A stretch of 64,000 nucleotides of DNA, from the IMG/VR virus record IMGVR_UViG_3300020578_000020, positions 1 through 64,000 of that record, one strand, 5' to 3'. Position 1 is the first letter of the stretch. Every line of letters begins with the position of its first letter. Below, piece by piece: positions 1-64,000 of this stretch. The translations under genes were made by a program, and so were the position numbers. The notes beneath the pieces are model-generated. The model was not told the origin of the DNA and did no database searches. It saw only the letters and a list, made by a program, of their open reading frames with translations. The stretch comes from a virus. Its lineage: Duplodnaviria > Caudoviricetes.

Positions 1-38
1 CAAGAACTCAAGCCATCCAAAATAAAGAATTATATTTA

Positions 39-455
39 ATGGATGAATTGCTCGAATACATTAAATCGTTTGTTCCATTTAATATTGAAATGATGGGATC
101 ACATGTTAATTCTTGCGATGGGTATGACAAGTTAATGAAACGAAAATATACAATGGATGATCTACAAGAATCCATAAGAAGAGTATTAAGGGAAGAAATA
201 GAAATTCCAACGTATATCAGAAGAAGATATGTTTGTATTGATGAATACATAACAAAATTAGAAAATGGGGAAGAAACTATACCAATAATAATAAGACAAT
301 TGGATTGGTATAGTTACCAAATAATATTAACGGCATATATAAGAAGTAATTGTGGTGATAAAAATGGATATTACGAACCAGAACTACACTCAAAAATTAT
401 GGATGAATTTGGTGATAGATTACATAAATGGTATGAAGAAAATATTAATACATGA
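39..455 (+). CDS. Hypothetical protein, probably 5'-truncated by the window, with internal leader copy (MDDLQESIRRVLREE)
   Basis: Frame open from nt 3; degenerate copy of the 42-bp repeat at ~154-197; stop overlaps next ATG (ATGA). Confidence 0.7.
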   Translation: MDELLEYIKSFVPFNIEMMGSHVNSCDGYDKLMKRKYTMDDLQESIRRVLREEIEIPTYIRRRYVCIDEYITKLENGEETIPIIIRQLDWYSYQIILTAYIRSNCGDKNGYYEPELHSKIMDEFGDRLHKWYEENINT

Positions 456-1306
456 ACTTACAAGAATCCATAAGAAGAATATTAAGGGAAGAAGATTATT
501 CTCCAGCGGGAAAAAAAATCACACCCAATTCAATTATTATTCATAAGTCCAATCCGATGTTTAGAGATAAGATAATGGAACAGGGACTTAAAGTAAGGGC
601 AGGAGAATGTTACAAAGTATATGTTGGTTATGGAGTTAAGTGTAAACCCGCAATATTTGCAACCAACTCAACAAATAAAAGAGCATGGTTTGATTCTACC
701 TACGATGATGATATATGGGAGATCAATACTGAAATGATTCCTGATGTTAAGTGGTATAAAGATAGGCACTTTGAGTCAACAAAAAAACATATTGTAACAT
801 TCCAAGACATACCAAAAGAAGCGATAACTCTAAAATATGAGCGAACAGGAAGTGGTGATGTAAAAAAATGGAACAAAGATTCACCAAACTTATATGAATC
901 TATAAGAAAAATATTAAAGGAAGAAACCGAAAAAAAACCAAGAGTTTTCAATTATAAGAAATATACACTTATTTTATCAAATAATCCGTGTGATATATTC
1001 ACACATTTCAAAGTAGAAAATCTTCACGCATTAAACTATAAAAAATGTTTGGCACATAAGAACACCAAAGACAACGCATATATTGCAGGTCTTACAAATA
1101 TATCACCAAAGACAAAAAAACATTTTCTTTTTTTGAACCTTAATAGATTAGGTAAAGATAAAGAAAAAATGGGTTTAATTATGCACGAAACCATGCACTT
1201 ATCGTTAGAACTTTACAAACACGATGTTGAAAATAAAGAAGAAGAAATAATAACTTTTGCAGAAAACGAAGCTTATAAAATTTATGATATAATACAAAAT
1301 TTATGA
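452..1306 (+). CDS. Leader-bearing two-domain protein: ADP-ribosyltransferase-like domain plus HExxH domain
   Basis: MNLQESIRRILREE leader; IHKS...IMEQGL...AIFAT pattern; second internal leader NLYESIRKILKEE; HETMH motif. Confidence 0.6.
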   Translation: MNLQESIRRILREEDYSPAGKKITPNSIIIHKSNPMFRDKIMEQGLKVRAGECYKVYVGYGVKCKPAIFATNSTNKRAWFDSTYDDDIWEINTEMIPDVKWYKDRHFESTKKHIVTFQDIPKEAITLKYERTGSGDVKKWNKDSPNLYESIRKILKEETEKKPRVFNYKKYTLILSNNPCDIFTHFKVENLHALNYKKCLAHKNTKDNAYIAGLTNISPKTKKHFLFLNLNRLGKDKEKMGLIMHETMHLSLELYKHDVENKEEEIITFAENEAYKIYDIIQNL

Positions 1307-2136
1307 AACTACGAGAAAACATATTAAGAATTAAACAAATCATGGGACTTCTTACGGAAGAAGAACAAGATGACTCTATACCATATGGTATCATAGAGTT
1401 TCCAGGTGGAAACAAAATTTTGGTTGGTGATATGCACCAAACACCATTAAATTTACCTAAAGAATGGGTTCAGAAAATTGTTAGTGTTGCTAATAGTGAA
1501 GGATATTATGGTGAAGGTATTGGACTTAAACATAATCGTGCGGTTACAGAATCAAATTTTTATAATTTGTTAGACCCAAATATGCACATTGATTCTTGGG
1601 ATACAAAATTAGTAGAAAGTGGTGAAGTTCCCAAAGATAAAGAATATGTCTTTTTATATGCTTTATTTTCAAATGTAAAAGAAAATCATAGATTAGAAAA
1701 ATTACTAGATAATGTTGATAAAGGTGATACGATATTTGATGTTCTTTTAAAAACAATACCAGATTGGTCTGCCGATATGGGAAAATTTAATTTAGGTGAA
1801 AGAGAATTAGAAAAATTCCTTAAAGAAATTAGTGAAGGAAATCATAATTTTGTTGAAATGTCAAAACAAGATGCTACTGAAGAAAATTTATCTAATTTTT
1901 TGAATGTTGGTGAGAAATTACAATGGCCAGAAACAGAAGAAAATCCAAATTTATGGCAACAATATCCACATATGGCAGGAAAGTTTGCAAGAATCGCAAC
2001 GACAATAAGAGACCAATTTTTAATAAACGCGGGACCTGGTGTTTATTTTGTTGGTGCGGGACATTTAAAAGACATTATAGATATGCCAGAAGGTAAAGAA
2101 TTAAAATTAAAATTAATAGGAGGGAGTAAAATATGA
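1303..2136 (+). CDS. Leader-bearing hypothetical protein
   Basis: 277 aa; leader MKLRENILRIKQIMGLLTE; ATGA overlap. Confidence 0.75.
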   Translation: MKLRENILRIKQIMGLLTEEEQDDSIPYGIIEFPGGNKILVGDMHQTPLNLPKEWVQKIVSVANSEGYYGEGIGLKHNRAVTESNFYNLLDPNMHIDSWDTKLVESGEVPKDKEYVFLYALFSNVKENHRLEKLLDNVDKGDTIFDVLLKTIPDWSADMGKFNLGERELEKFLKEISEGNHNFVEMSKQDATEENLSNFLNVGEKLQWPETEENPNLWQQYPHMAGKFARIATTIRDQFLINAGPGVYFVGAGHLKDIIDMPEGKELKLKLIGGSKI

Positions 2137-2330
2137 AAAATAACAAATGGAATAGAAAAGATGCTGAATTAGGTAAAGAAAAGTTACTTAAAGAACTCAA
2201 AGAAGAAAAACCAGGGTGGACAAATATTTTCCGTTCTGAAGAAGATTTTGAAAATCTTGAAAAAGACCTAAATAGGTTAATTGATGAAGAAGAATTAAGA
2301 CAAGATAATAATCAAATTTATTACATATGA
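2133..2330 (+). CDS. Small hypothetical protein
   Basis: ATGA-coupled on both sides. Confidence 0.6.
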   Translation: MKNNKWNRKDAELGKEKLLKELKEEKPGWTNIFRSEEDFENLEKDLNRLIDEEELRQDNNQIYYI

Positions 2331-2854
2331 ACCTACAAGAAAACATACAGAGAATTAAACAAATGATGGGATTAGAAGAACAATCTTTTCTTCAACATAT
2401 GTTGGGTAATATAGACCGTAAAAGAAAGGAACAGAATCCTTACAGAGGTAAAGAATACAATCCCGAAAACACGGGAGATTTTTCCAATAGCAAAGTTAAA
2501 GAAGTTGTTTGGAGAGCGGGAGGAATGTACTTAGACCCAAGGTCAGGAGGATTATGGTTTGCTGAGAATAAGGAAGATGTTGAGAAATTTGCTTGGTCTG
2601 TTAGAAATGAAAAAAGAGAAGGGAAACCATATCATATTAATTTACAGAATCCATTTTATTATGATAATTTTTGGAATGGATATTTAAGAGATGCTGAAAG
2701 CCAAGGAAGAGAGGAGTTAATGGATATGTTGGCGGCAGATGGACACGATGGAATAATAATAAATACTGATACTTGGAATGATACTGGTGATGAATATTCC
2801 GTTGAATCAAAACAATATGTAGTTTTTACCCCTGAAAATGTAAAACCCGCATGA
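2327..2854 (+). CDS. Leader-bearing ADP-ribosyltransferase-like (ART-PolyVal-like) protein
   Basis: Leader MNLQENIQRIKQMMGLEE; VVWRAG...GLWFA...INLQNP...GHDGIII...QYVVFTPENVK. Confidence 0.6.
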   Translation: MNLQENIQRIKQMMGLEEQSFLQHMLGNIDRKRKEQNPYRGKEYNPENTGDFSNSKVKEVVWRAGGMYLDPRSGGLWFAENKEDVEKFAWSVRNEKREGKPYHINLQNPFYYDNFWNGYLRDAESQGREELMDMLAADGHDGIIINTDTWNDTGDEYSVESKQYVVFTPENVKPA

Positions 2855-3315
2855 TGAACCTACAAGAATCCATAAGAAGAATATTAAGGGAAGAAACTCG
2901 TTTTAATAAAATGGGGGAAGAAAAATATAAATCTTGTTCTATGTCAGACATTACAAGAATGGAAATTATTGATTCTTTTTTAAGAAAAGTGGAAAATGAT
3001 TCAGAATTTAACACCGAAGAACCAGACTATGATATGTTAATTGATGACTGGAATGGTTATGAAGACCAGGTTTACATACAGAATAAATTAGATGAAGGTA
3101 GAATTATTTTTTATGAAGGGTGGGTTGATAATTGTTGGAAAGCGATAAAAATCAAACCTGAATACAAAGGAATGAATAAAAAAGAAGTCATTGAAAATAT
3201 TATAACAAAAAGGTTTCCAAGAATTGCCGAAGAATTTAATATGGTTATTGATGATTACGGGTATTTCATCAATGAAACCGAATATATAATGTATGTAATA
3301 CTTAAAAAAATATGA
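2854..3315 (+). CDS. Leader-bearing hypothetical protein
   Basis: Exact 42-bp repeat at start (alternative ATG at 2851). Confidence 0.75.
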   Translation: MNLQESIRRILREETRFNKMGEEKYKSCSMSDITRMEIIDSFLRKVENDSEFNTEEPDYDMLIDDWNGYEDQVYIQNKLDEGRIIFYEGWVDNCWKAIKIKPEYKGMNKKEVIENIITKRFPRIAEEFNMVIDDYGYFINETEYIMYVILKKI

Positions 3316-4232
3316 ACCTACAAGAATCCATAAGAAGAATATTAAGGGAAGAATTTACCGAAGATAAGAATCTTTATGGTAATAAACTTAAAGTCTGCTC
3401 AACAAAACCAATGACAGGTTATTATAGAGATGGGTATTGTAGAACAGGAGACGATGACACAGGAAGTCATACGGTGTGTGCGAGAGTTACAGAAGAGTTT
3501 TTAGAGTTTACCAAATCAATGGGAAACAATCTTGATATGTTAGAACCTGGTGACAAATGGTGTTTATGTGCAAAAAGGTGGGAAGAAGCAAATAATGAGG
3601 GAGTGGCTCCTAAAATGATTAAAAGTTCAACAAACATCAAAACATTAGACATAATAGATAATGATGAACAAGAACTTGATGAATACGCAAGAACACTAAA
3701 AAATGCAAGAAGACAAGGTTATGGATTAAGATTTTCTAAGTCAGCGATAAAAGCAAACCCTCAAAGATTTAGAAAGTATACAAGAGACACAATGAATGAA
3801 TCTGACCCCAAGACAGGAACGGGAAAAAAACCTGAAGGTTCTGGTAGAAGATTGTATACCGATGAAAATCCAAATGATACAGTATCTGTAAAGTTTAGAA
3901 CAAAACAAGATATTGTAGATACACTAAACAAAGATAGTTTTAAATCTAAACCTCATAAAAGACAATCACAAATTATCAATCTTATCCATCAACGAATAAG
4001 AGCTGCATATCAGAACGCAAAAGATCCTGAAACAAAAAAAAGATTGAAAACTGGGTACGATTATATTCAGTCCGTTAAAGAAAAATCAAAAGAAAAAACT
4101 ATTAGGTTACAGAAACAAGAACAGAATGAAGCAGAACTAACAGAAAAGTGTTGGCCAGGTTATACTCAAAAAGGAATGAAGACAATGTTTGGTAAGAGAT
4201 ATCCTAATTGTGTAAAGAAGACAAAGAAATGA
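3312..4232 (+). CDS. Leader-bearing multi-module protein containing a DUF2237-like domain
   Basis: CSTKPMTGYYRDGYCRTG...HTVCA...PGDKWCLCAKRW; further modules after LDE, MNE, LTE; C-terminal KCWPGY...PNCV. Confidence 0.7.
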   Translation: MNLQESIRRILREEFTEDKNLYGNKLKVCSTKPMTGYYRDGYCRTGDDDTGSHTVCARVTEEFLEFTKSMGNNLDMLEPGDKWCLCAKRWEEANNEGVAPKMIKSSTNIKTLDIIDNDEQELDEYARTLKNARRQGYGLRFSKSAIKANPQRFRKYTRDTMNESDPKTGTGKKPEGSGRRLYTDENPNDTVSVKFRTKQDIVDTLNKDSFKSKPHKRQSQIINLIHQRIRAAYQNAKDPETKKRLKTGYDYIQSVKEKSKEKTIRLQKQEQNEAELTEKCWPGYTQKGMKTMFGKRYPNCVKKTKK

Positions 4233-4555
4233 ACCTACAAGAATCCATAAGAAGAATATTAAGGGAAGAAGTTAATACAAAAACATATATCCTACGAAGA
4301 TATGGTTTCGATGAACTTGAGGAAATTTTTAATCAAAAATTATCTAATCAGTCCAAAAACTTTGAACACTATAAAAATAAATCATTAGATTATTTTACAA
4401 ATGCAGTTGTAATAACAACGGTTGAAGCTATACTTGAAGATTTAACTGATGGATGGAATGAAGATTCACCAGTATCAGAAGAAAGTTTGTGTGATTTTAT
4501 AAAAAACTCATTTAGAGATGAAATTATAAAAAAATATTTAGATATTGTAATATGA
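4229..4555 (+). CDS. Leader-bearing hypothetical protein
   Basis: Start moved to ATG of exact 42-bp repeat (track start 4208). Confidence 0.75.
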   Translation: MNLQESIRRILREEVNTKTYILRRYGFDELEEIFNQKLSNQSKNFEHYKNKSLDYFTNAVVITTVEAILEDLTDGWNEDSPVSEESLCDFIKNSFRDEIIKKYLDIVI

Positions 4556-4986
4556 ACCTACAAGAATCCATAAGAAGAATATTAAGGGAAGAAAATAAAA
4601 AGTTTGGCTTACTTAGAGTGATAGAAGAGGATGGCTTATTTCAAGTTATGCAAGACACAGGACTATCTATGGGACAAATCATTATGAAGTATGATAATCT
4701 ACCAAGAGAAGTATTTTAGAGGTTCATTAAGGATTTTATTAAACACGATGGATATCTTAACCCAAATGGATTTTACAAGTTAGGATATGAAGTAGAAATA
4801 TCAAATAACAAATATGTTGATACATTTTATTTGTATGGTGATTCTGTAACGGTAGAAATAAAGGAACTTGATTATGTTTATTATAATTATAGTGGTGGTA
4901 TAGAAGATTTAGAAACTTTAACCGACGAAGAAATTTTTAATATTGTCGATGACATAACAAGTTGGTATAGTCAAAACAATTTGTAA
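4552..4986 (+). pseudogene. Leader-bearing ORF with in-frame TAG at 4717-4719
   Basis: Exact 42-bp repeat; frame continues 88 codons past the TAG to TAA 4984-4986; absent from ORF track. Confidence 0.7.
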
Positions 4987-5003
4987 TATCTAATTTTTTT
5001 TCT

Positions 5004-5011
5004 TATATTTG
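5004..5011 (+). promoter_or_regulatory. Bacteroidota-type -7 promoter box TATATTTG
   Basis: Matches TAnnTTTG; 4 nt before ATG 5016. Confidence 0.65.
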
Positions 5012-5015
5012 CTGT

Positions 5016-5339
5016 ATGACAAACCATGCGGTAGAATATTTCCACACATTAGTAGAACATAAGTTCACACCAGATCAGTATGAGGTTTTTTATAACGAGG
5101 GGAAATACCATGTTACAATTACAATTCCTAATAGTGGTAAAAACCAAATGACTTATTATGTGTATATGATGTACCAAAAAAAAATGGAAAGATGTTTAGA
5201 AGGTTTTATTAAACCTCAGAATATAAAAATATCTGTTGTCATTCCCCCTGAACTATTAAGATTAAATGTAGAAGGAAAATATGCAAGACTTAACAGAATA
5301 CTTAGAATCGATTCTACAACCGACAATATCCAAAGTTAA
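5016..5339 (+). CDS. Hypothetical protein
   Basis: 107-aa ORF heading a co-oriented cluster after a promoter box. Confidence 0.6.
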   Translation: MTNHAVEYFHTLVEHKFTPDQYEVFYNEGKYHVTITIPNSGKNQMTYYVYMMYQKKMERCLEGFIKPQNIKISVVIPPELLRLNVEGKYARLNRILRIDSTTDNIQS

Positions 5340-5508
5340 AAAAGAGGATGAGGTTTATATATTAGAAATGCCAATCAAATTAGAGTGGTATGATTATATT
5401 AATTTAGAGAACACAGATCACTTGATTACAGATACGGAAAGTTATATCACAAAAGAGATAGAAAAATACTTTCCTAAAGGTTTGAAATACCAAATAAAAA
5501 GAAAATGA
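5281..5508 (+). CDS. Hypothetical protein
   Basis: MQDLTEYLESIL...EIEKYFP, weakly like next ORF (MKDISGYIESIL...ELKTYFS). Confidence 0.6.
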   Translation: MQDLTEYLESILQPTISKVKKEDEVYILEMPIKLEWYDYINLENTDHLITDTESYITKEIEKYFPKGLKYQIKRK

Positions 5509-5786
5509 AAGACATAAGTGGATATATAGAATCAATTCTTTGTGATCGTTTACCAAACTCAAGGGTGGAGGTATACATGTTTGATCAAAAATATATCATT
5601 TCTATGAGTGTATATGATGTTAGTAGAGCAAAAAGCGAGGAGGATTTTTTAAAACTTATGATCTCTGAAGTAATTGATTCGGAATTAAAAACATATTTCT
5701 CAACAGAAATACCAAACAAAAAGATTATTAACGTATATGAAGGAAAATACTTAGAAGGTAATTGTAGATTACTTCAAGATGGTTAA
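5505..5786 (+). CDS. Hypothetical protein
   Basis: ATGA-coupled; weak similarity to 5281 ORF. Confidence 0.6.
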   Translation: MKDISGYIESILCDRLPNSRVEVYMFDQKYIISMSVYDVSRAKSEEDFLKLMISEVIDSELKTYFSTEIPNKKIINVYEGKYLEGNCRLLQDG

Positions 5787-6009
5787 TCAATTGTCGTATA
5801 AAGATATATCCGTTAGATTAAATAAAGAGGTTGATGTTTGTATTATAGTAGTTCACACAGATTCACAAAGATATATGTTTCCTTATGTCACACCAAAAAA
5901 TGGTAGATCTTCAGCAAGTATATATATTTTAGAAATGGAGGGAATGTTTCCATATGATTTTGATATTAATTTTGATTATAAAACAACCCCTGATGATACT
6001 ATAATATAG
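5779..6009 (+). CDS. Hypothetical protein
   Basis: Overlapping co-oriented ORF. Confidence 0.5.
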   Translation: MVNQLSYKDISVRLNKEVDVCIIVVHTDSQRYMFPYVTPKNGRSSASIYILEMEGMFPYDFDINFDYKTTPDDTII

Positions 6010-6094
6010 AGTATAGGATTAAATCACTCGGTTCATAGTCCTACACTCGTTTCACTTCGTTCGGAATTCACCTCATAATTTTATCCTATACTCT
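6008..6094. repeat. 12-bp perfect inverted repeat flanking CACTCG/CACTTCG motifs
   Basis: AGAGTATAGGAT 6008-6019 / ATCCTATACTCT 6083-6094. Confidence 0.75.
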
Positions 6095-6227
6095 TACATT
6101 CCTATATAAGATAAGTCTTACAATTTACCACACATATTTTATAAAAATGTAATTGGGATTACAAAAAGTTTGATAATACAATTATTTTTTTTATCTTAGG
6201 GTTATTAACAATTAAAACTCAAATAGA

Positions 6228-6623
6228 ATGAAAAAACTGATTATTTCAATAATTATTACTTTGATTACTCTAAATACATTTTCTCAAAATGTAGACCAAT
6301 TTTTGACTGAAAAAACCTTTGCTTTACATCATGAAAATATTAATCTTCTTGAAAAAAAAATGAATTTAGCGGGTCAAGAGTTAATAAAGTTTCATAAAAA
6401 TTATTCTTGTGGAATTGCTATTAATCTTTGGGCACTACCAATATTTGCAATTGGTGCATTTGCAATGGCTGAGTATGAACAAGAGTATGCTAAAGGAGCT
6501 TTTATTACAGGCGGATTAATGGTATTGGCCGGAACTTGTCAAATTATTATTAGTCATAAACACCTCAAAAAGGCAGGTTTTGTATTAAGTGGAAATTCTT
6601 TAGGTGTTAATGTAAAACTATAA
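6228..6623 (+). CDS. Signal-peptide membrane protein, Bacteroidota-like
   Basis: MKKLIISIII...NTFSQ signal; two hydrophobic helices; hairpin AAACCTCA/TGAGGTTT follows. Confidence 0.7.
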   Translation: MKKLIISIIITLITLNTFSQNVDQFLTEKTFALHHENINLLEKKMNLAGQELIKFHKNYSCGIAINLWALPIFAIGAFAMAEYEQEYAKGAFITGGLMVLAGTCQIIISHKHLKKAGFVLSGNSLGVNVKL

Positions 6624-7334
6624 ACCTCAAGAAATGAGGTTTAACTCACACAAAAAGGAATATGTATAAAAAATCTAATTCTTTATACATGATGAGGTTC
6701 TTATGTATAGACTCTATACATGATCCCCCCCATTTAATCGGTCTTCGACCTCTCCCCATTTATTACAAGACCCCCCATTACTGAGTAGACGAATTAGTAA
6801 ACGATTTAGTGATCAGTTTATTAAACCTTTCAGACTATGTGGTTCCCACAAATTACCACCAAGTTAGAGTTGATCAATAGAGTAATGTAGATGAGGTTCA
6901 TATCTCAATAGAACCTTCGGTTAATCTATTAGAATGAAATATTATACATGGTTTACATAGTTTAAGAGTCGTCTATTATTAGGGGGTCAGATGTTAAGAT
7001 GGTCCTTAGTTGGTCACTAAAGAGGTCGTTGAAGTGATAACTAATTACTATTCTAACGACATAAATGTCTGTCCACGCACTTTGTTCTTTAACTATATGT
7101 TTTTCGCTGGAAAACTCAAGTAGTCAAAAAAGTACTGTTCTTGACCCCTACAGAGGGGATTTTTTATCGCTGGTCATAGCAACAGGACCAATTGTAGTGG
7201 TAAAAAGTGGGGGAAACACTATGGGGAAAAAGTGGTAAAAGGTGGTGAGGGGGATTGTGTCGTGTTTAACGTGTGACTGACATTTTGACAAAATCAAGAA
7301 AATTAACATATTTATTTATTAACAATCCCCCCTT

Positions 7335-7616
7335 ATGAATGAACTAATAGACAAATTCGAAATAACGGTAAGTGAAAATAATGGTTCCATAATGGTCCAT
7401 TATAAACATGACGTATTGACAGGTTACTGTGAATATAAAATTGTGGAGGTAAATAACAGGTTTAAACAGAAAGCCTGGTTACTGATTAATACAGACATGG
7501 GGGATGTAATAGAGTATATACACTCTAACTCCCCACTAAAGAGTGAAGATCTTCAAGAGGTTAATAAGTTAATTAGAGATCACTCTCTTTTACAAGTTCG
7601 TTCTCTTGTATATTAA
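7335..7616 (+). CDS. Hypothetical protein
   Basis: 93-aa ORF, TATTTAT upstream. Confidence 0.55.
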   Translation: MNELIDKFEITVSENNGSIMVHYKHDVLTGYCEYKIVEVNNRFKQKAWLLINTDMGDVIEYIHSNSPLKSEDLQEVNKLIRDHSLLQVRSLVY

Positions 7617-7630
7617 TTTGAGATCACTCA

Positions 7631-7795
7631 TTAAGGTTCTAAATCTTCGTCAGTGATAATATGAGATCTAACAAAGTTTCCCACTTTAGAATGGGGGAAT
7701 TTTCTTAAAATAAAATAGGATATAACAAGGGTTATAAAAAAAAGAGATAATAATAAGGTCACTAAAACAACGTAGAAATATAAAACCTTATACAT
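7631..7795 (-). CDS. Small membrane protein
   Basis: One TM helix; ATG at 7795. Confidence 0.5.
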   Translation of the reverse strand: MYKVLYFYVVLVTLLLSLFFITLVISYFILRKFPHSKVGNFVRSHIITDEDLEP

Positions 7796-7937
7796 AACGA
7801 TTCTTATAAGTTGGTTCAATTAATGGTTCACATGGTAATGGACTAAGAGTCATAAGCGTAATCCCTAATGAAAAGAGGGGTAAAGTAAAATATATTAATA
7901 GGTTTTTCATATATAAAATAATAAATATATTAAACGA

Positions 7938-8090
7938 TTAATTCAATGGGGGTAAGATATCATAAAAGTATAATAGATATACAATGGTTAAAAGTCCAAT
8001 GATGGTAAGTATCACTTGTATTATTTTTCTAAATACCCACAGAAGATAAACACCAAACAAAAGCAAAATAAGAAATGTTATTGAAGTCAT
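7938..8090 (-). CDS. Small membrane protein
   Basis: Two hydrophobic stretches; TATCTTTG (minus strand, 8096-8103) 5 nt before ATG. Confidence 0.55.
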   Translation of the reverse strand: MTSITFLILLLFGVYLLWVFRKIIQVILTIIGLLTIVYLLYFYDILPPLN

Positions 8091-8320
8091 AACTACAAAG
8101 ATATAAATAATATTTGATGTCAACAAATGATTGATTAATTTTTTTTTTTGACCCTTATTATATTATAAGAAACGTTTGGCCCACTTATAAAAAGTGGGGC
8201 GTTGTGGAGTCTACACTCCAAAAGGTGTTCTCCCCCAGCCCAACATTCTAACGTGTTTGTTAATACAAAGATAAAAAATATAATTAACATTAACTAATGA
8301 ATGACACATTATATTTTATA

Positions 8321-8431
8321 CCTACCTTCCCCCTCCTTGGGATCTGGCATGGGGGGCCCCTCCTAAAGACTACCCCCTCCCCCCCTCCGTATCCCCCCCA
8401 TATATGACATTTTGACAGGGGAAAGGGGGGG
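8321..8431. other. Non-coding poly-C/poly-G tract, G-quadruplex potential on minus strand
   Basis: Multiple C4-C7 and G4-G7 runs in an AT-rich genome, between divergent genes. Confidence 0.7.
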
Positions 8432-8456
8432 TCAATCCTGCATGTAACATATTCGT

Positions 8457-8545
8457 AAAAAATTTCTGGAAAAATTTTTATAGAAATTTGGAATCTATTT
8501 CCCCCGTATAGAAGATCGGTATATTTATTACTAAAGAATACACTC
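8457..8545 (+). repeat. A-tract/promoter upstream block, repeated at ~10069-10159, ~14316-14393, ~14919-14993
   Basis: AAAATTTCTGGAAAAATTT...TATTTCCC...ATAGAAGATC-GTATATTTAT shared with variation. Confidence 0.8.
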
Positions 8546-8845
8546 ATGAAAAAAGTTATAAGACTTACAGAATCAGATCTCGCTCGTATTGTTAAACAAG
8601 TGATTGCCGAATCTAAAAAGAATCCAAGTAAATCTGAGATATTAAAAATGTCAAAAGACGAACTAAAAGATGTTTATGGTGAATTGGAAGTTAAAGGTGA
8701 ATACCATAGAAATGAAGGAACATTCCACCACTTCAAAAGAACTGCAATCGGAGATGTTGTTTGTAGTTTTAGAACTGATGATACAACACCATCAGGATTA
8801 AAAAGAAATACTCAAGGAATTAAAGTAAAAAATTTAGATTTTTAA
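8546..8845 (+). CDS. RLTESDL-leader hypothetical protein
   Basis: MKKVIRLTESDLARIVKQVIAE; TATTTAT upstream. Confidence 0.8.
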   Translation: MKKVIRLTESDLARIVKQVIAESKKNPSKSEILKMSKDELKDVYGELEVKGEYHRNEGTFHHFKRTAIGDVVCSFRTDDTTPSGLKRNTQGIKVKNLDF

Positions 8846-8848
8846 ATT

Positions 8849-9415
8849 ATGAAAAAAGTAATAAGACTTACAGAATCAGATTTAACCCGTATCGTTAGGC
8901 GAGTTATAAAAGAAAATGAAAAATCAAAAGGTTTTATAAATGAATTTTGGCCGTTCACTAAAAGAAAAAAACAACTAGATCCAGAACCTGAGGAAGAAGT
9001 GTATAAATCAACGGAACCCCCAAGAGAAATTGTTATAGACTTAGAACAAGTTCCAGGGTTTTTTGATTTACAATGGGATTCTAGACCAGATGAAACTAAA
9101 GTTTCGTTAAGAGGAGACGGCAACCCAGTTTATTTAGGATTTAAAGAAACCTTTGCTTTTGATAATGGTCGCCCACTTGAATTTGGAAAAAAATATTATG
9201 TTCAGTATATTAAAGATACAAATTCAATAAAAGTTTATGGAGATTGTTGCTATCATATCGGTGGAGATAGTAGGCGATTTATTCATGATAGAAGAATGGA
9301 ATACCCAAAATTTCCACAGCATGAACTTGCGAATTTGCAAAAATATGATAAGTCCCCTTTTGAAAAAGGGGATAATGTGAGGGGTATAGATATACTTGAC
9401 GTAAGAAATTATTAA
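8849..9415 (+). CDS. RLTESDL-leader hypothetical protein
   Basis: MKKVIRLTESDLTRIVRRVIKE. Confidence 0.8.
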   Translation: MKKVIRLTESDLTRIVRRVIKENEKSKGFINEFWPFTKRKKQLDPEPEEEVYKSTEPPREIVIDLEQVPGFFDLQWDSRPDETKVSLRGDGNPVYLGFKETFAFDNGRPLEFGKKYYVQYIKDTNSIKVYGDCCYHIGGDSRRFIHDRRMEYPKFPQHELANLQKYDKSPFEKGDNVRGIDILDVRNY

Positions 9416-9437
9416 AACAAATAAACATTAAATATCC

Positions 9438-10055
9438 ATGAAAAAAATAATCAGACTTACAGAAAGAGATTTAACCCGTATCGTTAAACGAGTTATAAAA
9501 GAAAATGAGGATGAATATAATTATGACAACACAAAAAATAATCCCGATACCATTTTTGTAAAATTCACTTTTGGGGGTCTCACTAGATTTTATAAACAAT
9601 ATATTAAACCTACCACCGATTATTATCGTGATACTTTTGTTTACTATGGTTCTTGGCCGGAACTTGACCCTGAGTCCTCAAAAGGATTGGAAATGAAGGA
9701 CAATTATTTTTATTTATTATTTAAACTTTATAACCCTGAAGATTCAGAAAAAAATAATAATTATAATAAACAGGGTTATCCACCTGCGACTTTATATTTC
9801 ATAAAATATAATAAAGAGGCCGGGGAGATAAACATTTATTCTCTGAATGCTGATGATAAAATCCAACAAAATTTTCAAGCCAATTATTCTTACGAATTTG
9901 TAGGAAATAGACTGAATGCGGATTGGAATACCTATTGTAGATTTAATAAAAATGGAAAAGAAAGAGTCGTTGATATTGGTTCAACTGACCATCGTGGATA
10001 TTTTAAAATTGTTGATACGTCAGGTTCGGAAGAATCTTTATCCGAAAAATATTAA
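9438..10055 (+). CDS. RLTESDL-leader hypothetical protein
   Basis: MKKIIRLTERDLTRIVKRVIKE. Confidence 0.8.
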   Translation: MKKIIRLTERDLTRIVKRVIKENEDEYNYDNTKNNPDTIFVKFTFGGLTRFYKQYIKPTTDYYRDTFVYYGSWPELDPESSKGLEMKDNYFYLLFKLYNPEDSEKNNNYNKQGYPPATLYFIKYNKEAGEINIYSLNADDKIQQNFQANYSYEFVGNRLNADWNTYCRFNKNGKERVVDIGSTDHRGYFKIVDTSGSEESLSEKY

Positions 10056-10159
10056 TGAAGTATTCACAAAAAAATTTCTGGAAAAAATTTTTATAGAAAT
10101 TTGCAACTATTTCCCCCACTTATAGAAGATCTGTATATTTATTTCTAAAGATATTAATT

Positions 10160-10591
10160 GTGAAAAAAATTATAAGACTTACAGAATCTGATTTAGATCG
10201 TATTGTTAAACGAGTTTTAATAGAAAGTATTGATTATAATGAAATCACAGAAGAATTTTACGAAATTGAAGATATGTTGATTGAAATGGCAGAAAAGGGT
10301 GTATTTGTTTTACATGTTACTAATGACAGTAATGGTACTACAGATACATATGGTGATGATGAATCTTTTTCTAAAACTAAAAATGAGGTGTATGTGAGAA
10401 TTAACCAACCTACGTATATGATAATAGTTCCAAGAGGATCTGATAAGTATTTTGGTGGTAATTTTACAGATTTATTAACAAGACAGTTTACAAATAAATT
10501 TCCTAAAATGAATTTTTCAGGGACTTATGGATATTCTATTGAAGTTAGACCCAAGAAATTTATGGAGCAAGGTTTCTACGGTGAACGATAA
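10160..10591 (+). CDS. RLTESDL-leader hypothetical protein
   Basis: GTG start; KKIIRLTESDLDRIVKRVLIE. Confidence 0.8.
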   Translation: MKKIIRLTESDLDRIVKRVLIESIDYNEITEEFYEIEDMLIEMAEKGVFVLHVTNDSNGTTDTYGDDESFSKTKNEVYVRINQPTYMIIVPRGSDKYFGGNFTDLLTRQFTNKFPKMNFSGTYGYSIEVRPKKFMEQGFYGER

Positions 10592-10653
10592 AACTAAATT
10601 TTTACGGAGTCGAAAGTAATAAATCAACACTTAAAAAAACATAGGTTAAAACT

Positions 10654-10685
10654 CCCCCACCTCATCAAGTGGGGTTTTTTATTTT
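10654..10685 (+). terminator. Intrinsic terminator of a repeated CCCCA...TGGGG-T-tract family
   Basis: GC stem plus T-run; related ones near 13105, 14234, 15437, 38598. Confidence 0.75.
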
Positions 10686-10763
10686 CTAAAGACACGACCC
10701 CCATTTGTATTACATCTCAAATACTAAAAAAAATCTGAGTATTTATTATTAAATAATATTATT

Positions 10764-11084
10764 ATGAAACTAGATAGATTTAACCAACTTTTGAATGCTT
10801 CTCTTGGAAAGATAAAACCCTTAATCACAGAAAGTGAAGATTTAAGTATAAGTAAACCAAAAACTCTCAAAGAGTTTTTAAATAATTGTAAATCAAAAAG
10901 AGGTTCATTTAGAACTTTTACAGATGGAACTCATCTGAAATGTAACAGTATTGGTTTTATTAGTGATAAAAATCCATACACTCCTGGGGGATCAAAAAAA
11001 ACAGGAGTTGTTGGATCTTGGAAATCTGAAAATAATGTGGTGACCTTGACTTCAACTTTATATGGTGTAAAAACTTTAGAATAA
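10764..11084 (+). CDS. RFxQLLES-leader hypothetical protein
   Basis: MKLDRFNQLLNASLGKIKPLITE, same family as 14994 and 19192. Confidence 0.75.
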   Translation: MKLDRFNQLLNASLGKIKPLITESEDLSISKPKTLKEFLNNCKSKRGSFRTFTDGTHLKCNSIGFISDKNPYTPGGSKKTGVVGSWKSENNVVTLTSTLYGVKTLE

Positions 11085-11131
11085 TATAAGTTATTTAAAT
11101 ATAAAAAAATAAATGGAGATATTTATTGAAT

Positions 11132-12454
11132 ATGAAAAAAATAATTAGACTAACAGAATCAGATTTAACAAGGATTGTTAAACAAGCAATTAGAGAATAC
11201 GCTCCTTATGAAAAATCAATTGATGATTTAGAAAAAGATTTTGAACGAAAACACAGATTCTTTGGCTTATCCGACGAAGATGTAGATGAGTTGATTGACC
11301 GTCGACATGCTTTAGACAAACCAGGCTCTCAACTTTGGGCACCTGAAACAGAAGACGAATTTAAAGATGAATTTGGATACGATTACTCTGCGTATAAAAA
11401 TCATCAAGATAAAATTAATAAACTAACAACTTATTATAAAGAAAAAATTATTTACGATTTTTTACAAAATATAAATTTAACTTCTGAAGAAAATGAAAAA
11501 CTTGAATTTTTGGATGAAAAATTAAGTAATCCAAATTTGGGCTCAGATAAAATAGAAAGATATAAAAACCTCAAAAATCAATTGTATTTGGGACACCTAA
11601 ACAAGTATCTCAACTCATTAGATAAAAAATATTTTGGTCAATATTTTATTTCAAATAATTACAATTATTTTAAGGATAAAATTAAAGATTTTGCATATAA
11701 TAATAATTTCCCATCAAAACCAGTTCCACCAACCTCATCAGAAGAACCAAATTTTCTTCAAAGAACCGCAAAGAAAGTTAAAAACTATTTTGGGTTATCT
11801 GAAAATAGAAGACTTACAGAATCAGATTTAACCCGTATCGTTAAACTAGTTATTGCTGAATCAGAACAGACAGAAAAAACTCCTGAATATACGGTACAAA
11901 GTGGAGAAATAATTTTGAAAGGAGTAAAAAATAAAGGTACTTCAGATGTAGATTTAAAAATTTTTCAAGGAACTAAATTTGTGAAGGAAGGTAAAAAGAT
12001 GGTTGCTAATACAAAATATCAATTTACGGATAGTTTCGGTAATGTAGTTATTGGGGTAGGAGCGACCCCCAAAATGAGATCGGGCAAAACGTACACAGGT
12101 AAAGTTACTTATGGATGTGACACTGGAAGATTCACTGTAAATATAAGAACTGATTTAAATTTTTATGCCGGAGATTTCCAAGCCCGTGCCGTATCATTAG
12201 CTAAAGAATTACAAAAGAATTGTAAAATTAAAGTCGATGATAATCCCGTAGTTGGATCCCACCCCTGTGATCTAAATAAACAAGGCACGAGAATTGCTAA
12301 AGGAAAATCTTTTGATTATTGTTTCAATCAAGACAAATATTATTTCAAAGGAACTAAAGGTGATTATTTAACAAAATACAAAGATTGGACTGAGGCAAGT
12401 GGAACGGGATTAGAGGCAATAAAATCTAAAATCTTCCCAGACATAGGAGCATAG
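11132..12454 (+). CDS. Fused double RLTESDL-leader protein
   Basis: Leader at N-terminus and again at ~11808 (RRLTESDLTRIVKLVIAE). Confidence 0.8.
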   Translation: MKKIIRLTESDLTRIVKQAIREYAPYEKSIDDLEKDFERKHRFFGLSDEDVDELIDRRHALDKPGSQLWAPETEDEFKDEFGYDYSAYKNHQDKINKLTTYYKEKIIYDFLQNINLTSEENEKLEFLDEKLSNPNLGSDKIERYKNLKNQLYLGHLNKYLNSLDKKYFGQYFISNNYNYFKDKIKDFAYNNNFPSKPVPPTSSEEPNFLQRTAKKVKNYFGLSENRRLTESDLTRIVKLVIAESEQTEKTPEYTVQSGEIILKGVKNKGTSDVDLKIFQGTKFVKEGKKMVANTKYQFTDSFGNVVIGVGATPKMRSGKTYTGKVTYGCDTGRFTVNIRTDLNFYAGDFQARAVSLAKELQKNCKIKVDDNPVVGSHPCDLNKQGTRIAKGKSFDYCFNQDKYYFKGTKGDYLTKYKDWTEASGTGLEAIKSKIFPDIGA

Positions 12455-12633
12455 TAAAAATTTTTAGGAAAAAATCTTTCAAACCTGAAATATCCCCCAT
12501 ATGTAAAAAAAAAATTTTGACAAAATCGTAAAGTTATGACATCATAAGTAATATGTCTAACAAATATATATTGCGATAAAAAAAGTGTAATTCAAGTAAT
12601 TTTTTGTATATTTGTATTATAAATTAATTGACT

Positions 12634-13038
12634 ATGATTTTCGAATTCACGCAACCCAAAGGTAAAAACGACATTAAATGTAATCGTGATTGTATGGTTA
12701 GAGCAGTAACCAACATCACTAAAGAAGAATATAGTAAAGTTCATAAAATTATGTATGGATACGGTTGGCGAGCTAGTAGGGATTCGTCTAAAGGTAAATG
12801 GCAAGAACAGATTACTAAAACTCTTAATGATTTAGGTTTCAAACATAAAAAAATTTCATTTCCAGCAATTGAAGGACAGAATAGAATGACTGCAAAAGAA
12901 TTAAGTAAATTAAATCCTAATAGTAAATACATTATTAGAGTTGCAAAACATGTATCTGTCTTAGATTGTGGTAAATTATTAGATACGTGGGATTGTTCAG
13001 ATAGTTGTATATATTTCGCTTGGGAAATTATAAAATAA
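12634..13038 (+). CDS. Hypothetical protein with DCxVRA motif, possible papain-like Cys-His-Asp fold; paralog of 35097
   Basis: RDCMVRA...HVSVLDCG...DTWD; TATATTTG box upstream. Confidence 0.6.
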   Translation: MIFEFTQPKGKNDIKCNRDCMVRAVTNITKEEYSKVHKIMYGYGWRASRDSSKGKWQEQITKTLNDLGFKHKKISFPAIEGQNRMTAKELSKLNPNSKYIIRVAKHVSVLDCGKLLDTWDCSDSCIYFAWEIIK

Positions 13039-13169
13039 AGTTATGGGCAATAAAAAGTGTATAGATTGTTTTTTGAACCTGCCGAATAAATAAATTAATA
13101 TTTAACCCCATTCTTATCAAGTGTGGGGTTTTTTTGTTTTTTGATATATTTATAATAAAAAATAGTATA

Positions 13170-13420
13170 GTGAAAAGAATAATAAGACTTACAGAATCAG
13201 ATTTTATCGTATTGTAAAACAGACCATTAGTGAAAATGTTAATAATATGGCGGATGATTTGAGGGGTGTATCAAAAAGGCTCAATCTTTCACTGGATGAC
13301 TACATTAGTGATATGAAAAGAGGTGATTCAAGAAAAATGGAAGATTCAAAAGAAATTGTAAAAAAAAATATAAGAAGAATGGAAGACATTCTAGATAAAT
13401 TAAAAAGAAAGTTAAAATGA
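13170..13420 (+). pseudogene. Frameshifted RLTESDL-leader gene
   Basis: GTG KRIIRLTESD, then 1-nt loss near 13203; other frame reads RIVKQTISE...KRKLK to the ATGA overlap at 13417. Confidence 0.65.
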
Positions 13421-14082
13421 AAAAAATAATAAGACTTACTGAAAATGATTTAGCTCGAATTGTTAAACGAGTAATCAATGAACAAGAAACAAATGAATTT
13501 TTTAAAAGAAAAAAAGAATTGGTACTTAAATCAATCATGGAAAACATTAATGAGCATGGCTTGCACCGTGCCGTACAACAACGATTAATGGAGAACAAAG
13601 AAAAAGATACAGTACTTCAATATATTGCTATTAGTAATACAGATTATCCTCGTAGAAAATGTAAAACAAATCCCTCCCAAGAACTTTGTGGTAGTAAAGG
13701 TAAAGTAATTTATGACTACATAGCTAAAGGAATGTACGATGGTGATTTTTTCGGTCTTGGCACCGACGAAGAAGCAATTAAGGGTGCAATTTATGCGGTT
13801 TCTGATAAAAAAACTCTTGATGAATTACAAGCAGAATGTAAGAAAAAACAAAAGAAAGGTTTAATGTGTTGGTTACAAACTGAAATGCCTGTAAATACCT
13901 ACACATCCTCGGGCTCCGAATATGAAGAACCTCAAACTATATTTCAATATGCGCATCACTATCTTAAAGGTGAAGCAGGCACTAACAGACCTGTTATAAA
14001 AGAAATACTTAGACATTTGCGTCAATTTGATCCTTCAATCACAGCTTGTGACAAAAACGTGGATACTTTGGGGTTGGATTAG
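13417..14082 (+). CDS. RLTESDL-leader protein with annexin-like GxGTDE motif
   Basis: Leader; KGM...GLGTDEEAIKGAI. Confidence 0.65.
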   Translation: MKKIIRLTENDLARIVKRVINEQETNEFFKRKKELVLKSIMENINEHGLHRAVQQRLMENKEKDTVLQYIAISNTDYPRRKCKTNPSQELCGSKGKVIYDYIAKGMYDGDFFGLGTDEEAIKGAIYAVSDKKTLDELQAECKKKQKKGLMCWLQTEMPVNTYTSSGSEYEEPQTIFQYAHHYLKGEAGTNRPVIKEILRHLRQFDPSITACDKNVDTLGLD

Positions 14083-14393
14083 TTAATTAAAGACATGAAG
14101 CGTCGAAGAAAACACATTTCACTTTTCGAATACTACTCAGATATGCCTAACCAATTTAGCGTACAAGAGCTTATTCCTACATTTGGCCGGAGTAACCTAA
14201 AAATGTTAAACAAATAAAATATTTATTTAATTAACCCCCCCATTCCTAATAAGAGTGGGCTTTTTATTTTCCACAGAAACAGGACCCTGATTTTAAATAA
14301 ACTCTCATCTGTCAAAATAAATTTTTGGGAAAAATTTGGAACTTATTTTCCACACTTATAAAGAACACTATATTTATTACTAAAGAATACATT

Positions 14394-14798
14394 ATGAACA
14401 GAAGTTACAGTAAAATAAGACACATTCAAAATTCAAATCTTCTTTTAGAACAAAGAAGAATTTTGTTAAAGGAACAAACAACCACGGCTACCACAACAGC
14501 AACCACGGCTACCACTCAGACAACAACTATAAATCAAATGGTGGATGGTCCAAGACAATTTTACTTTGATAAAGATAATGTAAGGAATTATTATGTATAT
14601 CAGCAGGGAGCTAAATTTTATGTTTATTACCAAGATAACCCAACTAATTACCAAGCACCGGATAAATTAGCAAGATTAAATAAATTATCTTATGACACTA
14701 AGGAACAAGCTGTTAGGTGGGTAACGGATGAAATTGAAAGGGAAAAGAATGAACGAGATAACCCCACCGATATGGGCGGGTTTATGAATATTGATTAA
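14394..14798 (+). CDS. SYSKIRHIQ-leader hypothetical protein with Thr-rich linker
   Basis: ~85-nt promoter+leader block identical to that of 15500; start moved from 14325. Confidence 0.8.
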   Translation: MNRSYSKIRHIQNSNLLLEQRRILLKEQTTTATTTATTATTQTTTINQMVDGPRQFYFDKDNVRNYYVYQQGAKFYVYYQDNPTNYQAPDKLARLNKLSYDTKEQAVRWVTDEIEREKNERDNPTDMGGFMNID

Positions 14799-14993
14799 TA
14801 TTATTTGGTTATTTCTAAAAATTTTCCCTTTGGGTTGACAATACTTCCTCTAATAAAGAGGGGGTTTTTTATTTTCCACAGAAACAGGACCCTGATTTTA
14901 AAAAGAACCCAAATATCAAAAAAGAATTTCTGGAAAAATTTGGAAACTATTTCCCAATATAGAATATCGGTATATTTATAATAAAACAAAATT

Positions 14994-15431
14994 ATGGACA
15001 AGAATAGATTTAGACAATTACTAGAATCAACAATGGGAAATGTTAGACCGTTGATTATGGAACAAACCAATAATGGTATAACAACTTTGATAACTTGGTC
15101 AAAAGAAAAAAACAAAGATAATTCTTATTGTAAACCTGAAGAAAAAAAAAGGAAGAGTATGGATGATGAAGGTTATTGTCCGAAAGGCACTTGGAAATAT
15201 ACTATAAATGGTGATAGATTTGATTATTATGATAAAGATGGAAAACTAATCGCCAGTGATTCAAATGTCCCTCCAACACAAGAAACTTATAATAAGACTG
15301 TAAATAATCTGTCAAATTTATCAAGATATGTAAAAGATATGAAAACAGATGTAAATGGAACTTGGGCTTATCCAGGTTATAACGATGTGTATTTTTATGG
15401 TGAAAAAGGTTTTATAGGGATTGTGAAATAA
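14994..15431 (+). CDS. RFxQLLES-leader hypothetical protein
   Basis: MDKNRFRQLLESTMGNVRPLIME. Confidence 0.8.
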   Translation: MDKNRFRQLLESTMGNVRPLIMEQTNNGITTLITWSKEKNKDNSYCKPEEKKRKSMDDEGYCPKGTWKYTINGDRFDYYDKDGKLIASDSNVPPTQETYNKTVNNLSNLSRYVKDMKTDVNGTWAYPGYNDVYFYGEKGFIGIVK

Positions 15432-15499
15432 AATTAACCCCATCTTCAACAGGTGGGGTTTTTTATTTAACCAATATATTTATTACTAAAGAATACATT

Positions 15500-16051
15500 A
15501 TGAACAGAAGTTACAGTAAAATAAGACACATTCAAAATTCAAATCTTCTTTTAGAACAAAGGTATTTAAATGAAGAATCTTCTCAAGAGTTCTCAACTGC
15601 GATTTCCACATTGTCTACTGAAGTGGGGGAACCAATAGATCCTGAAATGGCAAAAGAAGCAAGTAGTTGTAGTTTTGATGAGATCGAACTTGATTCAAAT
15701 CAAAAACCTGAGTCCGTTACCGCATTTCAAGAAATAAAACAAAAGATTGAAGATTTGGTTAAATCTAAAAATAAAGAAGACCTTAAATCAGCGTTTAAGG
15801 AAATTAAACAAATATTAAAATCCAATAAAAAAGAAGATCAATCAGATGAAACCTCTAATTTGCAAGAACAAACTGGAGCTCTTCTTGTTGCAACAACAAT
15901 CCTTGGGGTTACAGCACCTTTGTGGGTGTGGATTGCAATTGGGGTTGTTGTTTTATATCTTTTGTTAAAAGCAATTATCTCATTATCAAGTTGGATTCCA
16001 AGATCAAGTGGAACGGGATGTAGAAGAACCAAAACATTTAGAGTTAGATAA
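15500..16051 (+). CDS. SYSKIRHIQ-leader protein with C-terminal membrane segment
   Basis: MNRSYSKIRHIQNSNLLLEQR; hydrophobic C-terminus after LQE. Confidence 0.8.
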   Translation: MNRSYSKIRHIQNSNLLLEQRYLNEESSQEFSTAISTLSTEVGEPIDPEMAKEASSCSFDEIELDSNQKPESVTAFQEIKQKIEDLVKSKNKEDLKSAFKEIKQILKSNKKEDQSDETSNLQEQTGALLVATTILGVTAPLWVWIAIGVVVLYLLLKAIISLSSWIPRSSGTGCRRTKTFRVR

Positions 16052-16108
16052 TTTTAAAAATTATTTTCCATTTTATATAAGTGGTTGTATTTATTAATAA
16101 ATAATTTT

Positions 16109-16930
16109 ATGAAAAAAAATATATTTTTAATCACAGAAGAAGAAAAAAGAAGAATCTTAGGCTTACATGAGGCGGCTACTAAAAGGGCATATCTTTTAGA
16201 AGAGACACAATCTACTGTTACTACGGCAACAACTCCTGGTACTACGGCAACAACTCCTGGTACTACGGCAACAACTCCTGGTACTACGGCAACAACTCCT
16301 GGTACTACGGCAACAACTCCTGCTACTACGGCAACAAGTAAATTTGGTGTTGATTACAAATACAATTATCCTAACGACAAATCTTACGTATATGGTTACA
16401 AAGATGGAAAATGGTATGCTAAAAGTGTTGCTAATAATAACGAATTTGATTTATCTACAAATCCGAAATGGAAATCCTCAATAGATAATTTAAATAAACA
16501 ATTTGCATCACAAATTAAAGCACCTGCGGTATCACCAATAGGAACAAGTAGTTCTCCCGCACCTGAGGTTAAATTAGCAGCAACACCATTAAATCAAATG
16601 CAAGTACAATCAAACGCACCTGAGGTTAAATTAGCAGCAACACCATTAAATCAAATGCAAGTACAATCAAAAGCTTCAAATCAACAATTGGCAACAGGAC
16701 AAGCGGTAACAGCACAAACAGATCCCCAAGTTAGTGCGGATCTTAAATCGGCATCTGAAATTAAAAAAGAGTTCCGTCAAGGTAAAAGCGATTTGAAAAA
16801 ATTACAAAAAGACAGAAATAAATTATATAACGTTTATAACCGTCTGGCTGATAAAATGGATAATCTAACTCAAAAAAATTATTTAGATAGTATCGCACAA
16901 TTTGACGAATTATTGCGTCAACAAGCGTAA
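16109..16930 (+). CDS. EKxRIL-leader low-complexity protein
   Basis: MKKNIFLITEEEKRRILGLHE...LLEE; TTATTPG repeats. Confidence 0.8.
   Translation: MKKNIFLITEEEKRRILGLHEAATKRAYLLEETQSTVTTATTPGTTATTPGTTATTPGTTATTPGTTATTPATTATSKFGVDYKYNYPNDKSYVYGYKDGKWYAKSVANNNEFDLSTNPKWKSSIDNLNKQFASQIKAPAVSPIGTSSSPAPEVKLAATPLNQMQVQSNAPEVKLAATPLNQMQVQSKASNQQLATGQAVTAQTDPQVSADLKSASEIKKEFRQGKSDLKKLQKDRNKLYNVYNRLADKMDNLTQKNYLDSIAQFDELLRQQA
16220..16336 (+). repeat. 21-bp tandem repeat x~5.5 (ACTACGGCAACAACTCCTGGT)
   Basis: Encodes TTATTPG; a separate ~57-bp tandem duplication lies at ~16559-16671. Confidence 0.95.
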
Positions 16931-16998
16931 AAAAAATCAAACAACTAATTTTTTAAAAAACTAAAAACCATTTAGAAAATAAAAATATTTATTTCTAT

Positions 16999-17436
16999 AT
17001 GAAATACATTATCTCTAAAGATCAGTATAGAAGAGTTCTTTTAAAATACTTCAATAGTTTTATTGGTGATCTAGTTGTTGCCCCTTATGAAAAAGGATCC
17101 AGTTATAGAAATGTTAAAACTACTGATGGTAGTGATTTTGCAACCTTTTGGCGTAAGGGGCCAATTACAAAAGGATGTAAAAGAGAATTATCTTTAGATG
17201 GTGATTTTACAACTGATTTTGAGAGTTTTATTCCCATTAACAGAAAAAAAGTTTTTTCACAAGTGGTTCTTGAGTATTTCACTTTGAAAACGGGAATTAA
17301 ATGTGATTGTATTGAGTATAATTATTTTACAGGAAAATACCGAGATATCGAGAGGTTTGATAATGATGGAGAGGTAATTAGCACTACTGAAAGGACTTAC
17401 GATTTATACCAATATAAAAAACCTAAAAAACGATAA
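16999..17436 (+). CDS. Hypothetical protein
   Basis: MKYIISKDQYRRVL start; TATTTAT upstream. Confidence 0.7.
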   Translation: MKYIISKDQYRRVLLKYFNSFIGDLVVAPYEKGSSYRNVKTTDGSDFATFWRKGPITKGCKRELSLDGDFTTDFESFIPINRKKVFSQVVLEYFTLKTGIKCDCIEYNYFTGKYRDIERFDNDGEVISTTERTYDLYQYKKPKKR

Positions 17437-17610
17437 TTCTTCCTTTTTAACGGGTGCCGGACACCGCGGACCCCGACTTCGTCGGTTTTTTTGACCGACC
17501 GAACCCTTCGGGTTTTTTTTAATTTATTTAATAATCCACTTAGGTTGTCATCTTAGGTAAACGGGTCCATTTTTTTGTTGTTTTCGGATATATTTATAAA
17601 TAAAAAAACT

Positions 17611-18006
17611 ATGAAACAAATTGTAAGACTAAACGAAAAACAATTAATCAATCTTGTAGAAAGAACAGTTAATGAGATAAATCAAAATACGGTTAAACGA
17701 CAAAATTTGAATGAGGGATCAACTTGGGAAGGAATAAAAGGATATTTCAGAGGGAAAGGATATTATTATACAAAATATTTATCACAGGTTCAAGACCTGA
17801 TAGAAAAGTTACAAAAAAAAATTATTAATGACAAAAAAATTGAATCAGACTTATATGAAATATTAGAAGACGTAACCGAATCTTCGATGGAAGATTATAA
17901 AAAAAAGATTATTTTAGATTTAATGACTGAAATTTCTAATACAATTAAAGGGGCGAATGAAAACTTGGAATATCATATCAGAAAAATAAAAAATTTAAAA
18001 CTATGA
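17611..18006 (+). CDS. Divergent RLTESDL-type leader protein
   Basis: MKQIVRLNEKQLINLVERTVNE; start moved from 17575. Confidence 0.75.
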   Translation: MKQIVRLNEKQLINLVERTVNEINQNTVKRQNLNEGSTWEGIKGYFRGKGYYYTKYLSQVQDLIEKLQKKIINDKKIESDLYEILEDVTESSMEDYKKKIILDLMTEISNTIKGANENLEYHIRKIKNLKL

Positions 18007-18473
18007 AACCATACCAAAAATATTCCGATAAAGCAATTATACCTATTATCCAAAACATAATTGAATCTTTGGAATCGTATGGTATGTATCTTGAAGACAT
18101 AGATGATGTTGAAAATAATTTTGGAGAGTTATCTGAAATTATAACAAAAGAATTAAATTCATATTTAAGTAATGTTAGTTTTGAAGATGTAACATACTTT
18201 ATTGCAATCATAATAATGAATGATGACTTTAATCCCCCTCTCAAAAGACCTAATTTAAGAACATTCAAAATTACTCATGTGTTTCAAGAAATAGACACGG
18301 TAGATTATACTTATAGAACTGAGATGAAAAGTTTCATACCTTTAAACGAAAAAATTTTAGGTGAATTATCATATATTGGTGAATACGAACCATGGGAAGG
18401 TAATTTAATTGACCAACAAACTATTGATAGTGATCATTCTGAGAATTGGATAGAAAGGATTGATGAAGTTTAA
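18003..18473 (+). CDS. Hypothetical protein
   Basis: ATGA-coupled 156-aa ORF. Confidence 0.7.
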   Translation: MKPYQKYSDKAIIPIIQNIIESLESYGMYLEDIDDVENNFGELSEIITKELNSYLSNVSFEDVTYFIAIIIMNDDFNPPLKRPNLRTFKITHVFQEIDTVDYTYRTEMKSFIPLNEKILGELSYIGEYEPWEGNLIDQQTIDSDHSENWIERIDEV

Positions 18474-18493
18474 AAATTTCCTATATTTTTATT

Positions 18494-18808
18494 GTGAAAA
18501 AAGCAAGTTCCAATTTATTTGATTTGGTCTATGGTGAACTTATTCCAGTAGAGTCGAAGATATTTGGTAAAATGTGTTTTATCTTCTATACGATAGATGA
18601 CGAACTAACCCCTAAAATATTATATTACCCCTCAACTAAAGAAATTAAGACTCTTAGACCTCATGAAATTGAGTTCTCAGAGTTTATACCACTACACAGA
18701 GAAGAGTTTATAAAACAATTTTCCGAGTGGATAAAATCAAGATACTTTGATGAAATTATTTTCAAAGGAATTGACTATGTTGATTTTTTAGAAGAACTAC
18801 TTGTGTAA
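18494..18808 (+). CDS. Hypothetical protein
   Basis: GTG start 4 nt after TATATTTT. Confidence 0.6.
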   Translation: MKKASSNLFDLVYGELIPVESKIFGKMCFIFYTIDDELTPKILYYPSTKEIKTLRPHEIEFSEFIPLHREEFIKQFSEWIKSRYFDEIIFKGIDYVDFLEELLV

Positions 18809-18819
18809 TATTTATTTAT

Positions 18820-19158
18820 ATGAGAATCAATGAAGAGTTAAACCAAATCAAATACCTATTGGAATATAAAAGAGGTCAAGAAATTGACGAAATGGTTTTT
18901 TCTAATTTACCAGGAGTCCAACCTGATAAAATGGACTACCGAAGACCTATACCTGATCCTGATATAATTCCTAATTGTTTTTCTCAAATGTTAAAATCAG
19001 ATTTAAACATGATTTTTTTCGATAAAAATACTTTAAAAGATGAGTCACAAAAAAGAGTTAATGGTGTTGATATGATTTTTAATCCTGATAGACCATCCGA
19101 TGAATTGGGAATTACAATAATAAAAAATGGAAAACCTTTTTGTTTTATAAAAAAATAA
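18820..19158 (+). CDS. Leader-bearing hypothetical protein
   Basis: MRINEELNQIKYLLE; TATTTAT 4 nt before ATG. Confidence 0.7.
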   Translation: MRINEELNQIKYLLEYKRGQEIDEMVFSNLPGVQPDKMDYRRPIPDPDIIPNCFSQMLKSDLNMIFFDKNTLKDESQKRVNGVDMIFNPDRPSDELGITIIKNGKPFCFIKK

Positions 19159-19191
19159 ATACTGAGTTATATTTATATAGAAATATATTCT

Positions 19192-20013
19192 ATGAAATTA
19201 AAAAGATTTAAACAATTATTAGAATCAAGTATGGGGGACGTGAAACCCTTGTTATATGAAAAAGAAACAACGTTTAGAAATTTAAAAAGTATTAATGATC
19301 TAGTTTCTTTAGAGGACAAAACAAACCTAAATGCAAGATATCAAAATACCGCGAGTTGGGAAAGAGCCAAAGGTCCGGCGAAAATCCCAACTGTAATTAA
19401 TGTTGAGGGTAGTAATAACTTTAAATTAGGTAACGACCAAATTGATCCAAATGCACAAGGGGTTAAAAATGCGGTTTTTCAAATTCAACGAATAAGTCAA
19501 TCTGGTGGAGGAACGGTAACCGTAAATGGGTCTAGTTCAAATACTAAGTGGGGAAATTTTAAGGCCGGCTCAACAGAAGCCATAAAAAAAAATACAGAGT
19601 TAGCCGCTAAAAGAAGAGATAATATGATAACATATTTACAAGGTCTTAAAATACCTAATATGACTTTCCAAAAAGGAAATGCAAGTCTTGGTGATTCAGA
19701 TAATCAAGAAAAAGACCAAAATGTAAATATCACAATTTCAGGTTCGAAACTTACTGACGTATACGCCAAAGGTGATATTGGAGACAATACAAGAACTTCA
19801 CCTAAAATCTATGATAAAAACCCAATAAAAACCCAAGACATTACACCAATACCACAACCAAAGGATATTAAACAAATTAGAATTGCGACCAAAGTTCCCG
19901 CAACATACGTAGATGAATTGGAAAAACTTATATTTGATTGGGGAAAATCAGAAAATTTAAATTTAGGTGTTGCAAATGAATACAATTATAAAATCACAAT
20001 ATCAAAAAAATAA
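19192..20013 (+). CDS. RFxQLLES-leader protein with OmpA-like peptidoglycan-binding domain
   Basis: NFKLGNDQI...VTVNGSSS...NTELAAKRRDNMITYL. Confidence 0.6.
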   Translation: MKLKRFKQLLESSMGDVKPLLYEKETTFRNLKSINDLVSLEDKTNLNARYQNTASWERAKGPAKIPTVINVEGSNNFKLGNDQIDPNAQGVKNAVFQIQRISQSGGGTVTVNGSSSNTKWGNFKAGSTEAIKKNTELAAKRRDNMITYLQGLKIPNMTFQKGNASLGDSDNQEKDQNVNITISGSKLTDVYAKGDIGDNTRTSPKIYDKNPIKTQDITPIPQPKDIKQIRIATKVPATYVDELEKLIFDWGKSENLNLGVANEYNYKITISKK

Positions 20014-20066
20014 TAGGAAAAGTGATTTTTAGTAAAAACTAAATATTTATAAACAAAACAAAAATT

Positions 20067-20594
20067 ATGGGAAGAATAATAAGATTAACAGAAAATGAAT
20101 TTCATTCTTTAGTAAGAAGACTCGTTCGTGAAACTGAAGAAGAAATGATGTCAATTGAAATGGAAAATCCAAAAATGGAAGATAATGAATTCGATAGAAT
20201 GTCAAAAAAAGATGCGGTTCATGCAGTCGCTAAATTTTTTGATAGAAAATTAAAAAGATTGGAAAGTGATGAAATCGAAGAACTTGAAGATTTGGTAATC
20301 AATAAAAAAACTGAAGATATGGTTGATATGTTTTTAAGAGAAGATATATCAGACAAAATGAAATCATTTAAAGAAAAAGCAATGATTCGTGGTGGTATTG
20401 GAATGGCGGGGGCCGGTATGCTTGGTATTATAAGTCAAGCTTTAGGTTACACTGACGCTGGCCAACTCATGATACGAGTCCATGATTTTGTTGGTAACAT
20501 GGGTGGAGCGCCTCTTAGTGCGGCATTATTAATTGCTGGTTTTATTATGGCACTCAAAGGAGCCGCTATCAGAGATTCAAGAATGGAAAGTTAA
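20067..20594 (+). CDS. RLTESDL-type leader protein with Gly-rich membrane helices
   Basis: MGRIIRLTENEFHSLVRRLVRE; two hydrophobic C-terminal segments. Confidence 0.75.
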   Translation: MGRIIRLTENEFHSLVRRLVRETEEEMMSIEMENPKMEDNEFDRMSKKDAVHAVAKFFDRKLKRLESDEIEELEDLVINKKTEDMVDMFLREDISDKMKSFKEKAMIRGGIGMAGAGMLGIISQALGYTDAGQLMIRVHDFVGNMGGAPLSAALLIAGFIMALKGAAIRDSRMES

Positions 20595-20621
20595 TAAAAC
20601 CCCGAAATAAAGAGGGGTTTT

Positions 20622-20948
20622 TCATTTCTTTTGTTTAAGATGATCTTCGAGTATTTCTATGATCTGATCGATTTCTTCTTTTTCTTTTTTGTCTGAAGAT
20701 CTAAAGTTTGTCGTTTTATAAAGTATTTCCCAAAAGAAAATGTAATGTAATAAAAACATCATGAAAAGGGAATCAAACGAAACTCCGAAAAAAAATAAAA
20801 AAGTCCCACCAAAAATTGAAATAGTATATAAAAAATAATATAACTCTGAGTTTGTAAAAGACAAAAATTTATATTGTCTAATTATTTTTTTTAATTTTTT
20901 TTTCGGTAGGTCTTTATATAAATCAGTCTCATCTATTGGGTCCATCAT
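20622..20948 (-). CDS. Membrane protein
   Basis: Two TM helices. Confidence 0.65.
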   Translation of the reverse strand: MMDPIDETDLYKDLPKKKLKKIIRQYKFLSFTNSELYYFLYTISIFGGTFLFFFGVSFDSLFMMFLLHYIFFWEILYKTTNFRSSDKKEKEEIDQIIEILEDHLKQKK

Positions 20949-21014
20949 ATTAATATAGTATTATAATTTTGTTGTGGAAAACAAATTTAAAAAAATAAAA
21001 TTAAATTTGAAAAA

Positions 21015-21440
21015 TTAATTTACAGAAACAAGTTCCAAATCAAAAATTAATTTCTTTCCTGCCAACGGATGATTGGCGTCCAAAACAACATTAGTCTCAT
21101 TTACTTCTTTAACCATCACATTCATAGGTCCTTGTGGTGTCATAGTTTGTAACATTTGACCCACCTCAACATTTTCAGGAACTTTGTCTTTTAGCACTTC
21201 AACAACTAAATCTTGTCTAAAATCACCATAAGCTTCGGTGTGATCCATTTCGATAGTTTTTTTATCACCCTCTTTCATACCCAAAAGACCTTTTTCAAAT
21301 CCCGAAATTAAAGAACCTTGACCCAAAGTTGCCGATAATGGCTCACGACCTTCCATCAATGAAGTATCAAATACAGATCCATCTTCTAATTTTCCCGTGT
21401 AATTAACAGTCACGGTACTGTTCACTTCAACAATTTTCAT
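21015..21440 (-). CDS. FKBP-type peptidyl-prolyl isomerase (SlyD/SlpA-like, no His tail)
   Basis: VTVNYTGKLEDGSVFD...LISGFEKGL...AYG...DANHPLAGKKLIF; start moved to ATG 21440. Confidence 0.9.
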   Translation of the reverse strand: MKIVEVNSTVTVNYTGKLEDGSVFDTSLMEGREPLSATLGQGSLISGFEKGLLGMKEGDKKTIEMDHTEAYGDFRQDLVVEVLKDKVPENVEVGQMLQTMTPQGPMNVMVKEVNETNVVLDANHPLAGKKLIFDLELVSVN

Positions 21441-21498
21441 TTTTTTTTCTTTAATAATATAACAAAAAAATATTTTTGTAAAATGATATTTATATAAT

Positions 21499-21708
21499 AT
21501 GTTAGATTTTTTTAAACATTTATATTTGACTATTATGAATAGGTATGGGTCTTTCATGTGGTTTGGAACACATGTGGGAGTAACACAAGTTGATTGGCAT
21601 TGGTTTTTAGAAATTTTTCTGTGCATGTTGATTAATTTAATGGTTTTTCATACAATTTACCTCGAATGGAAAGAACTAAAAGCTAAAAATAAAAATGTTA
21701 ATTTTTAG
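21499..21708 (+). CDS. Small membrane protein
   Basis: 69 aa with hydrophobic segment. Confidence 0.5.
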   Translation: MLDFFKHLYLTIMNRYGSFMWFGTHVGVTQVDWHWFLEIFLCMLINLMVFHTIYLEWKELKAKNKNVNF

Positions 21709-21755
21709 TTTTTTATTTACTAACAACTCTAAAAATTTAACAACGTATTTTATTT

Positions 21756-24206
21756 ATGAAACACATTTTATTTTTATTTTTATTACCAATTTTGATATTT
21801 TCACAAAATTGTCCTTACATTGGACCTGATTTAACTTTACCTTGCGGGTTAAATCAAACAACATTGACTGCAGATCTTTCACAATGTGGCCCGAATGCTT
21901 TACCACAAGGAACTTCGAATTATGGCGTTACTAACATACCTTATGTAGCTCAAGTAAATAACGGAACTTTAATTCAACTTTCAGATGATTCGCAATCCAA
22001 TACTTTTAATATTGGGTTCACGTTTTGTTTTTATGGTTCTAGCTACACACAGTTTCGTGTTGGGTCGAATGGGTGGGTTTCTTTAGGGGTTGGAGTTCAG
22101 CCAGCAACTTTTGTCACTCAAGCAATACCCTCAGCAAATGCTGCCGTTCCAAAAAATTGTATTATGGGTCCTTGGCAAGATTGGAATCCAAGTTTAGGAG
22201 GTCAAATTCGTTATGAGGTTCAAGGAGTTGCCCCATGTCGTAAATTGGTAGTTAGTTGGATTAGTGTCCCTATGTTTTCTTGTACCAATTTGCAAGGAAC
22301 TTTTCATATTATACTTTACGAATCAACAAATGTTATTGAAAATCATATTGCAAATAAACCTGCCTGTAATCAATGGGCGAATGGAACCGCAGTTCAAGGA
22401 ATTCACAATCTTTTAGGTAATACTGCTGTAACGGTTGTAGGTAGAAACTCAACTCAATGGACCACAGTTAACAATGCTTACCGATGGACCCCAAGTGGAG
22501 GGCCTATTCAACCAACTTGGACTTGGTATCAAGTAGGAAATCCAAATCCAATAGGAACAGGATTAAGTATTACGGTTACACCACCTATCGGAGGGGCTTA
22601 TTATACCTGTCAACCTGTTTATCCCACTTGTAATGCTGGGTGGTCTTCTTGTAATGTAGGTGCAGGTCAAGGTCCTGATACTATTTTAGTCACACCAACT
22701 CCCAATTTACCACCACCAACAATTACACCAACCGATCCTTTATGTAATAATGGTTGTGACGGAACTATTGTTGTTACCCCTATTGGTGGATTGGCCCCAT
22801 ATGTTATCAATTGGGGTAATGGATCAAACACTCTAACACTAAATAACTTGTGTTCAGGAACATATAACTTTTCTCTAACAGACGCTAATGGTTGTGTTTA
22901 TAATGGAACGTCAACTTTATCAAATCCTCCACCACTACAAATACCAACAGTAACCTCAACAACCCCGACTTGTTTTGGTTATTGTGATGGATCATCAGTT
23001 GTTAATCCTGTTGATGGACTTGCACCATACACTTACCTTTGGAATGATGGTCAAACAACTCAAACTGCAACCAATTTATGTTCAGGAAATTATTCTGTTA
23101 CCGTTACAGACGCAAATAACTGTCCCGCAACTCAAACAACTACATTAGTTGATCCACCACTTGTAACAATTAACCCAATTACAGGATCTGATACCGTTTG
23201 TTTTATATCTACGAGTAATATATACAACGTTACAAGTGTTTTTCCTAACCTCGGGTATGTTTGGACCAACACGATAGGAAATATTACGTCAGGACAAGGA
23301 ACAAATCAAATATACTTAGATGTAACTGGTGTAAATGGGGGGTTTTACATTAATACTTTGTCGGTCATTGGTGTAAATCAACTTGGTTGTCAGTCAGTAC
23401 CTCAAACTTTTTCTATAGTTGTATTAAATATTTTTCCTGTCATCACTCAAGTAGGTCCATTCTGCGAATATGACAATTGTATTACATTAAACGCAACTCC
23501 ACCTAATGGAATTTTAAGTGGATTCAATGTAATTAGTAATCAATATTGTCCAAATAATGGATTTTTTGGTCTCGATGAGGTTACATACACCTATACACAA
23601 TCAGGATGTATGTTCGATACGTCTATATTTGTACAAACTTACTCAAGACCATCAATAATTCCAATTACAAACGGTTCTGTTGGTAAAAATACAGAGTATC
23701 ACCAAATCTGTGAGGGTGATATTGTACAAGATGCGTTTAGTTTAAACTCTCCTAGTGGTGGATACAACGAATGGTATGTGTTTAACGACACAATTACTGA
23801 CTACACTTTGAGTTTAACATGGGGTATAGACGGAATATTCACTTTTCAAGGTGTTAGATGGGATAATGGGTGTGTTTCTAACCCTCAATCGTTTACAGTA
23901 ACGTTAGAATTGTGCCCCAATGAAGTATTTTACATACCAAATGCCTTTACACCCGATGGTGACGAAAAAAATAATGTTTTCAAACCAATAATTACCTCAG
24001 GTGTTGACATTTTTGACTATTCTTTCGTTGTTTTGAACAGGTGGGGACATATTATATGGGAATCGTTTGACACGAAAATAGGTTGGGACGGTACATATAA
24101 CAAAATTCCATGTCAGGATGGAACATATACTTGGAAATTGAAGTTCAAGAGTTCTAAAATCAATGAAATAAAAGAGTTTTATGGTAGTTTTACGCTCATT
24201 AAGTGA
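21756..24206 (+). CDS. Secreted SprB-repeat protein with gliding-motility-associated (T9SS type-B) C-terminal domain
   Basis: Signal peptide; GLAPYTYLWNDGQT...VTVTDANNC repeats; FYIPNAFTPDGD..N..F...NRWG...GWDG...GTY. Confidence 0.9.
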   Translation: MKHILFLFLLPILIFSQNCPYIGPDLTLPCGLNQTTLTADLSQCGPNALPQGTSNYGVTNIPYVAQVNNGTLIQLSDDSQSNTFNIGFTFCFYGSSYTQFRVGSNGWVSLGVGVQPATFVTQAIPSANAAVPKNCIMGPWQDWNPSLGGQIRYEVQGVAPCRKLVVSWISVPMFSCTNLQGTFHIILYESTNVIENHIANKPACNQWANGTAVQGIHNLLGNTAVTVVGRNSTQWTTVNNAYRWTPSGGPIQPTWTWYQVGNPNPIGTGLSITVTPPIGGAYYTCQPVYPTCNAGWSSCNVGAGQGPDTILVTPTPNLPPPTITPTDPLCNNGCDGTIVVTPIGGLAPYVINWGNGSNTLTLNNLCSGTYNFSLTDANGCVYNGTSTLSNPPPLQIPTVTSTTPTCFGYCDGSSVVNPVDGLAPYTYLWNDGQTTQTATNLCSGNYSVTVTDANNCPATQTTTLVDPPLVTINPITGSDTVCFISTSNIYNVTSVFPNLGYVWTNTIGNITSGQGTNQIYLDVTGVNGGFYINTLSVIGVNQLGCQSVPQTFSIVVLNIFPVITQVGPFCEYDNCITLNATPPNGILSGFNVISNQYCPNNGFFGLDEVTYTYTQSGCMFDTSIFVQTYSRPSIIPITNGSVGKNTEYHQICEGDIVQDAFSLNSPSGGYNEWYVFNDTITDYTLSLTWGIDGIFTFQGVRWDNGCVSNPQSFTVTLELCPNEVFYIPNAFTPDGDEKNNVFKPIITSGVDIFDYSFVVLNRWGHIIWESFDTKIGWDGTYNKIPCQDGTYTWKLKFKSSKINEIKEFYGSFTLIK

Positions 24207-24221
24207 TAGATATTTATTTAT

Positions 24222-24881
24222 ATGAGTAAAAAGAAAAATCCTGAGTTAAAACAGAATGATCGTATTATTTTGGTCTACATGCCAGATGAATATATTGACA
24301 CAGGAACCAAAGGAAGGGTCACAGGAATTGCTCAAGCACCAACTTTAGGTGGATCACCCAATTACATATATAATGTTGAATGGTTAGATGACGACGGTAA
24401 AGTAATTAGTACTCTTTCTATATTACCAAATGTTGATTCTTGGATATTGGACCCCGAATTTACCCAAAATGACCTAAATGAAGCTAAAAATCGTGTAATT
24501 ACTGATTTAGATGAATTAATTAGTCGTCATGAATGGTCAAGACTCTTTAAAAAGTCTGATTTGAAGTACATTATGGAGTATCTAGAGGCAATCAGACAGT
24601 CAGGAATAGTAAATATGTTCCAATCAGGACAATTTTTAGGTCAAACAAAGGATTATCTCAAGGGATATTTCAATTTACACCGAATGCAACGAGATTTGGA
24701 TGAAGATGATGAAAAAATCATTGAAAAAATCATGGAAATGTCAGATAATGTCAGAAATATCATGATTTCAGCCGCAGTTAGTGATTTAGAACAAAATAAT
24801 AAAGAAATTACAGGTAGATCGGCAACAAATAAAATAAATAGACTCTCAACTGAGCTTGTAAAACACTTTATGGGTAGATAA
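24222..24881 (+). CDS. Hypothetical protein
   Basis: 219 aa; YLEAIRQSGIVNMF motif; TATTTAT 4 nt before ATG. Confidence 0.7.
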   Translation: MSKKKNPELKQNDRIILVYMPDEYIDTGTKGRVTGIAQAPTLGGSPNYIYNVEWLDDDGKVISTLSILPNVDSWILDPEFTQNDLNEAKNRVITDLDELISRHEWSRLFKKSDLKYIMEYLEAIRQSGIVNMFQSGQFLGQTKDYLKGYFNLHRMQRDLDEDDEKIIEKIMEMSDNVRNIMISAAVSDLEQNNKEITGRSATNKINRLSTELVKHFMGR

Positions 24882-24952
24882 TTGTATTTTTTTACTAAAA
24901 TACTTGATTATATCACAAAAATTGATGATTTTTTCATAAAAACAAACATATT

Positions 24953-25246
24953 ATGACATTATTATCCATTTCTCTATTAGTTTTTAGTATAATTATACTT
25001 TTTACAACCATTTTATTCATTATTTGGTGGAAAAAATACGGAAAATCACTATTTTCTACCTTAAAAGACCTAAAAAACATGCAAAATCCATCAAATTTCA
25101 CACAAAACCTTGGAAATTTGGGTAATTTAGAAAATTTTTATCAAAATATTGGTAATTTCGGAGGTCAAATGGGTAATATTCAAGAAAATATGACTAAATT
25201 TAATGAAATAATGAGTAAAATGGGTAAAAAAATAGGTAAAAGATAG
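24953..25246 (+). CDS. Single-pass membrane protein
   Basis: N-terminal TM, N/G/M-rich tail. Confidence 0.6.
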   Translation: MTLLSISLLVFSIIILFTTILFIIWWKKYGKSLFSTLKDLKNMQNPSNFTQNLGNLGNLENFYQNIGNFGGQMGNIQENMTKFNEIMSKMGKKIGKR

Positions 25247-25349
25247 GTAAAATTACCAAAAAAGGACCTATCTCGGGTTGTTTTTTGTCTTTATACACAC
25301 AAAAAAAACCCCCAAAAATAGGAAGGTTTAGTCCAAAAATAGAGTATTT

Positions 25350-25601
25350 TTACTCATTTGTTGGTGTTTCCTCCTTGAAAAAATTAGTTAAAAACTTGCC
25401 AATTACACCTAAAACAATAGACGATACTATCATTATTTTAATTTCACAAGTTGTGAATATGTCTTTTAAATTGTCAAACTGCCACAAACCGCCAATTGCT
25501 AGTACAGATGCTACTGCCAACATTGAATCTCCAATTCTTCTCCATTTTTTGGGGGTTGGTTTCCAATAACTACACATTAACCCATTAATTTTTTTTTTCA
25601 T
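25350..25601 (-). CDS. Small 2-TM protein, possible holin-like
   Basis: TPKKWRRIGD then two TM helices. Confidence 0.55.
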   Translation of the reverse strand: MKKKINGLMCSYWKPTPKKWRRIGDSMLAVASVLAIGGLWQFDNLKDIFTTCEIKIMIVSSIVLGVIGKFLTNFFKEETPTNE

Positions 25602-25729
25602 TTTCCTTGTCCTTTGTATTTTTTAGGTTTTTCTTCTTTTGGACCAAATTTCTTCTTTAATTTACCTACAGTTTTTTTTCCAAAAATAACTTTGTTCGAA
25701 GTTGTTGAATTTGACACCTTTTTTGCCAT
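25598..25729 (-). CDS. Small basic protein (43 aa)
   Basis: MAKKVSN...KKYKGQGK; fills the gap, ATGA-coupled to the next gene; below track cutoff. Confidence 0.55.
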   Translation of the reverse strand: MAKKVSNSTTSNKVIFGKKTVGKLKKKFGPKEEKPKKYKGQGK

Positions 25730-25730
25730 T

Positions 25731-26261
25731 TTATAAACCTTTAACTAAGTTTATTGATTGTTTCAGGTATTCTTTAGCCCTCGAAGATGGAGTATATTCA
25801 TCTTCCTTGGTTTGGAGATTCAAAACACGTTCTATGTCTTTTACCAATTCCGTTCCATGTTCATTTTCTTTATATAACTCTATAATTTTATCCATAGCTT
25901 TATGACACTCTCCTGTTGTTTCATCATAATAATTTTTATTTCTAAACCTGTTTAAGTTATTCATCATTTCATAGGCCAAATGTGACCCACCATCTTTGAT
26001 GTCTTTGAATAGTCTGATGTTATTTAAAATTCCTAAAGTATCAACTAATGAGTTAACACCAGTTCTTCTTTTTGAAATGCCAATAGTGTACCTATCATAT
26101 TCATCGGATCTACCAACCATCTCATCCAAATTTATTATATTTTCAGGAATACAACTTGGTTTTTTATTTTTTTTTGATTTAGATTCACTAGTTTCTTGTT
26201 CTGATAAAATATCTTTTACAATTTTATTTATTTGATATTCATTCAACATTCTTTTTTTCAT
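25731..26261 (-). CDS. Leader-bearing hypothetical protein
   Basis: MKKRMLNEYQINKIVKDILSE; TATTTAT on minus strand at ~26301-26307. Confidence 0.75.
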   Translation of the reverse strand: MKKRMLNEYQINKIVKDILSEQETSESKSKKNKKPSCIPENIINLDEMVGRSDEYDRYTIGISKRRTGVNSLVDTLGILNNIRLFKDIKDGGSHLAYEMMNNLNRFRNKNYYDETTGECHKAMDKIIELYKENEHGTELVKDIERVLNLQTKEDEYTPSSRAKEYLKQSINLVKGL

Positions 26262-26316
26262 TTTATAAATAATTTTATTTGGTTATCTACTATTTATCTA
26301 ATAAATATCGCATGTT

Positions 26317-26904
26317 ATGAGAATTTTAAAAAACATAGTTAGGGAAGAATTGTTGAAACAAATCAATTATCCTATGAAAATTATTGGAGATGTCCAAATT
26401 TCAGAAAGTTTGAATTATCATATCAAACATGGTATCCCTTTGATTAATAACATTTTTGAGATTTATTCGAAATCATTTTTAAATTTAATAAATGAGGTTC
26501 GTTATTTATTTCATAATGGTCTTATTGACTTGAACGAAAATGACATCGATTTAGTTGAGTCTGATTTGGGTAAATTAGTAACTTTGGAAAGTGGCCAAAA
26601 AGTATATTTAGAAGTCCCTATAGAAGATAAAAATTTTTTGACTGAGTCAGAATATAAAGGTAGAAAAGTTCAACTTGGTAAAATTATGCAGGGTGATGTA
26701 AAAAAGTTCAAAGTATATGTTAAAAATGACAAAGGCAATGTGGTAAAAGTTAATTTTGGATTTGGTGGTAAATCCGCAAAAGGAAAAAGAATGGTCATCA
26801 AAAAAAATAATCCTGCGAGAAGAAAATCTTTCAGAGCTAGACACAACTGTGATAATCCTGGACCAAGATGGAAAGCCAGATATTGGGCTTGTAGAACTTG
26901 GTAA
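26317..26904 (+). CDS. Conserved-type phage protein with basic C-terminal domain
   Basis: LTE then SEYKGRKV...KKFKVYV...VNFG...SFRARHNC...ARYWACRTW, recalled from T4-like phages. Confidence 0.7.
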   Translation: MRILKNIVREELLKQINYPMKIIGDVQISESLNYHIKHGIPLINNIFEIYSKSFLNLINEVRYLFHNGLIDLNENDIDLVESDLGKLVTLESGQKVYLEVPIEDKNFLTESEYKGRKVQLGKIMQGDVKKFKVYVKNDKGNVVKVNFGFGGKSAKGKRMVIKKNNPARRKSFRARHNCDNPGPRWKARYWACRTW

Positions 26905-26985
26905 CTTATTTTTTCAAAATTGTTTAGGATATCAAATAACAATTAGTCATGTATTTTATAAAAAAATTTATTATATATTATTTAT

Positions 26986-27588
26986 ATGGATTTGATTGAA
27001 AAAAAATTAATTATAGAACAACAAAAAATGAGGCAACCAATTAGAGTTGCCATAAAAGATATTATAGAAATCTACAAAACTAATGATGACGGTGAATTTT
27101 ATTTACCTGAAGAAATTACAGGTGAACTAGAATATGAATTTCCTAACGCAGTATTTTCTGTTGAATTGTATTTGGATCAATCAAATATTATTGATGACTT
27201 CAAAATAAATGCCGATTATGATTACGAATCGGATATTATCACTGTTAAAATTGTATATAATCCTGAAGTAAAAAAAATTATAACCTATAATTTGATTGGA
27301 GAATTAAATGAATTAATGGCACATGAACTAAGACATTTGGACCAAAAAAATCAGGGATTATTTAAATTGGGGGGTAAGGAACCAAAAGAAGGATTAAAAT
27401 ACTATTCTCAACCTAAAGAAGTTGATGCTCAGGTGTTTGGTTTTAGAAGGATGTCAAAAATTACAAAAAAACCATTCGAAGATTTAGTGAAAAATTGGTT
27501 TCAAACTCACCAAGATATTCATCTTATGAGTACTAAAGAATCTGAAAAAGTAATTGATCTTATATTCGATAGAAATTCTAAGATTTAA
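26986..27588 (+). CDS. HExxH zinc-metallopeptidase-like protein
   Basis: AHELRH...YY..PKEVDA. Confidence 0.6.
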   Translation: MDLIEKKLIIEQQKMRQPIRVAIKDIIEIYKTNDDGEFYLPEEITGELEYEFPNAVFSVELYLDQSNIIDDFKINADYDYESDIITVKIVYNPEVKKIITYNLIGELNELMAHELRHLDQKNQGLFKLGGKEPKEGLKYYSQPKEVDAQVFGFRRMSKITKKPFEDLVKNWFQTHQDIHLMSTKESEKVIDLIFDRNSKI

Positions 27589-28198
27589 ATCTTTCAATCA
27601 TTTTTTTAAAAATTTGAGTCAAAATTGTGGAGCTTACGATTGTTCCCGTGTAATGTGTCAATGATTTCAAAACCAATAAAACTTCTTCAGAGTCCAAATC
27701 TAAACTTGCTAAATCTTTTATTAATGGTATAATTGGAATAAGAAAACAATATGCCAGCATGTTTGATGTTTTCGAAAAAGTTATGTTTAAACTTTCTAAA
27801 AAATTAAAAAAAGCATCTTTCAAATCATTTGCCTTAGAAATAGACCTATCAAAGAATGATATCAATTTTTTTTCCTTAATTAGTTGAAGGACCTTAAATA
27901 ATTTTTCCTTGTTTGAAGAAAAAAAAGTTAATATTATTCCAAAACATATTAAAATAACATCTGAATCCGAAAGATTGGTGTATAATCCTTTTATGTAATC
28001 TGAGATTGGGCCAATAAATCCACCTATAACAAATCCCCAAGTTACCGCTGCGGTAAAATCTATATTATGTTTTTCTTTTACGTCATTCAATATAGATTTT
28101 ACAATATTTTTATTCTTTGATAAATTTAAGTAAATCTTATCACTTTTTTCTTCAACCAATAGTTTTTTGTATTGAGATTCTGTCAGTAAAATATCCAT
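27578..28198 (-). CDS. Leader-bearing membrane protein
   Basis: MDILLTESQYKKLLVEE; several TM segments. Confidence 0.7.
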   Translation of the reverse strand: MDILLTESQYKKLLVEEKSDKIYLNLSKNKNIVKSILNDVKEKHNIDFTAAVTWGFVIGGFIGPISDYIKGLYTNLSDSDVILICFGIILTFFSSNKEKLFKVLQLIKEKKLISFFDRSISKANDLKDAFFNFLESLNITFSKTSNMLAYCFLIPIIPLIKDLASLDLDSEEVLLVLKSLTHYTGTIVSSTILTQIFKKMIERFKS

Positions 28199-28312
28199 GT
28201 TATTGGTAAATATATCGTTGGTATATAATTATTTTATTTATTTGATATTTAATTTATATTGTATTTTAGGAAATTAATATAAAAAAAGATATTTATATAA
28301 AAAATTATAATT

Positions 28313-28855
28313 ATGAACGCATATTTTTTTAATGTATCGAAACAAGAACGAGAAAATATTTTAGATCAACATAAACATTTATATGATGGTTATGTTACAA
28401 AATATAATCAAGAATCCAATCAATACCCTTTGTATGTTCAAGATTTGGCAAATGACAAAATGGGTATAACTGTAAATTCGCGAGGGGATGTTAAAAAATA
28501 TACAAATTTTAATATCAATGAAAGTCCTCTGAACAGAATTGGTGATGGCCCAAATGACTTGAAACACGGAACTTTCGATTCAGAACAGATACCCGATACG
28601 TTTAATAACAATTTAGAATATTTTCACAATGTTTATTCATCACCATCAGAGAATGAATTTGATGATGAAATGGAGAATAATGAAAACCAATACGAGTACG
28701 ATATTGATGAGTTAGAAGATTTTTCGACTGAAGAAATTACGGAGGGTTTTGATAAAAAAATTTTTTATGAAATTGATGAAGATTTAATAGATGAGTTTAA
28801 AAATCAATTGAATGAATCTTTTGATATGTTTAATAGATTTAAAAACTATAATTAA
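28313..28855 (+). CDS. EKxRIL-type leader acidic protein
   Basis: VSKQERENILDQHK; INE, ITE, LNE motifs. Confidence 0.75.
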   Translation: MNAYFFNVSKQERENILDQHKHLYDGYVTKYNQESNQYPLYVQDLANDKMGITVNSRGDVKKYTNFNINESPLNRIGDGPNDLKHGTFDSEQIPDTFNNNLEYFHNVYSSPSENEFDDEMENNENQYEYDIDELEDFSTEEITEGFDKKIFYEIDEDLIDEFKNQLNESFDMFNRFKNYN

Positions 28856-28859
28856 ATTT

Positions 28860-29159
28860 ATGGAAATACAGGAATTAGTATTTTTTTATTTACATGAAAA
28901 TTCAAATCAAGTTGAGGTACAATTCAGATTTAATATTGACTCCGATGATGAAATAAGAAACGACATGATAGACTTAAATGAGGCTATAGACTTTGGTTAT
29001 AACTTATTCATAGAAGATTATGACTTTCACGAGGACGATATCGAAGATGAATATTATTGGTTACAATCTCCATCTATTGATGAGGATGTTCTTATTTTAT
29101 TTTTGAACGAGTATTATATAGTGAATTCAGACAATATACCAAACCCCGAGTTGATTTAA
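28860..29159 (+). CDS. Acidic hypothetical protein
   Basis: ATG 28860 just after the upstream stop. Confidence 0.7.
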   Translation: MEIQELVFFYLHENSNQVEVQFRFNIDSDDEIRNDMIDLNEAIDFGYNLFIEDYDFHEDDIEDEYYWLQSPSIDEDVLILFLNEYYIVNSDNIPNPELI

Positions 29160-29656
29160 GGACCAACTCGAGTCAAAAACATAGTTGTGGTTTCACCACT
29201 ACTGTTGTTACCGAAATCATAACTACCCGAAGTCCTGAAAACTAAACTTTCTAACCCATCATCAATAATTTTCCAAACACGACGAGTTCCATTATAATCA
29301 AATATTATGTAACCTAAATCATTCAAACTTCTGTTACCTTGTGTAATATATGTGAATTTTTTATTCCAAATTGTTGTTCCACTAGAAAGATCGATAGGGT
29401 CAAAATAAATAAAAGTATAATCCATAGCTAAACGTGTAAATCCAAGTATGATCGTATCTATTGGTTTAGTTTCGCTTGGATTTATATATATGTCACCAGG
29501 ATAAAAAACCATATTTTGAGATTGGTCATCTTTATTTTCATAAGTAATTTTATCAATCCGATACTCACCACTTAAACTAAGTAGTTGAGGTTGAGAGTAT
29601 TTCAAACATGAAGACAACACAAAAAGAAATGAGAGTAGAATGAGAATATTTTTCAT
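29156..29656 (-). CDS. Putative lipoprotein
   Basis: Lipobox LSSC; TATATTTG box upstream on minus strand. Confidence 0.7.
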   Translation of the reverse strand: MKNILILLSFLFVLSSCLKYSQPQLLSLSGEYRIDKITYENKDDQSQNMVFYPGDIYINPSETKPIDTIILGFTRLAMDYTFIYFDPIDLSSGTTIWNKKFTYITQGNRSLNDLGYIIFDYNGTRRVWKIIDDGLESLVFRTSGSYDFGNNSSGETTTMFLTRVGP

Positions 29657-29717
29657 AAATGTTTATTTTAACAAATATACTTCTTTTTTTTTAATTAAAC
29701 TAATATTTATAAAAATA

Positions 29718-29963
29718 ATGGAATTAGAAGAAATTATTTACATATTGAAAAAATATACTTACTCAGAAAATAGTTTCGAAAAAAATTCAAACGATGAAAT
29801 TAAAGAACAAGACGCCGCTGGAACTGGTGCGGCGGCACCGTATCCTACAGTAACAAAATGGGAAACAGGACTAAATAGAAGTGTTGCAAACCAAATCGAC
29901 TATAAAGTTAAATGGAAAGATTTATATAAAATCACACGAGGAAAATCAAACACCCTTTTGTAA
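29718..29963 (+). CDS. Small late-type protein
   Basis: TATTTAT upstream; EIKEQ; KWETGLNRSVANQI / ITRGKSNTL. Confidence 0.6.
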   Translation: MELEEIIYILKKYTYSENSFEKNSNDEIKEQDAAGTGAAAPYPTVTKWETGLNRSVANQIDYKVKWKDLYKITRGKSNTLL

Positions 29964-30006
29964 TTTGAATTTTTCTAAATCGGAGATATTTATTAAATAA
30001 AAAGTT

Positions 30007-31158
30007 ATGAAAATAAACAAAATTATAAGAAGAGTTCTTCTTGAAGTAGAAAATGGTATTAGAGGGTTTAATTACAAAGATCAAGAAGATATTTTAGAAA
30101 AAGGAAGGACTTACTGTTCTGATTTTAAAGCACAGGTTGGGGATCGAAAAGTTAAACGCTTAGATACTCAAGATATTGTTAAATTTCCTGGTTTGAAGGG
30201 AAATACTGAAATTGCTTACATTTCATCCAATCCTTTGAAGGACGGCTCAATAATAATGTTTTTTGCGATCGTAGATCCAGGAACTAGTAAAAGATCTTTT
30301 TACACTTATAATGTGAAATCAGGACAATCACCACAAAAATATACACAAGGTTGGGGGTATGACTGTGAACAAATGCAAGAAGTAAGTGAATTAGGAAAAG
30401 ATACTTTAAGTAGTGAACAAAAAGATCAACTCTCTGGATTCATAAAATCTAACCCAGAATATAAGGTTGACTATCCAGAAGGTGCTTATCAGGGTGAATT
30501 TGATAAAATTCCATATGGTGATTTAGAGTGGCCGACTACAGGTAAAAAAGTTTTACCCGACTACAAAGGGACAGGTTATGTCTACAAAAGACGTGGCTTA
30601 ACAAATCAAAACCAAGAAAAAGCAGGACAAACTGATGTAGTTTTGAATGCTAATGGTTTAACAAGAATCGAACCAGAGGATGCTCAAAGTCCTGAGGCAA
30701 ATGCTGGTTTCTTTTTGAAGGACATTGCGAAAGATTTACCGGCCTTGGCCGTCATGGCAGCACAAGACCCAAATTTGAAAGTTTATCCAGCACCTGATAC
30801 TCTTAAAATTCCAAACAGAGAAACTTGTAGAGACGTGATTAAATTGTTAAATAAATGTTCCAAATCTTCAACAACAAGGGAGGAATGTACTAGAGACCTT
30901 TGGAAAAACAAAATATTGGCCATTCAATGTGGAGATATGAAATTTGTTTCAGGAGCTTTTGGTGTGGGAGATGAGTTTAACCAAATATCTACGGATACTG
31001 GTAAATATGGGATTGCTAATCTTAGAAACGCCATTCAACAAGGATTTGATAGAAGTGAGCCAACACCGAACCCAAAATTTGAAATCAGAGAAAACTTTAA
31101 GAAAAAAATCACCAAATTATTAAACGAAGAATATAAAAGAAGAAATTTCGTAAAATAA
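30007..31158 (+). CDS. Leader-bearing hypothetical protein
   Basis: MKINKIIRRVLLE; leader-like C-terminus IRENFKKKITKLLNEE. Confidence 0.8.
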   Translation: MKINKIIRRVLLEVENGIRGFNYKDQEDILEKGRTYCSDFKAQVGDRKVKRLDTQDIVKFPGLKGNTEIAYISSNPLKDGSIIMFFAIVDPGTSKRSFYTYNVKSGQSPQKYTQGWGYDCEQMQEVSELGKDTLSSEQKDQLSGFIKSNPEYKVDYPEGAYQGEFDKIPYGDLEWPTTGKKVLPDYKGTGYVYKRRGLTNQNQEKAGQTDVVLNANGLTRIEPEDAQSPEANAGFFLKDIAKDLPALAVMAAQDPNLKVYPAPDTLKIPNRETCRDVIKLLNKCSKSSTTREECTRDLWKNKILAIQCGDMKFVSGAFGVGDEFNQISTDTGKYGIANLRNAIQQGFDRSEPTPNPKFEIRENFKKKITKLLNEEYKRRNFVK

Positions 31159-31161
31159 GAT

Positions 31162-31785
31162 ATGAACAAAAAAGATTTGGTAATCAAAAATTTATTATTA
31201 GAAAGAAAAAAACTTTTAGAACAAGGTTACGATCCTATAATAGTTGAAAATGCTTTCATGGACTTTTTCAAATTAGGTAAAAGTTCCATTGGCACCGCAC
31301 TGATTCAACTCCTCAAAAAAAATGTTTTTTTAGGTGTTGTAAAATATTTTGGTTTTAAAGAAACATCATTTTTTGCTCAAGCGATTGGAAATGCTTTCGC
31401 AAATGTTCCAATAAACCGTATTGGAGAATTTTTTTCTGATTGTAACTATTTTGTGGATGAAACTACAAAGGCTATTTTAGAAACTTTTGTTGATAAAGTA
31501 AGGATATCACTTAACAAGAATCAGGTAGATAATCTTTTTGGTCAGGCATTAAAAGAAATACTAGTTGAAGCCACTAGTAAAACGGAAACCTATAAAAGTT
31601 TATCCAAAAAATTACACACATTTGTTTGTCCAATGTTGAAAGAAGTAACCAATAAAATAGATCTATCCCCATTCAAAAACATTTCAAACACAGCCAAAAA
31701 AACTATTTCGAATGTTAAAGGAAAAGATATTGGTAATGTATTTTCTAAGGATATACTACCAGCAACTGCCGGTTCAACATCTTAG
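31162..31785 (+). CDS. Hypothetical protein
   Basis: 207 aa; LLE motifs at N-terminus. Confidence 0.75.
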   Translation: MNKKDLVIKNLLLERKKLLEQGYDPIIVENAFMDFFKLGKSSIGTALIQLLKKNVFLGVVKYFGFKETSFFAQAIGNAFANVPINRIGEFFSDCNYFVDETTKAILETFVDKVRISLNKNQVDNLFGQALKEILVEATSKTETYKSLSKKLHTFVCPMLKEVTNKIDLSPFKNISNTAKKTISNVKGKDIGNVFSKDILPATAGSTS

Positions 31786-32089
31786 ATCCCTACCGTCTAA
31801 GATCAGCATAGAAGATGCTTTTAAATTATTCGATGGTCAGCAGCACTAAAGGGTTAAGTAGTCGGGGTTCGAAATTGAACTGATTAATTTTTATTTCATC
31901 GTTAAGCTCGGCCATTTTTTTTCAGATAGCTTTTGCTCAAAATAGATGACCACTTTTCGGTCTAAGTGATTTGCTTTGAGCAACTTCGATAAAGCGTCAG
32001 GTCTTTAAGCAACAACAAATTAAAAAAAAAATAAAAAAAAAGTTTGTTGTTCAATTTAAAACTACTATATTTGTAGAAAATAATACACT

Positions 32090-32254
32090 ATGAAAAACCA
32101 AACTATCAAACTCGCAAAACTCGCAGCAATTATTGTTGTAATTTCTATCTCTTTTTATTTGATAAAATCAATGAAAAATGAACCTCACAATTTCAATCCT
32201 GATAAAGATTGGAGTTTTATGTTGATTAACAAAGATTCTAATTTTACTAAGTAA
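32090..32254 (+). CDS. Small membrane protein
   Basis: 54 aa with TM; TATATTTG box upstream. Confidence 0.45.
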   Translation: MKNQTIKLAKLAAIIVVISISFYLIKSMKNEPHNFNPDKDWSFMLINKDSNFTK

Positions 32255-32271
32255 TTTATTAATATTTATAC

Positions 32272-33030
32272 ATGATGGATAAGTCATTTCCCCTCTTATC
32301 AATTTTAATTACAATAGTTTTATTTTTTGTTTTTTTTTCTCCCGAAAGTAAGACAAACAAGTTCGATTCATTTTCTGAGCGAGTTCAAACTGTTAATAAT
32401 CAATATTCAGAATCTGCCCCTGTAGAATCTACTACAATAACTAAAGGAGGTGGCGGCAAGAATGTAAAAGAAACATCGAGTAACAATAAAAAAATTTATC
32501 ATAGTTTAGAAGCTCAAAACTATTACAAAAAAATAGTTTTCGGTAGTGAATATGGTGAAGAAAGAACTAATCCATTAAAATGGATCGAAGACATAAAAAT
32601 TTATGTTGACGGGGAAAAAAAAGACTATTTGGTTATAGAGTTACAAAGAATTTTAAATGAATTAAATGATATTATAATTCCTATTGATTTGGAAATTGTA
32701 ACTAACAAACAAGATGCTAATTTTTTTATTTATTTTGGAAGTCACACTGATTTTAAAGAAAGTTATGATCTTGTTTCACCTGAAATTTTAGAACACAATT
32801 GGGGTTATTTTGAGGTCTATTATGCATCTGCCAATATGTATGTTGATTTGTATAGAACTAGAAATATTGAATCTCAAAAACATCTTTTACGTGAAGAATT
32901 AACTCAATCTTTGGGTTTACAAAATGATAGTTATGATTATCCTGAAAGTATATTTTATCAAGGTTGGACAACCACTACAGAATATGCGCCCATCGATAGA
33001 GAGTTAATTGACATGTTGTATAATAATTGA
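32272..33030 (+). CDS. DUF2927-like membrane-anchored protein
   Basis: N-terminal TM; HLLREELTQSLGLQNDS...SIFY. Confidence 0.7.
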   Translation: MMDKSFPLLSILITIVLFFVFFSPESKTNKFDSFSERVQTVNNQYSESAPVESTTITKGGGGKNVKETSSNNKKIYHSLEAQNYYKKIVFGSEYGEERTNPLKWIEDIKIYVDGEKKDYLVIELQRILNELNDIIIPIDLEIVTNKQDANFFIYFGSHTDFKESYDLVSPEILEHNWGYFEVYYASANMYVDLYRTRNIESQKHLLREELTQSLGLQNDSYDYPESIFYQGWTTTTEYAPIDRELIDMLYNN

Positions 33031-33181
33031 TATATTTGTTACATGTATGTAATTATGTTAGATTCACATGGTGAAGTCTTATAATTTTAAAAAAAAGAAG
33101 ACGCCGATGAATTGTCAAAAATTGCGAACGTAAACACGGATTCAGGTCACAAATGCGAAGTTAAACAAGTTTAAATAATAA

Positions 33182-33255
33182 GGTTCCGTAGCATAATTGA
33201 ATAATGCAACTCACTTCTAATGAGTAGATTTCAGGTTTGAATCCTGACGGGACTA
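33182..33255 (+). tRNA. tRNA-Arg(TCT), non-canonical D- and T-loops
   Basis: GGTTCCG/CGGGACT; ACTCA-CTTCTAA-TGAGT; T-loop TTTGAAT; no D-loop GG. Confidence 0.75.
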
Positions 33256-33274
33256 CAAATAAAAAAATTAAAAT

Positions 33275-34774
33275 ATGAAAAAAACACTTATAACACTGAT
33301 CTTATTAGCAATCACTTTTTGCCTATTTTTCTACACATGTTCAAATAGAAATTTAGGAGAAACTAAATTTAATTTTTCTATTGTAGAAAATAAAGATTTT
33401 AAGAATCTCCCAGCATTACAATCTTTTGCATTTGCCACATATAAAGATTATTGGATTATGTTAGGGGGAAGAACAAATGGATTTCACGGGTTTCCAAATC
33501 AACCAACTCCTGCTTTTCCTTATTCAAAAGCTAATAAGTACATATATGTTTATAATACAAAAAAACATATTCTTGATAGTATGAGTGTTTATGAATTGCC
33601 ACAAACAATTCAAAATCAGTATGCAACCACAAATATGCAACAAACTCAATATGGAGATTTTCTTTATTTGTGTGGGGGATATGGTAAGGCTGATTCATCT
33701 TCTTCATCGAAATTCATAACAGATAGTACTATCTCGAGAATAAATTTACCGGCATTAATACAAAGAGTTTCTCTCAAACGAAAAAACATAATGCTTGAAA
33801 CAATATTCGCTTTTGATTCAAAGCCGAACTTTGCTGTTTGTGCTACTGGTGGGGAATTAATAAAACTTGAAAATGGTAGTTTCTATCTTTGTGTTGGACA
33901 TAGATATTATGGAGAATATTCAGATACTTTGCCACCTCCAATACAAAGATATAGAAACAATGTTACGGTTTTCGATTTAATAGAAAAATCAAATTCTATT
34001 TCTATAAATCCATCTACAATAAAAATAATAACAGATAATCTTCCAGATACCACTACTCAATTTCATAGACGAGATTTAGTTGTTGCTCCAGCAATATTAG
34101 GAGATAAAAAATCTGTTGGTATTAGTATTTATGGAGGGGTTTTCACTTCAAAAAATTCAACACCTTATTTAAATCCAATTTATTTAACAGAAAAATCATA
34201 TAAAGTTTTTCCATTTAAACAACCTTCAAATCACTATTCTGCAGCACACATTGAAATGTATTCAAAAGAAAGCAATAAAATGTTTACAACCATAGTGGGC
34301 GGAATAGTAGATGGTTTTTCAGATACATCTAACGCAAGTTTTACAAAAAAGATTTTAACATTAGAAAAGAATTATGAAATAGATATTGTAAAATCATTTT
34401 ACAATAAAACAGAACTTGATACGTTTATGGGTTCAGAATCTGTGTTTGTGTTATCAAATAATTTATCTAAATACAAAAACAATTACAGTATCATAGATTT
34501 TGATAAAATACCGGTCATGAATAAAGATTCAGATTCTTTATTGATAGGATTTATTTACGGGGGAATTTTATCAACAGCAGCACAATCAAATCAATATCCA
34601 AGTTCTCGACAAACATTTGCACCAACGTTTTCTTCGAATAAAGTTTATTCTGTTTACATAAATAAATATTCGAAAGGTTCGGAATCAAACAATAATATTA
34701 TTTTTGTTTTTTTAATTTTCATAATTTTAATACCTATTTTATTTTTGTTAATAAAAAAATCAAAAAAATCATAA
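33275..34774 (+). CDS. Exported beta-propeller/kelch-like protein with C-terminal membrane anchor
   Basis: N-terminal hydrophobic signal; repeated hydrophobic-GG motifs; C-terminal TM plus lysines. Confidence 0.6.
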   Translation: MKKTLITLILLAITFCLFFYTCSNRNLGETKFNFSIVENKDFKNLPALQSFAFATYKDYWIMLGGRTNGFHGFPNQPTPAFPYSKANKYIYVYNTKKHILDSMSVYELPQTIQNQYATTNMQQTQYGDFLYLCGGYGKADSSSSSKFITDSTISRINLPALIQRVSLKRKNIMLETIFAFDSKPNFAVCATGGELIKLENGSFYLCVGHRYYGEYSDTLPPPIQRYRNNVTVFDLIEKSNSISINPSTIKIITDNLPDTTTQFHRRDLVVAPAILGDKKSVGISIYGGVFTSKNSTPYLNPIYLTEKSYKVFPFKQPSNHYSAAHIEMYSKESNKMFTTIVGGIVDGFSDTSNASFTKKILTLEKNYEIDIVKSFYNKTELDTFMGSESVFVLSNNLSKYKNNYSIIDFDKIPVMNKDSDSLLIGFIYGGILSTAAQSNQYPSSRQTFAPTFSSNKVYSVYINKYSKGSESNNNIIFVFLIFIILIPILFLLIKKSKKS

Positions 34775-34950
34775 AACAATCAAGAAAAAAATAAAAAAAA
34801 TGGAAGACATACACCAACAAATTCACGAAGAGTTTATTAACTCAGAAGATTATTTTCAATACATTAAAGAACTTTTTGAATATGAAGAAAAACTTACTTT
34901 ACAATCTGAAATATAAAAATTATTATTAATTCAGGTTAATAGATAATGTA

Positions 34951-35020
34951 AGTCGTATAGCTCAGATGGTAGAGCAATCTCTCAGTGGACGTGTCACAGG
35001 TTCGAATCCCGTTGCGACTT
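34951..35020 (+). ncRNA. tRNA-like RNA with shortened anticodon arm
   Basis: AGTCGTA/TGCGACT; canonical D-arm and TTCGAAT T-loop; only ~14 nt for the anticodon arm. Confidence 0.6.
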
Positions 35021-35096
35021 TGTAAATTTACAAAAGGTGTTGAAAACATTTCAACACCTTTTTTCTGCTGTCAATTATTTTTGTTATCTTTGTAAT

Positions 35097-35594
35097 ATGA
35101 AAAACAAACTCCCATACGAAAAGACAGGAAACGCGATTAAAGGATATACTGAATCTGTAATTGCTAAAAGTGAAAGAGGTGATTGTGTTGTAAGAGCATT
35201 TGCGTCTTCATTCGACGTTTCTTATGACTTTGCTCACAAATACGTTGCAGATGAGTTTGGAAGAAAACCAAAAAAAGGAACTTATGGGACTATTAAAACT
35301 CTTGTTAAAATGTCAGACAGTTTAATAAAAGTCAATGGTAAAAAAATCCGTCCTCTTGGAGTAAGACACAATGATCATTTATTAAAATCATTAATGTATG
35401 ATATTACTGTAAAAGGTGTGACTAAAAAAAGAAACATGACCGTTGGAACATTCGTTAAACAAAACCCAAAGGGGACTTTCTTTGTATTGGTTAGACAACA
35501 CGCATTTACAATTAAAGATGGTGTTGTTATTGGGAATCCTGAAGATGCAACCAAAACCAAACGACCTATGAGATGTGCCTTTGAAATTAAATAA
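35097..35594 (+). CDS. DCxVRA-motif protein, paralog of 12634
   Basis: GDCVVRAFA...HAFTIKDG; TATCTTTG 35085-35092 then ATG. Confidence 0.65.
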   Translation: MKNKLPYEKTGNAIKGYTESVIAKSERGDCVVRAFASSFDVSYDFAHKYVADEFGRKPKKGTYGTIKTLVKMSDSLIKVNGKKIRPLGVRHNDHLLKSLMYDITVKGVTKKRNMTVGTFVKQNPKGTFFVLVRQHAFTIKDGVVIGNPEDATKTKRPMRCAFEIK

Positions 35595-35683
35595 ATTTAA
35601 AAATCACTTGTTAATTAAAAAAAGATTCCTATCTTTGTACAAGAAATTAAAACTTTTTAGAAAACGATATAATTATAATAGAA

Positions 35684-35788
35684 ATGAAAAATACACTCAA
35701 ACATATGGTCAATTGTCTACCGAGCAATCAGTGGTCGTTTAGCTATATTACGCGTAAACAGTCGAGGGTATTTTCACTTATGAGTTAA
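35684..35788 (+). promoter_or_regulatory. Putative attenuator leader peptide (34 aa) upstream of tRNA genes
   Basis: MKNTLKHMVNCLPSNQWSFSYITRKQSRVFSLMS between TATCTTTG box (~35630) and terminator. Confidence 0.45.
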
Positions 35789-35819
35789 AAACGTTTAACT
35801 TACATAATAAAAGGAATGT

Positions 35820-35856
35820 AAAACCCGAGACATAAAAATCTCGGGTTTTTTGTTTT
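35820..35856 (+). terminator. Intrinsic terminator directly upstream of tRNA-Thr
   Basis: AAAACCCGAGA/TCTCGGGTTTT plus T-run. Confidence 0.8.
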
Positions 35857-35862
35857 ATATTG

Positions 35863-35934
35863 GCTCTGTAAGCATTGATGGCGATGCGTCTGACTTGTAA
35901 TCAGAAGAAATCAGTTCGATTCTGGTACGGAGCT
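35863..35934 (+). tRNA. tRNA-Thr(TGT)
   Basis: GCTCTGT/ACGGAGC; TCTGA-CTTGTAA-TCAGA; TTCGATT. Confidence 0.85.
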
Positions 35935-36059
35935 CAAAAAAGGTTCTTTGACATATTCAATTACAGTTGGTTCTAATCCAACTTGAGACACAAAAAATTT
36001 AGTAAAACTGAACGTTTATTACCAAAAAATGGTTAATTTTGTTCAAAAAAACTAAAACA

Positions 36060-36136
36060 CGGCACATATACCCTCCGTCTGATACGCGGTTGAAAGGTTA
36101 ATTGGTCCCATGTAGGTTCGATTCCTACTGTGCCGA
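36060..36136 (+). ncRNA. Rearranged tRNA-like RNA (no D-arm, GAT loop, long 3' linker)
   Basis: Perfect CGGCACA/TGTGCCG and GTAGG-TTCGATT-CCTAC; CCGT-CTGATAC-GCGG only 8 nt after the acceptor. Confidence 0.65.
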
Positions 36137-36265
36137 CAAATAGTTCACAACGGACAAGGCTTAGGCTCAAAGGAGGGGGCGGCCCTTGCTTTTGCTAAGA
36201 AACGTAAAATGGTCTTATAGTTTAATTTTTTAATATAGGTCATATTTATAGTAAAATAATATAAT

Positions 36266-36607
36266 ATGAAAAAGGTTTTAAAATTAACAGAAAACGATTT
36301 AATCAGAATAGTAAAAAGGGTCGTTAAAGAAAATAAGGATTTCAGAAGTGATATGGGAGTTAATCCTTTATTCGAAGAAATTATGGATGAAATTTATAAT
36401 ATGTTTGATGATATAAATGATGCAAATAGTATATCTGATTTGGAAATGATTGAAGATGATGCTATTTATTTGGCTAAGGATATTGAGAACTCAGATGAAG
36501 TAAGTGACAATGAGAAGGATGAATTGCTTGATAATCTTGACGGTTGTTTCAAACTGATTGAGGATATGTATCGTGATTTTGAAGAAGAAGGTGACTATAA
36601 ATATTAA
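36266..36607 (+). CDS. RLTESDL-leader acidic protein
   Basis: MKKVLKLTENDLIRIVKRVVKE. Confidence 0.8.
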   Translation: MKKVLKLTENDLIRIVKRVVKENKDFRSDMGVNPLFEEIMDEIYNMFDDINDANSISDLEMIEDDAIYLAKDIENSDEVSDNEKDELLDNLDGCFKLIEDMYRDFEEEGDYKY

Positions 36608-36626
36608 TAGGTAAAAACATTACAAT

Positions 36627-37154
36627 ATGAAAAAAATTATCAGACTTACAGAATCAGACCTTACTCGTATTGTCAAACGAGTGATCAAAGAAAATGAGGA
36701 GGGTTCTATCTCTGAAATTTACAAAGTAATTACAGATGAAGAAATTGAAAATTTTAAAATTAATTTATTAGAATTACTTAATAAACATATTTTAGGAAGA
36801 ATGAATCGAGAAAATTATTTAAATCATTACGATATCCAACACAGTTATAATCTTTGGAGAAAAAAGAACATGTCTAAATATACACGAAGACCATCAAAAA
36901 GATTTGATGATGAAATTGAATATGACGAACTTTCAAAAAATAAACAAGAAGAGTTGATTGATTTAAGAAATACAAACATTAAAAAAATTGGTAAACTTTT
37001 TGAAGAATTAATTGAACATTATAAAAACAAATATGATTTAATTGAAGAAGATTCAGGAATAAAATCAGGAATTGCGGACGTTCTTGATGTTTTAAATTTC
37101 GAATACACAAGTTATTTAGAACATATAATGTATCCAAACAAGTTCAAAGATTAA
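36627..37154 (+). CDS. RLTESDL-leader hypothetical protein
   Basis: MKKIIRLTESDLTRIVKRVIKE. Confidence 0.8.
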   Translation: MKKIIRLTESDLTRIVKRVIKENEEGSISEIYKVITDEEIENFKINLLELLNKHILGRMNRENYLNHYDIQHSYNLWRKKNMSKYTRRPSKRFDDEIEYDELSKNKQEELIDLRNTNIKKIGKLFEELIEHYKNKYDLIEEDSGIKSGIADVLDVLNFEYTSYLEHIMYPNKFKD

Positions 37155-37338
37155 GAAAAATACTTACACAATAATCATCACCCCGTATTGCCAAATGATA
37201 CCCTATTAAAAAAAGAGGGGGTTTTTTATTCCAAAAAAATTTGGCCAATTGAAATGAAGTCCATATATTTGTAGAAACCTCATCAATTGATGTGGTTTTT
37301 TTATTTTATTGATATATTTATTTATAAAGAATTTACTT

Positions 37339-38217
37339 ATGAAAAAAATCGCAAAAATTTTAATCGCACTCGGAATTGGTCTTATCGTAGCAGGAACAAT
37401 TCTTTGGAAATGTAATCAACCTAATCCAACCCCACCTCCACCAGCGCCAACAGTTAGTGTAGACACAACAAAATACACAGACGTTGTACTTATCAATAAT
37501 TCTAAGCTTGATTCAGTAGAAGTGTTTATTACACTAGAACATGGTAATAGTATTGTAGGTAAATTTGGTATGACTAAAGCCAATATTTATGATTCCATTG
37601 CTTGTTATTGTCCCCCCGAAAATTTACCTTGTAAAGGTTCGTTTTGGGCTAAAAAAGGTGTACCATACCACTTAGGTGACACTAATGTACTCAATGGTGT
37701 AATGGTAACATTTGGTGCATGGAATCGTGAATGTCAAGGAGCTATCAACGCCGGCTATCCACATGGCTTAAATAACTTTGAGTTTAATGTTAATACATGG
37801 TGGCAAGAAGGAAAGGTAACGGGTAATGGTGAATCTTTTGATATTACATTGGTGGACGGTTTGCACTGTATATTGAGACAAACAGCAACATCTACCGGCC
37901 CAAGAAATAGCAATGGACTAAATCCAAACTTTAGTGCATTTTGGGACTTTGGGCCAAAGGATAAATATGGAAAACTTTTACCTTTTACTACTTCAACAAA
38001 TGGGCCAACGTTTGCAACTTGTATCAACATACCTGCAGTTTACCCATACGGATGTGACCACGGCAATTATTCACAAAAACCTCCAACACCAATATGTTTT
38101 CCAATAAAGTGTTCTGATAAGTGGGGTGTTAATGCTTCGCAAACAAATCGTCAAGGACAAGGTGGACGAGTTACTTGTGAGTTTTTAGGTTTCATTGGGG
38201 AACCTGCAAATAAATAA
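37339..38217 (+). CDS. Membrane-anchored Cys-rich protein, thaumatin-like motif
   Basis: N-terminal TM, Pro linker, FEF...SFDITLVDG, AVYPYGCD. Confidence 0.55.
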   Translation: MKKIAKILIALGIGLIVAGTILWKCNQPNPTPPPPAPTVSVDTTKYTDVVLINNSKLDSVEVFITLEHGNSIVGKFGMTKANIYDSIACYCPPENLPCKGSFWAKKGVPYHLGDTNVLNGVMVTFGAWNRECQGAINAGYPHGLNNFEFNVNTWWQEGKVTGNGESFDITLVDGLHCILRQTATSTGPRNSNGLNPNFSAFWDFGPKDKYGKLLPFTTSTNGPTFATCINIPAVYPYGCDHGNYSQKPPTPICFPIKCSDKWGVNASQTNRQGQGGRVTCEFLGFIGEPANK

Positions 38218-38247
38218 AACAAATTAGCAGTAAAGAACTGCCCGATT

Positions 38248-38589
38248 ATAGAAAAAATAATTAGACTTACAGAATCAGACCTTGCTCGTATTGTCAAACG
38301 AGTGATCAAAGAAAATGAAATGTCCGACGACTATTATGATATGGACATTAAGGGTGAGGATGAAAACTTGGATATGGACCCAATATCACAATTCACACCT
38401 GAAGAATTGAATAAAATACACGATACGGTGTATATGTTGTCACAACCTGAGTTTTTGGATAAGGATGAAGCGGAATCATACCTTTTTTATACCGTAGCCA
38501 AAGAGGATGAGAATCTATACAATTCACTTGTCGATTGGTTGAAAAGAAATGGACTTGATAACCCTAGACTTCGACACGGGTATAGATAA
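38248..38589 (+). CDS. RLTESDL-leader protein lacking canonical start (ATA), possible pseudogene
   Basis: ATA GAA AAA ATA ATT AGA CTT ACA GAA TCA GAC in frame with track ORF 38302. Confidence 0.6.
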   Translation: MEKIIRLTESDLARIVKRVIKENEMSDDYYDMDIKGEDENLDMDPISQFTPEELNKIHDTVYMLSQPEFLDKDEAESYLFYTVAKEDENLYNSLVDWLKRNGLDNPRLRHGYR

Positions 38590-38689
38590 CTTAATTAACC
38601 CCCACCTCATCCGTGGGGTTTTTTATTTCAAAAAAGATTTGGAGAATTGAAATGTTTTTTATATCTTCGTAAAATAAACAAAGATAGAT

Positions 38690-39214
38690 ATGGAAAACTT
38701 GATAAACATTTTGAAGAAAGAAACTGAAACATTAAAAGTTCAGTATGTTGCTAAAACTAAAGAGTGGGCAAAAGACCAGTTTGATGCAATTGTGGTTAAA
38801 TTAAAATGGTCCGAACTTCAATGGTGTGACTATTTTGGATTGACACCTGGAGTTTATAATCAAGGAACTTCTTTGGAATTTAAATCATTTCCAAGAGGTT
38901 TCTACAACACCAAACAAAGTCGTGAGTATTCTAACTTCAAAGACAAAGCGGCTAAGATCAAAAAAATGGGTGTTGAGGAATATATGTTGGCTGAAGAGAA
39001 AAAAGCTGTGTTACACTACGAAGGATCTATCGTAAAACTTGCAAACCGAATTGAGAAAAAAGGTTTGAACGTAGATAAACTTGTTGTTGAAACTTCTCAC
39101 ATCGGTGTTAATATCAACACTACATTGACTGATGGTGAGAAAACTGTAAGAGCATTTACGATCATCGCATCAGGTGAGATCCAAAGACCACACTACAGAT
39201 ATTTGGTAAAATAA
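38690..39214 (+). CDS. Hypothetical early-type protein
   Basis: TATCTTCG box upstream; C-terminal IIASGEIQRPHYRYLVK. Confidence 0.75.
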   Translation: MENLINILKKETETLKVQYVAKTKEWAKDQFDAIVVKLKWSELQWCDYFGLTPGVYNQGTSLEFKSFPRGFYNTKQSREYSNFKDKAAKIKKMGVEEYMLAEEKKAVLHYEGSIVKLANRIEKKGLNVDKLVVETSHIGVNINTTLTDGEKTVRAFTIIASGEIQRPHYRYLVK

Positions 39215-39275
39215 TATCAAAAAAGATTTGCAATAACAGAAAAGTTTGAATATATTTGTAGAAACAATAAAACAT

Positions 39276-39614
39276 ATGGGAAGCTACATTTACACTTACA
39301 AGAAAAAATTAGATAAGAAAGTAATTCTTGACGGACAAGAAGTTAAGGTTGGTGAAGCTACTTTTTTATGTAAACAAGATTGGTCAGGAAATTACACACC
39401 ACAAGAAAAACGTGAAATGACAAGAGCCGCCTGTTTACTTGAACAAGACCAACCCAACTATATTATGTTTGGTGAATCAGTTTATAAAAATAATAAACGT
39501 GGTCTTTGGAGTGATGCTAGTGGTTTTTGGACTGGAATTGATTACAAAAAAGACTATGTTGGTAATTTAGAAAAAGTTGGTAGAAAATATTTTATAAAGT
39601 GTTTGGTAGATTAA
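39276..39614 (+). CDS. Hypothetical early-type protein
   Basis: TATATTTG box with upstream TTTG; start moved to ATG 39276. Confidence 0.7.
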   Translation: MGSYIYTYKKKLDKKVILDGQEVKVGEATFLCKQDWSGNYTPQEKREMTRAACLLEQDQPNYIMFGESVYKNNKRGLWSDASGFWTGIDYKKDYVGNLEKVGRKYFIKCLVD

Positions 39615-39808
39615 AATAAAGTTCTTATATTTGTAAAACAAACGGGGGTGAGACAATGTGATGGTGGACTCACCCCCACACAAAAGGTAAAAGTTCTTTG
39701 ATTTAAAATATTGTGGTTGTAAGAAAGGGGAAACTCGTAAAGTTCATTAACCAGTTGGCTCAAGATGGTGAAACGAGAGTGTGAGTCAACTACTAAACTA
39801 CAAAAAAT

Positions 39809-39882
39809 GGTGTGGTAGCTCAGTAGGTAGAGCAAAGATTTGAAACTTCTTGTGCCGATGGTTCGATTCCATTCCCATACCA
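39809..39882 (+). tRNA. tRNA-Phe(GAA)
   Basis: GGTGTGG/CCATACC; loop TTGAAAC; TTCGATT. Confidence 0.85.
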
Positions 39883-39889
39883 CAAATAT

Positions 39890-39963
<74 letters not shown>

Positions 39964-40037
39964 CTAAAGGGTGAATAGGTGGAAGGGCCTTTCCTGAAAG
40001 ACGGCTTGCTAGGCCCGTGTTCACCCTCATGAATTAT

Positions 40038-40114
40038 ACTGATGTAGCTCAATTGGTGAGAGCAGGACGCTTATATCGTCAAGGTTATGGGTTCAAGTCC
40101 CCTCTTCAGTACCA
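40038..40114 (+). tRNA. tRNA-Ile(TAT), CCA encoded
   Basis: ACTGATG/CTTCAGT; GACG-CTTATAT-CGTC; TTCAAGT. Confidence 0.8.
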
Positions 40115-40119
40115 TAATT

Positions 40120-40191
40120 GGTCCCATCGTCTAACGGTTAGGACATATGGTTTTCATCCATAAAATCGGGTTTCGATTACCCGTGGGACTA
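40120..40191 (+). tRNA. tRNA-Glu(TTC)
   Basis: GGTCCCA/TGGGACT; TATGG-TTTTCAT-CCATA; T-stem closed by T-A instead of G-C. Confidence 0.85.
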
Positions 40192-40216
40192 CAAACTTGT
40201 TGAAATAAAATAGGAA

Positions 40217-40299
40217 GGTCAGGAGTGTAAAGAGACATGGTGTTGAATCCGTCTGTTGAAGATGGTTACTCATTGTAGGTTCGAATCCTATCCTGACTT
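40217..40299 (+). ncRNA. Aberrant tRNA-like RNA
   Basis: GGTCAGG/CCTGACT; GTAGG-TTCGAAT-CCTAT; CCGTC-TGTTGAA-GATGG; no normal D-arm. Confidence 0.5.
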
Positions 40300-40411
40300 C
40301 ACAAGTGCTCACCACGCTACCCATCAGAATAGCGCCCCAAGGTGAGCTAGTGTAAACGCTTAATAGAACGAAGGCCAAGTTCAGAGCAGGGAGCGGGTCC
40401 TGCAAACATTT

Positions 40412-40485
40412 GGTCCATTGGTGTAATAGTAACATTTGTCCCTGTCACGGACAAGCCCTCGGAGCGTAACCGGGATGGACCGCCA
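40412..40485 (+). tRNA. tRNA-Asp(GTC), atypical T-loop, CCA encoded
   Basis: GGTCCAT/ATGGACC; TGTCC-CTGTCAC-GGACA; T-loop AGCGTAA. Confidence 0.8.
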
Positions 40486-40505
40486 AACTTATTAAATTAA
40501 AAACT

Positions 40506-40775
40506 ATGAAAACTTTTCAGGATTTGCCTTTTGATTCTATGAACGACGGATTTATGATCGGAAAAAAAGCCCGTATGCACTTTGATAATGGGTATGGAGT
40601 ATCTGTTGTGTCACACAATCATTCATATGGAGGTCGTGATGGTCTTTATGAAGTGGCAGTTTTAGATAAAGATGGTCTTTTGACTTACGAGACCCCTGTA
40701 ACAAATGATGTAATTGGTTACTTGAGTGAAGAAGATGTGACTGATGTTATGAAACAAGTTCAAGAATTGAAATGA
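40506..40775 (+). CDS. Conserved-type small phage protein
   Basis: FDNGYGVSVV...SYGG..GLYEVAV...DVIGYL. Confidence 0.75.
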   Translation: MKTFQDLPFDSMNDGFMIGKKARMHFDNGYGVSVVSHNHSYGGRDGLYEVAVLDKDGLLTYETPVTNDVIGYLSEEDVTDVMKQVQELK

Positions 40776-41371
40776 TGAAAAAATTGTTTTTTGTTTCTAC
40801 ATTATTTATGTCTTTTTTCCTTTCATCTCAGGTTAAGTATACATTAACAAAGTACCCAATTTACTCTAAAATATGGGAAAAAAAATATGACAAAATTGAA
40901 AAAAATGAAGATGGGTTACCTTTAATTGTTTTTTCACCAAAAGGTTACGACACGTTCGGAGACAACTTTTCAAGTTTTAAAAATGTAAGTCAAACTAAAG
41001 TACAATCATATTTAGTTTCAGATTTGAATAAATTCAGAAAGGACTACAAAAAAAGTCCAATTTCGAATAGTGTTGTTTTAACAAATAAAAGTATCGATGA
41101 TGCGAAAAATATTTCGACGGTTAAAAATTATAAAATTTCTAAAGAAAAAAATGTAAAAATTGTTTACGACTTTATTCCCGTAGATTTTTTCTCTCGGGTG
41201 GACGTAAAAAAATATGAAATTGAAAAAATTATTGCAGAGTCTGTTTTCGATTGGTTTGTTGCAAACGATGAAGGAATGTCATTACTATTAACCGAAAAAA
41301 GAAAAGAATTTGGACTTGGTGTTTATATTAGTGAAACTAAAGGAGTTACAATTGTGATTCGAGGAAAATAA
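40772..41371 (+). CDS. Secreted protein, possibly degenerate CAP domain
   Basis: Signal peptide; LNKFRKDYKKSPI...LL...FGLGV. Confidence 0.55.
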   Translation: MMKKLFFVSTLFMSFFLSSQVKYTLTKYPIYSKIWEKKYDKIEKNEDGLPLIVFSPKGYDTFGDNFSSFKNVSQTKVQSYLVSDLNKFRKDYKKSPISNSVVLTNKSIDDAKNISTVKNYKISKEKNVKIVYDFIPVDFFSRVDVKKYEIEKIIAESVFDWFVANDEGMSLLLTEKRKEFGLGVYISETKGVTIVIRGK

Positions 41372-41429
41372 AAAAGAGGGGTTAATAAACCCCTTTTTTT
41401 TATTTCTTACCAAAACTTAAATGTTGGTA

Positions 41430-41966
41430 TTATTTTCTAAATACGGATGCTAACTCTGATTGTGAAGCCTGACCACAAAAATTTTCTTTTAAGAAGTCTA
41501 AAGTGTTTCCATATCGTGAATTTATATTTCTTACAAGATCAGACTTGAAAAAAACTACTTTCAAAGTATCATAAAAGGTGTAAAAATCCGAAGTTGAGCA
41601 ATCAAAATATATTGTTTTAGGTATTGATTGACCAGCAATGGCCTTAGCTGACTCGACACCTGACATATCACCTGTATCTTTCTTAGCGCCAAATTTTGAA
41701 CCATCTTTTCTAAAATAAAGTAACCCTGGTATAGTACATTGTGTTGGGCTTGTTTTTGTAATTTTTGCCCCTCCTTTAATAATTAAATTTACATTTGGGA
41801 GTCTAGATTCAACAGGTTGATTTCTATTATCAACAACTTTGCCAATAGGACTGTCTTCGATTCCAAAACCTAAATCCATAGGAATAGTCATATTCTCACT
41901 TTCATTTATAACTCGTCTAACGATTCTAGCCAAGTCATTTTCTGTTAATCTAACAATTCTTTTCAT
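41430..41966 (-). CDS. RLTESDL-leader hypothetical protein
   Basis: MKRIVRLTENDLARIVRRVINE; TATTTAT upstream on minus strand. Confidence 0.8.
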   Translation of the reverse strand: MKRIVRLTENDLARIVRRVINESENMTIPMDLGFGIEDSPIGKVVDNRNQPVESRLPNVNLIIKGGAKITKTSPTQCTIPGLLYFRKDGSKFGAKKDTGDMSGVESAKAIAGQSIPKTIYFDCSTSDFYTFYDTLKVVFFKSDLVRNINSRYGNTLDFLKENFCGQASQSELASVFRK

Positions 41967-42070
41967 AATTTTTTTTTTAATTAATTTTTTTTTATTATCT
42001 TTGTTTAATAAATATATTACAAGTTTAAAAAAATTATATTATTGTTCAATTTAAAAATCTTAAAATAACT

Positions 42071-42313
42071 ATGGCAACAAAATCAGGAAAAAAAGGACGT
42101 TACATCTGTAAAGTGGGATATTTCGACGTTTATGCAAAAGACACTTTAAAACCGGCTAAGACCTCAAAATACAAGTGGACTAAAGGTGAAGTAAAATCAA
42201 CGGAATATGTTCTTTATCATTCTAAAAAAGTGGTTGAGAAGGGACTTCAAACAAAAGATTTGGCTGTGTCCAAAGCTTCTGAGTTGATGTCAAAACATAA
42301 AGTTTCTGGTTAA
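42071..42313 (+). CDS. Small basic protein
   Basis: 80 aa, Lys-rich. Confidence 0.65.
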   Translation: MATKSGKKGRYICKVGYFDVYAKDTLKPAKTSKYKWTKGEVKSTEYVLYHSKKVVEKGLQTKDLAVSKASELMSKHKVSG

Positions 42314-42321
42314 AAAAAAAC

Positions 42322-42522
42322 ATGAATACTCTAATTAATTTTCTACAAGGTGTTGTATCTATCATTTTTGTTATGATCGGTTGTTTTTTTATGAACTTAT
42401 ATTTAAATCAACCTTTAGGATTTGTGAGTTTTTTTTGTGGTCTCTTAGGGTTTTTTATTCTCTATCCTGCAATAGATAAATGGAAGGAGACTCTAAAGTT
42501 TCGAAAAAATAGTCAGGAGTAG
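42322..42522 (+). CDS. Small 2-TM protein
   Basis: Two hydrophobic helices. Confidence 0.55.
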   Translation: MNTLINFLQGVVSIIFVMIGCFFMNLYLNQPLGFVSFFCGLLGFFILYPAIDKWKETLKFRKNSQE

Positions 42523-42749
42523 TTGAATGCTAATTTAGTCTTACCTTCATTCAAAAAAAACGTTTAAAAATAAAAAAATGGATCTATCAACTTTAGTTGC
42601 AATTTCGGTTCCAGTGATTCTGGTAATAATTGTAGTGTTTATGGCTGTTAAAGGACAAAAATAATAATCGAATATTCTTTTCTTTTTGTGTATTTTATAA
42701 ACAACTGAGTATTTATTGAATAAATAATTATATTCAAAACTCAAAAAAG

Positions 42750-42923
42750 ATGAAACTAACAAAAGAACAAATTTTAGGAATTGTAAGACATGGACTCACA
42801 TTTATTGGTGGTATTTTGGTGATGAAGGGTCTTGTTGACGAAACAACCATTACTGAGATCATTGGTGGTCTAATCACTTTAACTGGAACCATTTGGTCCA
42901 TCATCTCCAAAAAACAAGCCTAA
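42750..42923 (+). CDS. Small 2-TM putative holin-like protein (57 aa)
   Basis: LGIVRHGLTFIGGILV...IIGGLITLTGTIWSIISKK; below track cutoff. Confidence 0.6.
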   Translation: MKLTKEQILGIVRHGLTFIGGILVMKGLVDETTITEIIGGLITLTGTIWSIISKKQA

Positions 42924-42987
42924 TCTAAAAAAAATATCCCCCTTCTTTATGTTGGGGGATATATATTATATATAAAATATCCAATAT

Positions 42988-43590
42988 ATGTCTGAAATTA
43001 TAATTGCGTTTATTACGGGGGTTTTAGGGCCAATAATATTAATTTATATTAAACACTTTTTAGATAAAAGAAAAAAGAAGCCTGATATGGTTATGGATAC
43101 TTTACGAGTTAGCGAGTTGATAAATCAAAAAATAGACCACATCAAAGAGGAATTCAAAGCGGACCGAGTTTGGATATCTCAATTTCACAACGGTGGAAAT
43201 TTTTATCCAACAGGAAAATCAATGGCCAAATTTTCAATAATGTATGAAACAGTCGGGGCTAGCACCCAATCAGTACAATCTAATTTCAAAAATATACCAG
43301 TTCAGTTATTTTCAAAGGCAATAAATGAACTTTACCAAAATGACATAATTGAAATTTCTGATTTCAAGGATGAAACCATCCCAACCTTTGGACTAAAATA
43401 TATCGCAGAAGAATGTGGATCCAAATCATCATATTTGTTTGCAATTAAGACCATTGAGGAAAAGTTTATTGGTATATTAGCAATTGACTTTACTCGTAGA
43501 AAAACAAATCTTGACATTGAGTCAGTTAACCATCTTAAAGTTCATGCATCATCAATTGGTGGTGTTCTTATGACTTATTTGAATCAGTAA
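42988..43590 (+). CDS. N-terminal TM plus GAF-like domain protein
   Basis: TM; ADRVWISQFHNG...KSSYLFAI...FIGILAIDF. Confidence 0.6.
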   Translation: MSEIIIAFITGVLGPIILIYIKHFLDKRKKKPDMVMDTLRVSELINQKIDHIKEEFKADRVWISQFHNGGNFYPTGKSMAKFSIMYETVGASTQSVQSNFKNIPVQLFSKAINELYQNDIIEISDFKDETIPTFGLKYIAEECGSKSSYLFAIKTIEEKFIGILAIDFTRRKTNLDIESVNHLKVHASSIGGVLMTYLNQ

Positions 43591-43613
43591 AAAAAATTCA
43601 TTACCTTTTAGGT

Positions 43614-44084
43614 ATGAATATTTTCTTTTTAGATTTTGATACAAACAAATGTGCGAAATATCACTGTGATAAACACGTAGTAAAAATGATATTAGAAACC
43701 GCACAACTTTTATGTGGTGTTCATCACGTATCCTCCCAAGTTACCCCCCAAGTCCCATATAAGTTATCACATAAAAATCATCCTTGTGCGATATGGACGC
43801 GTAGTTCATTATCTAATTACTTGTATCTTTGTGATCTTGGTTTGGAGTTGTGTAAAGAATATACTTTCCGTTATGGAAAAAGGCACAAGTCTCAAGATGT
43901 TATAGAATGGTGTTTACAAAACAAACCTAGTATTCGTGATATTGATTTTACATGTCCACCATTAGCTATGGCGGATGAATTTAAAATTGGTAATGATGTG
44001 ATTGAATCATATAGAAATTATTATAGAGGCGCCAAAAAAAAATTTGCAAAATGGAAAAATAGAGATATTCCTGAATGGTTTTAA
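43614..44084 (+). CDS. Pyrimidine-dimer DNA glycosylase/endonuclease V family protein
   Basis: MNIFFLD...HCDKHVVKMILETAQLL...HKNHPC..W...EY..RYGK.H. Confidence 0.8.
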   Translation: MNIFFLDFDTNKCAKYHCDKHVVKMILETAQLLCGVHHVSSQVTPQVPYKLSHKNHPCAIWTRSSLSNYLYLCDLGLELCKEYTFRYGKRHKSQDVIEWCLQNKPSIRDIDFTCPPLAMADEFKIGNDVIESYRNYYRGAKKKFAKWKNRDIPEWF

Positions 44085-44120
44085 CTAATCGGAATATTTA
44101 TTAGAAATTGCAATTATTTA

Positions 44121-45479
44121 ATGTTAACAAAAAAACAAGTTTTACTAGAAGCTCAGAATGGTAAATTAACAGGATTGACATCAATAGGTAATGGTCATCA
44201 AATGAATGCTGAAGCTGCTAAGGCATATGAAAGAATGGTCGCTGCGGCAAAGAAAGATGGTATAACTTGGAAGGTGACTGACTCATACAGACCTTATGAG
44301 ATCCAAAATAAAATCTTTGATTGGAATTACTATGAAAAAACAGGTAAAAAAAGAAAAAAAGGTACTTCAGGTACTCCTGTTGCTTATCCTGGTCAATCTA
44401 ATCATGGTTGGGGAAGTGCTGTGGATCTTGGAGCTAAATACGGTGATCCTGTTCATAAATGGTTAACTAAAAACGCGGCAACTTTTGGATTCTCAAACCC
44501 ATTTAGGAACCCAAGAACAGAACCTTGGCATTGGGAGCACGTTTCAAGTGCAAAGTCAATGAAATCAGGTGGGGACGTTTCCGAACCCTCACCAAATAAA
44601 GAAATATCTAAAAATACTGATTTATCAAATTTAACAATTTCTCAAAGTGCGTACCAAGGAGCCGCAAAATCTAATATTGATATGATCATCAATAAACTTA
44701 AGAATAAAGGTATTACTAACCCAATTCCCGTTTTAGGTATATTATCAGTTATTGGGAAAGAAAGTGGTTTTATACCTCAAAGCGAAAAAGGTTATTGTAG
44801 TACAGATGATAGTAGAATTATAAAAATATTTTCAGATAGAGGTAGAAAGTGTAAAAAACATAAATGTGATGATGAAAAATTCTTTGATTGTGTATATGGC
44901 AAAAATTCAGGTATTAAATTGGGAAATGATGAAACTGGTGACGGATTCAAATATAGAGGACGAGGATTTAATCAAATAACAGGAAAAGATAACTATCGTA
45001 AATACGGTTTCGAAAATAGTCCTGAAGAATTAAATAGCCCTGAAAAAGCTGCAGATGCAATGATTAATTTCTTAACACCTGAAGGATCTTCATTAAACAA
45101 CAAATTTAAAAATTTAGACGAGGCAATTAACTTTTTTGTGACCAGAAATGCAGGTGGGAAAAGATCAAGTATGGAAGAAACAAAGGCTAAAGAGGTTATT
45201 TCTAGTTTCAAGGTTGGTGATCAACTTTCCACAGATTATTTGCCTGCTTCGAATTCAGAAACTTCAACCGTTGGAACCTCAAGAGTTGATTCTGATGAAA
45301 CTAAAAATAATGATAAAGATAAACTCGATGTTCTCGATATGCTCGGTTTGGGTGGGATAAAATCTTATATAAGTTTTTTAAGAGGAGATGAGAAACAGTT
45401 TAAAAAAGATATTGACAAAGACATTAATTTGACCGAACAAACAGAAAGAATCAAAGATTTAATTAAGAAAATTATCTAA
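44121..45479 (+). CDS. Peptidoglycan hydrolase: M15 (VanY-like) peptidase plus GH19 domain
   Basis: SYR..Q...PGQSNHGWGSAVD...EPWHWE; ESG...YRGRGFNQITGKDNY. Confidence 0.85.
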   Translation: MLTKKQVLLEAQNGKLTGLTSIGNGHQMNAEAAKAYERMVAAAKKDGITWKVTDSYRPYEIQNKIFDWNYYEKTGKKRKKGTSGTPVAYPGQSNHGWGSAVDLGAKYGDPVHKWLTKNAATFGFSNPFRNPRTEPWHWEHVSSAKSMKSGGDVSEPSPNKEISKNTDLSNLTISQSAYQGAAKSNIDMIINKLKNKGITNPIPVLGILSVIGKESGFIPQSEKGYCSTDDSRIIKIFSDRGRKCKKHKCDDEKFFDCVYGKNSGIKLGNDETGDGFKYRGRGFNQITGKDNYRKYGFENSPEELNSPEKAADAMINFLTPEGSSLNNKFKNLDEAINFFVTRNAGGKRSSMEETKAKEVISSFKVGDQLSTDYLPASNSETSTVGTSRVDSDETKNNDKDKLDVLDMLGLGGIKSYISFLRGDEKQFKKDIDKDINLTEQTERIKDLIKKII

Positions 45480-45732
45480 CTTTCTTGATTTATCCACATA
45501 TTTCATTTATTACTGTAATATAATAATAAAAAATGACAGAAGAGATCAAACAAATAGAAATCTATTATTACTTCGCCAACGGTAGAAAAATTTGGACTAC
45601 AAATAAACTATTTGCTCAAATTAGAGCAATTCATTATGGTATGGGTCAAATCTATGTTGAGGTAATGGATGTAAAAGAAGAAAAAAATTAAAAAAAGTTT
45701 ACAAATTACTTGACAGATCGAAATAAATGTCT

Positions 45733-45777
45733 TAAATTTGTAGAACAAAACAGGAAAAGTCTTGAAACGTTCTTTGA
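45733..45777 (+). promoter_or_regulatory. TAAATTTG promoter box plus boxA-like GTTCTTTGA
   Basis: 45733-45740 and 45769-45777, ahead of the long ncRNA. Confidence 0.6.
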
Positions 45778-45784
45778 AAAAATA

Positions 45785-46676
45785 GATTATCCGTTCAGGA
45801 AAAAGTTTTGTCAGATTCTCTGACAAGTAATTGAGATAAAATTCTCTCCTTTAACTGATAAAGATATTGGGCCGTGTATGGTCCACTAAAATAAACCATG
45901 AAAGTGGGATAAAGTGAATCATTTGTGTTAGATGATTTGCGGCTTCTTCGGAAGCTCGAGTACACAAGCGGGATACCGTTTAATCTTTAGTACCGAGGGC
46001 AACGCTGTAGGGAAAGTGATTAGATGACTTGGCGATGTGGGTCGTCAAATTGAGGTGGGAACACTAAAAGAATTAACCCGTAGGGATATTTGCAAAACGT
46101 GAGATTATCCGATTTCATTATTGCGTGTTCCAATATTATAGGTCGCTTAAAACCGAAAGGTATGTTGGTGTACGAGTGGTGTCGTTACTAACCTTGACTT
46201 ACTTCTACCAAGAAGTTCGTTTCGAAGTGGTCTTGAAATATGAAGGCAGGGATGTCTTACGGAGTAGTTGAGTATCGACTTGTTCAAAAGATGGGTTGGC
46301 TTGGTTGGCGGACCACTACTTCGATAATCCACGACACAAACTTATGACTATTGAATTAAGTCTAATTAATTATAATACAATAAGGAAAAGTGTCCGTCAG
46401 ATCTTGTCGAAAGGTGATTACTTAGTCACGGGCTGTCCGTGGCACATGAGGTTCCCAAGACCAAGTGTATTTTTACCAAAGATCTCTAATCCCGCAAGGA
46501 CGAGTTGGGGAGGCATCCTCGAAGAGAGTCGAGTAGTAAGAGTGTAGATAAGATCTCAAGGAGTGGTTCACCTAAATAACCATCACTGAGAAATACTTTC
46601 CAAAAGAAAGTGGATAGGAGTAGAAACAATAATGACTCTAAAGGTTCTCACAAAAACGTGTAATCTCAGCGTTTCT
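45785..46676 (+). ncRNA. Large structured ncRNA, GOLLD-like (ends approximate)
   Basis: ~0.85-0.9 kb without a credible ORF; raised GC; many GNRA/UUCG hairpins; 3' AAAGGT...GTGTAATCTCAGC recalls the GOLLD 3' end from memory; own promoter and terminator. Confidence 0.65.
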
Positions 46677-46704
46677 TTTTAATGGAGCCACCGGTAAAAA
46701 CATT

Positions 46705-46727
46705 AGGGACAATTAGTCCCTTTTTTT
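46705..46727 (+). terminator. Intrinsic terminator after the large ncRNA
   Basis: AGGGAC-AATTA-GTCCCT plus T-run. Confidence 0.75.
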
Positions 46728-46809
46728 GTGCTTAAAAAAATCACAATCAAACAAACAAAAATTTCGAGGGCATAAAAAAATCCCACCATAATTAAATGAT
46801 GGGATCAGT

Positions 46810-47216
46810 TGGTGGACCTAGAGGGCTCCGACTCCCTCGTCCGGCTCGTCTTGTCTAAAAGACAACTACATGTTTAGGTTGGTATTTTCTAATACCCCAA
46901 AATATTTGATTTTGTCCTGATCAAAAACAAGGTTAGTTTGTTCTTTACCATCGTAAACTAACAACCAATGAACCACTCAATTTATAGTTTAATGGTAATC
47001 CACTTTTATCACTTCTGTTCCTGAGCGTATGTGAACCGGCTCGCGTTTCCGTATCTTATTAAGCTACAGTAACTTCAGAACCTCTTAGTAAACCAAGAGT
47101 TTCCATTTTGTTTAGCACATTGCCAATTGTTGTTCGAATCAGTTTTTAACGAGTTTAATTCAGACCCGACATGCTTCTTTTATTCAACCAACGCCCGTCA
47201 AATCCGATATAGGCCC
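46810..47216 (-). ncRNA. ssrA: tmRNA
   Basis: 5' GGGCCTA...GGATTTGAC, 3' TAGGTCCACCA with G3:U70; tag frame 47124-47059; TATATTTG and boxA upstream. Confidence 0.9.
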
Positions 47217-47299
47217 ATATATCTTAAATGACTATTTTCAAAGAACTATAGAACAAATATAATACAAAGATTTCACTTTGACAATATATTTATAAATAT

Positions 47300-48424
47300 A
47301 TGAAAAAAAGACTTCTTATAGAAAACGACATAGATGATCTAGAAGATTTCAGAAAAATTCTACTTTTAAATAAAAAAAAGTTAGATTATAATGATGTTGA
47401 GTTCTATAATAAAGATGGAAATAACTTCAGAGATACTGTTGAAGTAACCGCACATGGTTTAATGTTCCATTTTGATGATTTAGAAAAGTTTTTGAAGTTT
47501 TTCTTTCCTGAAACATATAGTGAGAATTCTGATGGTGAATGGGATGCAGTTAACTACGATAGAATGTATTATGGTAATTGGGACTTTTATGGTGAGTGTC
47601 AAGATAGAGCGTACGACGATTGGCATGAGGGATATACCTTAGATTATTTTTGTGACTCTGCAACAATGAAACTAAAACAACTTGCAGAGTTTCTAGATCC
47701 ATCTACAAGTAAAGATTTTAGAATACACCCTAACGGTCGTTTGTACTATGATGGTGCAGGCCATATTACAAGTATACTTGATAAGTTTTTTCCTGAACTC
47801 GGTGATGAAATTGACGAGATAGTTTGTAGAGGAAAAGATCGTGCAACCTTACAAGGTGCATCAGACTTGATGAAAGACACCTATTGTGATAGTTTGAAAC
47901 AATTTGGTATTGAAAATTGGGGTGGAAGAGCAGGATGTTTTAGAACCTATTTTATAAGTTGGGGAAATCTTGTTCAGTTATTTATTGATAAAGGTGATTT
48001 TGATGAGAATGTGTTGGACTTGTTATTTAACTCAGTTGAAAAGGGTTTTAGTGGTCACCCACCTGAGTATTATGAGATTGAACATACTGTTTGGGATAAT
48101 GAGATTTTCGAAAGTGAGACTTGTGAAAAATTGGAAGACTTGATGGATGAGTATATTGAAAGGGCTTATGAGGATATTGATTCAGATTATCTCGAAGTAA
48201 TGAAAAAAATTAGAAAACTCGGATTATTTAGTTTCAAAAAATTACCCGATAAAAAACATTACCTTAAAGTTGTAAAGGTAGATCCTGAAACACTTAAAGT
48301 AACATTTAGAGTTGGGACCTCACAACAAATCCCAACAAAAATAGGTGTATCAGATGTTGATAGTGTGATTGCAATGGTAACTCAGCCAGGTTTATTTAAC
48401 CCGACTGAGTATAGAATTGATTAA
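47300..48424 (+). CDS. Acidic hypothetical protein
   Basis: 374 aa; MKKRLLIE start; TATTTAT 6 nt upstream. Confidence 0.8.
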   Translation: MKKRLLIENDIDDLEDFRKILLLNKKKLDYNDVEFYNKDGNNFRDTVEVTAHGLMFHFDDLEKFLKFFFPETYSENSDGEWDAVNYDRMYYGNWDFYGECQDRAYDDWHEGYTLDYFCDSATMKLKQLAEFLDPSTSKDFRIHPNGRLYYDGAGHITSILDKFFPELGDEIDEIVCRGKDRATLQGASDLMKDTYCDSLKQFGIENWGGRAGCFRTYFISWGNLVQLFIDKGDFDENVLDLLFNSVEKGFSGHPPEYYEIEHTVWDNEIFESETCEKLEDLMDEYIERAYEDIDSDYLEVMKKIRKLGLFSFKKLPDKKHYLKVVKVDPETLKVTFRVGTSQQIPTKIGVSDVDSVIAMVTQPGLFNPTEYRID

Positions 48425-48426
48425 AA

Positions 48427-49455
48427 CTAATCTAACGAATAACGATATTTTAGAATCTCGTATAATTTATATCCGTCTTCATCATCGATATAAAGTTGGT
48501 TTTCGTCGTATAGATCTGAAATTATTATACCATTCTTTTCTTCTATTACATCAACTGTGGATAATTGATGAACTTCATCATAAAAAGGTTTATCATCTTG
48601 AAAATCAAAAATGCTTGGTTGGGGTTTAATTTCTTCTTTGAATTCATATTTTTTTAAACCCAACTTATCAACCATATTTTTTCCTGCAACAATCGCCCTT
48701 TCAACATCCGAGATTGATACGAATTCATTTGTTGTATGCATATTATAATAACCACATGACATGTTGATACAAGAAAAATCACCATATTGTTTAACCATCA
48801 TAATATCGGTATAAGGGTGTGATTGAACCATCATTTCATTTTCAAAACCCTCTGAGATCGCTTGTAATGCCAAAGGGAAAAACTCACCATTTTTATCAAA
48901 TAATATTGTTCCTGAACAACTATAAGAAATCAAGTGATCACCAGGAGCATCATATTGGGTACAATACCCAACATCTTTTAAAAAGTCCTTATCTAAGTTT
49001 CTTGACCCATGACAACCCGTTTCTTCTGAAACAAAAAATGCGACTTTTACTTTATCTAATTGTTTAAGTAATTCTAAACAAATAAAAATTCCACATTTAT
49101 CATCACCACCAATACCAGTTGGTTTATTGTTTTTATCATAAGCCTTTAAACATAATACTTTTTCATTTCCAAAATCTTTTCCAAAAGTATATGGTCTTGA
49201 AAGGTATTCTTCTTTAACAATGATTTCATCCACAAGATTATGAACCGTGTCGGTATGAGAAATAAACATGGGATAAAATTCACCTTCATTTAATATGCCT
49301 TTGGTTGCATATATGTTTTTATGTTCATCACATGTAACTTTAATGCCATCTAATTTTGAAAGTTCATTTAGTATATAATCTACCATCTTATCTTCTTGAT
49401 AAGTTTTGGTTGGAACCGATAATAGTTCTTTAAGTTTTGTTGTGTTCATATTCAT
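48427..49455 (-). CDS. M20/M28/M42-like zinc peptidase
   Basis: SHTDTV, GGDDKCG, EETG, YYNMHT..E. Confidence 0.85.
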   Translation of the reverse strand: MNMNTTKLKELLSVPTKTYQEDKMVDYILNELSKLDGIKVTCDEHKNIYATKGILNEGEFYPMFISHTDTVHNLVDEIIVKEEYLSRPYTFGKDFGNEKVLCLKAYDKNNKPTGIGGDDKCGIFICLELLKQLDKVKVAFFVSEETGCHGSRNLDKDFLKDVGYCTQYDAPGDHLISYSCSGTILFDKNGEFFPLALQAISEGFENEMMVQSHPYTDIMMVKQYGDFSCINMSCGYYNMHTTNEFVSISDVERAIVAGKNMVDKLGLKKYEFKEEIKPQPSIFDFQDDKPFYDEVHQLSTVDVIEEKNGIIISDLYDENQLYIDDEDGYKLYEILKYRYSLD

Positions 49456-49514
49456 TTATACAAAAATAAATAAAAGTTTTCAACTTAACAAAGTATTTAT
49501 AAAATAAATTAGTT

Positions 49515-49637
49515 ATGAAAAGAGTCATAAGACTTACAGAATCAGATTTAACTCGTATTGTAAGACGAGTTATCAACGAAAGACAACAATTGACCGAACA
49601 AGTAGTGAAAAATTTAGTGGTACCAACTCAAAAATAA
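49515..49637 (+). CDS. Near-empty RLTESDL leader cassette (40 aa)
   Basis: TATTTAT then MKRVIRLTESDLTRIVRRVINERQQLTEQVVKNLVVPTQK*. Confidence 0.6.
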   Translation: MKRVIRLTESDLTRIVRRVINERQQLTEQVVKNLVVPTQK

Positions 49638-49672
49638 AAAACCCCAATCCAAAACAGATCAGGATTTGAGTT

Positions 49673-50095
49673 TTAAGAGGATTTAATAATATTAAACTTA
49701 TTTGTTTTTTTTACGGTGGTCATTCCCACAGAATTCCAATACCATAGAACATTATCCTGTTTTTGACTTATGTGAATAATTAAACCGTAATCAAACCCTT
49801 CTTCCAAAATTTTCACAATCAACAATCCATCATTTGTTTTTATGGTTTTTATTGGTAATACACTTAAAAATTCATCATTTACATAATAAGAGGATGTTTC
49901 ATCACTCAAGTCAATTACATAAGTTGTTTTTGTTGACTCAGGATCACGTAAAATATCAGGACTCATCAAGACCGAATCTAAAGTTGTGCTTCTAAATGAA
50001 ACCATTTCTTGTCTTTCAAACATCTCAATTACTATTTTTTGAGAAAAAGAAAAAGAGAAGAAGAATAAAAGAATTGATAAGAAATAAGTTTTCAT
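49673..50095 (-). CDS. Secreted hypothetical protein
   Basis: Signal ending SFSQ; TACCTTTG box upstream on minus strand. Confidence 0.7.
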   Translation of the reverse strand: MKTYFLSILLFFFSFSFSQKIVIEMFERQEMVSFRSTTLDSVLMSPDILRDPESTKTTYVIDLSDETSSYYVNDEFLSVLPIKTIKTNDGLLIVKILEEGFDYGLIIHISQKQDNVLWYWNSVGMTTVKKTNKFNIIKSS

Positions 50096-50200
50096 AATAA
50101 TTGTGTTTTAAATTGATAATAAAACAAAGGTATATAAAAAATTAAATAAAAAAAAACTTTTTATTTTTTTTTGGTGTATTTATAATTAAATAAAAAACAT

Positions 50201-51127
50201 ATGAAAAAATTTTTAATATCAGAATCAGAAAAAAACCGAATTTTAGAAATGCACAAAAGAGCCGTTAGAAAAGAATGGGTTCTTAATGAAGCTTCTGGCG
50301 ATGATGATGGTAGCGGTAAAGAATTAAAAAATGCTGGAATTAGAAGTATATCACCTGCAGATACTACCGATTCTAATACAGGCGGATTAAAGGCGGCTGG
50401 AGGGGCGACTTTCGTCCAACTTGTAGATATAAATGGGATTACACTTTATTATAACTGTATAAGAGACCCAAGAGCAAGTAAAAAAGAGGTCGATGTCAGC
50501 CCTACAATTTTCAAAACAGGGTCCCTAATGGATCAAAATTACAATGATGTAAGAAACAACACAATATTGCATGGAAATTGGGAACAAATACTACAAAAAA
50601 ATTGTAGTTCTGCGTATTCATTTGTTAATAATTGGAGAGCTGAAAATTGTCCAAAACTGAACGCTAAAACATATTGGGATTATAACAATCAATGTTCTAT
50701 TTATATGAATGCTCAAGCGGCTGAAAAACAACAACAAGCTCAAGCAACTGCTGACGCAGATGCTCAAAAAGTAAAAGATGCTGAGGCGGCTAAAGAGAAG
50801 GCCGATATGGATGCTAGAACCGCAGCTGCAAATGCCAAAAACTTAGAGGCAAAAACTTCGGCAGCTTCATTTTCGGAGCCTTTCAATAAACTTTATAGTG
50901 AGTTATTTACATTAGTTTCTTCATCTCCTATGGGTAGTCAACAAGAAATAGAGGATAAAATTAATCAATTAAATACTATGTATAACGACCCAAATCTAAA
51001 AACAGGTAGACTTGAAGCTAAGGATAATAATTCAATCGCGACAACAATAAAAAATACACCAAAATTATTACAACAAGCTAAAGCCCAATATCCAGGAATA
51101 ACCGCAACATTTGGAAAGTCTCTTTAG
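50201..51127 (+). CDS. EKxRIL-leader protein with Ala-rich coiled coil
   Basis: MKKFLISESEKNRILEMHK...VLNE. Confidence 0.8.
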   Translation: MKKFLISESEKNRILEMHKRAVRKEWVLNEASGDDDGSGKELKNAGIRSISPADTTDSNTGGLKAAGGATFVQLVDINGITLYYNCIRDPRASKKEVDVSPTIFKTGSLMDQNYNDVRNNTILHGNWEQILQKNCSSAYSFVNNWRAENCPKLNAKTYWDYNNQCSIYMNAQAAEKQQQAQATADADAQKVKDAEAAKEKADMDARTAAANAKNLEAKTSAASFSEPFNKLYSELFTLVSSSPMGSQQEIEDKINQLNTMYNDPNLKTGRLEAKDNNSIATTIKNTPKLLQQAKAQYPGITATFGKSL

Positions 51128-51192
51128 TATTTACAACCAAATAATTTGATTTTTTTATACAAAAACCCCCATCCTAAAGAGGGGGTTTCTTT

Positions 51193-51705
51193 TTATTTAT
51201 ACATTGTCAAAACACAGTAAAAAGTTGGATTATTTTGATAGAACACATTCCCATAATATATTTTATTCGATATTTTAGATCCCACACAAACACCATCGTA
51301 TTTTGTATCAAGTAAAAGTGCATTATGTGATGGAGAATTTTTCCATATTTCTAAAACTCGATTGGCCCTTTCTTCATCTGTTTTTTTATCGTCAAATGTA
51401 CATAAATTTTCACCAATGTATTTATAGTTATAACCATATAGGTAGGTGATTCGATCGGTAAAATTATTAAAAGTTTGACCAAAAGATGATTGTATCGTTT
51501 GTGAGTGATCGAAAGGCATTGTTGATGTCTCAACCATGTAAGTTAGCATTTGACTATTTGCCAATTTTGCTTCAGAAGAATACTTTAATGGTGAGAGACC
51601 ATATTCTTTTCGATATTGATTAACTTTTTTAATGATTAGATCATTTACAGTTTGACCAAAGCTGTGAAAGAAAAGAAAGAAGATAAAAATTGATAATGTT
51701 TTCAT
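51193..51705 (-). CDS. Secreted CAP/SCP-domain protein
   Basis: VNQYRKEYGLSPL...GENL...WKNSPSHNALLL; TACATTTG box. Confidence 0.85.
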   Translation of the reverse strand: MKTLSIFIFFLFFHSFGQTVNDLIIKKVNQYRKEYGLSPLKYSSEAKLANSQMLTYMVETSTMPFDHSQTIQSSFGQTFNNFTDRITYLYGYNYKYIGENLCTFDDKKTDEERANRVLEIWKNSPSHNALLLDTKYDGVCVGSKISNKIYYGNVFYQNNPTFYCVLTMYK

Positions 51706-51769
51706 TTGTTAGATTTATACTACAAATGTAAAATTAATTTCTCTAATAAAAAAAATTAAAACAATATTT

Positions 51770-53812
51770 TTATTTAGTTTTATTTCTTCCCCTTCTTTTT
51801 GGGTTTTCTTCTTTGGTTACCACAAGAATTTCATCGTTTTCAACAACCAAAACATACTCCTTATTTTCTTCGATTTCCGACATCAATATCTTTTCTGAAA
51901 TTAAGTCTTCAATTTTTTCTTGGATTGCCCGTTTTATAGGTCTTGCCCCGAAAGTTTCATCAAAACCGACTTTTGAAATATACTCAATTAAATCTTGATT
52001 ATATGTGAAGATATAATGTTTTTCTAAAACTCTACTTAATAGTTTATCAACCTCGAGTTTTGTGATCTTATCGATATGGTCTTTTTCTAAAGAATTAAAA
52101 ATAACAACATCATCAATTCTATTTAAGAATTCGGGTGCGAAAAACTTCTTCAACTCTTTTTTTAGAACCTCTTGTTTTTCTTCTTCTAATACAACATCAC
52201 TTTTTGTGGTTTTGAATCCCATGCCAGTTCCAAAATCTTGTAATTTCTTAACACCAATATTGGATGTCATGATTATTAAACAATTTTTGAAATTGATTTT
52301 ACGACCCAAAGAATCGGTAATATGACCATCGTCTAACAACTGTAATAATGTTGAAAATATGTCTTTATGAGCCTTTTCAATCTCATCGAATAATACAACA
52401 GAATAAGGTTTGTTTTTGACTTGTTCGGTTAATTGACCACCTTGGTCATATCCAACGTATCCTGGAGGAGATCCAATAAGTCGAGATATTGTGTGTTTTT
52501 CTTGATATTCACTCATATCCACTCTAATCATGTTGTCAGGACTTCCAAAAATTTCTTTTGCCAATTGTTTTGCCAAGTATGTTTTTCCAACTCCTGTTGA
52601 ACCAAGAAAAATGAATGATCCTATGGGTTTGTTTGGATCTTTAATACCCATTCGGTTTCTTCTAATTGCTTTTGATATTTTATTTACCGCCTCTTCTTGA
52701 CCAATTACCTTTGAGTTCAAGTTTTCATTCAAACTAATTAAACTATTTCTTTCATCTACGTTGATATTTGAAATTGGAATTTTAGTCATATTTGATACAA
52801 CTTCATAAATCAACTCTTCAGGAATATTTCTTTTACTATTTCTTAAGTGTTGCTCAAATTTCTTTTTTTCTTCCTCCAATTTTGATAGTACACTTCTTTC
52901 ACGGTCTCTTAGTTCTGCCGCTTGTTCGTAATTTTGTTTTTTAATTACGTTGAATTTCTCTTGTTTGATGTTGTTTGCTTGTTGCTTGAGGTCTTCAATT
53001 TCCTTTGGTAATTTAACGTCGATTTGCATTCTTGCTCCAACCTCATCTAAAATATCAAAGGCCTTGTCAGGAAATTCGCGATCTGTAATATAACGATCTG
53101 CTAACTCAACAAATATTTTTAATGTTTCATCGTCGTATGAGACTTTATGATGATCCTCATATTTTAATTTACTTAATTTTAATATTTCCAATGTTTCTTC
53201 TTTTGAAGATGGATCAACCACAACTTTTTGAAACCTTCGCTCTAATGCTCCGTCTTTTTCAAAGTTTGTTCGATATTCATCTAAGGTTGTTGCTCCAATA
53301 CATTGTATTTCACCACGAGAAAGTGCTGGTTTGAAGATGTTCGACGCATCTAACGATCCTGAACTATTTCCTGCACCAACAATCGTATGAATTTCATCAA
53401 TAAATAAAATAATATTCGGAGTGTTCTGAAGTTCTTCGATTATTACTTTCATCCTTTCTTCAAACTGACCACGGTATTTTGTTCCTGCAACCAAAGAATT
53501 CATATCCAAAGACACGATTCTCTTATCCATAAGATTTTTGGGACATTCTCCTTTGTGAATCATCATAGCAAGACCATCGACGATTGCCGTTTTACCTGCT
53601 CCAGGTTCACCAATAATAATTGGATTATTTTTTTTTCTACGAGATAGAATTTGAGCAATTCTCAAGATTTCTTTTTTTCTTCCAATAACAGGATCAAGTT
53701 TCCCATCTTGTGCAAACTTATTTAAATCCTTGCTGAAATTATCTAAAACAGGTGTTACACTGTCACTCTTCTTTTTTGATTTGTCGTTTTCTTCATCCAT
53801 AAATTCTAACAT
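51770..53812 (-). CDS. clpC: ClpC-like AAA+ ATPase lacking the N-terminal Clp-repeat domain
   Basis: [14 protein letters not shown]; UVR-like YEQAAELRD; [17 protein letters not shown]; MGF loop. Confidence 0.9.
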
Positions 53813-53983
53813 AACTTTTTTTCAAATTATACAATTATCTTTTTATAAAGTCCATAACTGAACATTTGTCATGTTTTTTAATTTTAGTATGACAAAATAA
53901 CAGTATTTTTATTTTTTTTTAAAAATGGCACATTATTGGTTTAGAATGGTAAAAAATAAACTTATTAAAAAAATGTATTCAAA

Positions 53984-55852
53984 ATGGGAAAAATTATCGG
54001 AATAGATTTAGGGACTACTAATTCTTGTGTGGCAGTAATGGAAGGTCGCGAACCTGTGGTAATCACAAACAGCGAAGGTAAAAGAACAACACCATCTGTT
54101 GTTGGATTTATTAAAGATGGTGAGAGAAAAATTGGAGATCCAGCAAAACGACAGGCTGTAACAAATCCAAATAAAACAATCTACTCAATCAAAAGATTTA
54201 TGGGAAGTAAATTCGAGGAAACAAAAAGTGAAATATCGAAAGTTCCTTATAAAATCATAAACGAAAATCAAACACCAAAGGTTAAAATTGATGATAGAAG
54301 TTTTTCTCCACAAGAAATCTCCGCGGCAATTCTTCAAAAAATGAAACAAACCGCTGAAGACTACTTAGGTCAAAAGGTCACAGATGCGGTGATTACGGTT
54401 CCTGCATACTTTAATGACGCACAAAGACAAGCAACAAAAGAAGCTGGTGAGATTGCTGGTCTAAATGTTAAAAGAATCATCAACGAACCTACCGCAGCGG
54501 CTTTAGCATATGGATTAGATAAAATTTCAAAAGACATGAAAATAGTTGTATTTGACTGTGGTGGTGGAACACATGACGTATCTGTATTGGAACTTGGTGA
54601 TGGTGTATTTGAAGTATTATCCACTGACGGGGATACTCATTTGGGTGGTGATGACTTTGATCAGGTAATTATTGATTTTTTGGCGTCAGAATTTAAACAA
54701 AATACAGGAATCGATGCGACAAAAGATCCTATGGCACTTCAAAGATTAAAAGAGGCAGGTGAAAAAGCAAAAATAGAATTATCATCTTCACCACAAACTG
54801 AAATTAATTTACCTTATTTATCGGCAGATTCAACAGGGCCCAAACACCTTGTTGTAACAATCACAAAATCAAAATTCGATCAACTAACTGAGGATTTGGT
54901 AAAAAGAACAATTAGACCATGTGAATCGGCCTTGAAAAAGGCTGGTTTAAAACCAAGTGATATTGATGAGATTATTTTGGTGGGAGGATCAACACGTATT
55001 CCAGCAATTCAAGAAGCCGTAAAAAAATTTTTTGGTAAAGATCCTTCAAAAGGGGTTAATCCCGACGAGGTGGTTGCCTTAGGGGCCGCAATTCAAGGTG
55101 GTGTTTTGGGTGGTGATGTTACTGATGTATTATTATTGGATATAACTCCACTTTCATTGGGTATTGAAACAATGGGTGGCGTATTTACAAAACTAATTGA
55201 TGCAAACACAACTATTCCAACAAAAAAATCTGAAACATTCTCAACGGCAGTTGATAACCAACCAACGGTAGAAATTCATGTTCTTCAAGGAGAAAGAGCG
55301 ATGGCAAAAGACAACAGAACTATTGGTAAATTTAATTTGGACGGTATTCCACCAGCAAGACGAGGAACTCCTCAAATCGAAGTAACTTTCGATATTGACG
55401 CGAACGGTATAATCAATGTATCTGCGGTCGACAAAGCAACAAATAAAGTTCAATCTATTCGTATTGAGTCATCATCAGGTCTTTCAAAAGAAGAAGTTGA
55501 AAGAATGAAAAGGGAGGCTGAAATAAATGCTGAGGCGGACAAAAAACTTAAAGAAGACGCTGATACTTTAAATTCGGCAGATTCATTAATGTTCCAAGTT
55601 GGTAAATCACTCGAGGATCTTGGTGACAAAATCTCTGAAGAAGAAAAATCTGAAATTAACTCCAAAGTTGAGAAATTAAGAGAAGCTTGTAATAAGAAAG
55701 ATATTTCACAAGTTAAAACACTTACCGAAGAAGTCAATAAAAAGTTTCAAGAGATAAGTCAAAAGTTGTATGAACAAACAAATCAAACAACACCTAATGA
55801 TGAAGTTACAGAAGAAGACTTCCAAAATGTTGAGTTCGAAGAAGTAAAATAA
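53984..55852 (+). CDS. dnaK: Hsp70 chaperone DnaK
   Basis: [45 protein letters not shown]. Confidence 0.98.
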
Positions 55853-55875
55853 TCTCTCAAGATTGAAATAAATTA

Positions 55876-55902
55876 AATCCACCTTCGGGTGGATTTTTTT
55901 TT
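55876..55902 (+). terminator. Terminator after dnaK
   Basis: AATCCACC-TTCG-GGTGGATT plus T-run. Confidence 0.85.
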
Positions 55903-55917
55903 CATATATTTATAGTC

Positions 55918-56238
55918 ATGAAAGCTTGGAAAAAATTCGCAGAAACTTTAGAATTAACAAATGAGTTAGAAGATATGTATTTCGAAATTAGAGAAATTTT
56001 TCAAATAGAAGGTTGGACACAAAAAGATGTTGAAAGGCCACCATATTATCCAAATGACTTGATGACTTTACATTCAAAATTCCAACAATTAGTTCGAGAA
56101 ACAGACCGAACAATAAGAGATTATGGTTTTGATGTTGACGGACAAGAAGTTAGTAATTATATTATAAAAAAACTTAGTCACATAGATGACATAACCCCAT
56201 TAAGAGACGAAGATGGCAATAACAAGCGAAATAATTAG
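55918..56238 (+). CDS. Hypothetical protein
   Basis: TATTTAT 4 nt before ATG; MKAWKKFAE start. Confidence 0.7.
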   Translation: MKAWKKFAETLELTNELEDMYFEIREIFQIEGWTQKDVERPPYYPNDLMTLHSKFQQLVRETDRTIRDYGFDVDGQEVSNYIIKKLSHIDDITPLRDEDGNNKRNN

Positions 56239-56455
56239 TGGAACTACAATTTTAAATGAAGTAGAATCTTCAAACATTGTTAGAACACAATACGATACTT
56301 TAACAAAAAAAATGATTGCTGAGTTTAAAAACGGAGCAAAATATGAATATGATGATGTACCTCATCAAAAGTATACTCAATTCAGATCGGCACAATCACA
56401 GGGTAATTTTTTCAATACGAACATTTCAAAAGTTCATAAGTATAAGAAACTATAA
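56213..56455 (+). CDS. KTSC-domain protein
   Basis: VESSNI...YD...EFKNGAKYEYDDVP...F..A.SQGNFFNTNI. Confidence 0.85.
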   Translation: MAITSEIISGTTILNEVESSNIVRTQYDTLTKKMIAEFKNGAKYEYDDVPHQKYTQFRSAQSQGNFFNTNISKVHKYKKL

Positions 56456-56474
56456 TCAGTAGGTATTTATTAAT

Positions 56475-57212
56475 ATGTATAATACCGATGTTATTAAAAG
56501 TTTTAAATCTCAAGACGAACTCAATTTAAAAATTTGGGAAAAGGATGGTAAGTCGTATATGATGAGACCTGACGTTAGAGAAAGACTTTTGGAGGTTGCC
56601 AACCTTTTTATCGATTCATTAGGGGTTGATTTAATAATCACTGATATTATTATGATTGGTTCTTTAGTTAATTACAACTGGTCAAAATATTCTGATATTG
56701 ATTTACACGTAGTTGTTAATTTCGATCAGTTTTCTGAAAACTCAAAAGATTTATATCTCGAATTCTTTGATCTAAAAAAAGTAGTTTTTAATCAAAAACA
56801 TAATATTACAATGTTTGGTTATGATGTTGAGTGTTTTGTACAGAAGGAAGATGAAACAACTTTTAGTAGTGGTATCTATTCTATTCTTTATGATATGTGG
56901 ATGAATGAACCAAAAAAACTTGGTGTTGATAATATTGATAAGAAATTATTAAAAGACAAAGCGTCACAATGGATGAGAATAATTGATGGTGTTGTTGACA
57001 ACATAGAAGATGAAAATCCTAACGAAATTAAATCTTTGGTAAAAAAATATAAAGAAAAACTTAAGAAGTTTAGAAACTGTGGTTTAGAAAAAGATGGCGA
57101 AATGTCTTTAGAAAATTTAGTTTTTAAATTACTAAGAAGAAACGGGTACATCGAAAAACTATACGATGTTCCAAATAAAGTCATAGACAAAAAACTCTCT
57201 ATGAAACAATAA
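56475..57212 (+). CDS. Pol-beta-superfamily nucleotidyltransferase
   Basis: IGSLVNYNWSKYSDIDLH; ENLVFKLLRRNG. Confidence 0.8.
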   Translation: MYNTDVIKSFKSQDELNLKIWEKDGKSYMMRPDVRERLLEVANLFIDSLGVDLIITDIIMIGSLVNYNWSKYSDIDLHVVVNFDQFSENSKDLYLEFFDLKKVVFNQKHNITMFGYDVECFVQKEDETTFSSGIYSILYDMWMNEPKKLGVDNIDKKLLKDKASQWMRIIDGVVDNIEDENPNEIKSLVKKYKEKLKKFRNCGLEKDGEMSLENLVFKLLRRNGYIEKLYDVPNKVIDKKLSMKQ

Positions 57213-57288
57213 ATCAATAGAAACAAAAATAATTGTATTTATCGATATATTTATTAATAAAAAATAATTTCTGTTAAAATAAAAAAAC

Positions 57289-58836
57289 ATGGGAGGAATA
57301 AAACCTATTGGAAGTGAAAGACTCGAAGGGATGAATAAACTTAGACGAATTATGGAAATTGCTCGTTTTAAAGAAAATATCCCACAACAAATAAATGAAA
57401 CTAAATCCACAGAATATAGTATCCACTTGGCTGACGGTAATGTTTATCGTATCGAAAAAGAAAGACAAGGTTATATAATCAAATTGGCGATTAATGAATC
57501 GGAGTCAGAATACATCGAGCCTATGAAGGCAAGAAGATATTATAACGCATACTCACAAGCTCTAAAAAGATTAAATCTAATCACAAAAGAAATTAATGCA
57601 CTTCATGAAAATGAAGAAGGAACCGCACTAATTGGTGAGCAAAAAAAAAAGTTCATACTAAAGACCAAAAAAAAAGTTGAGTCTCCACCTGCTCAAAGCG
57701 CAGAAGGTGGGGCAGGATTACCGCCTGTTCCTAGTGGAGAAGGCGACGCAGGATTACCGCCTGTACCCAATACAGAAGGTGGAGCAGAATTACCACCCGT
57801 TCCAAGTGCAGAAGAACAAGGATTACCCCCTGTAGAAGGAGAATTACCACCTACTCCAAGTGCGACAGGGGAGGAAGGAGAATTACCACCTACTCCAAGT
57901 GCGACAGGAGAGGAAGAAGGGTTACCACCTGCTCCGAATGCAGCAGGAGAGGAAGGAGAATTACCACCTGTAGAAGGAGAAGAGGAAGAAATGGAATTTG
58001 ATGCGGAAGAAAAACCAAAAGAAAAAAAAGTATCTGATCTCAAAAGAATTCAAATTTTAGTTGGTAAATTAGCTCAAAAAATCAGGTCATATGGCGAAGA
58101 AAAAGAACTTTCTTCTCAAAATGTTAAATATATTGTTAACTCTATTTTATCAGCTCTCGATGTTGATGTTTTAGATGAGGACGACATAGAATCAATTATA
58201 TCAAAATTAGAAGGTGTTGAGGGTGATGAAGAGGAAGAAGGGGAAGAAATTGAAACTGATGTTGAAGGAGAACTTCCCGAGCCGCCACCCGCACCCGAAG
58301 GAGAATTACCTGAACCGCCAATAGAGGGTGGAGAAATTCCCGCACCACCTGAAATGGGTGAAGGATACGATACCTTAGGAGGAGCATTAAGAGATTATAT
58401 ACCAGCAGCATACGGTAATTTGGCCATGAGTAAAATGTCGGGTGAACAAGTTGAAGAGTATGATCCTGATTTAGAAGAAATTGATTTCGAAGACGTAGGG
58501 GAGGATGACTACCGTTCCCATAGAAGAAAAAGACATCTTTATCCCGATACAGAAAGACTCTCTCATGGAACGTTTGGCGAATCAACCGTTGATAAAATAC
58601 TGAGCAACTATTTTTCTGTAACCCCTAAAGAAAAAGTATTACATGAGATAAATTATAAGAATAATAAAGATAGTATTATTAAACTTGCCAAAACTGTTTC
58701 TCAATTAGATCAAGCTTTAGATTTTATTAAAAAAAATCCTAAAACTAAATTAATAGGTTTGTCTAACAAAAAGAATTTAATTTTCAAACAAGGAATCAAC
58801 GAAGTTAAAATTACTGTTAATGGATTAATTTTATGA
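57289..58836 (+). CDS. Glu/Pro-rich repeat protein, possible head scaffold/core component
   Basis: EG-x-LPP repeats; several [IL]-x-E sites; upstream of terminase/portal. Confidence 0.65.
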   Translation: MGGIKPIGSERLEGMNKLRRIMEIARFKENIPQQINETKSTEYSIHLADGNVYRIEKERQGYIIKLAINESESEYIEPMKARRYYNAYSQALKRLNLITKEINALHENEEGTALIGEQKKKFILKTKKKVESPPAQSAEGGAGLPPVPSGEGDAGLPPVPNTEGGAELPPVPSAEEQGLPPVEGELPPTPSATGEEGELPPTPSATGEEEGLPPAPNAAGEEGELPPVEGEEEEMEFDAEEKPKEKKVSDLKRIQILVGKLAQKIRSYGEEKELSSQNVKYIVNSILSALDVDVLDEDDIESIISKLEGVEGDEEEEGEEIETDVEGELPEPPPAPEGELPEPPIEGGEIPAPPEMGEGYDTLGGALRDYIPAAYGNLAMSKMSGEQVEEYDPDLEEIDFEDVGEDDYRSHRRKRHLYPDTERLSHGTFGESTVDKILSNYFSVTPKEKVLHEINYKNNKDSIIKLAKTVSQLDQALDFIKKNPKTKLIGLSNKKNLIFKQGINEVKITVNGLIL

Positions 58837-59240
58837 ATTATTTAATTTACATAAATGGTTTAGGACCTAACTATAAAGGAGACAACATTTATGAATTTAT
58901 TTATTCGGACAACATTGAAGTTTTTGGAGAAAATTGGGAATCCAAACCATCAAATGGATACCCTTCTCCTCCTGACATCGAATACATAAAAAAAGTTGGA
59001 ACTTTAATTAATGAAAATGTTGAGTTTGATTTAGTTCAAAATTCCGATGTGTTTTCAATGATCGACTCTATGGACGGAGTGATTGCTTTGGGTTGGGAAA
59101 AAGAAAATGACGATAAAGATTTTTCTTTAATAAAAAGATTGGTATTTCATTTCGGAGAGACTGAAGAGAATGTAAAAAATAAATTATACGAAAGAGATAT
59201 CGTGTTACAATTTGAAAAAGAAGTGGTGTATGAAAACTAA
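58833..59240 (+). CDS. Hypothetical protein in packaging cluster
   Basis: ATGA-coupled; DGVIALGWE. Confidence 0.75.
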   Translation: MNYLIYINGLGPNYKGDNIYEFIYSDNIEVFGENWESKPSNGYPSPPDIEYIKKVGTLINENVEFDLVQNSDVFSMIDSMDGVIALGWEKENDDKDFSLIKRLVFHFGETEENVKNKLYERDIVLQFEKEVVYEN

Positions 59241-60081
59241 AAAAAATATAATTTTCCTCATCGAAAACGGGATATCGTCAACCACGATAAATAAGATGAC
59301 TGATCGACAGATCAATGTTTTGGTTGAAAAGTTTAAAAAATTAAATAAAAAGGAAAATAAGGAGCAAGTACAACAAACAACTACTGTTGGACCTAAGGGT
59401 GGTGTTGTACCTTTAAAACCCGGTCAAACACAAGTAAGTTTGAAACCAGTGGCAAATGCCGAACCAGGAACTGTTGAAGTTGTTGAAACTGAAATGACTG
59501 AAGATCAAACTGATAGTGTCACATCATCAAATGCGTTAGGTAAAATTGCAACACAAGCTTACACAGGGCAAGAGGCACCTCACGACGCTAATGACATGGC
59601 GGATGATGGTATGGACAATGATTCAGGAAATAATCGATCAATGATGGGTATGGCGGAGTCTGAAATTAATGAAAAGTTCGAGTCAAAGGCTCAACAAGGT
59701 TTGTTTTGGGCACGTTGTAATAAATGTGCGTCTAAAAATTGTAAGTGGTGTAAAATGGCAAAAGAGTTCTCGGACTCAACCTCTAAAAAACAATACAAAG
59801 ATATGCCCGAGAAAAAACACCCCGAAAAAACGGTAGATTATAAAAAGAAGAAGAAAACAAACGAAAATTTAGAAAAATTTTTAGAAAAAAAAATTTTTGA
59901 AATGGTAGATTCGCAAATCAAACCAAGAATGACTAAAAAAGATCTTATTGAGGCTGTAAAAAAAAAGTCTAAAAATTTCAAATCAATGATCATTAGAAAA
60001 CCAAAAAAAAATACAATGTTTTCTGATGAAGCACCTGTTGAATTACCAATTGGTAAAATGTTTTCTATTGGTAAAAAATAA
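59230..60081 (+). CDS. Hypothetical late protein
   Basis: INEKFESKAQQGLFWA...LE motifs; start moved to ATG 59230. Confidence 0.7.
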   Translation: MKTKKNIIFLIENGISSTTINKMTDRQINVLVEKFKKLNKKENKEQVQQTTTVGPKGGVVPLKPGQTQVSLKPVANAEPGTVEVVETEMTEDQTDSVTSSNALGKIATQAYTGQEAPHDANDMADDGMDNDSGNNRSMMGMAESEINEKFESKAQQGLFWARCNKCASKNCKWCKMAKEFSDSTSKKQYKDMPEKKHPEKTVDYKKKKKTNENLEKFLEKKIFEMVDSQIKPRMTKKDLIEAVKKKSKNFKSMIIRKPKKNTMFSDEAPVELPIGKMFSIGKK

Positions 60082-60119
60082 TCTTTACAACAAAAGTCCC
60101 GAAATGATATTTATTTTAT

Positions 60120-61898
60120 ATGGGTCTAAGTAAAGAACAAGTAATGATAGAATATGTGAAGTGTCTCAAAGATACTCCATATGCTCTTAGAACGTATCTT
60201 CAAACATACGACAATACGGTTTCTAAGTATGTCCCTTTAGAATTATTTCCTGATCAAATATTACTTTTAAAAGACTATGAAGAATACGAAGAAAATATTG
60301 CTCTGAAATATCGACAAGCCGGAGTTTCTACCGTGACTGCTGCATGGATTTCAAAAAGATTAGTTTTTGCAAAAAAAACACAACCTGAAAAAATTCTAAT
60401 TATTGCAAACAAACTTGATACATCTCAAGAAATGGCAAATAAGATTAGGTCTTTTATTGATCAATGGCCTTCTTGGGTTGGTGCTGGTTTTGCTGTTGAA
60501 AAAAATTCACAAAGACATTATAAATTAAATAATGGTTCTGAGGTTAAGGCGGTTGCAACATCAAAGGATGCACTTCGTGGATTCACACCTACAATTCTTG
60601 TATTTGATGAGGCGGCGTTTATTGAGGCGGACAACGACTTTTGGGCGGCTTGTATGGCTTCCTTATCTACGGGTGGTAAAGTAATTGTAGTATCAACACC
60701 AAATGGTTATGACCAAATTTATTATGAAATTTACGATCAAGCTTTAAAAGGAATGAACCAATTCAAAATTTCTGAAATGTATTGGTACAGAGATCCTAGA
60801 TACACAAAGGATCTTTATTTAGTTCCAACAGATGATTTAATACATTATCTTATAAATAAAGAAGAATATGATGAATCAAAAAATATATCTTTTGCGCATG
60901 TTGACCCGTATCAAAGAGATTATCAAGAATTAGAAATGTTTTTTAAACAAGGATATAAACCATGTTCAACATGGTATGAAAAAATGGTTAAGAAACTTAA
61001 ATACGATAAAAGAAAAATTAATCAGGAGTTGAATTGTGAGTTTCTAGGTTCTGGTGATAATGTTTTTGAAAACAAACAGCTTGAAGAAATAAAAAACAAC
61101 TATTTAATGGACCCTCCTTCTAAATTAATGGGTAACTCTTTATGGATTTGGAAAGAGCCTGTTGAGGGTCATAAGTACATAATGGGCGTTGACGTTTCTC
61201 GTGGAGATAGTGAAGACTTTTCGTCAATACAAATTATTGATTTTGATAAAAGAGAACAAGTTTTGGAATATGTTGGAAAAATACCACCTGATAATTTAGC
61301 TGAAATTGCCTATAAGTGGGGTATGATGTATAACGCTTTTGTTGTAGTGGATATAACTGGTGGTATGGGTATAACTACAATTAGAAAAATGCAAGAACTT
61401 GGATATAAAAGTTTATATGTTGATGGAATAGATCCTTTTAATATTTGGGCGGTCAATAAATCATCAACAGAAAAAATACCAGGTATAAACTTTAATAATA
61501 AACGAGTTCAAATTATTGCGGCTTTTGAGGAGTGGGTAAGACACAAATTCAAAATAAGAAGTGTTCGTTTATATAATGAGATGAATACTTTTGTTTATAT
61601 CAACGGAAGACCAGATCACCAAAAGGGGCAACATGACGACTTAATTATGGGAATCTCAATGGCGATTTATATCGCCGAGTCATCATTTTCAAAGTTAGAA
61701 AAGGCAACCGAACAAGCAAAAGTTATGATTGATTCTTGGGCGGTTGTTAATGGTGAATCTGTTAAAAAAGAAGTACATTTTGATCCATTAATTCCAAATC
61801 AAAATGTTTTGAACGAACGGATGGGATTAAATAATAGTAGTTCAACAATAGATGATTATAAAAATTATGGTTGGTTGTTCGGTGGATTAATAAAATAA
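60120..61898 (+). CDS. terL: Terminase large subunit (T4 gp17-like)
   Basis: KYRQAGVST, ILVFDEAAF, STPNG, MGVDVSRG, HDDLIM. Confidence 0.95.
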   Translation: MGLSKEQVMIEYVKCLKDTPYALRTYLQTYDNTVSKYVPLELFPDQILLLKDYEEYEENIALKYRQAGVSTVTAAWISKRLVFAKKTQPEKILIIANKLDTSQEMANKIRSFIDQWPSWVGAGFAVEKNSQRHYKLNNGSEVKAVATSKDALRGFTPTILVFDEAAFIEADNDFWAACMASLSTGGKVIVVSTPNGYDQIYYEIYDQALKGMNQFKISEMYWYRDPRYTKDLYLVPTDDLIHYLINKEEYDESKNISFAHVDPYQRDYQELEMFFKQGYKPCSTWYEKMVKKLKYDKRKINQELNCEFLGSGDNVFENKQLEEIKNNYLMDPPSKLMGNSLWIWKEPVEGHKYIMGVDVSRGDSEDFSSIQIIDFDKREQVLEYVGKIPPDNLAEIAYKWGMMYNAFVVVDITGGMGITTIRKMQELGYKSLYVDGIDPFNIWAVNKSSTEKIPGINFNNKRVQIIAAFEEWVRHKFKIRSVRLYNEMNTFVYINGRPDHQKGQHDDLIMGISMAIYIAESSFSKLEKATEQAKVMIDSWAVVNGESVKKEVHFDPLIPNQNVLNERMGLNNSSSTIDDYKNYGWLFGGLIK

Positions 61899-61902
61899 AA
61901 GT

Positions 61903-62661
61903 ATGGGATTATCATTTAGAAATAAATCTGGAAGAATTGCAAATGGATCAAGATTAGTTGTTTCTGGTGAAGTTACAACAGGACAAAAAGTATTTCAACC
62001 TGCTTTTCAATATAAAAAATCCGCCCCCAAAGATAATGATTTATTAGAACAAATACTACCATTTTTAACTCCTAATCCAACACCAACTTCGACTCCGATT
62101 CCAACTCAAACACCTACACCAACTCCATCCGTGACATAAACACCCACACAAACACCTACAGTTACACCAACTAACACACCTACAATAACACCCACACAAA
62201 CACCTACAGTTACACCAACTAACACACCCACTAACACACCAACCCCAACACCAAGCCCTATTGTGGGATATCTTAATATTAGAGTTGCTGCGGACTCATT
62301 TATACCATCCACTGATGCGACTGTATGGTATGCGATATCAGGAACATATGATGGAACTCAACCTTTCCCACTCGGGCAAACATGGTTACAATTAGGTTTA
62401 TCACAAACTTTAGCATTTTGTCCATCTAACACATTATATGGAACAATAACAGTTCCTGTTGGTTCGATTGTTTATGTTCAAATAAGAAATAGTTCAGGAT
62501 CTAGTATATAATTAACAACAAATAATTTTACAAGTTCCAATCCATGTTTATTCCCATCGTTGACTACACCGTATACAGACAGTTTTGCCATGGGAAGTCC
62601 GAGTTCAGATAATAAGACATATAAAATTTCAAATCCAATTACAACAACACCAGCACCATAG
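61903..62661 (+). pseudogene. Thr/Pro-repeat gene with two in-frame TAA (62137-62139, 62509-62511)
   Basis: Track ORFs 61903-62139 and 62263-62511 share a frame; TPT repeat runs through the first stop; frame ends at TAG 62659-62661. Confidence 0.65.
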
Positions 62662-62710
62662 TCATTTAAATAACTATTGAAATATTTATATCTATAGTTA
62701 AATTATTAAT

Positions 62711-64000
62711 ATGGAAAATAACAATCAAAATCTAACGGTTTGGCAAAAACTTGCCAAAACTTTTGGTCCTGATAGCACTTTAGGTCAAGGAAGACCAGAC
62801 TACAAATTAGATAAAAAAGAAATATTAAAAACCCAAGATAAGGAAGAGTATGAAAGAGCAAAACTCCAAAATCAACAATCTTTATATCTAAGTACAAATT
62901 GGACTAAAGTTGAGAACAATTTATATACCCAAGCAGTATATTATGAACCCACAAGGTTAGCAGCGTTTTACGATTATGAATCTATGGAATATACTCCTGA
63001 AATCTCAACCGCATTAGATATATACTCTGAAGAATCGACCACACCAAATCACGATGGTTATGTATTACAAGTTTATTCAGAATCAAAAAGAATTAAAAGT
63101 ATTTTAGTAGATTTATTTGTCAATACATTAGATATAAATACAAACTTACCAATGTGGATTAGAAACATGTGTAAGTATGGCGATAATTTTGTTTATTTAA
63201 AATTAGATTCTGAAAAAGGGGTTACGGGTTGTTTGCAATTACCTAATATCGAAATTGAAAGATTAGAGAGAGGTGAGGACGCAAGGACATATAACGCAAC
63301 TATTAATGTGAATAGAAAAGCACTCAAATTTTCTTGGAAAACAAGAGATGCGGAATTTAATACTTGGGAAGTAGCTCATTTTAGATTATTAGGGGATGAT
63401 AGAAAACTTCCTTATGGAACATCGATGTTAGAAAAAGCTAGACGTATTTGGAAGCAATTAGTTTTAGCAGAAGATGCGATGTTAATTTATCGTACATCAA
63501 GAGCTCCCGAGAGAAGAGTTTTTAAAGTATTTGTTGGTAATATGGACGACAAAGACGTTGAGGCATATGTCCAAAGAGTCGCTAATAAATTCAAAAGAGA
63601 TCAGGTTGTTGACAGAAAAACAGGTAATGTCGACTTGAGATTCAATCAAATGGCTGTAGACCAAGATTATTTTATCCCCGTTCGTGATGCTACACAAGCA
63701 AGTCCAATTGACACTCTGGCTGGCGCAGCAAACCTTTCTGAAATTGCCGATATTGAATATATCCAAAAAAAATTAGTTACTGCACTTCGTATTCCTAAAG
63801 CTTATTTAGGATTTGAAGAACCTGTGGGAGATGGTAAAAACTTGTCGTTATTAGACATTAGATTCGCAAGAACAATTAATAGGATTCAAAAATCCGCAAT
63901 TGCTGAAATGAACAAGATAGCCATTATCCATTTGTTTCTTATGGGATTTGAAGATGAGTTATCAAATTTTACATTACAACTTACAAACCCCTCTAAACAA
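62711..64000 (+). CDS. Portal protein (T4 gp20-like), 3'-truncated by window
   Basis: Open frame from ATG 62711; YGTSMLEKARRIWKQLVLAEDAMLIYRTSRAPERRVF...ALRIPKAYL. Confidence 0.92.
   Translation, partial: MENNNQNLTVWQKLAKTFGPDSTLGQGRPDYKLDKKEILKTQDKEEYERAKLQNQQSLYLSTNWTKVENNLYTQAVYYEPTRLAAFYDYESMEYTPEISTALDIYSEESTTPNHDGYVLQVYSESKRIKSILVDLFVNTLDINTNLPMWIRNMCKYGDNFVYLKLDSEKGVTGCLQLPNIEIERLERGEDARTYNATINVNRKALKFSWKTRDAEFNTWEVAHFRLLGDDRKLPYGTSMLEKARRIWKQLVLAEDAMLIYRTSRAPERRVFKVFVGNMDDKDVEAYVQRVANKFKRDQVVDRKTGNVDLRFNQMAVDQDYFIPVRDATQASPIDTLAGAANLSEIADIEYIQKKLVTALRIPKAYLGFEEPVGDGKNLSLLDIRFARTINRIQKSAIAEMNKIAIIHLFLMGFEDELSNFTLQLTNPSKQ

Follow-up and report, generated by a model that had tools for sequence, protein, structure and literature searches.

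Short N-terminal leaders on unrelated proteins of a jumbo phage with a T4-type head are candidate capsid-targeting propeptides

Leader families in the window

Short conserved leaders of about seven types open many otherwise unrelated proteins of a jumbo phage. By analogy, and at a rough probability of 0.55, we read them as T4-like detachable N-terminal capsid-targeting propeptides that would be cut by the S77 protease of a phage with a T4-type head. The leaders are modular and widespread, their conservation ends abruptly, they co-occur with the S77 protease and they have a promoter-like motif in common with head genes. The window analysed covers the opening 64 kb of a fragment of 106 kb (CheckV completeness 36%) that comes from a ~290-kb jumbo phage. 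A leader opens 31 of its 147 ORFs, as well as 42 of 386 and 54 of 359 ORFs in two complete relatives. As a chance control, shuffled N-termini fit the family patterns in 0-1 of 892 ORFs.

The preliminary description had proposed families A to F. These are real and larger than claimed. A six-frame regex scan recovered their sites together with extra copies. Type A was found at 452, 2854, 3312, 4229 and 4552, with additional copies at 162 (ORF 39-455) and 896 (ORF 452-1306), and type C at 13 N-terminal sites and internally at 11813. The scan also found B at 1303 and 2327, D at 14394 and 15500, E at 10764, 14994 and 19192, and F at 16109, 50201 and 28313. An abundant type, MKIIITESQYKxLxE, and A-like forms at 25731(-), 26317 and 30007 were absent from that description.

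Type A and A-like leaders
153..197, +: type A leader MDDLQESIRRVLREE inside ORF 39-455
452..493, +: type A leader MNLQESIRRILREE of ORF 452-1306
884..925, +: internal type A leader PNLYESIRKILKEE between both payload domains of ORF 452-1306
2854..2895, +: type A leader
3312..3353, +: type A leader; the payload is DUF2237
4229..4270, +: type A leader
4552..4593, +: type A leader
26199..26261, -: C/A-like leader MKKRMLNEYQINKIVKDILSE
26317..26349, +: A-like leader MRILKNIVREE
30007..30045, +: A-like leader MKINKIIRRVLLE

Type C leaders
8546..8611, +: type C leader of 22 aa, MKKVIRLTESDLARIVKQVIAE
8849..8914, +: type C leader
9438..9503, +: type C leader
10160..10225, +: type C leader, GTG start
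11132..11197, +: type C leader of the two-payload ORF 11132-12454
11795..11860, +: internal type C leader at residue ~227, parting both payloads of ORF 11132-12454
13170..13252, +: type C leader remnant, frameshifted
13417..13482, +: type C leader
17611..17676, +: type C leader, divergent
20067..20132, +: type C leader, divergent
36266..36331, +: type C leader
36627..36692, +: type C leader, consensus form
38248..38313, +: type C leader with ATA start, possibly decayed or an unusual start
41901..41966, -: type C leader
49515..49580, +: type C leader, remnant

Other leaders
1303..1359, +: type B leader MKLRENILRIKQIMGLLTE
2327..2380, +: type B leader MNLQENIQRIKQMMGLEE; the payload resembles ART-PolyVal below the curated cut-off
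18820..18891, +: B-related leader MRINEELNQIKYLLEYKRGQEIDE, weak similarity
14394..14450, +: type D leader MNRSYSKIRHIQNSNLLLE; with its promoter, a 90-nt DNA repeat
15500..15556, +: type D leader; 90-nt cassette 99% identical to 14366-14455
10764..10832, +: type E leader MKLDRFNQLLNASLGKIKPLITE
14994..15062, +: type E leader
19192..19260, +: type E leader
16109..16204, +: type F leader, MKKNIFLITEEEKRRILGLHE... through YLLEE
50201..50290, +: type F leader of 30 aa with VLNE at its end
28313..28375, +: F-like N-terminus, weak
28151..28198, -: G-type leader MDILLTESQYKKLLVE

Several individual sites had to be revised. Position 13170 is a frameshifted remnant and not an intact type C leader, 38248 lacks the ATG of an ordinary one, and 49515, listed as a tagged gene, has an open frame of only 44 aa. 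The sites at 18820 and 28313 are related to their families but are weak members, and the F leader, described as a 13-residue motif, is about 30 aa long.

Leader boundaries were assessed by all-versus-all BLASTP of the 147 window ORFs. Similarity had been said to end after the leader, and it mostly stops after 14-25 residues at 64-100% identity (92% over 25 aa for 9438 and 36627; 100% over 14 aa for 452 and 4229). A few pairs stay weakly similar further on: 8849/9438 (29.5% over 149 aa), 39/4229 (31% over 103 aa), 16109/50201 (22.5% over 275 aa) and 36266/36627 (25.5% over 141 aa). In 133 unique leader-C proteins, residues 1-22 are near-invariant, with 3-4.3 bits per position at 20 of these positions and ~2 bits at the two variable ones, 13 and 21; past position 22 conservation drops to 1.9, 1.2, 1.0 and 0.7 bits. 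When patterns left the relevant columns unconstrained, E9 and E22 of leader C were present in 130 of 130 sequences, never as Asp, and E13 of leader A in 110 of 113.

Payloads and distribution

A few leaders serve many unrelated payloads, as had been proposed. The 133 leader-C proteins carry payloads of 87 unrelated clusters, leader A has 34 payload clusters among 104 proteins, and the 127 tagged ORFs of the three genomes form 98 payload groups. The leaders are also interchangeable, for homologous payloads bear different types: payload SSRYMFFSNLEQMKRQC follows an A-type leader in G0, G2 and G5 and a C-type one in L043, and the payload after the leader of ORF 39-455 has a G-type leader in L049. 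Leaders recur inside proteins as well. Two-leader proteins (P0071-P0074, P0089, P0092) and three-leader proteins exist, and 25 of 130 unique matches to the leader A pattern have no Met at the first leader residue, most of them lying 99-360 residues inside a longer frame. Upstream of its leader, ORF 39-455 matches a stretch within a polyprotein of 492 aa elsewhere. In five loci the first payload of ORF 452-1306 forms a tagged gene of its own (137-143 aa), and in G5 it is part of a larger protein of 531 aa.

Nearly all payloads match no known family, so the earlier label of an 'effector arsenal' is conjectural. One tagged payload is similar to ART-PolyVal, with an E of 2e-6 that falls short of the cut-off, and an HExxH domain follows the internal leader in ORF 452-1306 and G5_244713. 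Leader-C payloads measure 55-416 aa. Some tagged payloads reach 646 aa, and those of 15500 and 20067 have membrane-like segments; payloads so long or membrane-like count against capsid targeting. Per 100 aa, payloads have a median net charge of +1.1, -3.2 and -0.3, as compared to -1.1, -2.2 and -1.6 for untagged ORFs; they are thus not basic, which also counts against capsid targeting.

When public data were scanned with the leader-C profile, 8,847 representative proteins matched, well beyond the window. No earlier description of the leaders turned up in Pfam, PHROGs or deposited phage genomes, or in text searches of papers. None of 50,697 deposited phage records gave a cultured phage with these leaders at E<=10, which counts against the capsid-targeting reading, and Flavobacterium phage immuto, the nearest cultured relative bearing S77, has no leader at E<=1. 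Among 185,579 cellular species genomes there were 2 confirmed leader loci, both on MAG contigs of 3-4 kb.

Head genes, promoter-like motif and leader ends

The same contig encodes a T4-type head module. A family profile search identified Portal_T4 (1.7e-68), Peptidase_S77 (4.6e-23; 82 bits against a cut-off of 27; a gp21-type prohead protease) and Gp23 (1.1e-72), and a PHROGs search agreed with the portal, protease and capsid assignments.

60120..61898, +: T4-type large terminase, with the TATTTAT motif upstream as before leader genes
62711..64000, +: T4-type portal (gp20), continuing past the window end
Genome 66028-66756: S77 protease, just past the window
Genome 67094-68734: scaffold, just past the window
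Genome 68764-70701: Gp23 capsid protein, just past the window

Of the 9 leader-bearing records with a completeness of 90% or more, 8 contain the S77 protease, a co-occurrence confounded by common descent within one phage clade. The lone record without it, G004, nearly duplicates G010 but is shifted and truncated, and the head module of G010 falls outside it.

Most leaders had been described as following TATTTAT. The motif does lie within 60 nt upstream of 18 of 30 listed leader starts, as compared to 2.9% of random positions, but it is not specific to leaders: it precedes 46 of all 147 ORFs and is thus a general promoter-like motif. It stands 10-45 nt before leader genes and likewise before the TerL, portal, protease, scaffold and tail genes. 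It was not found before the DNA polymerase, ThyA-like and RNR-like genes, which were named from their N-terminal sequences and not by family search.

In all leader types, most or all copies have a hydrophobic-x-Glu at the end of the conserved core or at most 12 residues past it. The distance is 2-5 residues for B (12 of 12), 3-4 for E (6 of 6), at most 7 for D (3 of 3), at most 12 for F (9 of 9) and 5-6 for G (23 of 33); at random positions, 18.6% would be expected within 6 residues and 31% within 12. Two points here count against capsid targeting. Seven of the 33 G-type leaders lack the motif within 9 residues of the core, and hydrophobic-x-Glu is short and common, so that the conserved Glu might just as well serve a helix or a contact. 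The density of hydrophobic-x-Glu-Ser peaks in the scaffold and the core ORF adjoining the protease, and the same four residues stand at the start of leaders C, A, G and E and of the capsid protein. The capsid protein has 5 candidate maturation sites, an ambiguity that also counts against the reading; the start of T4 gp23* aligns near residue 45-46.

Possible roles of the leaders

If the leaders are capsid-targeting propeptides, each would form an amphipathic helix of 14-30 residues and bring the payload behind it into the prohead's scaffolding core. Cleavage by the gp21-type S77 protease would follow, after the invariant Glu of the closing hydrophobic-x-Glu, with a second cut possible after an upstream L/I-x-Glu, and the payload, freed inside the head, could exit with the DNA at infection. 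Leaders between domains of longer proteins may serve as cleavable polyprotein joints, and the leader, often together with its promoter, as a joint for payload exchange, fusion and fission. We infer this targeting, cleavage, packaging and injection from an analogy with T4 that is supported circumstantially, by the S77, portal and Gp23 genes, the hydrophobic-x-Glu ends, a Glu that is never Asp and the promoter-like motif common to leader and head genes.

It is unlikely, though worth serious thought, that the leader stays on its protein as a docking or oligomerisation helix that is never cleaved and that recruits many different proteins to one common partner. This partner would not be the prohead core but, for instance, the phage's own chaperones (DnaK/DnaJ/ClpB), a structure of the host or a compartment built by the phage. 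Leader C has an amphipathic, heptad-like pattern, DnaK and ClpB-like ATPase genes adjoin the head genes in the clade, and G2 and G5 have a J-domain-like N-terminus. The tagged proteins are many, the long or membrane-like ones would be unusual capsid cargo, and internal copies would fit simple domain fusions. Such a helix leaves unexplained why conservation ends exactly at a never-Asp Glu, why hydrophobic-x-Glu lies so near the core in most or all copies of every type, and why the promoter-like motif common to morphogenesis genes is missing at the DNA polymerase, ThyA-like and RNR-like genes. The leaders could also be joints or propeptides cleaved by S77 or another peptidase for cytoplasmic polyprotein maturation or timed activation, with no capsid loading or injection. 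The hydrophobic-x-Glu motifs, the frequent internal leaders, the proteins with two or three of them and the HExxH domains behind internal leaders would suit this. It is nonetheless improbable, as the HExxH domain is on few tagged proteins, most tagged genes encode single small proteins that have no obvious need of a 22-aa propeptide unless it serves targeting, and S77 proteases are known to work inside proheads, according to the available portion of PMC9026906.

We regard it as very improbable that the repeats are DNA-level cassettes (promoter, translation start region or recombination sites) encoding a functionless peptide. Over 42 nt, the five type A copies at 452-4593 vary at a single base, promoter and leader D form the 99% identical repeat, and payloads are swapped exactly at the leader between P0073 and ORF 11132-12454. 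However, leader C copies differ at 54% of synonymous and 17% of non-synonymous sites (0.54 versus 0.17), which indicates selection at the protein level; thousands of proteins carry the peptide almost unchanged, and promoters are missing at internal copies. It is therefore likely that recombination at leaders results from the conservation of the peptide and does not explain it. Scarcely credible, finally, are ordinary paralogy and a secretion or RiPP-type leader, despite the few pairs with weak similarity past the leader and the RiPP-like pattern of conserved leader and variable core. Payload lengths and the enzyme domains among payloads (DUF2237, ART-like) speak against these readings. The leader is highly charged and is not a Sec or lipoprotein signal, and true signal peptides of the same genomes cluster separately. 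The 87 unrelated clusters and the near-absence of the leader from cells already contradict these readings.

Comparison with known systems

Encapsulin cargo-loading peptides are usually C-terminal and uncleaved and bind the shell protein without a protease step. If the capsid reading holds, the leaders similarly are short conserved peptides that address diverse cargo into an HK97-fold shell; unlike encapsulin peptides they are N-terminal, with a proposed protease step. Polyvalent proteins of phages and conjugative elements, which Iyer et al. (2017) are said to have described, reportedly carry arrays of conflict-type domains (ART, metallopeptidase) that are believed to accompany the DNA into the host. 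The ART-PolyVal match, below the Pfam cut-off, and the HExxH domain after an internal leader recall them, whereas the domains here are mostly separate small genes or short leader-joined polyproteins.

The phages phiKZ, 201phi2-1 and SPN3US have a prohead protease related to gp21 that cleaves dozens of their head proteins behind a Glu, and many of these proteins are ejected into the host (in portions of PMC9026906, PMC5694885, PMC10052503). The inner-body and ejection propeptides of these phages resemble the leaders in belonging to jumbo phages with such a protease. Their motif is S/A-x-Glu, unlike the hydrophobic-x-Glu here, and the portions of those three papers available to us report no common conserved leader, whereas here the propeptide would be a strictly conserved module.

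T4 differs from the present phage in several respects. Its single leader type is 10 aa long, as compared to about seven types of 14-30 aa here with no significant similarity to MKTYQEFIAE; 31-54 genes per genome are tagged here, far above the handful that T4 packages; and internal copies occur in polyproteins here. T4 internal proteins are basic and the payloads here are not, and the host here is Bacteroidota. The dissimilar and longer tags, and the 42-54 tagged proteins in each of the complete relatives, count against the capsid reading. The likeness lies in the CTS of IPI-III and the gp21-cut propeptides of Alt, gp67 and gp68: in both cases a short N-terminal peptide is common to unrelated proteins and ends in L/I-x-Glu, a gp21-family S77 protease accompanies a gp20/gp23 head, and the payload set differs between related phages (PMC3012670, PMC9026906 and PMC8442874, each in part). 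According to part of PMC9026906, the T4 gp21 cleavage motif is L/I-X-E and Asp there blocks processing. T4 also packages the ADP-ribosyltransferase Alt, with propeptides cut by gp21 (same portion of PMC9026906), and the ART-PolyVal-like tagged payload parallels it.

Leader peptides on unrelated proteins

All six leader types of the window (A to F, short conserved N-terminal peptides) were recovered by a six-frame pattern scan at the positions first reported, and copies that had been overlooked join the list, including internal ones at 896 in ORF 452-1306 and at 11813 in ORF 11132-12454. Three copies that had been taken for ordinary type C leaders are not: the one at 13170 is frameshifted, the one at 38248 has no ATG, and the frame at 49515 is only 44 aa long. 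These decayed copies indicate turnover. The proposed members at 18820 and 28313 are both weak. The F leader, described as 13 residues, is actually about 30 aa, and beyond the roughly six families proposed, all six of which were found, further forms exist, notably MKIIITESQYKxLxE.

The payloads, the protein parts that follow the leaders, had been called unrelated, and this holds well, as 133 type C proteins fall into 87 payload clusters and 104 type A proteins into 34. All-versus-all BLASTP of 147 ORFs usually ended after 14-25 residues at 64-100% identity, in agreement with the claim that similarity stops after the leader, but four pairs are weakly similar beyond that point. When 892 ORFs of this record and of two complete relatives (G002, 296 kb, and G005, 292 kb) were clustered by N-terminus, 139 of them, with 108 payload groups, fell into a single-linkage group that unites types A, B, C and F and other forms. 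A stricter pattern census counted as tagged (leader-bearing) 31 of 147 ORFs in this record and 42 of 386 and 54 of 359 in the two relatives, for a total of 127 tagged ORFs and 98 payload groups in the three genomes. With shuffled N-termini, 0-1 of 892 match the leader patterns. Tagged genes are grouped in islands, such as the 37 found at 220-260 kb of G005.

Ordinary paralogy was rejected as an explanation, as were RiPP and secretion-signal readings; together these are given almost no weight. A RiPP precursor has a small core peptide and adjacent modifying enzymes, whereas the payloads here measure 55-416 aa and include enzyme domains. As for Sec or lipoprotein signals, the leaders are charged amphipathic helices, and the real signal peptides of these genomes cluster apart from them.

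Anatomy and conservation of the leaders

Among 133 unique type C proteins, 20 of positions 1-22 carry 3-4.3 bits of information, the variable positions 13 and 21 carry about 2, and beyond position 22 the information drops to 1.9, 1.2, 1.0 and 0.7 bits and then to noise. When the patterns place no constraint on the columns, all 130 of 130 proteins have Glu at positions 9 and 22; position 20 is I, V or L in 131 of 133. Type A (104 proteins) is conserved over positions 1-14 with a drop at position 15, and the Glu of its L11-x-E13 motif is present in 110 of 113 cases and replaced by Asp in none. The residue two places ahead of the closing Glu is I, V, L or M. In the other types, with a hydrophobic class (I/L/V/M/F/Y) wider than the L/I of T4, a hydrophobic-x-Glu comes soon after the core: within 2-5 residues in B (12/12), 3-4 in E (6/6), 7 in D (3/3) and 12 in F (9/9). 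Leaders of a further type, G, have it 5-6 residues past the core in 23 of 33 cases and lack it within 9 residues in 7 of 33. The chance of such a motif at random positions is 18.6% within 6 residues and 31% within 12.

Most leader types also open with L/I-x-Glu, often followed by Ser (LTES, LQES, ITES, LLES). In all three genomes hydrophobic-x-Glu-Ser is densest in the core ORF between portal and protease, with 4 occurrences in 236 aa in this genome and 6 in 242 aa in G005, and in the scaffold, with 6 in 546 aa; the N-terminus of the capsid protein reads MGALLES. Hydrophobic-x-Glu-Ser may be the preferred site of this clade's protease.

Differences between copies of leader C affect 54% of the synonymous sites and 17% of the non-synonymous ones, so the conserved item is the peptide. 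That the leaders are a pure DNA cassette, a reading for which near-identical copies speak, we regard as very improbable. The five type A copies (452-4593) are identical across 42 nt save one base, and promoter plus leader D form a 90-nt repeat at 99% identity; these copies look like recent local spread. In a search of the 892 ORFs with the leader-C HMM at --max, A-type leaders align weakly (E 0.02-40) to leader-C positions 12-23. The idea that the leader mimics the N-terminal helix of the scaffold arose from 'EEIRQLVKESLQE', which is leader-like by eye; it was dropped because the scaffold is missing from the top 110 matches listed for the leader-C HMM among the 892 ORFs.

Intergenic repeats were also seen at 14251-14352 and 14856-14956 (96% and 72% identical), upstream of two different leader genes, and a similar TTTGGAA..TATTTCCC element lies ahead of 8546, 10160 and 14994. 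These elements may be part of a mobile promoter cassette.

Exchange, fusion and content of the payloads

That leaders are interchangeable was borne out, as homologous payloads carry different leader types. One example is a conserved protein of the structural module with SSRYMFFSNLEQMKRQC: its leader is of A type in this genome, G002 and G005 but of C type in viral-contig locus L043. Likewise, the payload behind the A leader of ORF 39-455 stands behind a G-type leader in locus L049. Leaders also occur inside proteins: 25 of 130 unique leader-A pattern matches have no Met at the first leader residue, and most of these lie 99-360 residues inside a longer frame. Several proteins, P0071-P0074 among them, are built as leader-payload-leader-payload. 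One of these, P0073, has its first payload in common with ORF 11132-12454, but another payload stands behind its internal leader. Splitting and fusion of payloads at leaders is seen with ORF 452-1306: five loci encode its first payload as a separate tagged gene of 137-143 aa, locus L164 has it in fused form, and G005 has it as a segment of a 531-aa protein, in which an HExxH domain once more comes after an internal leader.

Pfam searches of 30 leader-bearing proteins returned only DUF2237, ART-PolyVal below threshold (one tagged payload, E 2e-6) and chance-level hits. The protein Atlas placed the first payload of ORF 452-1306 with ART-like clusters (Arr-ms, PARP; score 0.93, 133-134 shared features), a lead only toward an ART-like function. 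Within the F-tagged ORF 16109-16930, a 21-nt unit coding for Thr/Pro-rich TTATTPG is repeated six times in tandem, and a 57-nt stretch is duplicated exactly, also in tandem.

Repeats inside ORF 16109-16930
16191-16358 and 16558-16671, repeats

Head module, promoter-like motif and host

The source is a single virus record of 106,306 bp and ~30% G+C, of which the window is the first 64 kb, and its CheckV completeness is 36%. The relatives reached via the leaders are records of 241-309 kb, several rated 96-100% complete; the source record is therefore a fragment of a jumbo phage.

Features of the window and of the genome beyond it
21756-24206, 816-aa protein with SprB repeats, a PKD-like domain and a CHU_C type IX secretion sorting domain
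51770-53812, minus strand, ClpB-like AAA+ ATPase, adjoining the head module
53984-55852, full-length DnaK, adjoining the head module
60120-61898, large terminase of the T4-type head module (distant tblastn matches, 25-28% identity among the top matches listed)
from 62711, Portal_T4 (E 1.7e-68)
genome 64563-65273, beyond the window, head-core ORF
genome 66028-66756, beyond the window, Peptidase_S77 (S77), gp21-type prohead protease (E 4.6e-23, 82 bits against a cut-off of 27)
genome 67094-68734, beyond the window, acidic scaffold-like protein
genome 68764-70701, beyond the window, Gp23 major capsid protein (E 1.1e-72)

An S77 protease, a gp20 portal and a gp23 capsid protein, the set looked for in a phage with T4-type capsid targeting, are all encoded. 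The Gp23-type capsid protein (645 aa) aligns to T4 gp23 only over about residues 73-106 and 334-619, which therefore leaves ~200-300 residues with no T4 counterpart; from the alignment, this stretch may be an inserted domain. Its first ~45 residues are almost identical across the three genomes compared, and residues 1-60 are its presumed propeptide. The start of T4 gp23* aligns near residue 45-46, with E44, E51 and E60 as candidate maturation sites. The scaffold-like protein has about eleven tandem MDDEDMEM copies, an acidic and variable middle, and strongly conserved termini. An uncontrolled complex prediction for scaffold (3-row alignment) and leader C (91-row) scored 0.00 against a mark of 0.32 and counts neither for nor against a contact between the two.

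The S77 protease was found in 4 of 5 large leader-bearing records and, in a second set, in 5 of 5; among those with a completeness of 90% or more, eight of nine have it. The one without it, G004, nearly duplicates another record, G010, in shifted form, and the head module falls outside the G004 contig. Searches of three incomplete records (G004, G008, G009) did not turn up the protease protein, and G013, a complete relative of 269 kb, has two separate Peptidase_S77 matches. All of these genomes belong to one clade, and the co-occurrence of leader and protease is therefore weak evidence.

TATTTAT lies 10-45 nt before a start codon in 47 of 125 occurrences. It had been said to precede most leaders; it is upstream of 18 of the 30 listed starts, but head and tail genes have it too, including TerL, portal, core ORF, protease and scaffold. 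G002 has it in front of its entire head module, several long ORFs, a sheath-like ORF and a helicase-like gene, and lacks it ahead of genes that look, by N-terminal sequence only, like those for DNA polymerase, ThyA, RNR and a FEN-type nuclease. This distribution suggests a late-type promoter, perhaps comparable with T4's TATAAATA.

The phage-encoded protein at 21756-24206 is a host-like surface protein of Bacteroidota type, and its CHU_C type IX and SprB parts point to a Bacteroidota host. A J-domain-like N-terminus was found in G002 and G005. The 'moraphages' of freshwater metagenomes are reported to infect Bacteroidota and to encode DnaK/DnaJ, a Clp ATPase and a prohead core protease (PMC12619734). 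The chaperone, ATPase, host and protease traits seen here match those of that lineage; the word 'N-terminal' does not occur in that paper's text (PMC12619734). Eight tRNA genes lie within 33182-40485, five of them grouped at 39809-40485, and an odd ARAGORN tRNA call at 34950-35021 has a two-base anticodon.

Distribution of the leaders

In viral contigs, the leader-C pattern matched at least 590 stretches, of which at least 497 were confirmed and 80 loci kept, and the leader-A pattern gave 162 matches, 55 of them confirmed. The G-type pattern gave 366 matches, none confirmed by tblastn against the window copy, which is a divergent one. Against 1.84 billion representative proteins the leader-C profile found 8,847 at E<=0.001 and 1,499 at E<=1e-10; in the best 150 of the 8,847, 142 matches start within residues 1-13 and 8 are internal. 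One leader-A locus (L143) comes from an 8.3-kb contig that bears the label of a giant-virus MAG (GVMAG) but is probably a phage fragment binned wrongly.

No leader matched at E<=10 among 50,697 deposited phage records, and none was found at E<=1 in Flavobacterium phage immuto, the nearest cultured relative, with profiles that recover 9-16 copies in clade genomes. A 50-aa query stretch gave 2 confirmed loci among 185,579 species genomes of cellular organisms, both on 3-4 kb MAG contigs. Pfam has no family for the leader, and no PHROGs family spans a leader in the 10 tagged proteins searched. Homologues are labelled 'hypothetical protein' apart from two odd automatic names; P0004 and P0005, close homologues of ORF 36627-37154, bear the source name 'dTDP-D-glucose 4,6-dehydratase', which looks like an annotation error. 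A full-text search of the literature by leader motifs (main text) found no paper, and no description of these leaders was found in the literature on capsid targeting in jumbo phages.

Interpretation

By analogy with T4, the leaders probably constitute a greatly expanded, multi-tag capsid-targeting propeptide system with polyprotein forms, in which the leader would also be the joint for payload exchange (probability about 0.55). The near-invariant closing Glu and the S77 protease are consistent with this; against it, the hydrophobic-x-Glu motif is short and common, the payloads are not basic, some are long or membrane-like, and the tagged number is far above that of T4. The main rival is that the leader is an uncleaved docking helix for another partner. 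We consider this unlikely, with hydrophobic-x-Glu recurring at or near the end of most leader types. Internal leaders would also suit a service in cytoplasmic polyprotein processing, which is more doubtful still.

The propeptide reading can tentatively be carried further. In a Bacteroidota jumbo-phage clade, interchangeable, protease-removable address tags might bring up to about 15% of the proteome into the capsid to be co-injected, in the form of single proteins or of polyproteins with cuts at internal tags, with the tag as recombination joint for payload shuffling. Proteins injected with phage DNA act before phage gene expression, for example as anti-defense factors or host-takeover enzymes, and are normally found by virion proteomics of cultured phages. 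If the leaders are capsid-targeting propeptides, thousands of candidate injected proteins of uncultivated jumbo phages would be recognizable by sequence, and the ~8,800 representative proteins that the leader-C profile matches would list injected phage effectors in directly readable form. Swapping, fusion and fission at tags would make the evolution of this arsenal traceable, the tags would be tools for loading foreign proteins into Bacteroidota phages, and the specificity of the clade's S77 protease would be tied to a testable motif, hydrophobic-x-Glu, often followed by Ser. Should the leaders prove not to work as in T4, a near-invariant 22-residue peptide on thousands of unrelated viral proteins would still be an undescribed addressing signal.

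Comparison with known systems

T4 gp21 cuts after L/I-X-Glu, and Asp in place of Glu blocks processing (PMC9026906). The capsid targeting sequence (CTS) of T4, MKTYQEFIAE, has 10 residues, targets internal proteins to the core and is then removed; the internal proteins of T-even phages are diverse and conserved only in the CTS, and Alt, an ADP-ribosyltransferase, is packaged with gp21-cut propeptides (PMC9026906, PMC3012670, PMC8442874). As in T4, otherwise unrelated proteins of one phage here have a common short conserved N-terminal peptide, and, by sequence, most leaders close with or are soon followed by a hydrophobic-x-Glu, a wider form of the gp21 motif. A QE-hydrophobic-I likeness between MKTYQEFIAE and the leaders is visible by eye, in peptides too short for statistics. 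The S/A-x-Glu cleavage motif of the phiKZ type does not apply, the leaders having I, L, V or M at that place. One difference from T4 is number, with far more tagged proteins here. So far as the searches show, the leader system is undescribed in its scale, conservation and modular grammar and, in kind, is a variation on a known mechanism.

Follow-up and report, generated by a model that had tools for sequence, protein, structure and literature searches.

A candidate translation-coupled attenuator in front of a phage tRNA-Thr gene

In the first 64 kb of an IMG/VR virus record (64,000 nucleotides, hereafter the window), a tRNA-Thr gene with anticodon UGU is preceded by a leader that carries a promoter, a short open reading frame, a hairpin holding the stop codon of this frame and an intrinsic terminator. 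It is comparison with relatives, and not the window by itself, that shows the frame, its stop-codon hairpin and the terminator to be real elements. We propose that the leader is a translation-coupled attenuator of tRNA-Thr transcription, a reading to which we give a probability slightly under one half (about 0.45).

The record is 106,306 bp long and 36% complete according to CheckV; the window has a G+C content of 30.8% and encodes a large terminase, a Hoc-like protein and further phage proteins. Relatives come chiefly from lake and river metagenomes and their lengths reach up to 272-304 kb; the record is therefore considered a fragment of a jumbo phage. An earlier note, made from the letters of the sequence, had recognized here a promoter box, a 34-codon ORF using 16 different amino acids, a strong terminator and tRNA-Thr, and had arranged them in the 1:2/2:3/3:4 layout of ribosome-mediated attenuators. 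All of these elements are indeed present where it had placed them (Table 1) and the terminator turned out to be a real, covarying element, but the layout as drawn is not supported, as described below.

Table 1. Elements of the tRNA-Thr leader, in positions of the window
Element	Position	Strand	Remarks and basis
Promoter	35608..35637	+	TTG (-33) and TATCTTTG (-7), Bacteroidota type
Promoter boxes	TAnnTTTG-type -7 box at 35630-35637; TTG at 35608-35610	+	Sequence
A/U-rich 5' leader	35644..35683	+	Conserved AACGATATA-TTATAA block; alignments of relatives
Leader ORF	35684..35788	+	34 codons for 16 kinds of amino acid; codon 8 is a further in-frame ATG
Small hairpin inside the ORF	35721..35737	+	Codons P-S-N-Q-W-S; rare codons CCG, AGC, CAG and TCG; predicted by RNAalifold
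Thr codon ACG	35750..35752	+	Nearly invariant; 16 nt before the antiterminator strand
Candidate antiterminator, 5' strand	35761..35779	+	Last ORF codons; pairs with 35811-35831
Hairpin P2, holding the stop codon	35781..35802	+	Folding and covariation; tip of the candidate antiterminator
Candidate antiterminator, 3' strand	35811..35831	+	Conserved spacer and 5' arm of the terminator
Intrinsic terminator	35820..35856	+	Stem-loop 35820-35849 with 11 pairs, 5 of them G-C; T-rich tail to 35856
tRNA-Thr, anticodon UGU	35863..35935	+	ARAGORN (tgt); Rfam 50.1 bits; CCA not encoded

A conserved frame behind a Bacteroidota-type promoter

Copies of the leader were gathered from viral and metagenome contigs by an exact 32-mer and 15-mer taken from it, via the neighbouring 165-aa protein and by alignment of the peptide; a 24-letter consensus motif scanned against metagenome contigs matched at least 119 stretches. 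Copies cut by the end of their locus were excluded. Of 167 copies, 96 distinct ones of full length could be anchored on a few motifs, and four divergent copies lacking these anchors (L037, L039, L145 and L250) were found from the tRNA side, so that the total set comprises 100 distinct copies. A search for additional copies of the divergent middle motif described below returned only a contig already known. Among GenBank phages, blastn in distant mode detected no relative of the leader, its sole matches falling on 36067-36137. The 24-letter motif had no exact match in a collection of genomes from 185,579 species, and therefore at that stringency there is no sign of a host origin.

The TAnnTTTG box is kept in all 17 distinct relatives that reach that far, and the upstream TTG in 16 of these. 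The arrangement TTG-N17-21-TAnnTTTG, which we take to be the consensus sequence for the main Bacteroidota sigma factor, occurs at 12 sites on the + strand of the window and at 20 on the - strand, as compared with 3.9 per strand in block shuffles, which amounts to a three- to fivefold enrichment within the window. Three of these sites (33038, 35637 and 39633) precede tRNA loci. From the position of the boxes, transcription of the leader probably starts at about 35643-35646. The upstream flanks of the relatives are unlike each other and similarity begins near the -33 element, which argues that the unit moves as a block. Reading through the other tRNA loci of the window (33182 and 39809-40485), we saw promoters and hairpins there, but nothing like this combination of ORF and terminator. 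A TATCTTTG box is also found at 35086-35099 (+), and since only 3 nt separate its end from the ATG that starts the 165-aa gene, it suggests that the mRNA of this gene is leaderless or near-leaderless.

Within the window alone, the length of the ORF is not exceptional: when the intergenic stretch is shuffled 2000 times, an ATG-initiated frame of at least 34 codons arises in 9.75% of the cases. Among the relatives, the frame is open in 96/96 anchored copies, with 34-37 codons and a common stop position, and also in the four divergent copies, where it counts 27-36 codons (27 in one) and ends at the same place. L037 has lost the first ATG, and its frame starts at codon 8, where a second ATG is conserved. 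Within the ORF, indels are of 3 or 6 nt in every case, unlike those in the 5' leader and in the spacer, which are of 1-2 nt. The earlier note had made its reading depend on conservation of the ORF, and the frame is kept in 100 of 100 distinct copies. Because the frame stays open throughout and the indels come in multiples of three, we consider that there is strong indirect evidence for translation of the ORF.

Codons and residues of the leader peptide

The ORF had been described as rich in codons unusual for this genome. This richness is real, since 11 of its 34 codons have an RSCU of at most 0.52 and 13 of 34 lie below 0.7, the reference being the 101 ORFs of at least 120 aa in the 106-kb record; moreover, these codons are conserved among relatives rather than drifting. 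CCG is present in 96/96 copies, TCG accounts for 95/95 of the Ser codons at its position and ACG is found in 94/96; CAG (83/84), AGC (81/85) and GTC (66/69) are also close to fixation, while the fixation of AGG and of the last codons is partly a product of the way the copies were collected. When we compared the leader with the neighbouring 165-aa gene in the same nine contigs, codon identity to the window at conserved residues was 78-97% (about 90%) for the leader and 53-76% (about 60%) for the neighbour, although amino-acid identity was not higher for the leader (44-97%) than for the neighbour (64-88%).

Two divergent copies, L037 and L145, are instructive in this respect: in place of the central P-S-N-Q-W-S-F motif they carry an unrelated one that contains Thr codons in tandem, and frame, C-terminus, P2 and terminator are retained. 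In addition, codons 26-31 of the leader are hypervariable. Because of the synonymous conservation, the fixed rare codons and this motif replacement, selection acts on the frame and on the nucleotides no less than on the peptide, a pattern better matched by a cis-acting leader than by an ordinary small protein. An RNA hairpin within the ORF is an equally good explanation of the conserved rare codons. The small hairpin listed in Table 1 has invariant stems, with variable letters confined to its loop and no covariation by RNAalifold, and its motif is the one replaced in the two divergent copies; if this CCG...TCG hairpin is real, it explains the fixation of those rare codons.

The main rival of an attenuator is a gene for a small protein, followed by a terminator that leaks. 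The leader would then be an ordinary small phage gene with its own promoter and terminator, coding for a basic, aromatic-rich peptide of 34 residues that acts in trans; tRNA-Thr would be made by constitutive leak-through or from an unseen type of promoter, and the linkage between the two would be synteny. The promoter-ORF-terminator layout is complete, as such a gene requires, and thirteen residues spread over the whole length of the peptide are invariant, which is unusual for codon-sensing leaders. In phage T5, small ORFs also lie between tRNA genes. In addition, one copy (L239) has no tRNA behind the leader, its place being taken by a promoter and a protein gene. However, a protein gene accounts poorly for synonymous sites that are far more conserved than those of the neighbour at no higher amino-acid identity, for rare codons fixed in spite of an AT-rich genome and for a central motif that can be exchanged while everything around it stays. 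The 34-aa product matches no Pfam family at E <= 1 and no PHROGs family at E <= 1e-5, and the link to the tRNA holds in 97 of 100 copies across three types of tRNA sequence. We therefore regard this explanation as rather unlikely. Should it be correct, the finding would be an ordinary one.

The Thr codons were looked at in the same copies. At 35750-35752, ACG is replaced by ACA in 2/96 copies, and the Thr codon is absent in the divergent L145. Elsewhere, ACA stands at codon 3 in 78/96 copies and Thr at codon 4 in 80/96; L037 and L145 carry a tandem ACC-ACA, and no copy has a long Thr run. Each leader contains 2-4 Thr codons in 27-37. The peptide of the window has 2 Thr in 34 residues, which equals the genome average, and a run of regulatory codons is absent; a Thr-specific sensor, though not rejected, is not supported by the Thr content of the window.

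Alternative RNA structures and the proposed switch

The terminator is a supported RNA structure and covaries strongly. Among 60 distinct arm sets, the four pairs of its stem that vary are kept in 59-60, each with 3-6 pair types; covariation is also seen by RNAalifold across 16 relatives and the T run is present in all copies. Hairpin P2 covaries at one pair (AU 8 and UA 6 of 16; AU 29 and UA 53 of 92), and in L039, from an alignment read by eye, a hairpin is rebuilt at the same place from a different sequence. RNAalifold shows no covarying structure apart from the terminator, P2 and the small hairpin. With 92 sequences it pairs the 5' leader and the start codon with the last codons of the ORF, a pairing for which covariation is absent, every column being invariant or changed on one side only.

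The full leader folds better than its shuffles (z -2.52), and the ORF region alone folds like them (z -0.41). The 1:2 pairing proposed earlier, between 35688-35700 and 35762-35774, is present with 11 of 13 complementary positions; this is chance level, as at least 11/13 is reached in 24.5% of 200 leader shuffles. Across 16 relatives it is paired in 66.3% of cells versus 65.6% in shuffles and, given also the score of the ORF region, we rejected it as a conserved element. Among the relatives we found no conserved anti-antiterminator or pause structure of the 1:2 kind, and the three-part layout as drawn is not supported. The weaker 2:3 pairing is kept in 98.2% of cells; both of its sides are invariant, hence uninformative.

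A structure mutually exclusive with the terminator was nevertheless seen by folding transcripts cut before the 3' arm of the terminator. It is a longer helix than the one first drawn, and in the window it takes in nine letters of the terminator 5' arm. The stretch 35755-35838 has a minimum free energy of -15.5 kcal/mol, compared with -8.6 +/- 2.2 kcal/mol in shuffles (z -3.16); the score is similar in a second clade (z -2.83) and at shuffle level in the representative of another, large clade (z -0.25). Pairing of the terminator arm brings a gain of -9.0 kcal/mol in the window, equalled by 1 of 30 shuffles. This gain is -6 kcal/mol or better in 37 of 74 distinct sequences, the shuffle mean being -2.1, but in 26 of the 74 it is weaker than -4 kcal/mol and the antiterminator is indistinguishable from shuffles. 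An alternative to the terminator, as had been claimed, is significant in the clade of the window and is not in about a third of the family. Own strands pair more favourably than swapped ones (-8.89 vs -8.12 kcal/mol; 0/5000 permutations). A tree built without the antiterminator columns leaves only 3 independent contrasts and does not support covariation, so that co-evolution of the strand with the terminator arm was rejected as evidence in spite of the positive permutation result. The folding energies indicate that the alternative structure is real in the lineage of the window; a family-wide co-evolving element is not established.

The attenuator that we propose would work as follows. Promoter, 5' leader, ORF, stop-codon hairpin, terminator and tRNA-Thr(UGU) would form a single transcription unit, in which the terminator would set the share of transcripts reaching the tRNA and translation of the ORF would bias the outcome. 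The last eight or so codons of the ORF would pair with the spacer and the terminator 5' arm, with P2 as the tip of this long hairpin. As long as the hairpin stands, the terminator would be blocked and RNA polymerase would continue into the tRNA. A ribosome reaching the stop codon would unzip the 5' strand and P2, setting free the terminator 5' arm, and transcription would stop at 35850-35856. If a ribosome were slowed earlier in the ORF, the antiterminator would stay in place; this might happen at the fixed rare codons CCG, AGC, CAG, TCG and GTC, or at the Thr codons ACA/ACG, which are read by the downstream tRNA. Slow decoding would in this way yield more phage tRNA-Thr. The start of translation, the switch, its direction and the codons that matter are all inferred.

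Feedback on tRNA-Thr(UGU) is possible, because the conserved ACG lies 16 nt before the antiterminator strand and ACG and ACA are read by that tRNA; a spacing of 16 nt between codon and antiterminator matches that of classical attenuators. The evidence does not separate a Thr-specific sensor, a general sensor of decoding speed and no sensor at all. A broader reading, which we hold more tentatively than that of an attenuator as such, is that the phage gauges the decoding speed of its host on a 34-codon test frame made of fixed rare codons and Thr codons, and opens the terminator for tRNA-Thr(UGU) when decoding is slow. The leader would then belong to a wider, undescribed class of translation-sensing switches before phage tRNA genes, possibly tied to depletion or cleavage of host tRNAs.

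A different use of translation is known from TnaC and SpeFL, short conserved peptides of 24-34 residues that act at their own stop codon on a downstream terminator, via Rho-dependent termination and ligand-dependent inhibition of release factor. If the leader peptide were an arrest peptide of this kind, a small molecule or factor would cause the nascent chain to stall the terminating ribosome, and the stalled ribosome on P2 would alter use of the terminator. Several features are in keeping with it: conservation extends over the full length and is strongest in the last seven residues before the stop codon, a Trp is invariant in 96/96 copies of the main type, 34-37 residues correspond to the length of the exit tunnel, and the stop codon sits in a conserved hairpin. 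We consider it improbable all the same. L037 and L145 lack the Trp motif. Sitting on the stop codon, a ribosome would occupy roughly 35771-35800, destroying the candidate antiterminator and falling short of the terminator; arrest would therefore favour termination and not relieve it. The phage terminator, unlike those of TnaC and SpeFL, is an intrinsic one, and it is not obvious that stalling at the stop codon would keep it from acting. Selection on the peptide and on the RNA are not separable, since the invariant residues are just as fixed at the nucleotide level.

The attenuators of amino-acid operons (E. coli trpL, thrL, hisL and leuL; Rfam Thr_leader etc.) offer the closest comparison for the translation-coupled attenuator. 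They have in common with the phage leader a short promoter-proximal ORF, an intrinsic terminator before the regulated gene, a candidate alternative structure with its 5' strand in the last codons of the ORF, between which and the terminator ribosome progress could choose, and a similar geometry, with a conserved codon 16 nt before the antiterminator strand. In contrast to them, the phage leader would control a tRNA and not a biosynthetic operon, it has no run of cognate codons in tandem, shows no conserved 1:2 or pause hairpin, its peptide is rich in invariant residues, its antiterminator is weak in a third of the family, its promoter is of the Bacteroidota type and it matches no Rfam leader. 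T-box riboswitches are also cis-acting leaders with a terminator that adjust expression to the state of tRNA, but they bind uncharged tRNA directly, without translation, and control synthetase and amino-acid genes, whereas the phage leader has a conserved frame. No Rfam T-box model matched 35640-35862 at E <= 1; over 32000-42000, cmscan at the same threshold returned only tRNAs and two weak sRNA matches located outside the leader.

The tRNA regions of phages T4 and T5 also place phage tRNAs beside a small conserved transcript or ORF, with a promoter of the early type; in T4, the small stable RNAs called species 1 and 2 are co-transcribed with tRNAs. We know of no terminator switch or conserved translated leader described directly before a tRNA in these regions. 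The control of tRNA genes is generally ascribed to their promoters and to processing. A full-text search of openly accessible papers, judged by titles and abstract openings, gave no description of leader-peptide attenuation of a tRNA gene. If our proposal is right, a ribosome-coupled terminator switch before a tRNA would be a new use of attenuation with a new class of target, and would provide the phage with direct feedback from decoding speed to tRNA supply. It would bear on the question of why phages carry tRNAs, that is, compensation of codon usage versus escape from host defences that target tRNAs. The module is about 250 nt long and, with at least 119 contigs, abundant in freshwater metagenomes.

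Linkage to tRNA-Thr, transcripts and neighbouring elements

ARAGORN detected tRNA-Thr(tgt) behind the leader in 93/96 anchored copies, 178-192 nt after the ATG, and in the complete set a tRNA-Thr(UGU) follows within about 6-20 nt of the terminator in 97 of 100 copies. The sequences of this tRNA fall into three divergent types. Near-identical leaders are joined to different types, and therefore the link has outlived recombination. Exceptions are few. In L133, leader and terminator are followed by a Trp-Cys-Leu array in place of tRNA-Thr; in L245, a Thr-like gene that ARAGORN does not call, and which is a degenerate tRNA, precedes five tRNAs (a Ser-Gln-Pro-Ile-Tyr array). A related phage (L026) also has, as a member of an array, a different tRNA-Thr(UGU) that this leader does not precede.

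A promoter belonging to tRNA-Thr itself had been named as contrary to attenuation. No recognisable promoter lies in the gap of 6-20 nt between terminator and tRNA, and there is no TAnnTTTG box in or near it, either in the window or in the relatives; a phage-specific promoter of an unrecognised type could serve tRNA-Thr. Directly after the tRNA, at 35943-35957 (+), we observed GTTCTTTGACATATT, which is conserved in relatives and agrees with positions 1-15 in the consensus of the Rfam DUF2693 RNA (15.6 bits, E 0.81). At about 39697, the leader of a tRNA array contains the similar GTTCTTTGAT, and the two may represent a second type of promoter or an RNA motif.

Relatives of the leader were also found in metatranscriptomes, as assembled contigs from four runs of four studies. 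Contigs corresponding to 35684-35857 and 35612-35844 end at the terminator, and others, corresponding to 35756-35911 and 35685-35957, bridge it into the tRNA; their depths are 2-4, and 20.6 in one run, it being understood that such contigs may derive from DNA, give neither ends nor levels, and are uninformative in the parts that they do not cover. One of them starts upstream of the predicted transcription start, for which DNA carry-over or upstream transcription is possible. Taken together, the contigs hint, at most weakly, at termination in some transcripts and readthrough in others.

The contig with a depth of 20.6 covers the leader and not its flanks, as a stable small RNA or an element of processing or stability might. 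RNase P, cutting at the 5' end of the tRNA, would free an RNA of about 210 nt ending in the terminator hairpin, similar to the small stable RNAs made together with the tRNAs of T4, and the open frame would be secondary. The very high conservation at the nucleotide level and the folding score of the full leader are also in line with such an RNA. We give it little credit, since a non-coding RNA would not be expected to keep its indels in frame and a frame intact in all copies, no Rfam family matches the leader at E <= 1 and the covarying structure of the leader does not extend beyond P2, the small hairpin and the terminator.

Several further elements lie around the leader. On its upstream side, ARAGORN calls a tRNA of unknown identity at 34950-35021 (+); because its anticodon is given with two letters only ('ag') and it nonetheless scores 40 bits against the Rfam tRNA model, its anticodon loop is considered odd. 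A terminator-like hairpin follows it at about 35033-35065. On the downstream side, a tRNA-like RNA without D arm and with a long variable region is found at 36060-36136 (+). It scores 29.0 bits with the Rfam tRNA model, which is exactly the threshold, is not called by ARAGORN, and is about 82% identical, along 71 nt, to stretches that lack annotation in about 40 Streptomyces phages and in one uncultured phage of 462 kb. The spacers between array tRNA genes at 39965-40037 and 40193-40411 (+) are G+C-rich and apparently structured, and a tRNA-like stretch with a long arm, called by no tool, lies at about 40215-40300. Finally, the adjacent ORFs 36266-36607 and 36627-37154 (+) are nearly identical in their 25 N-terminal residues (MKK..LTE.DL.RIVKRV.KEN) and then diverge, and they are probably paralogues.
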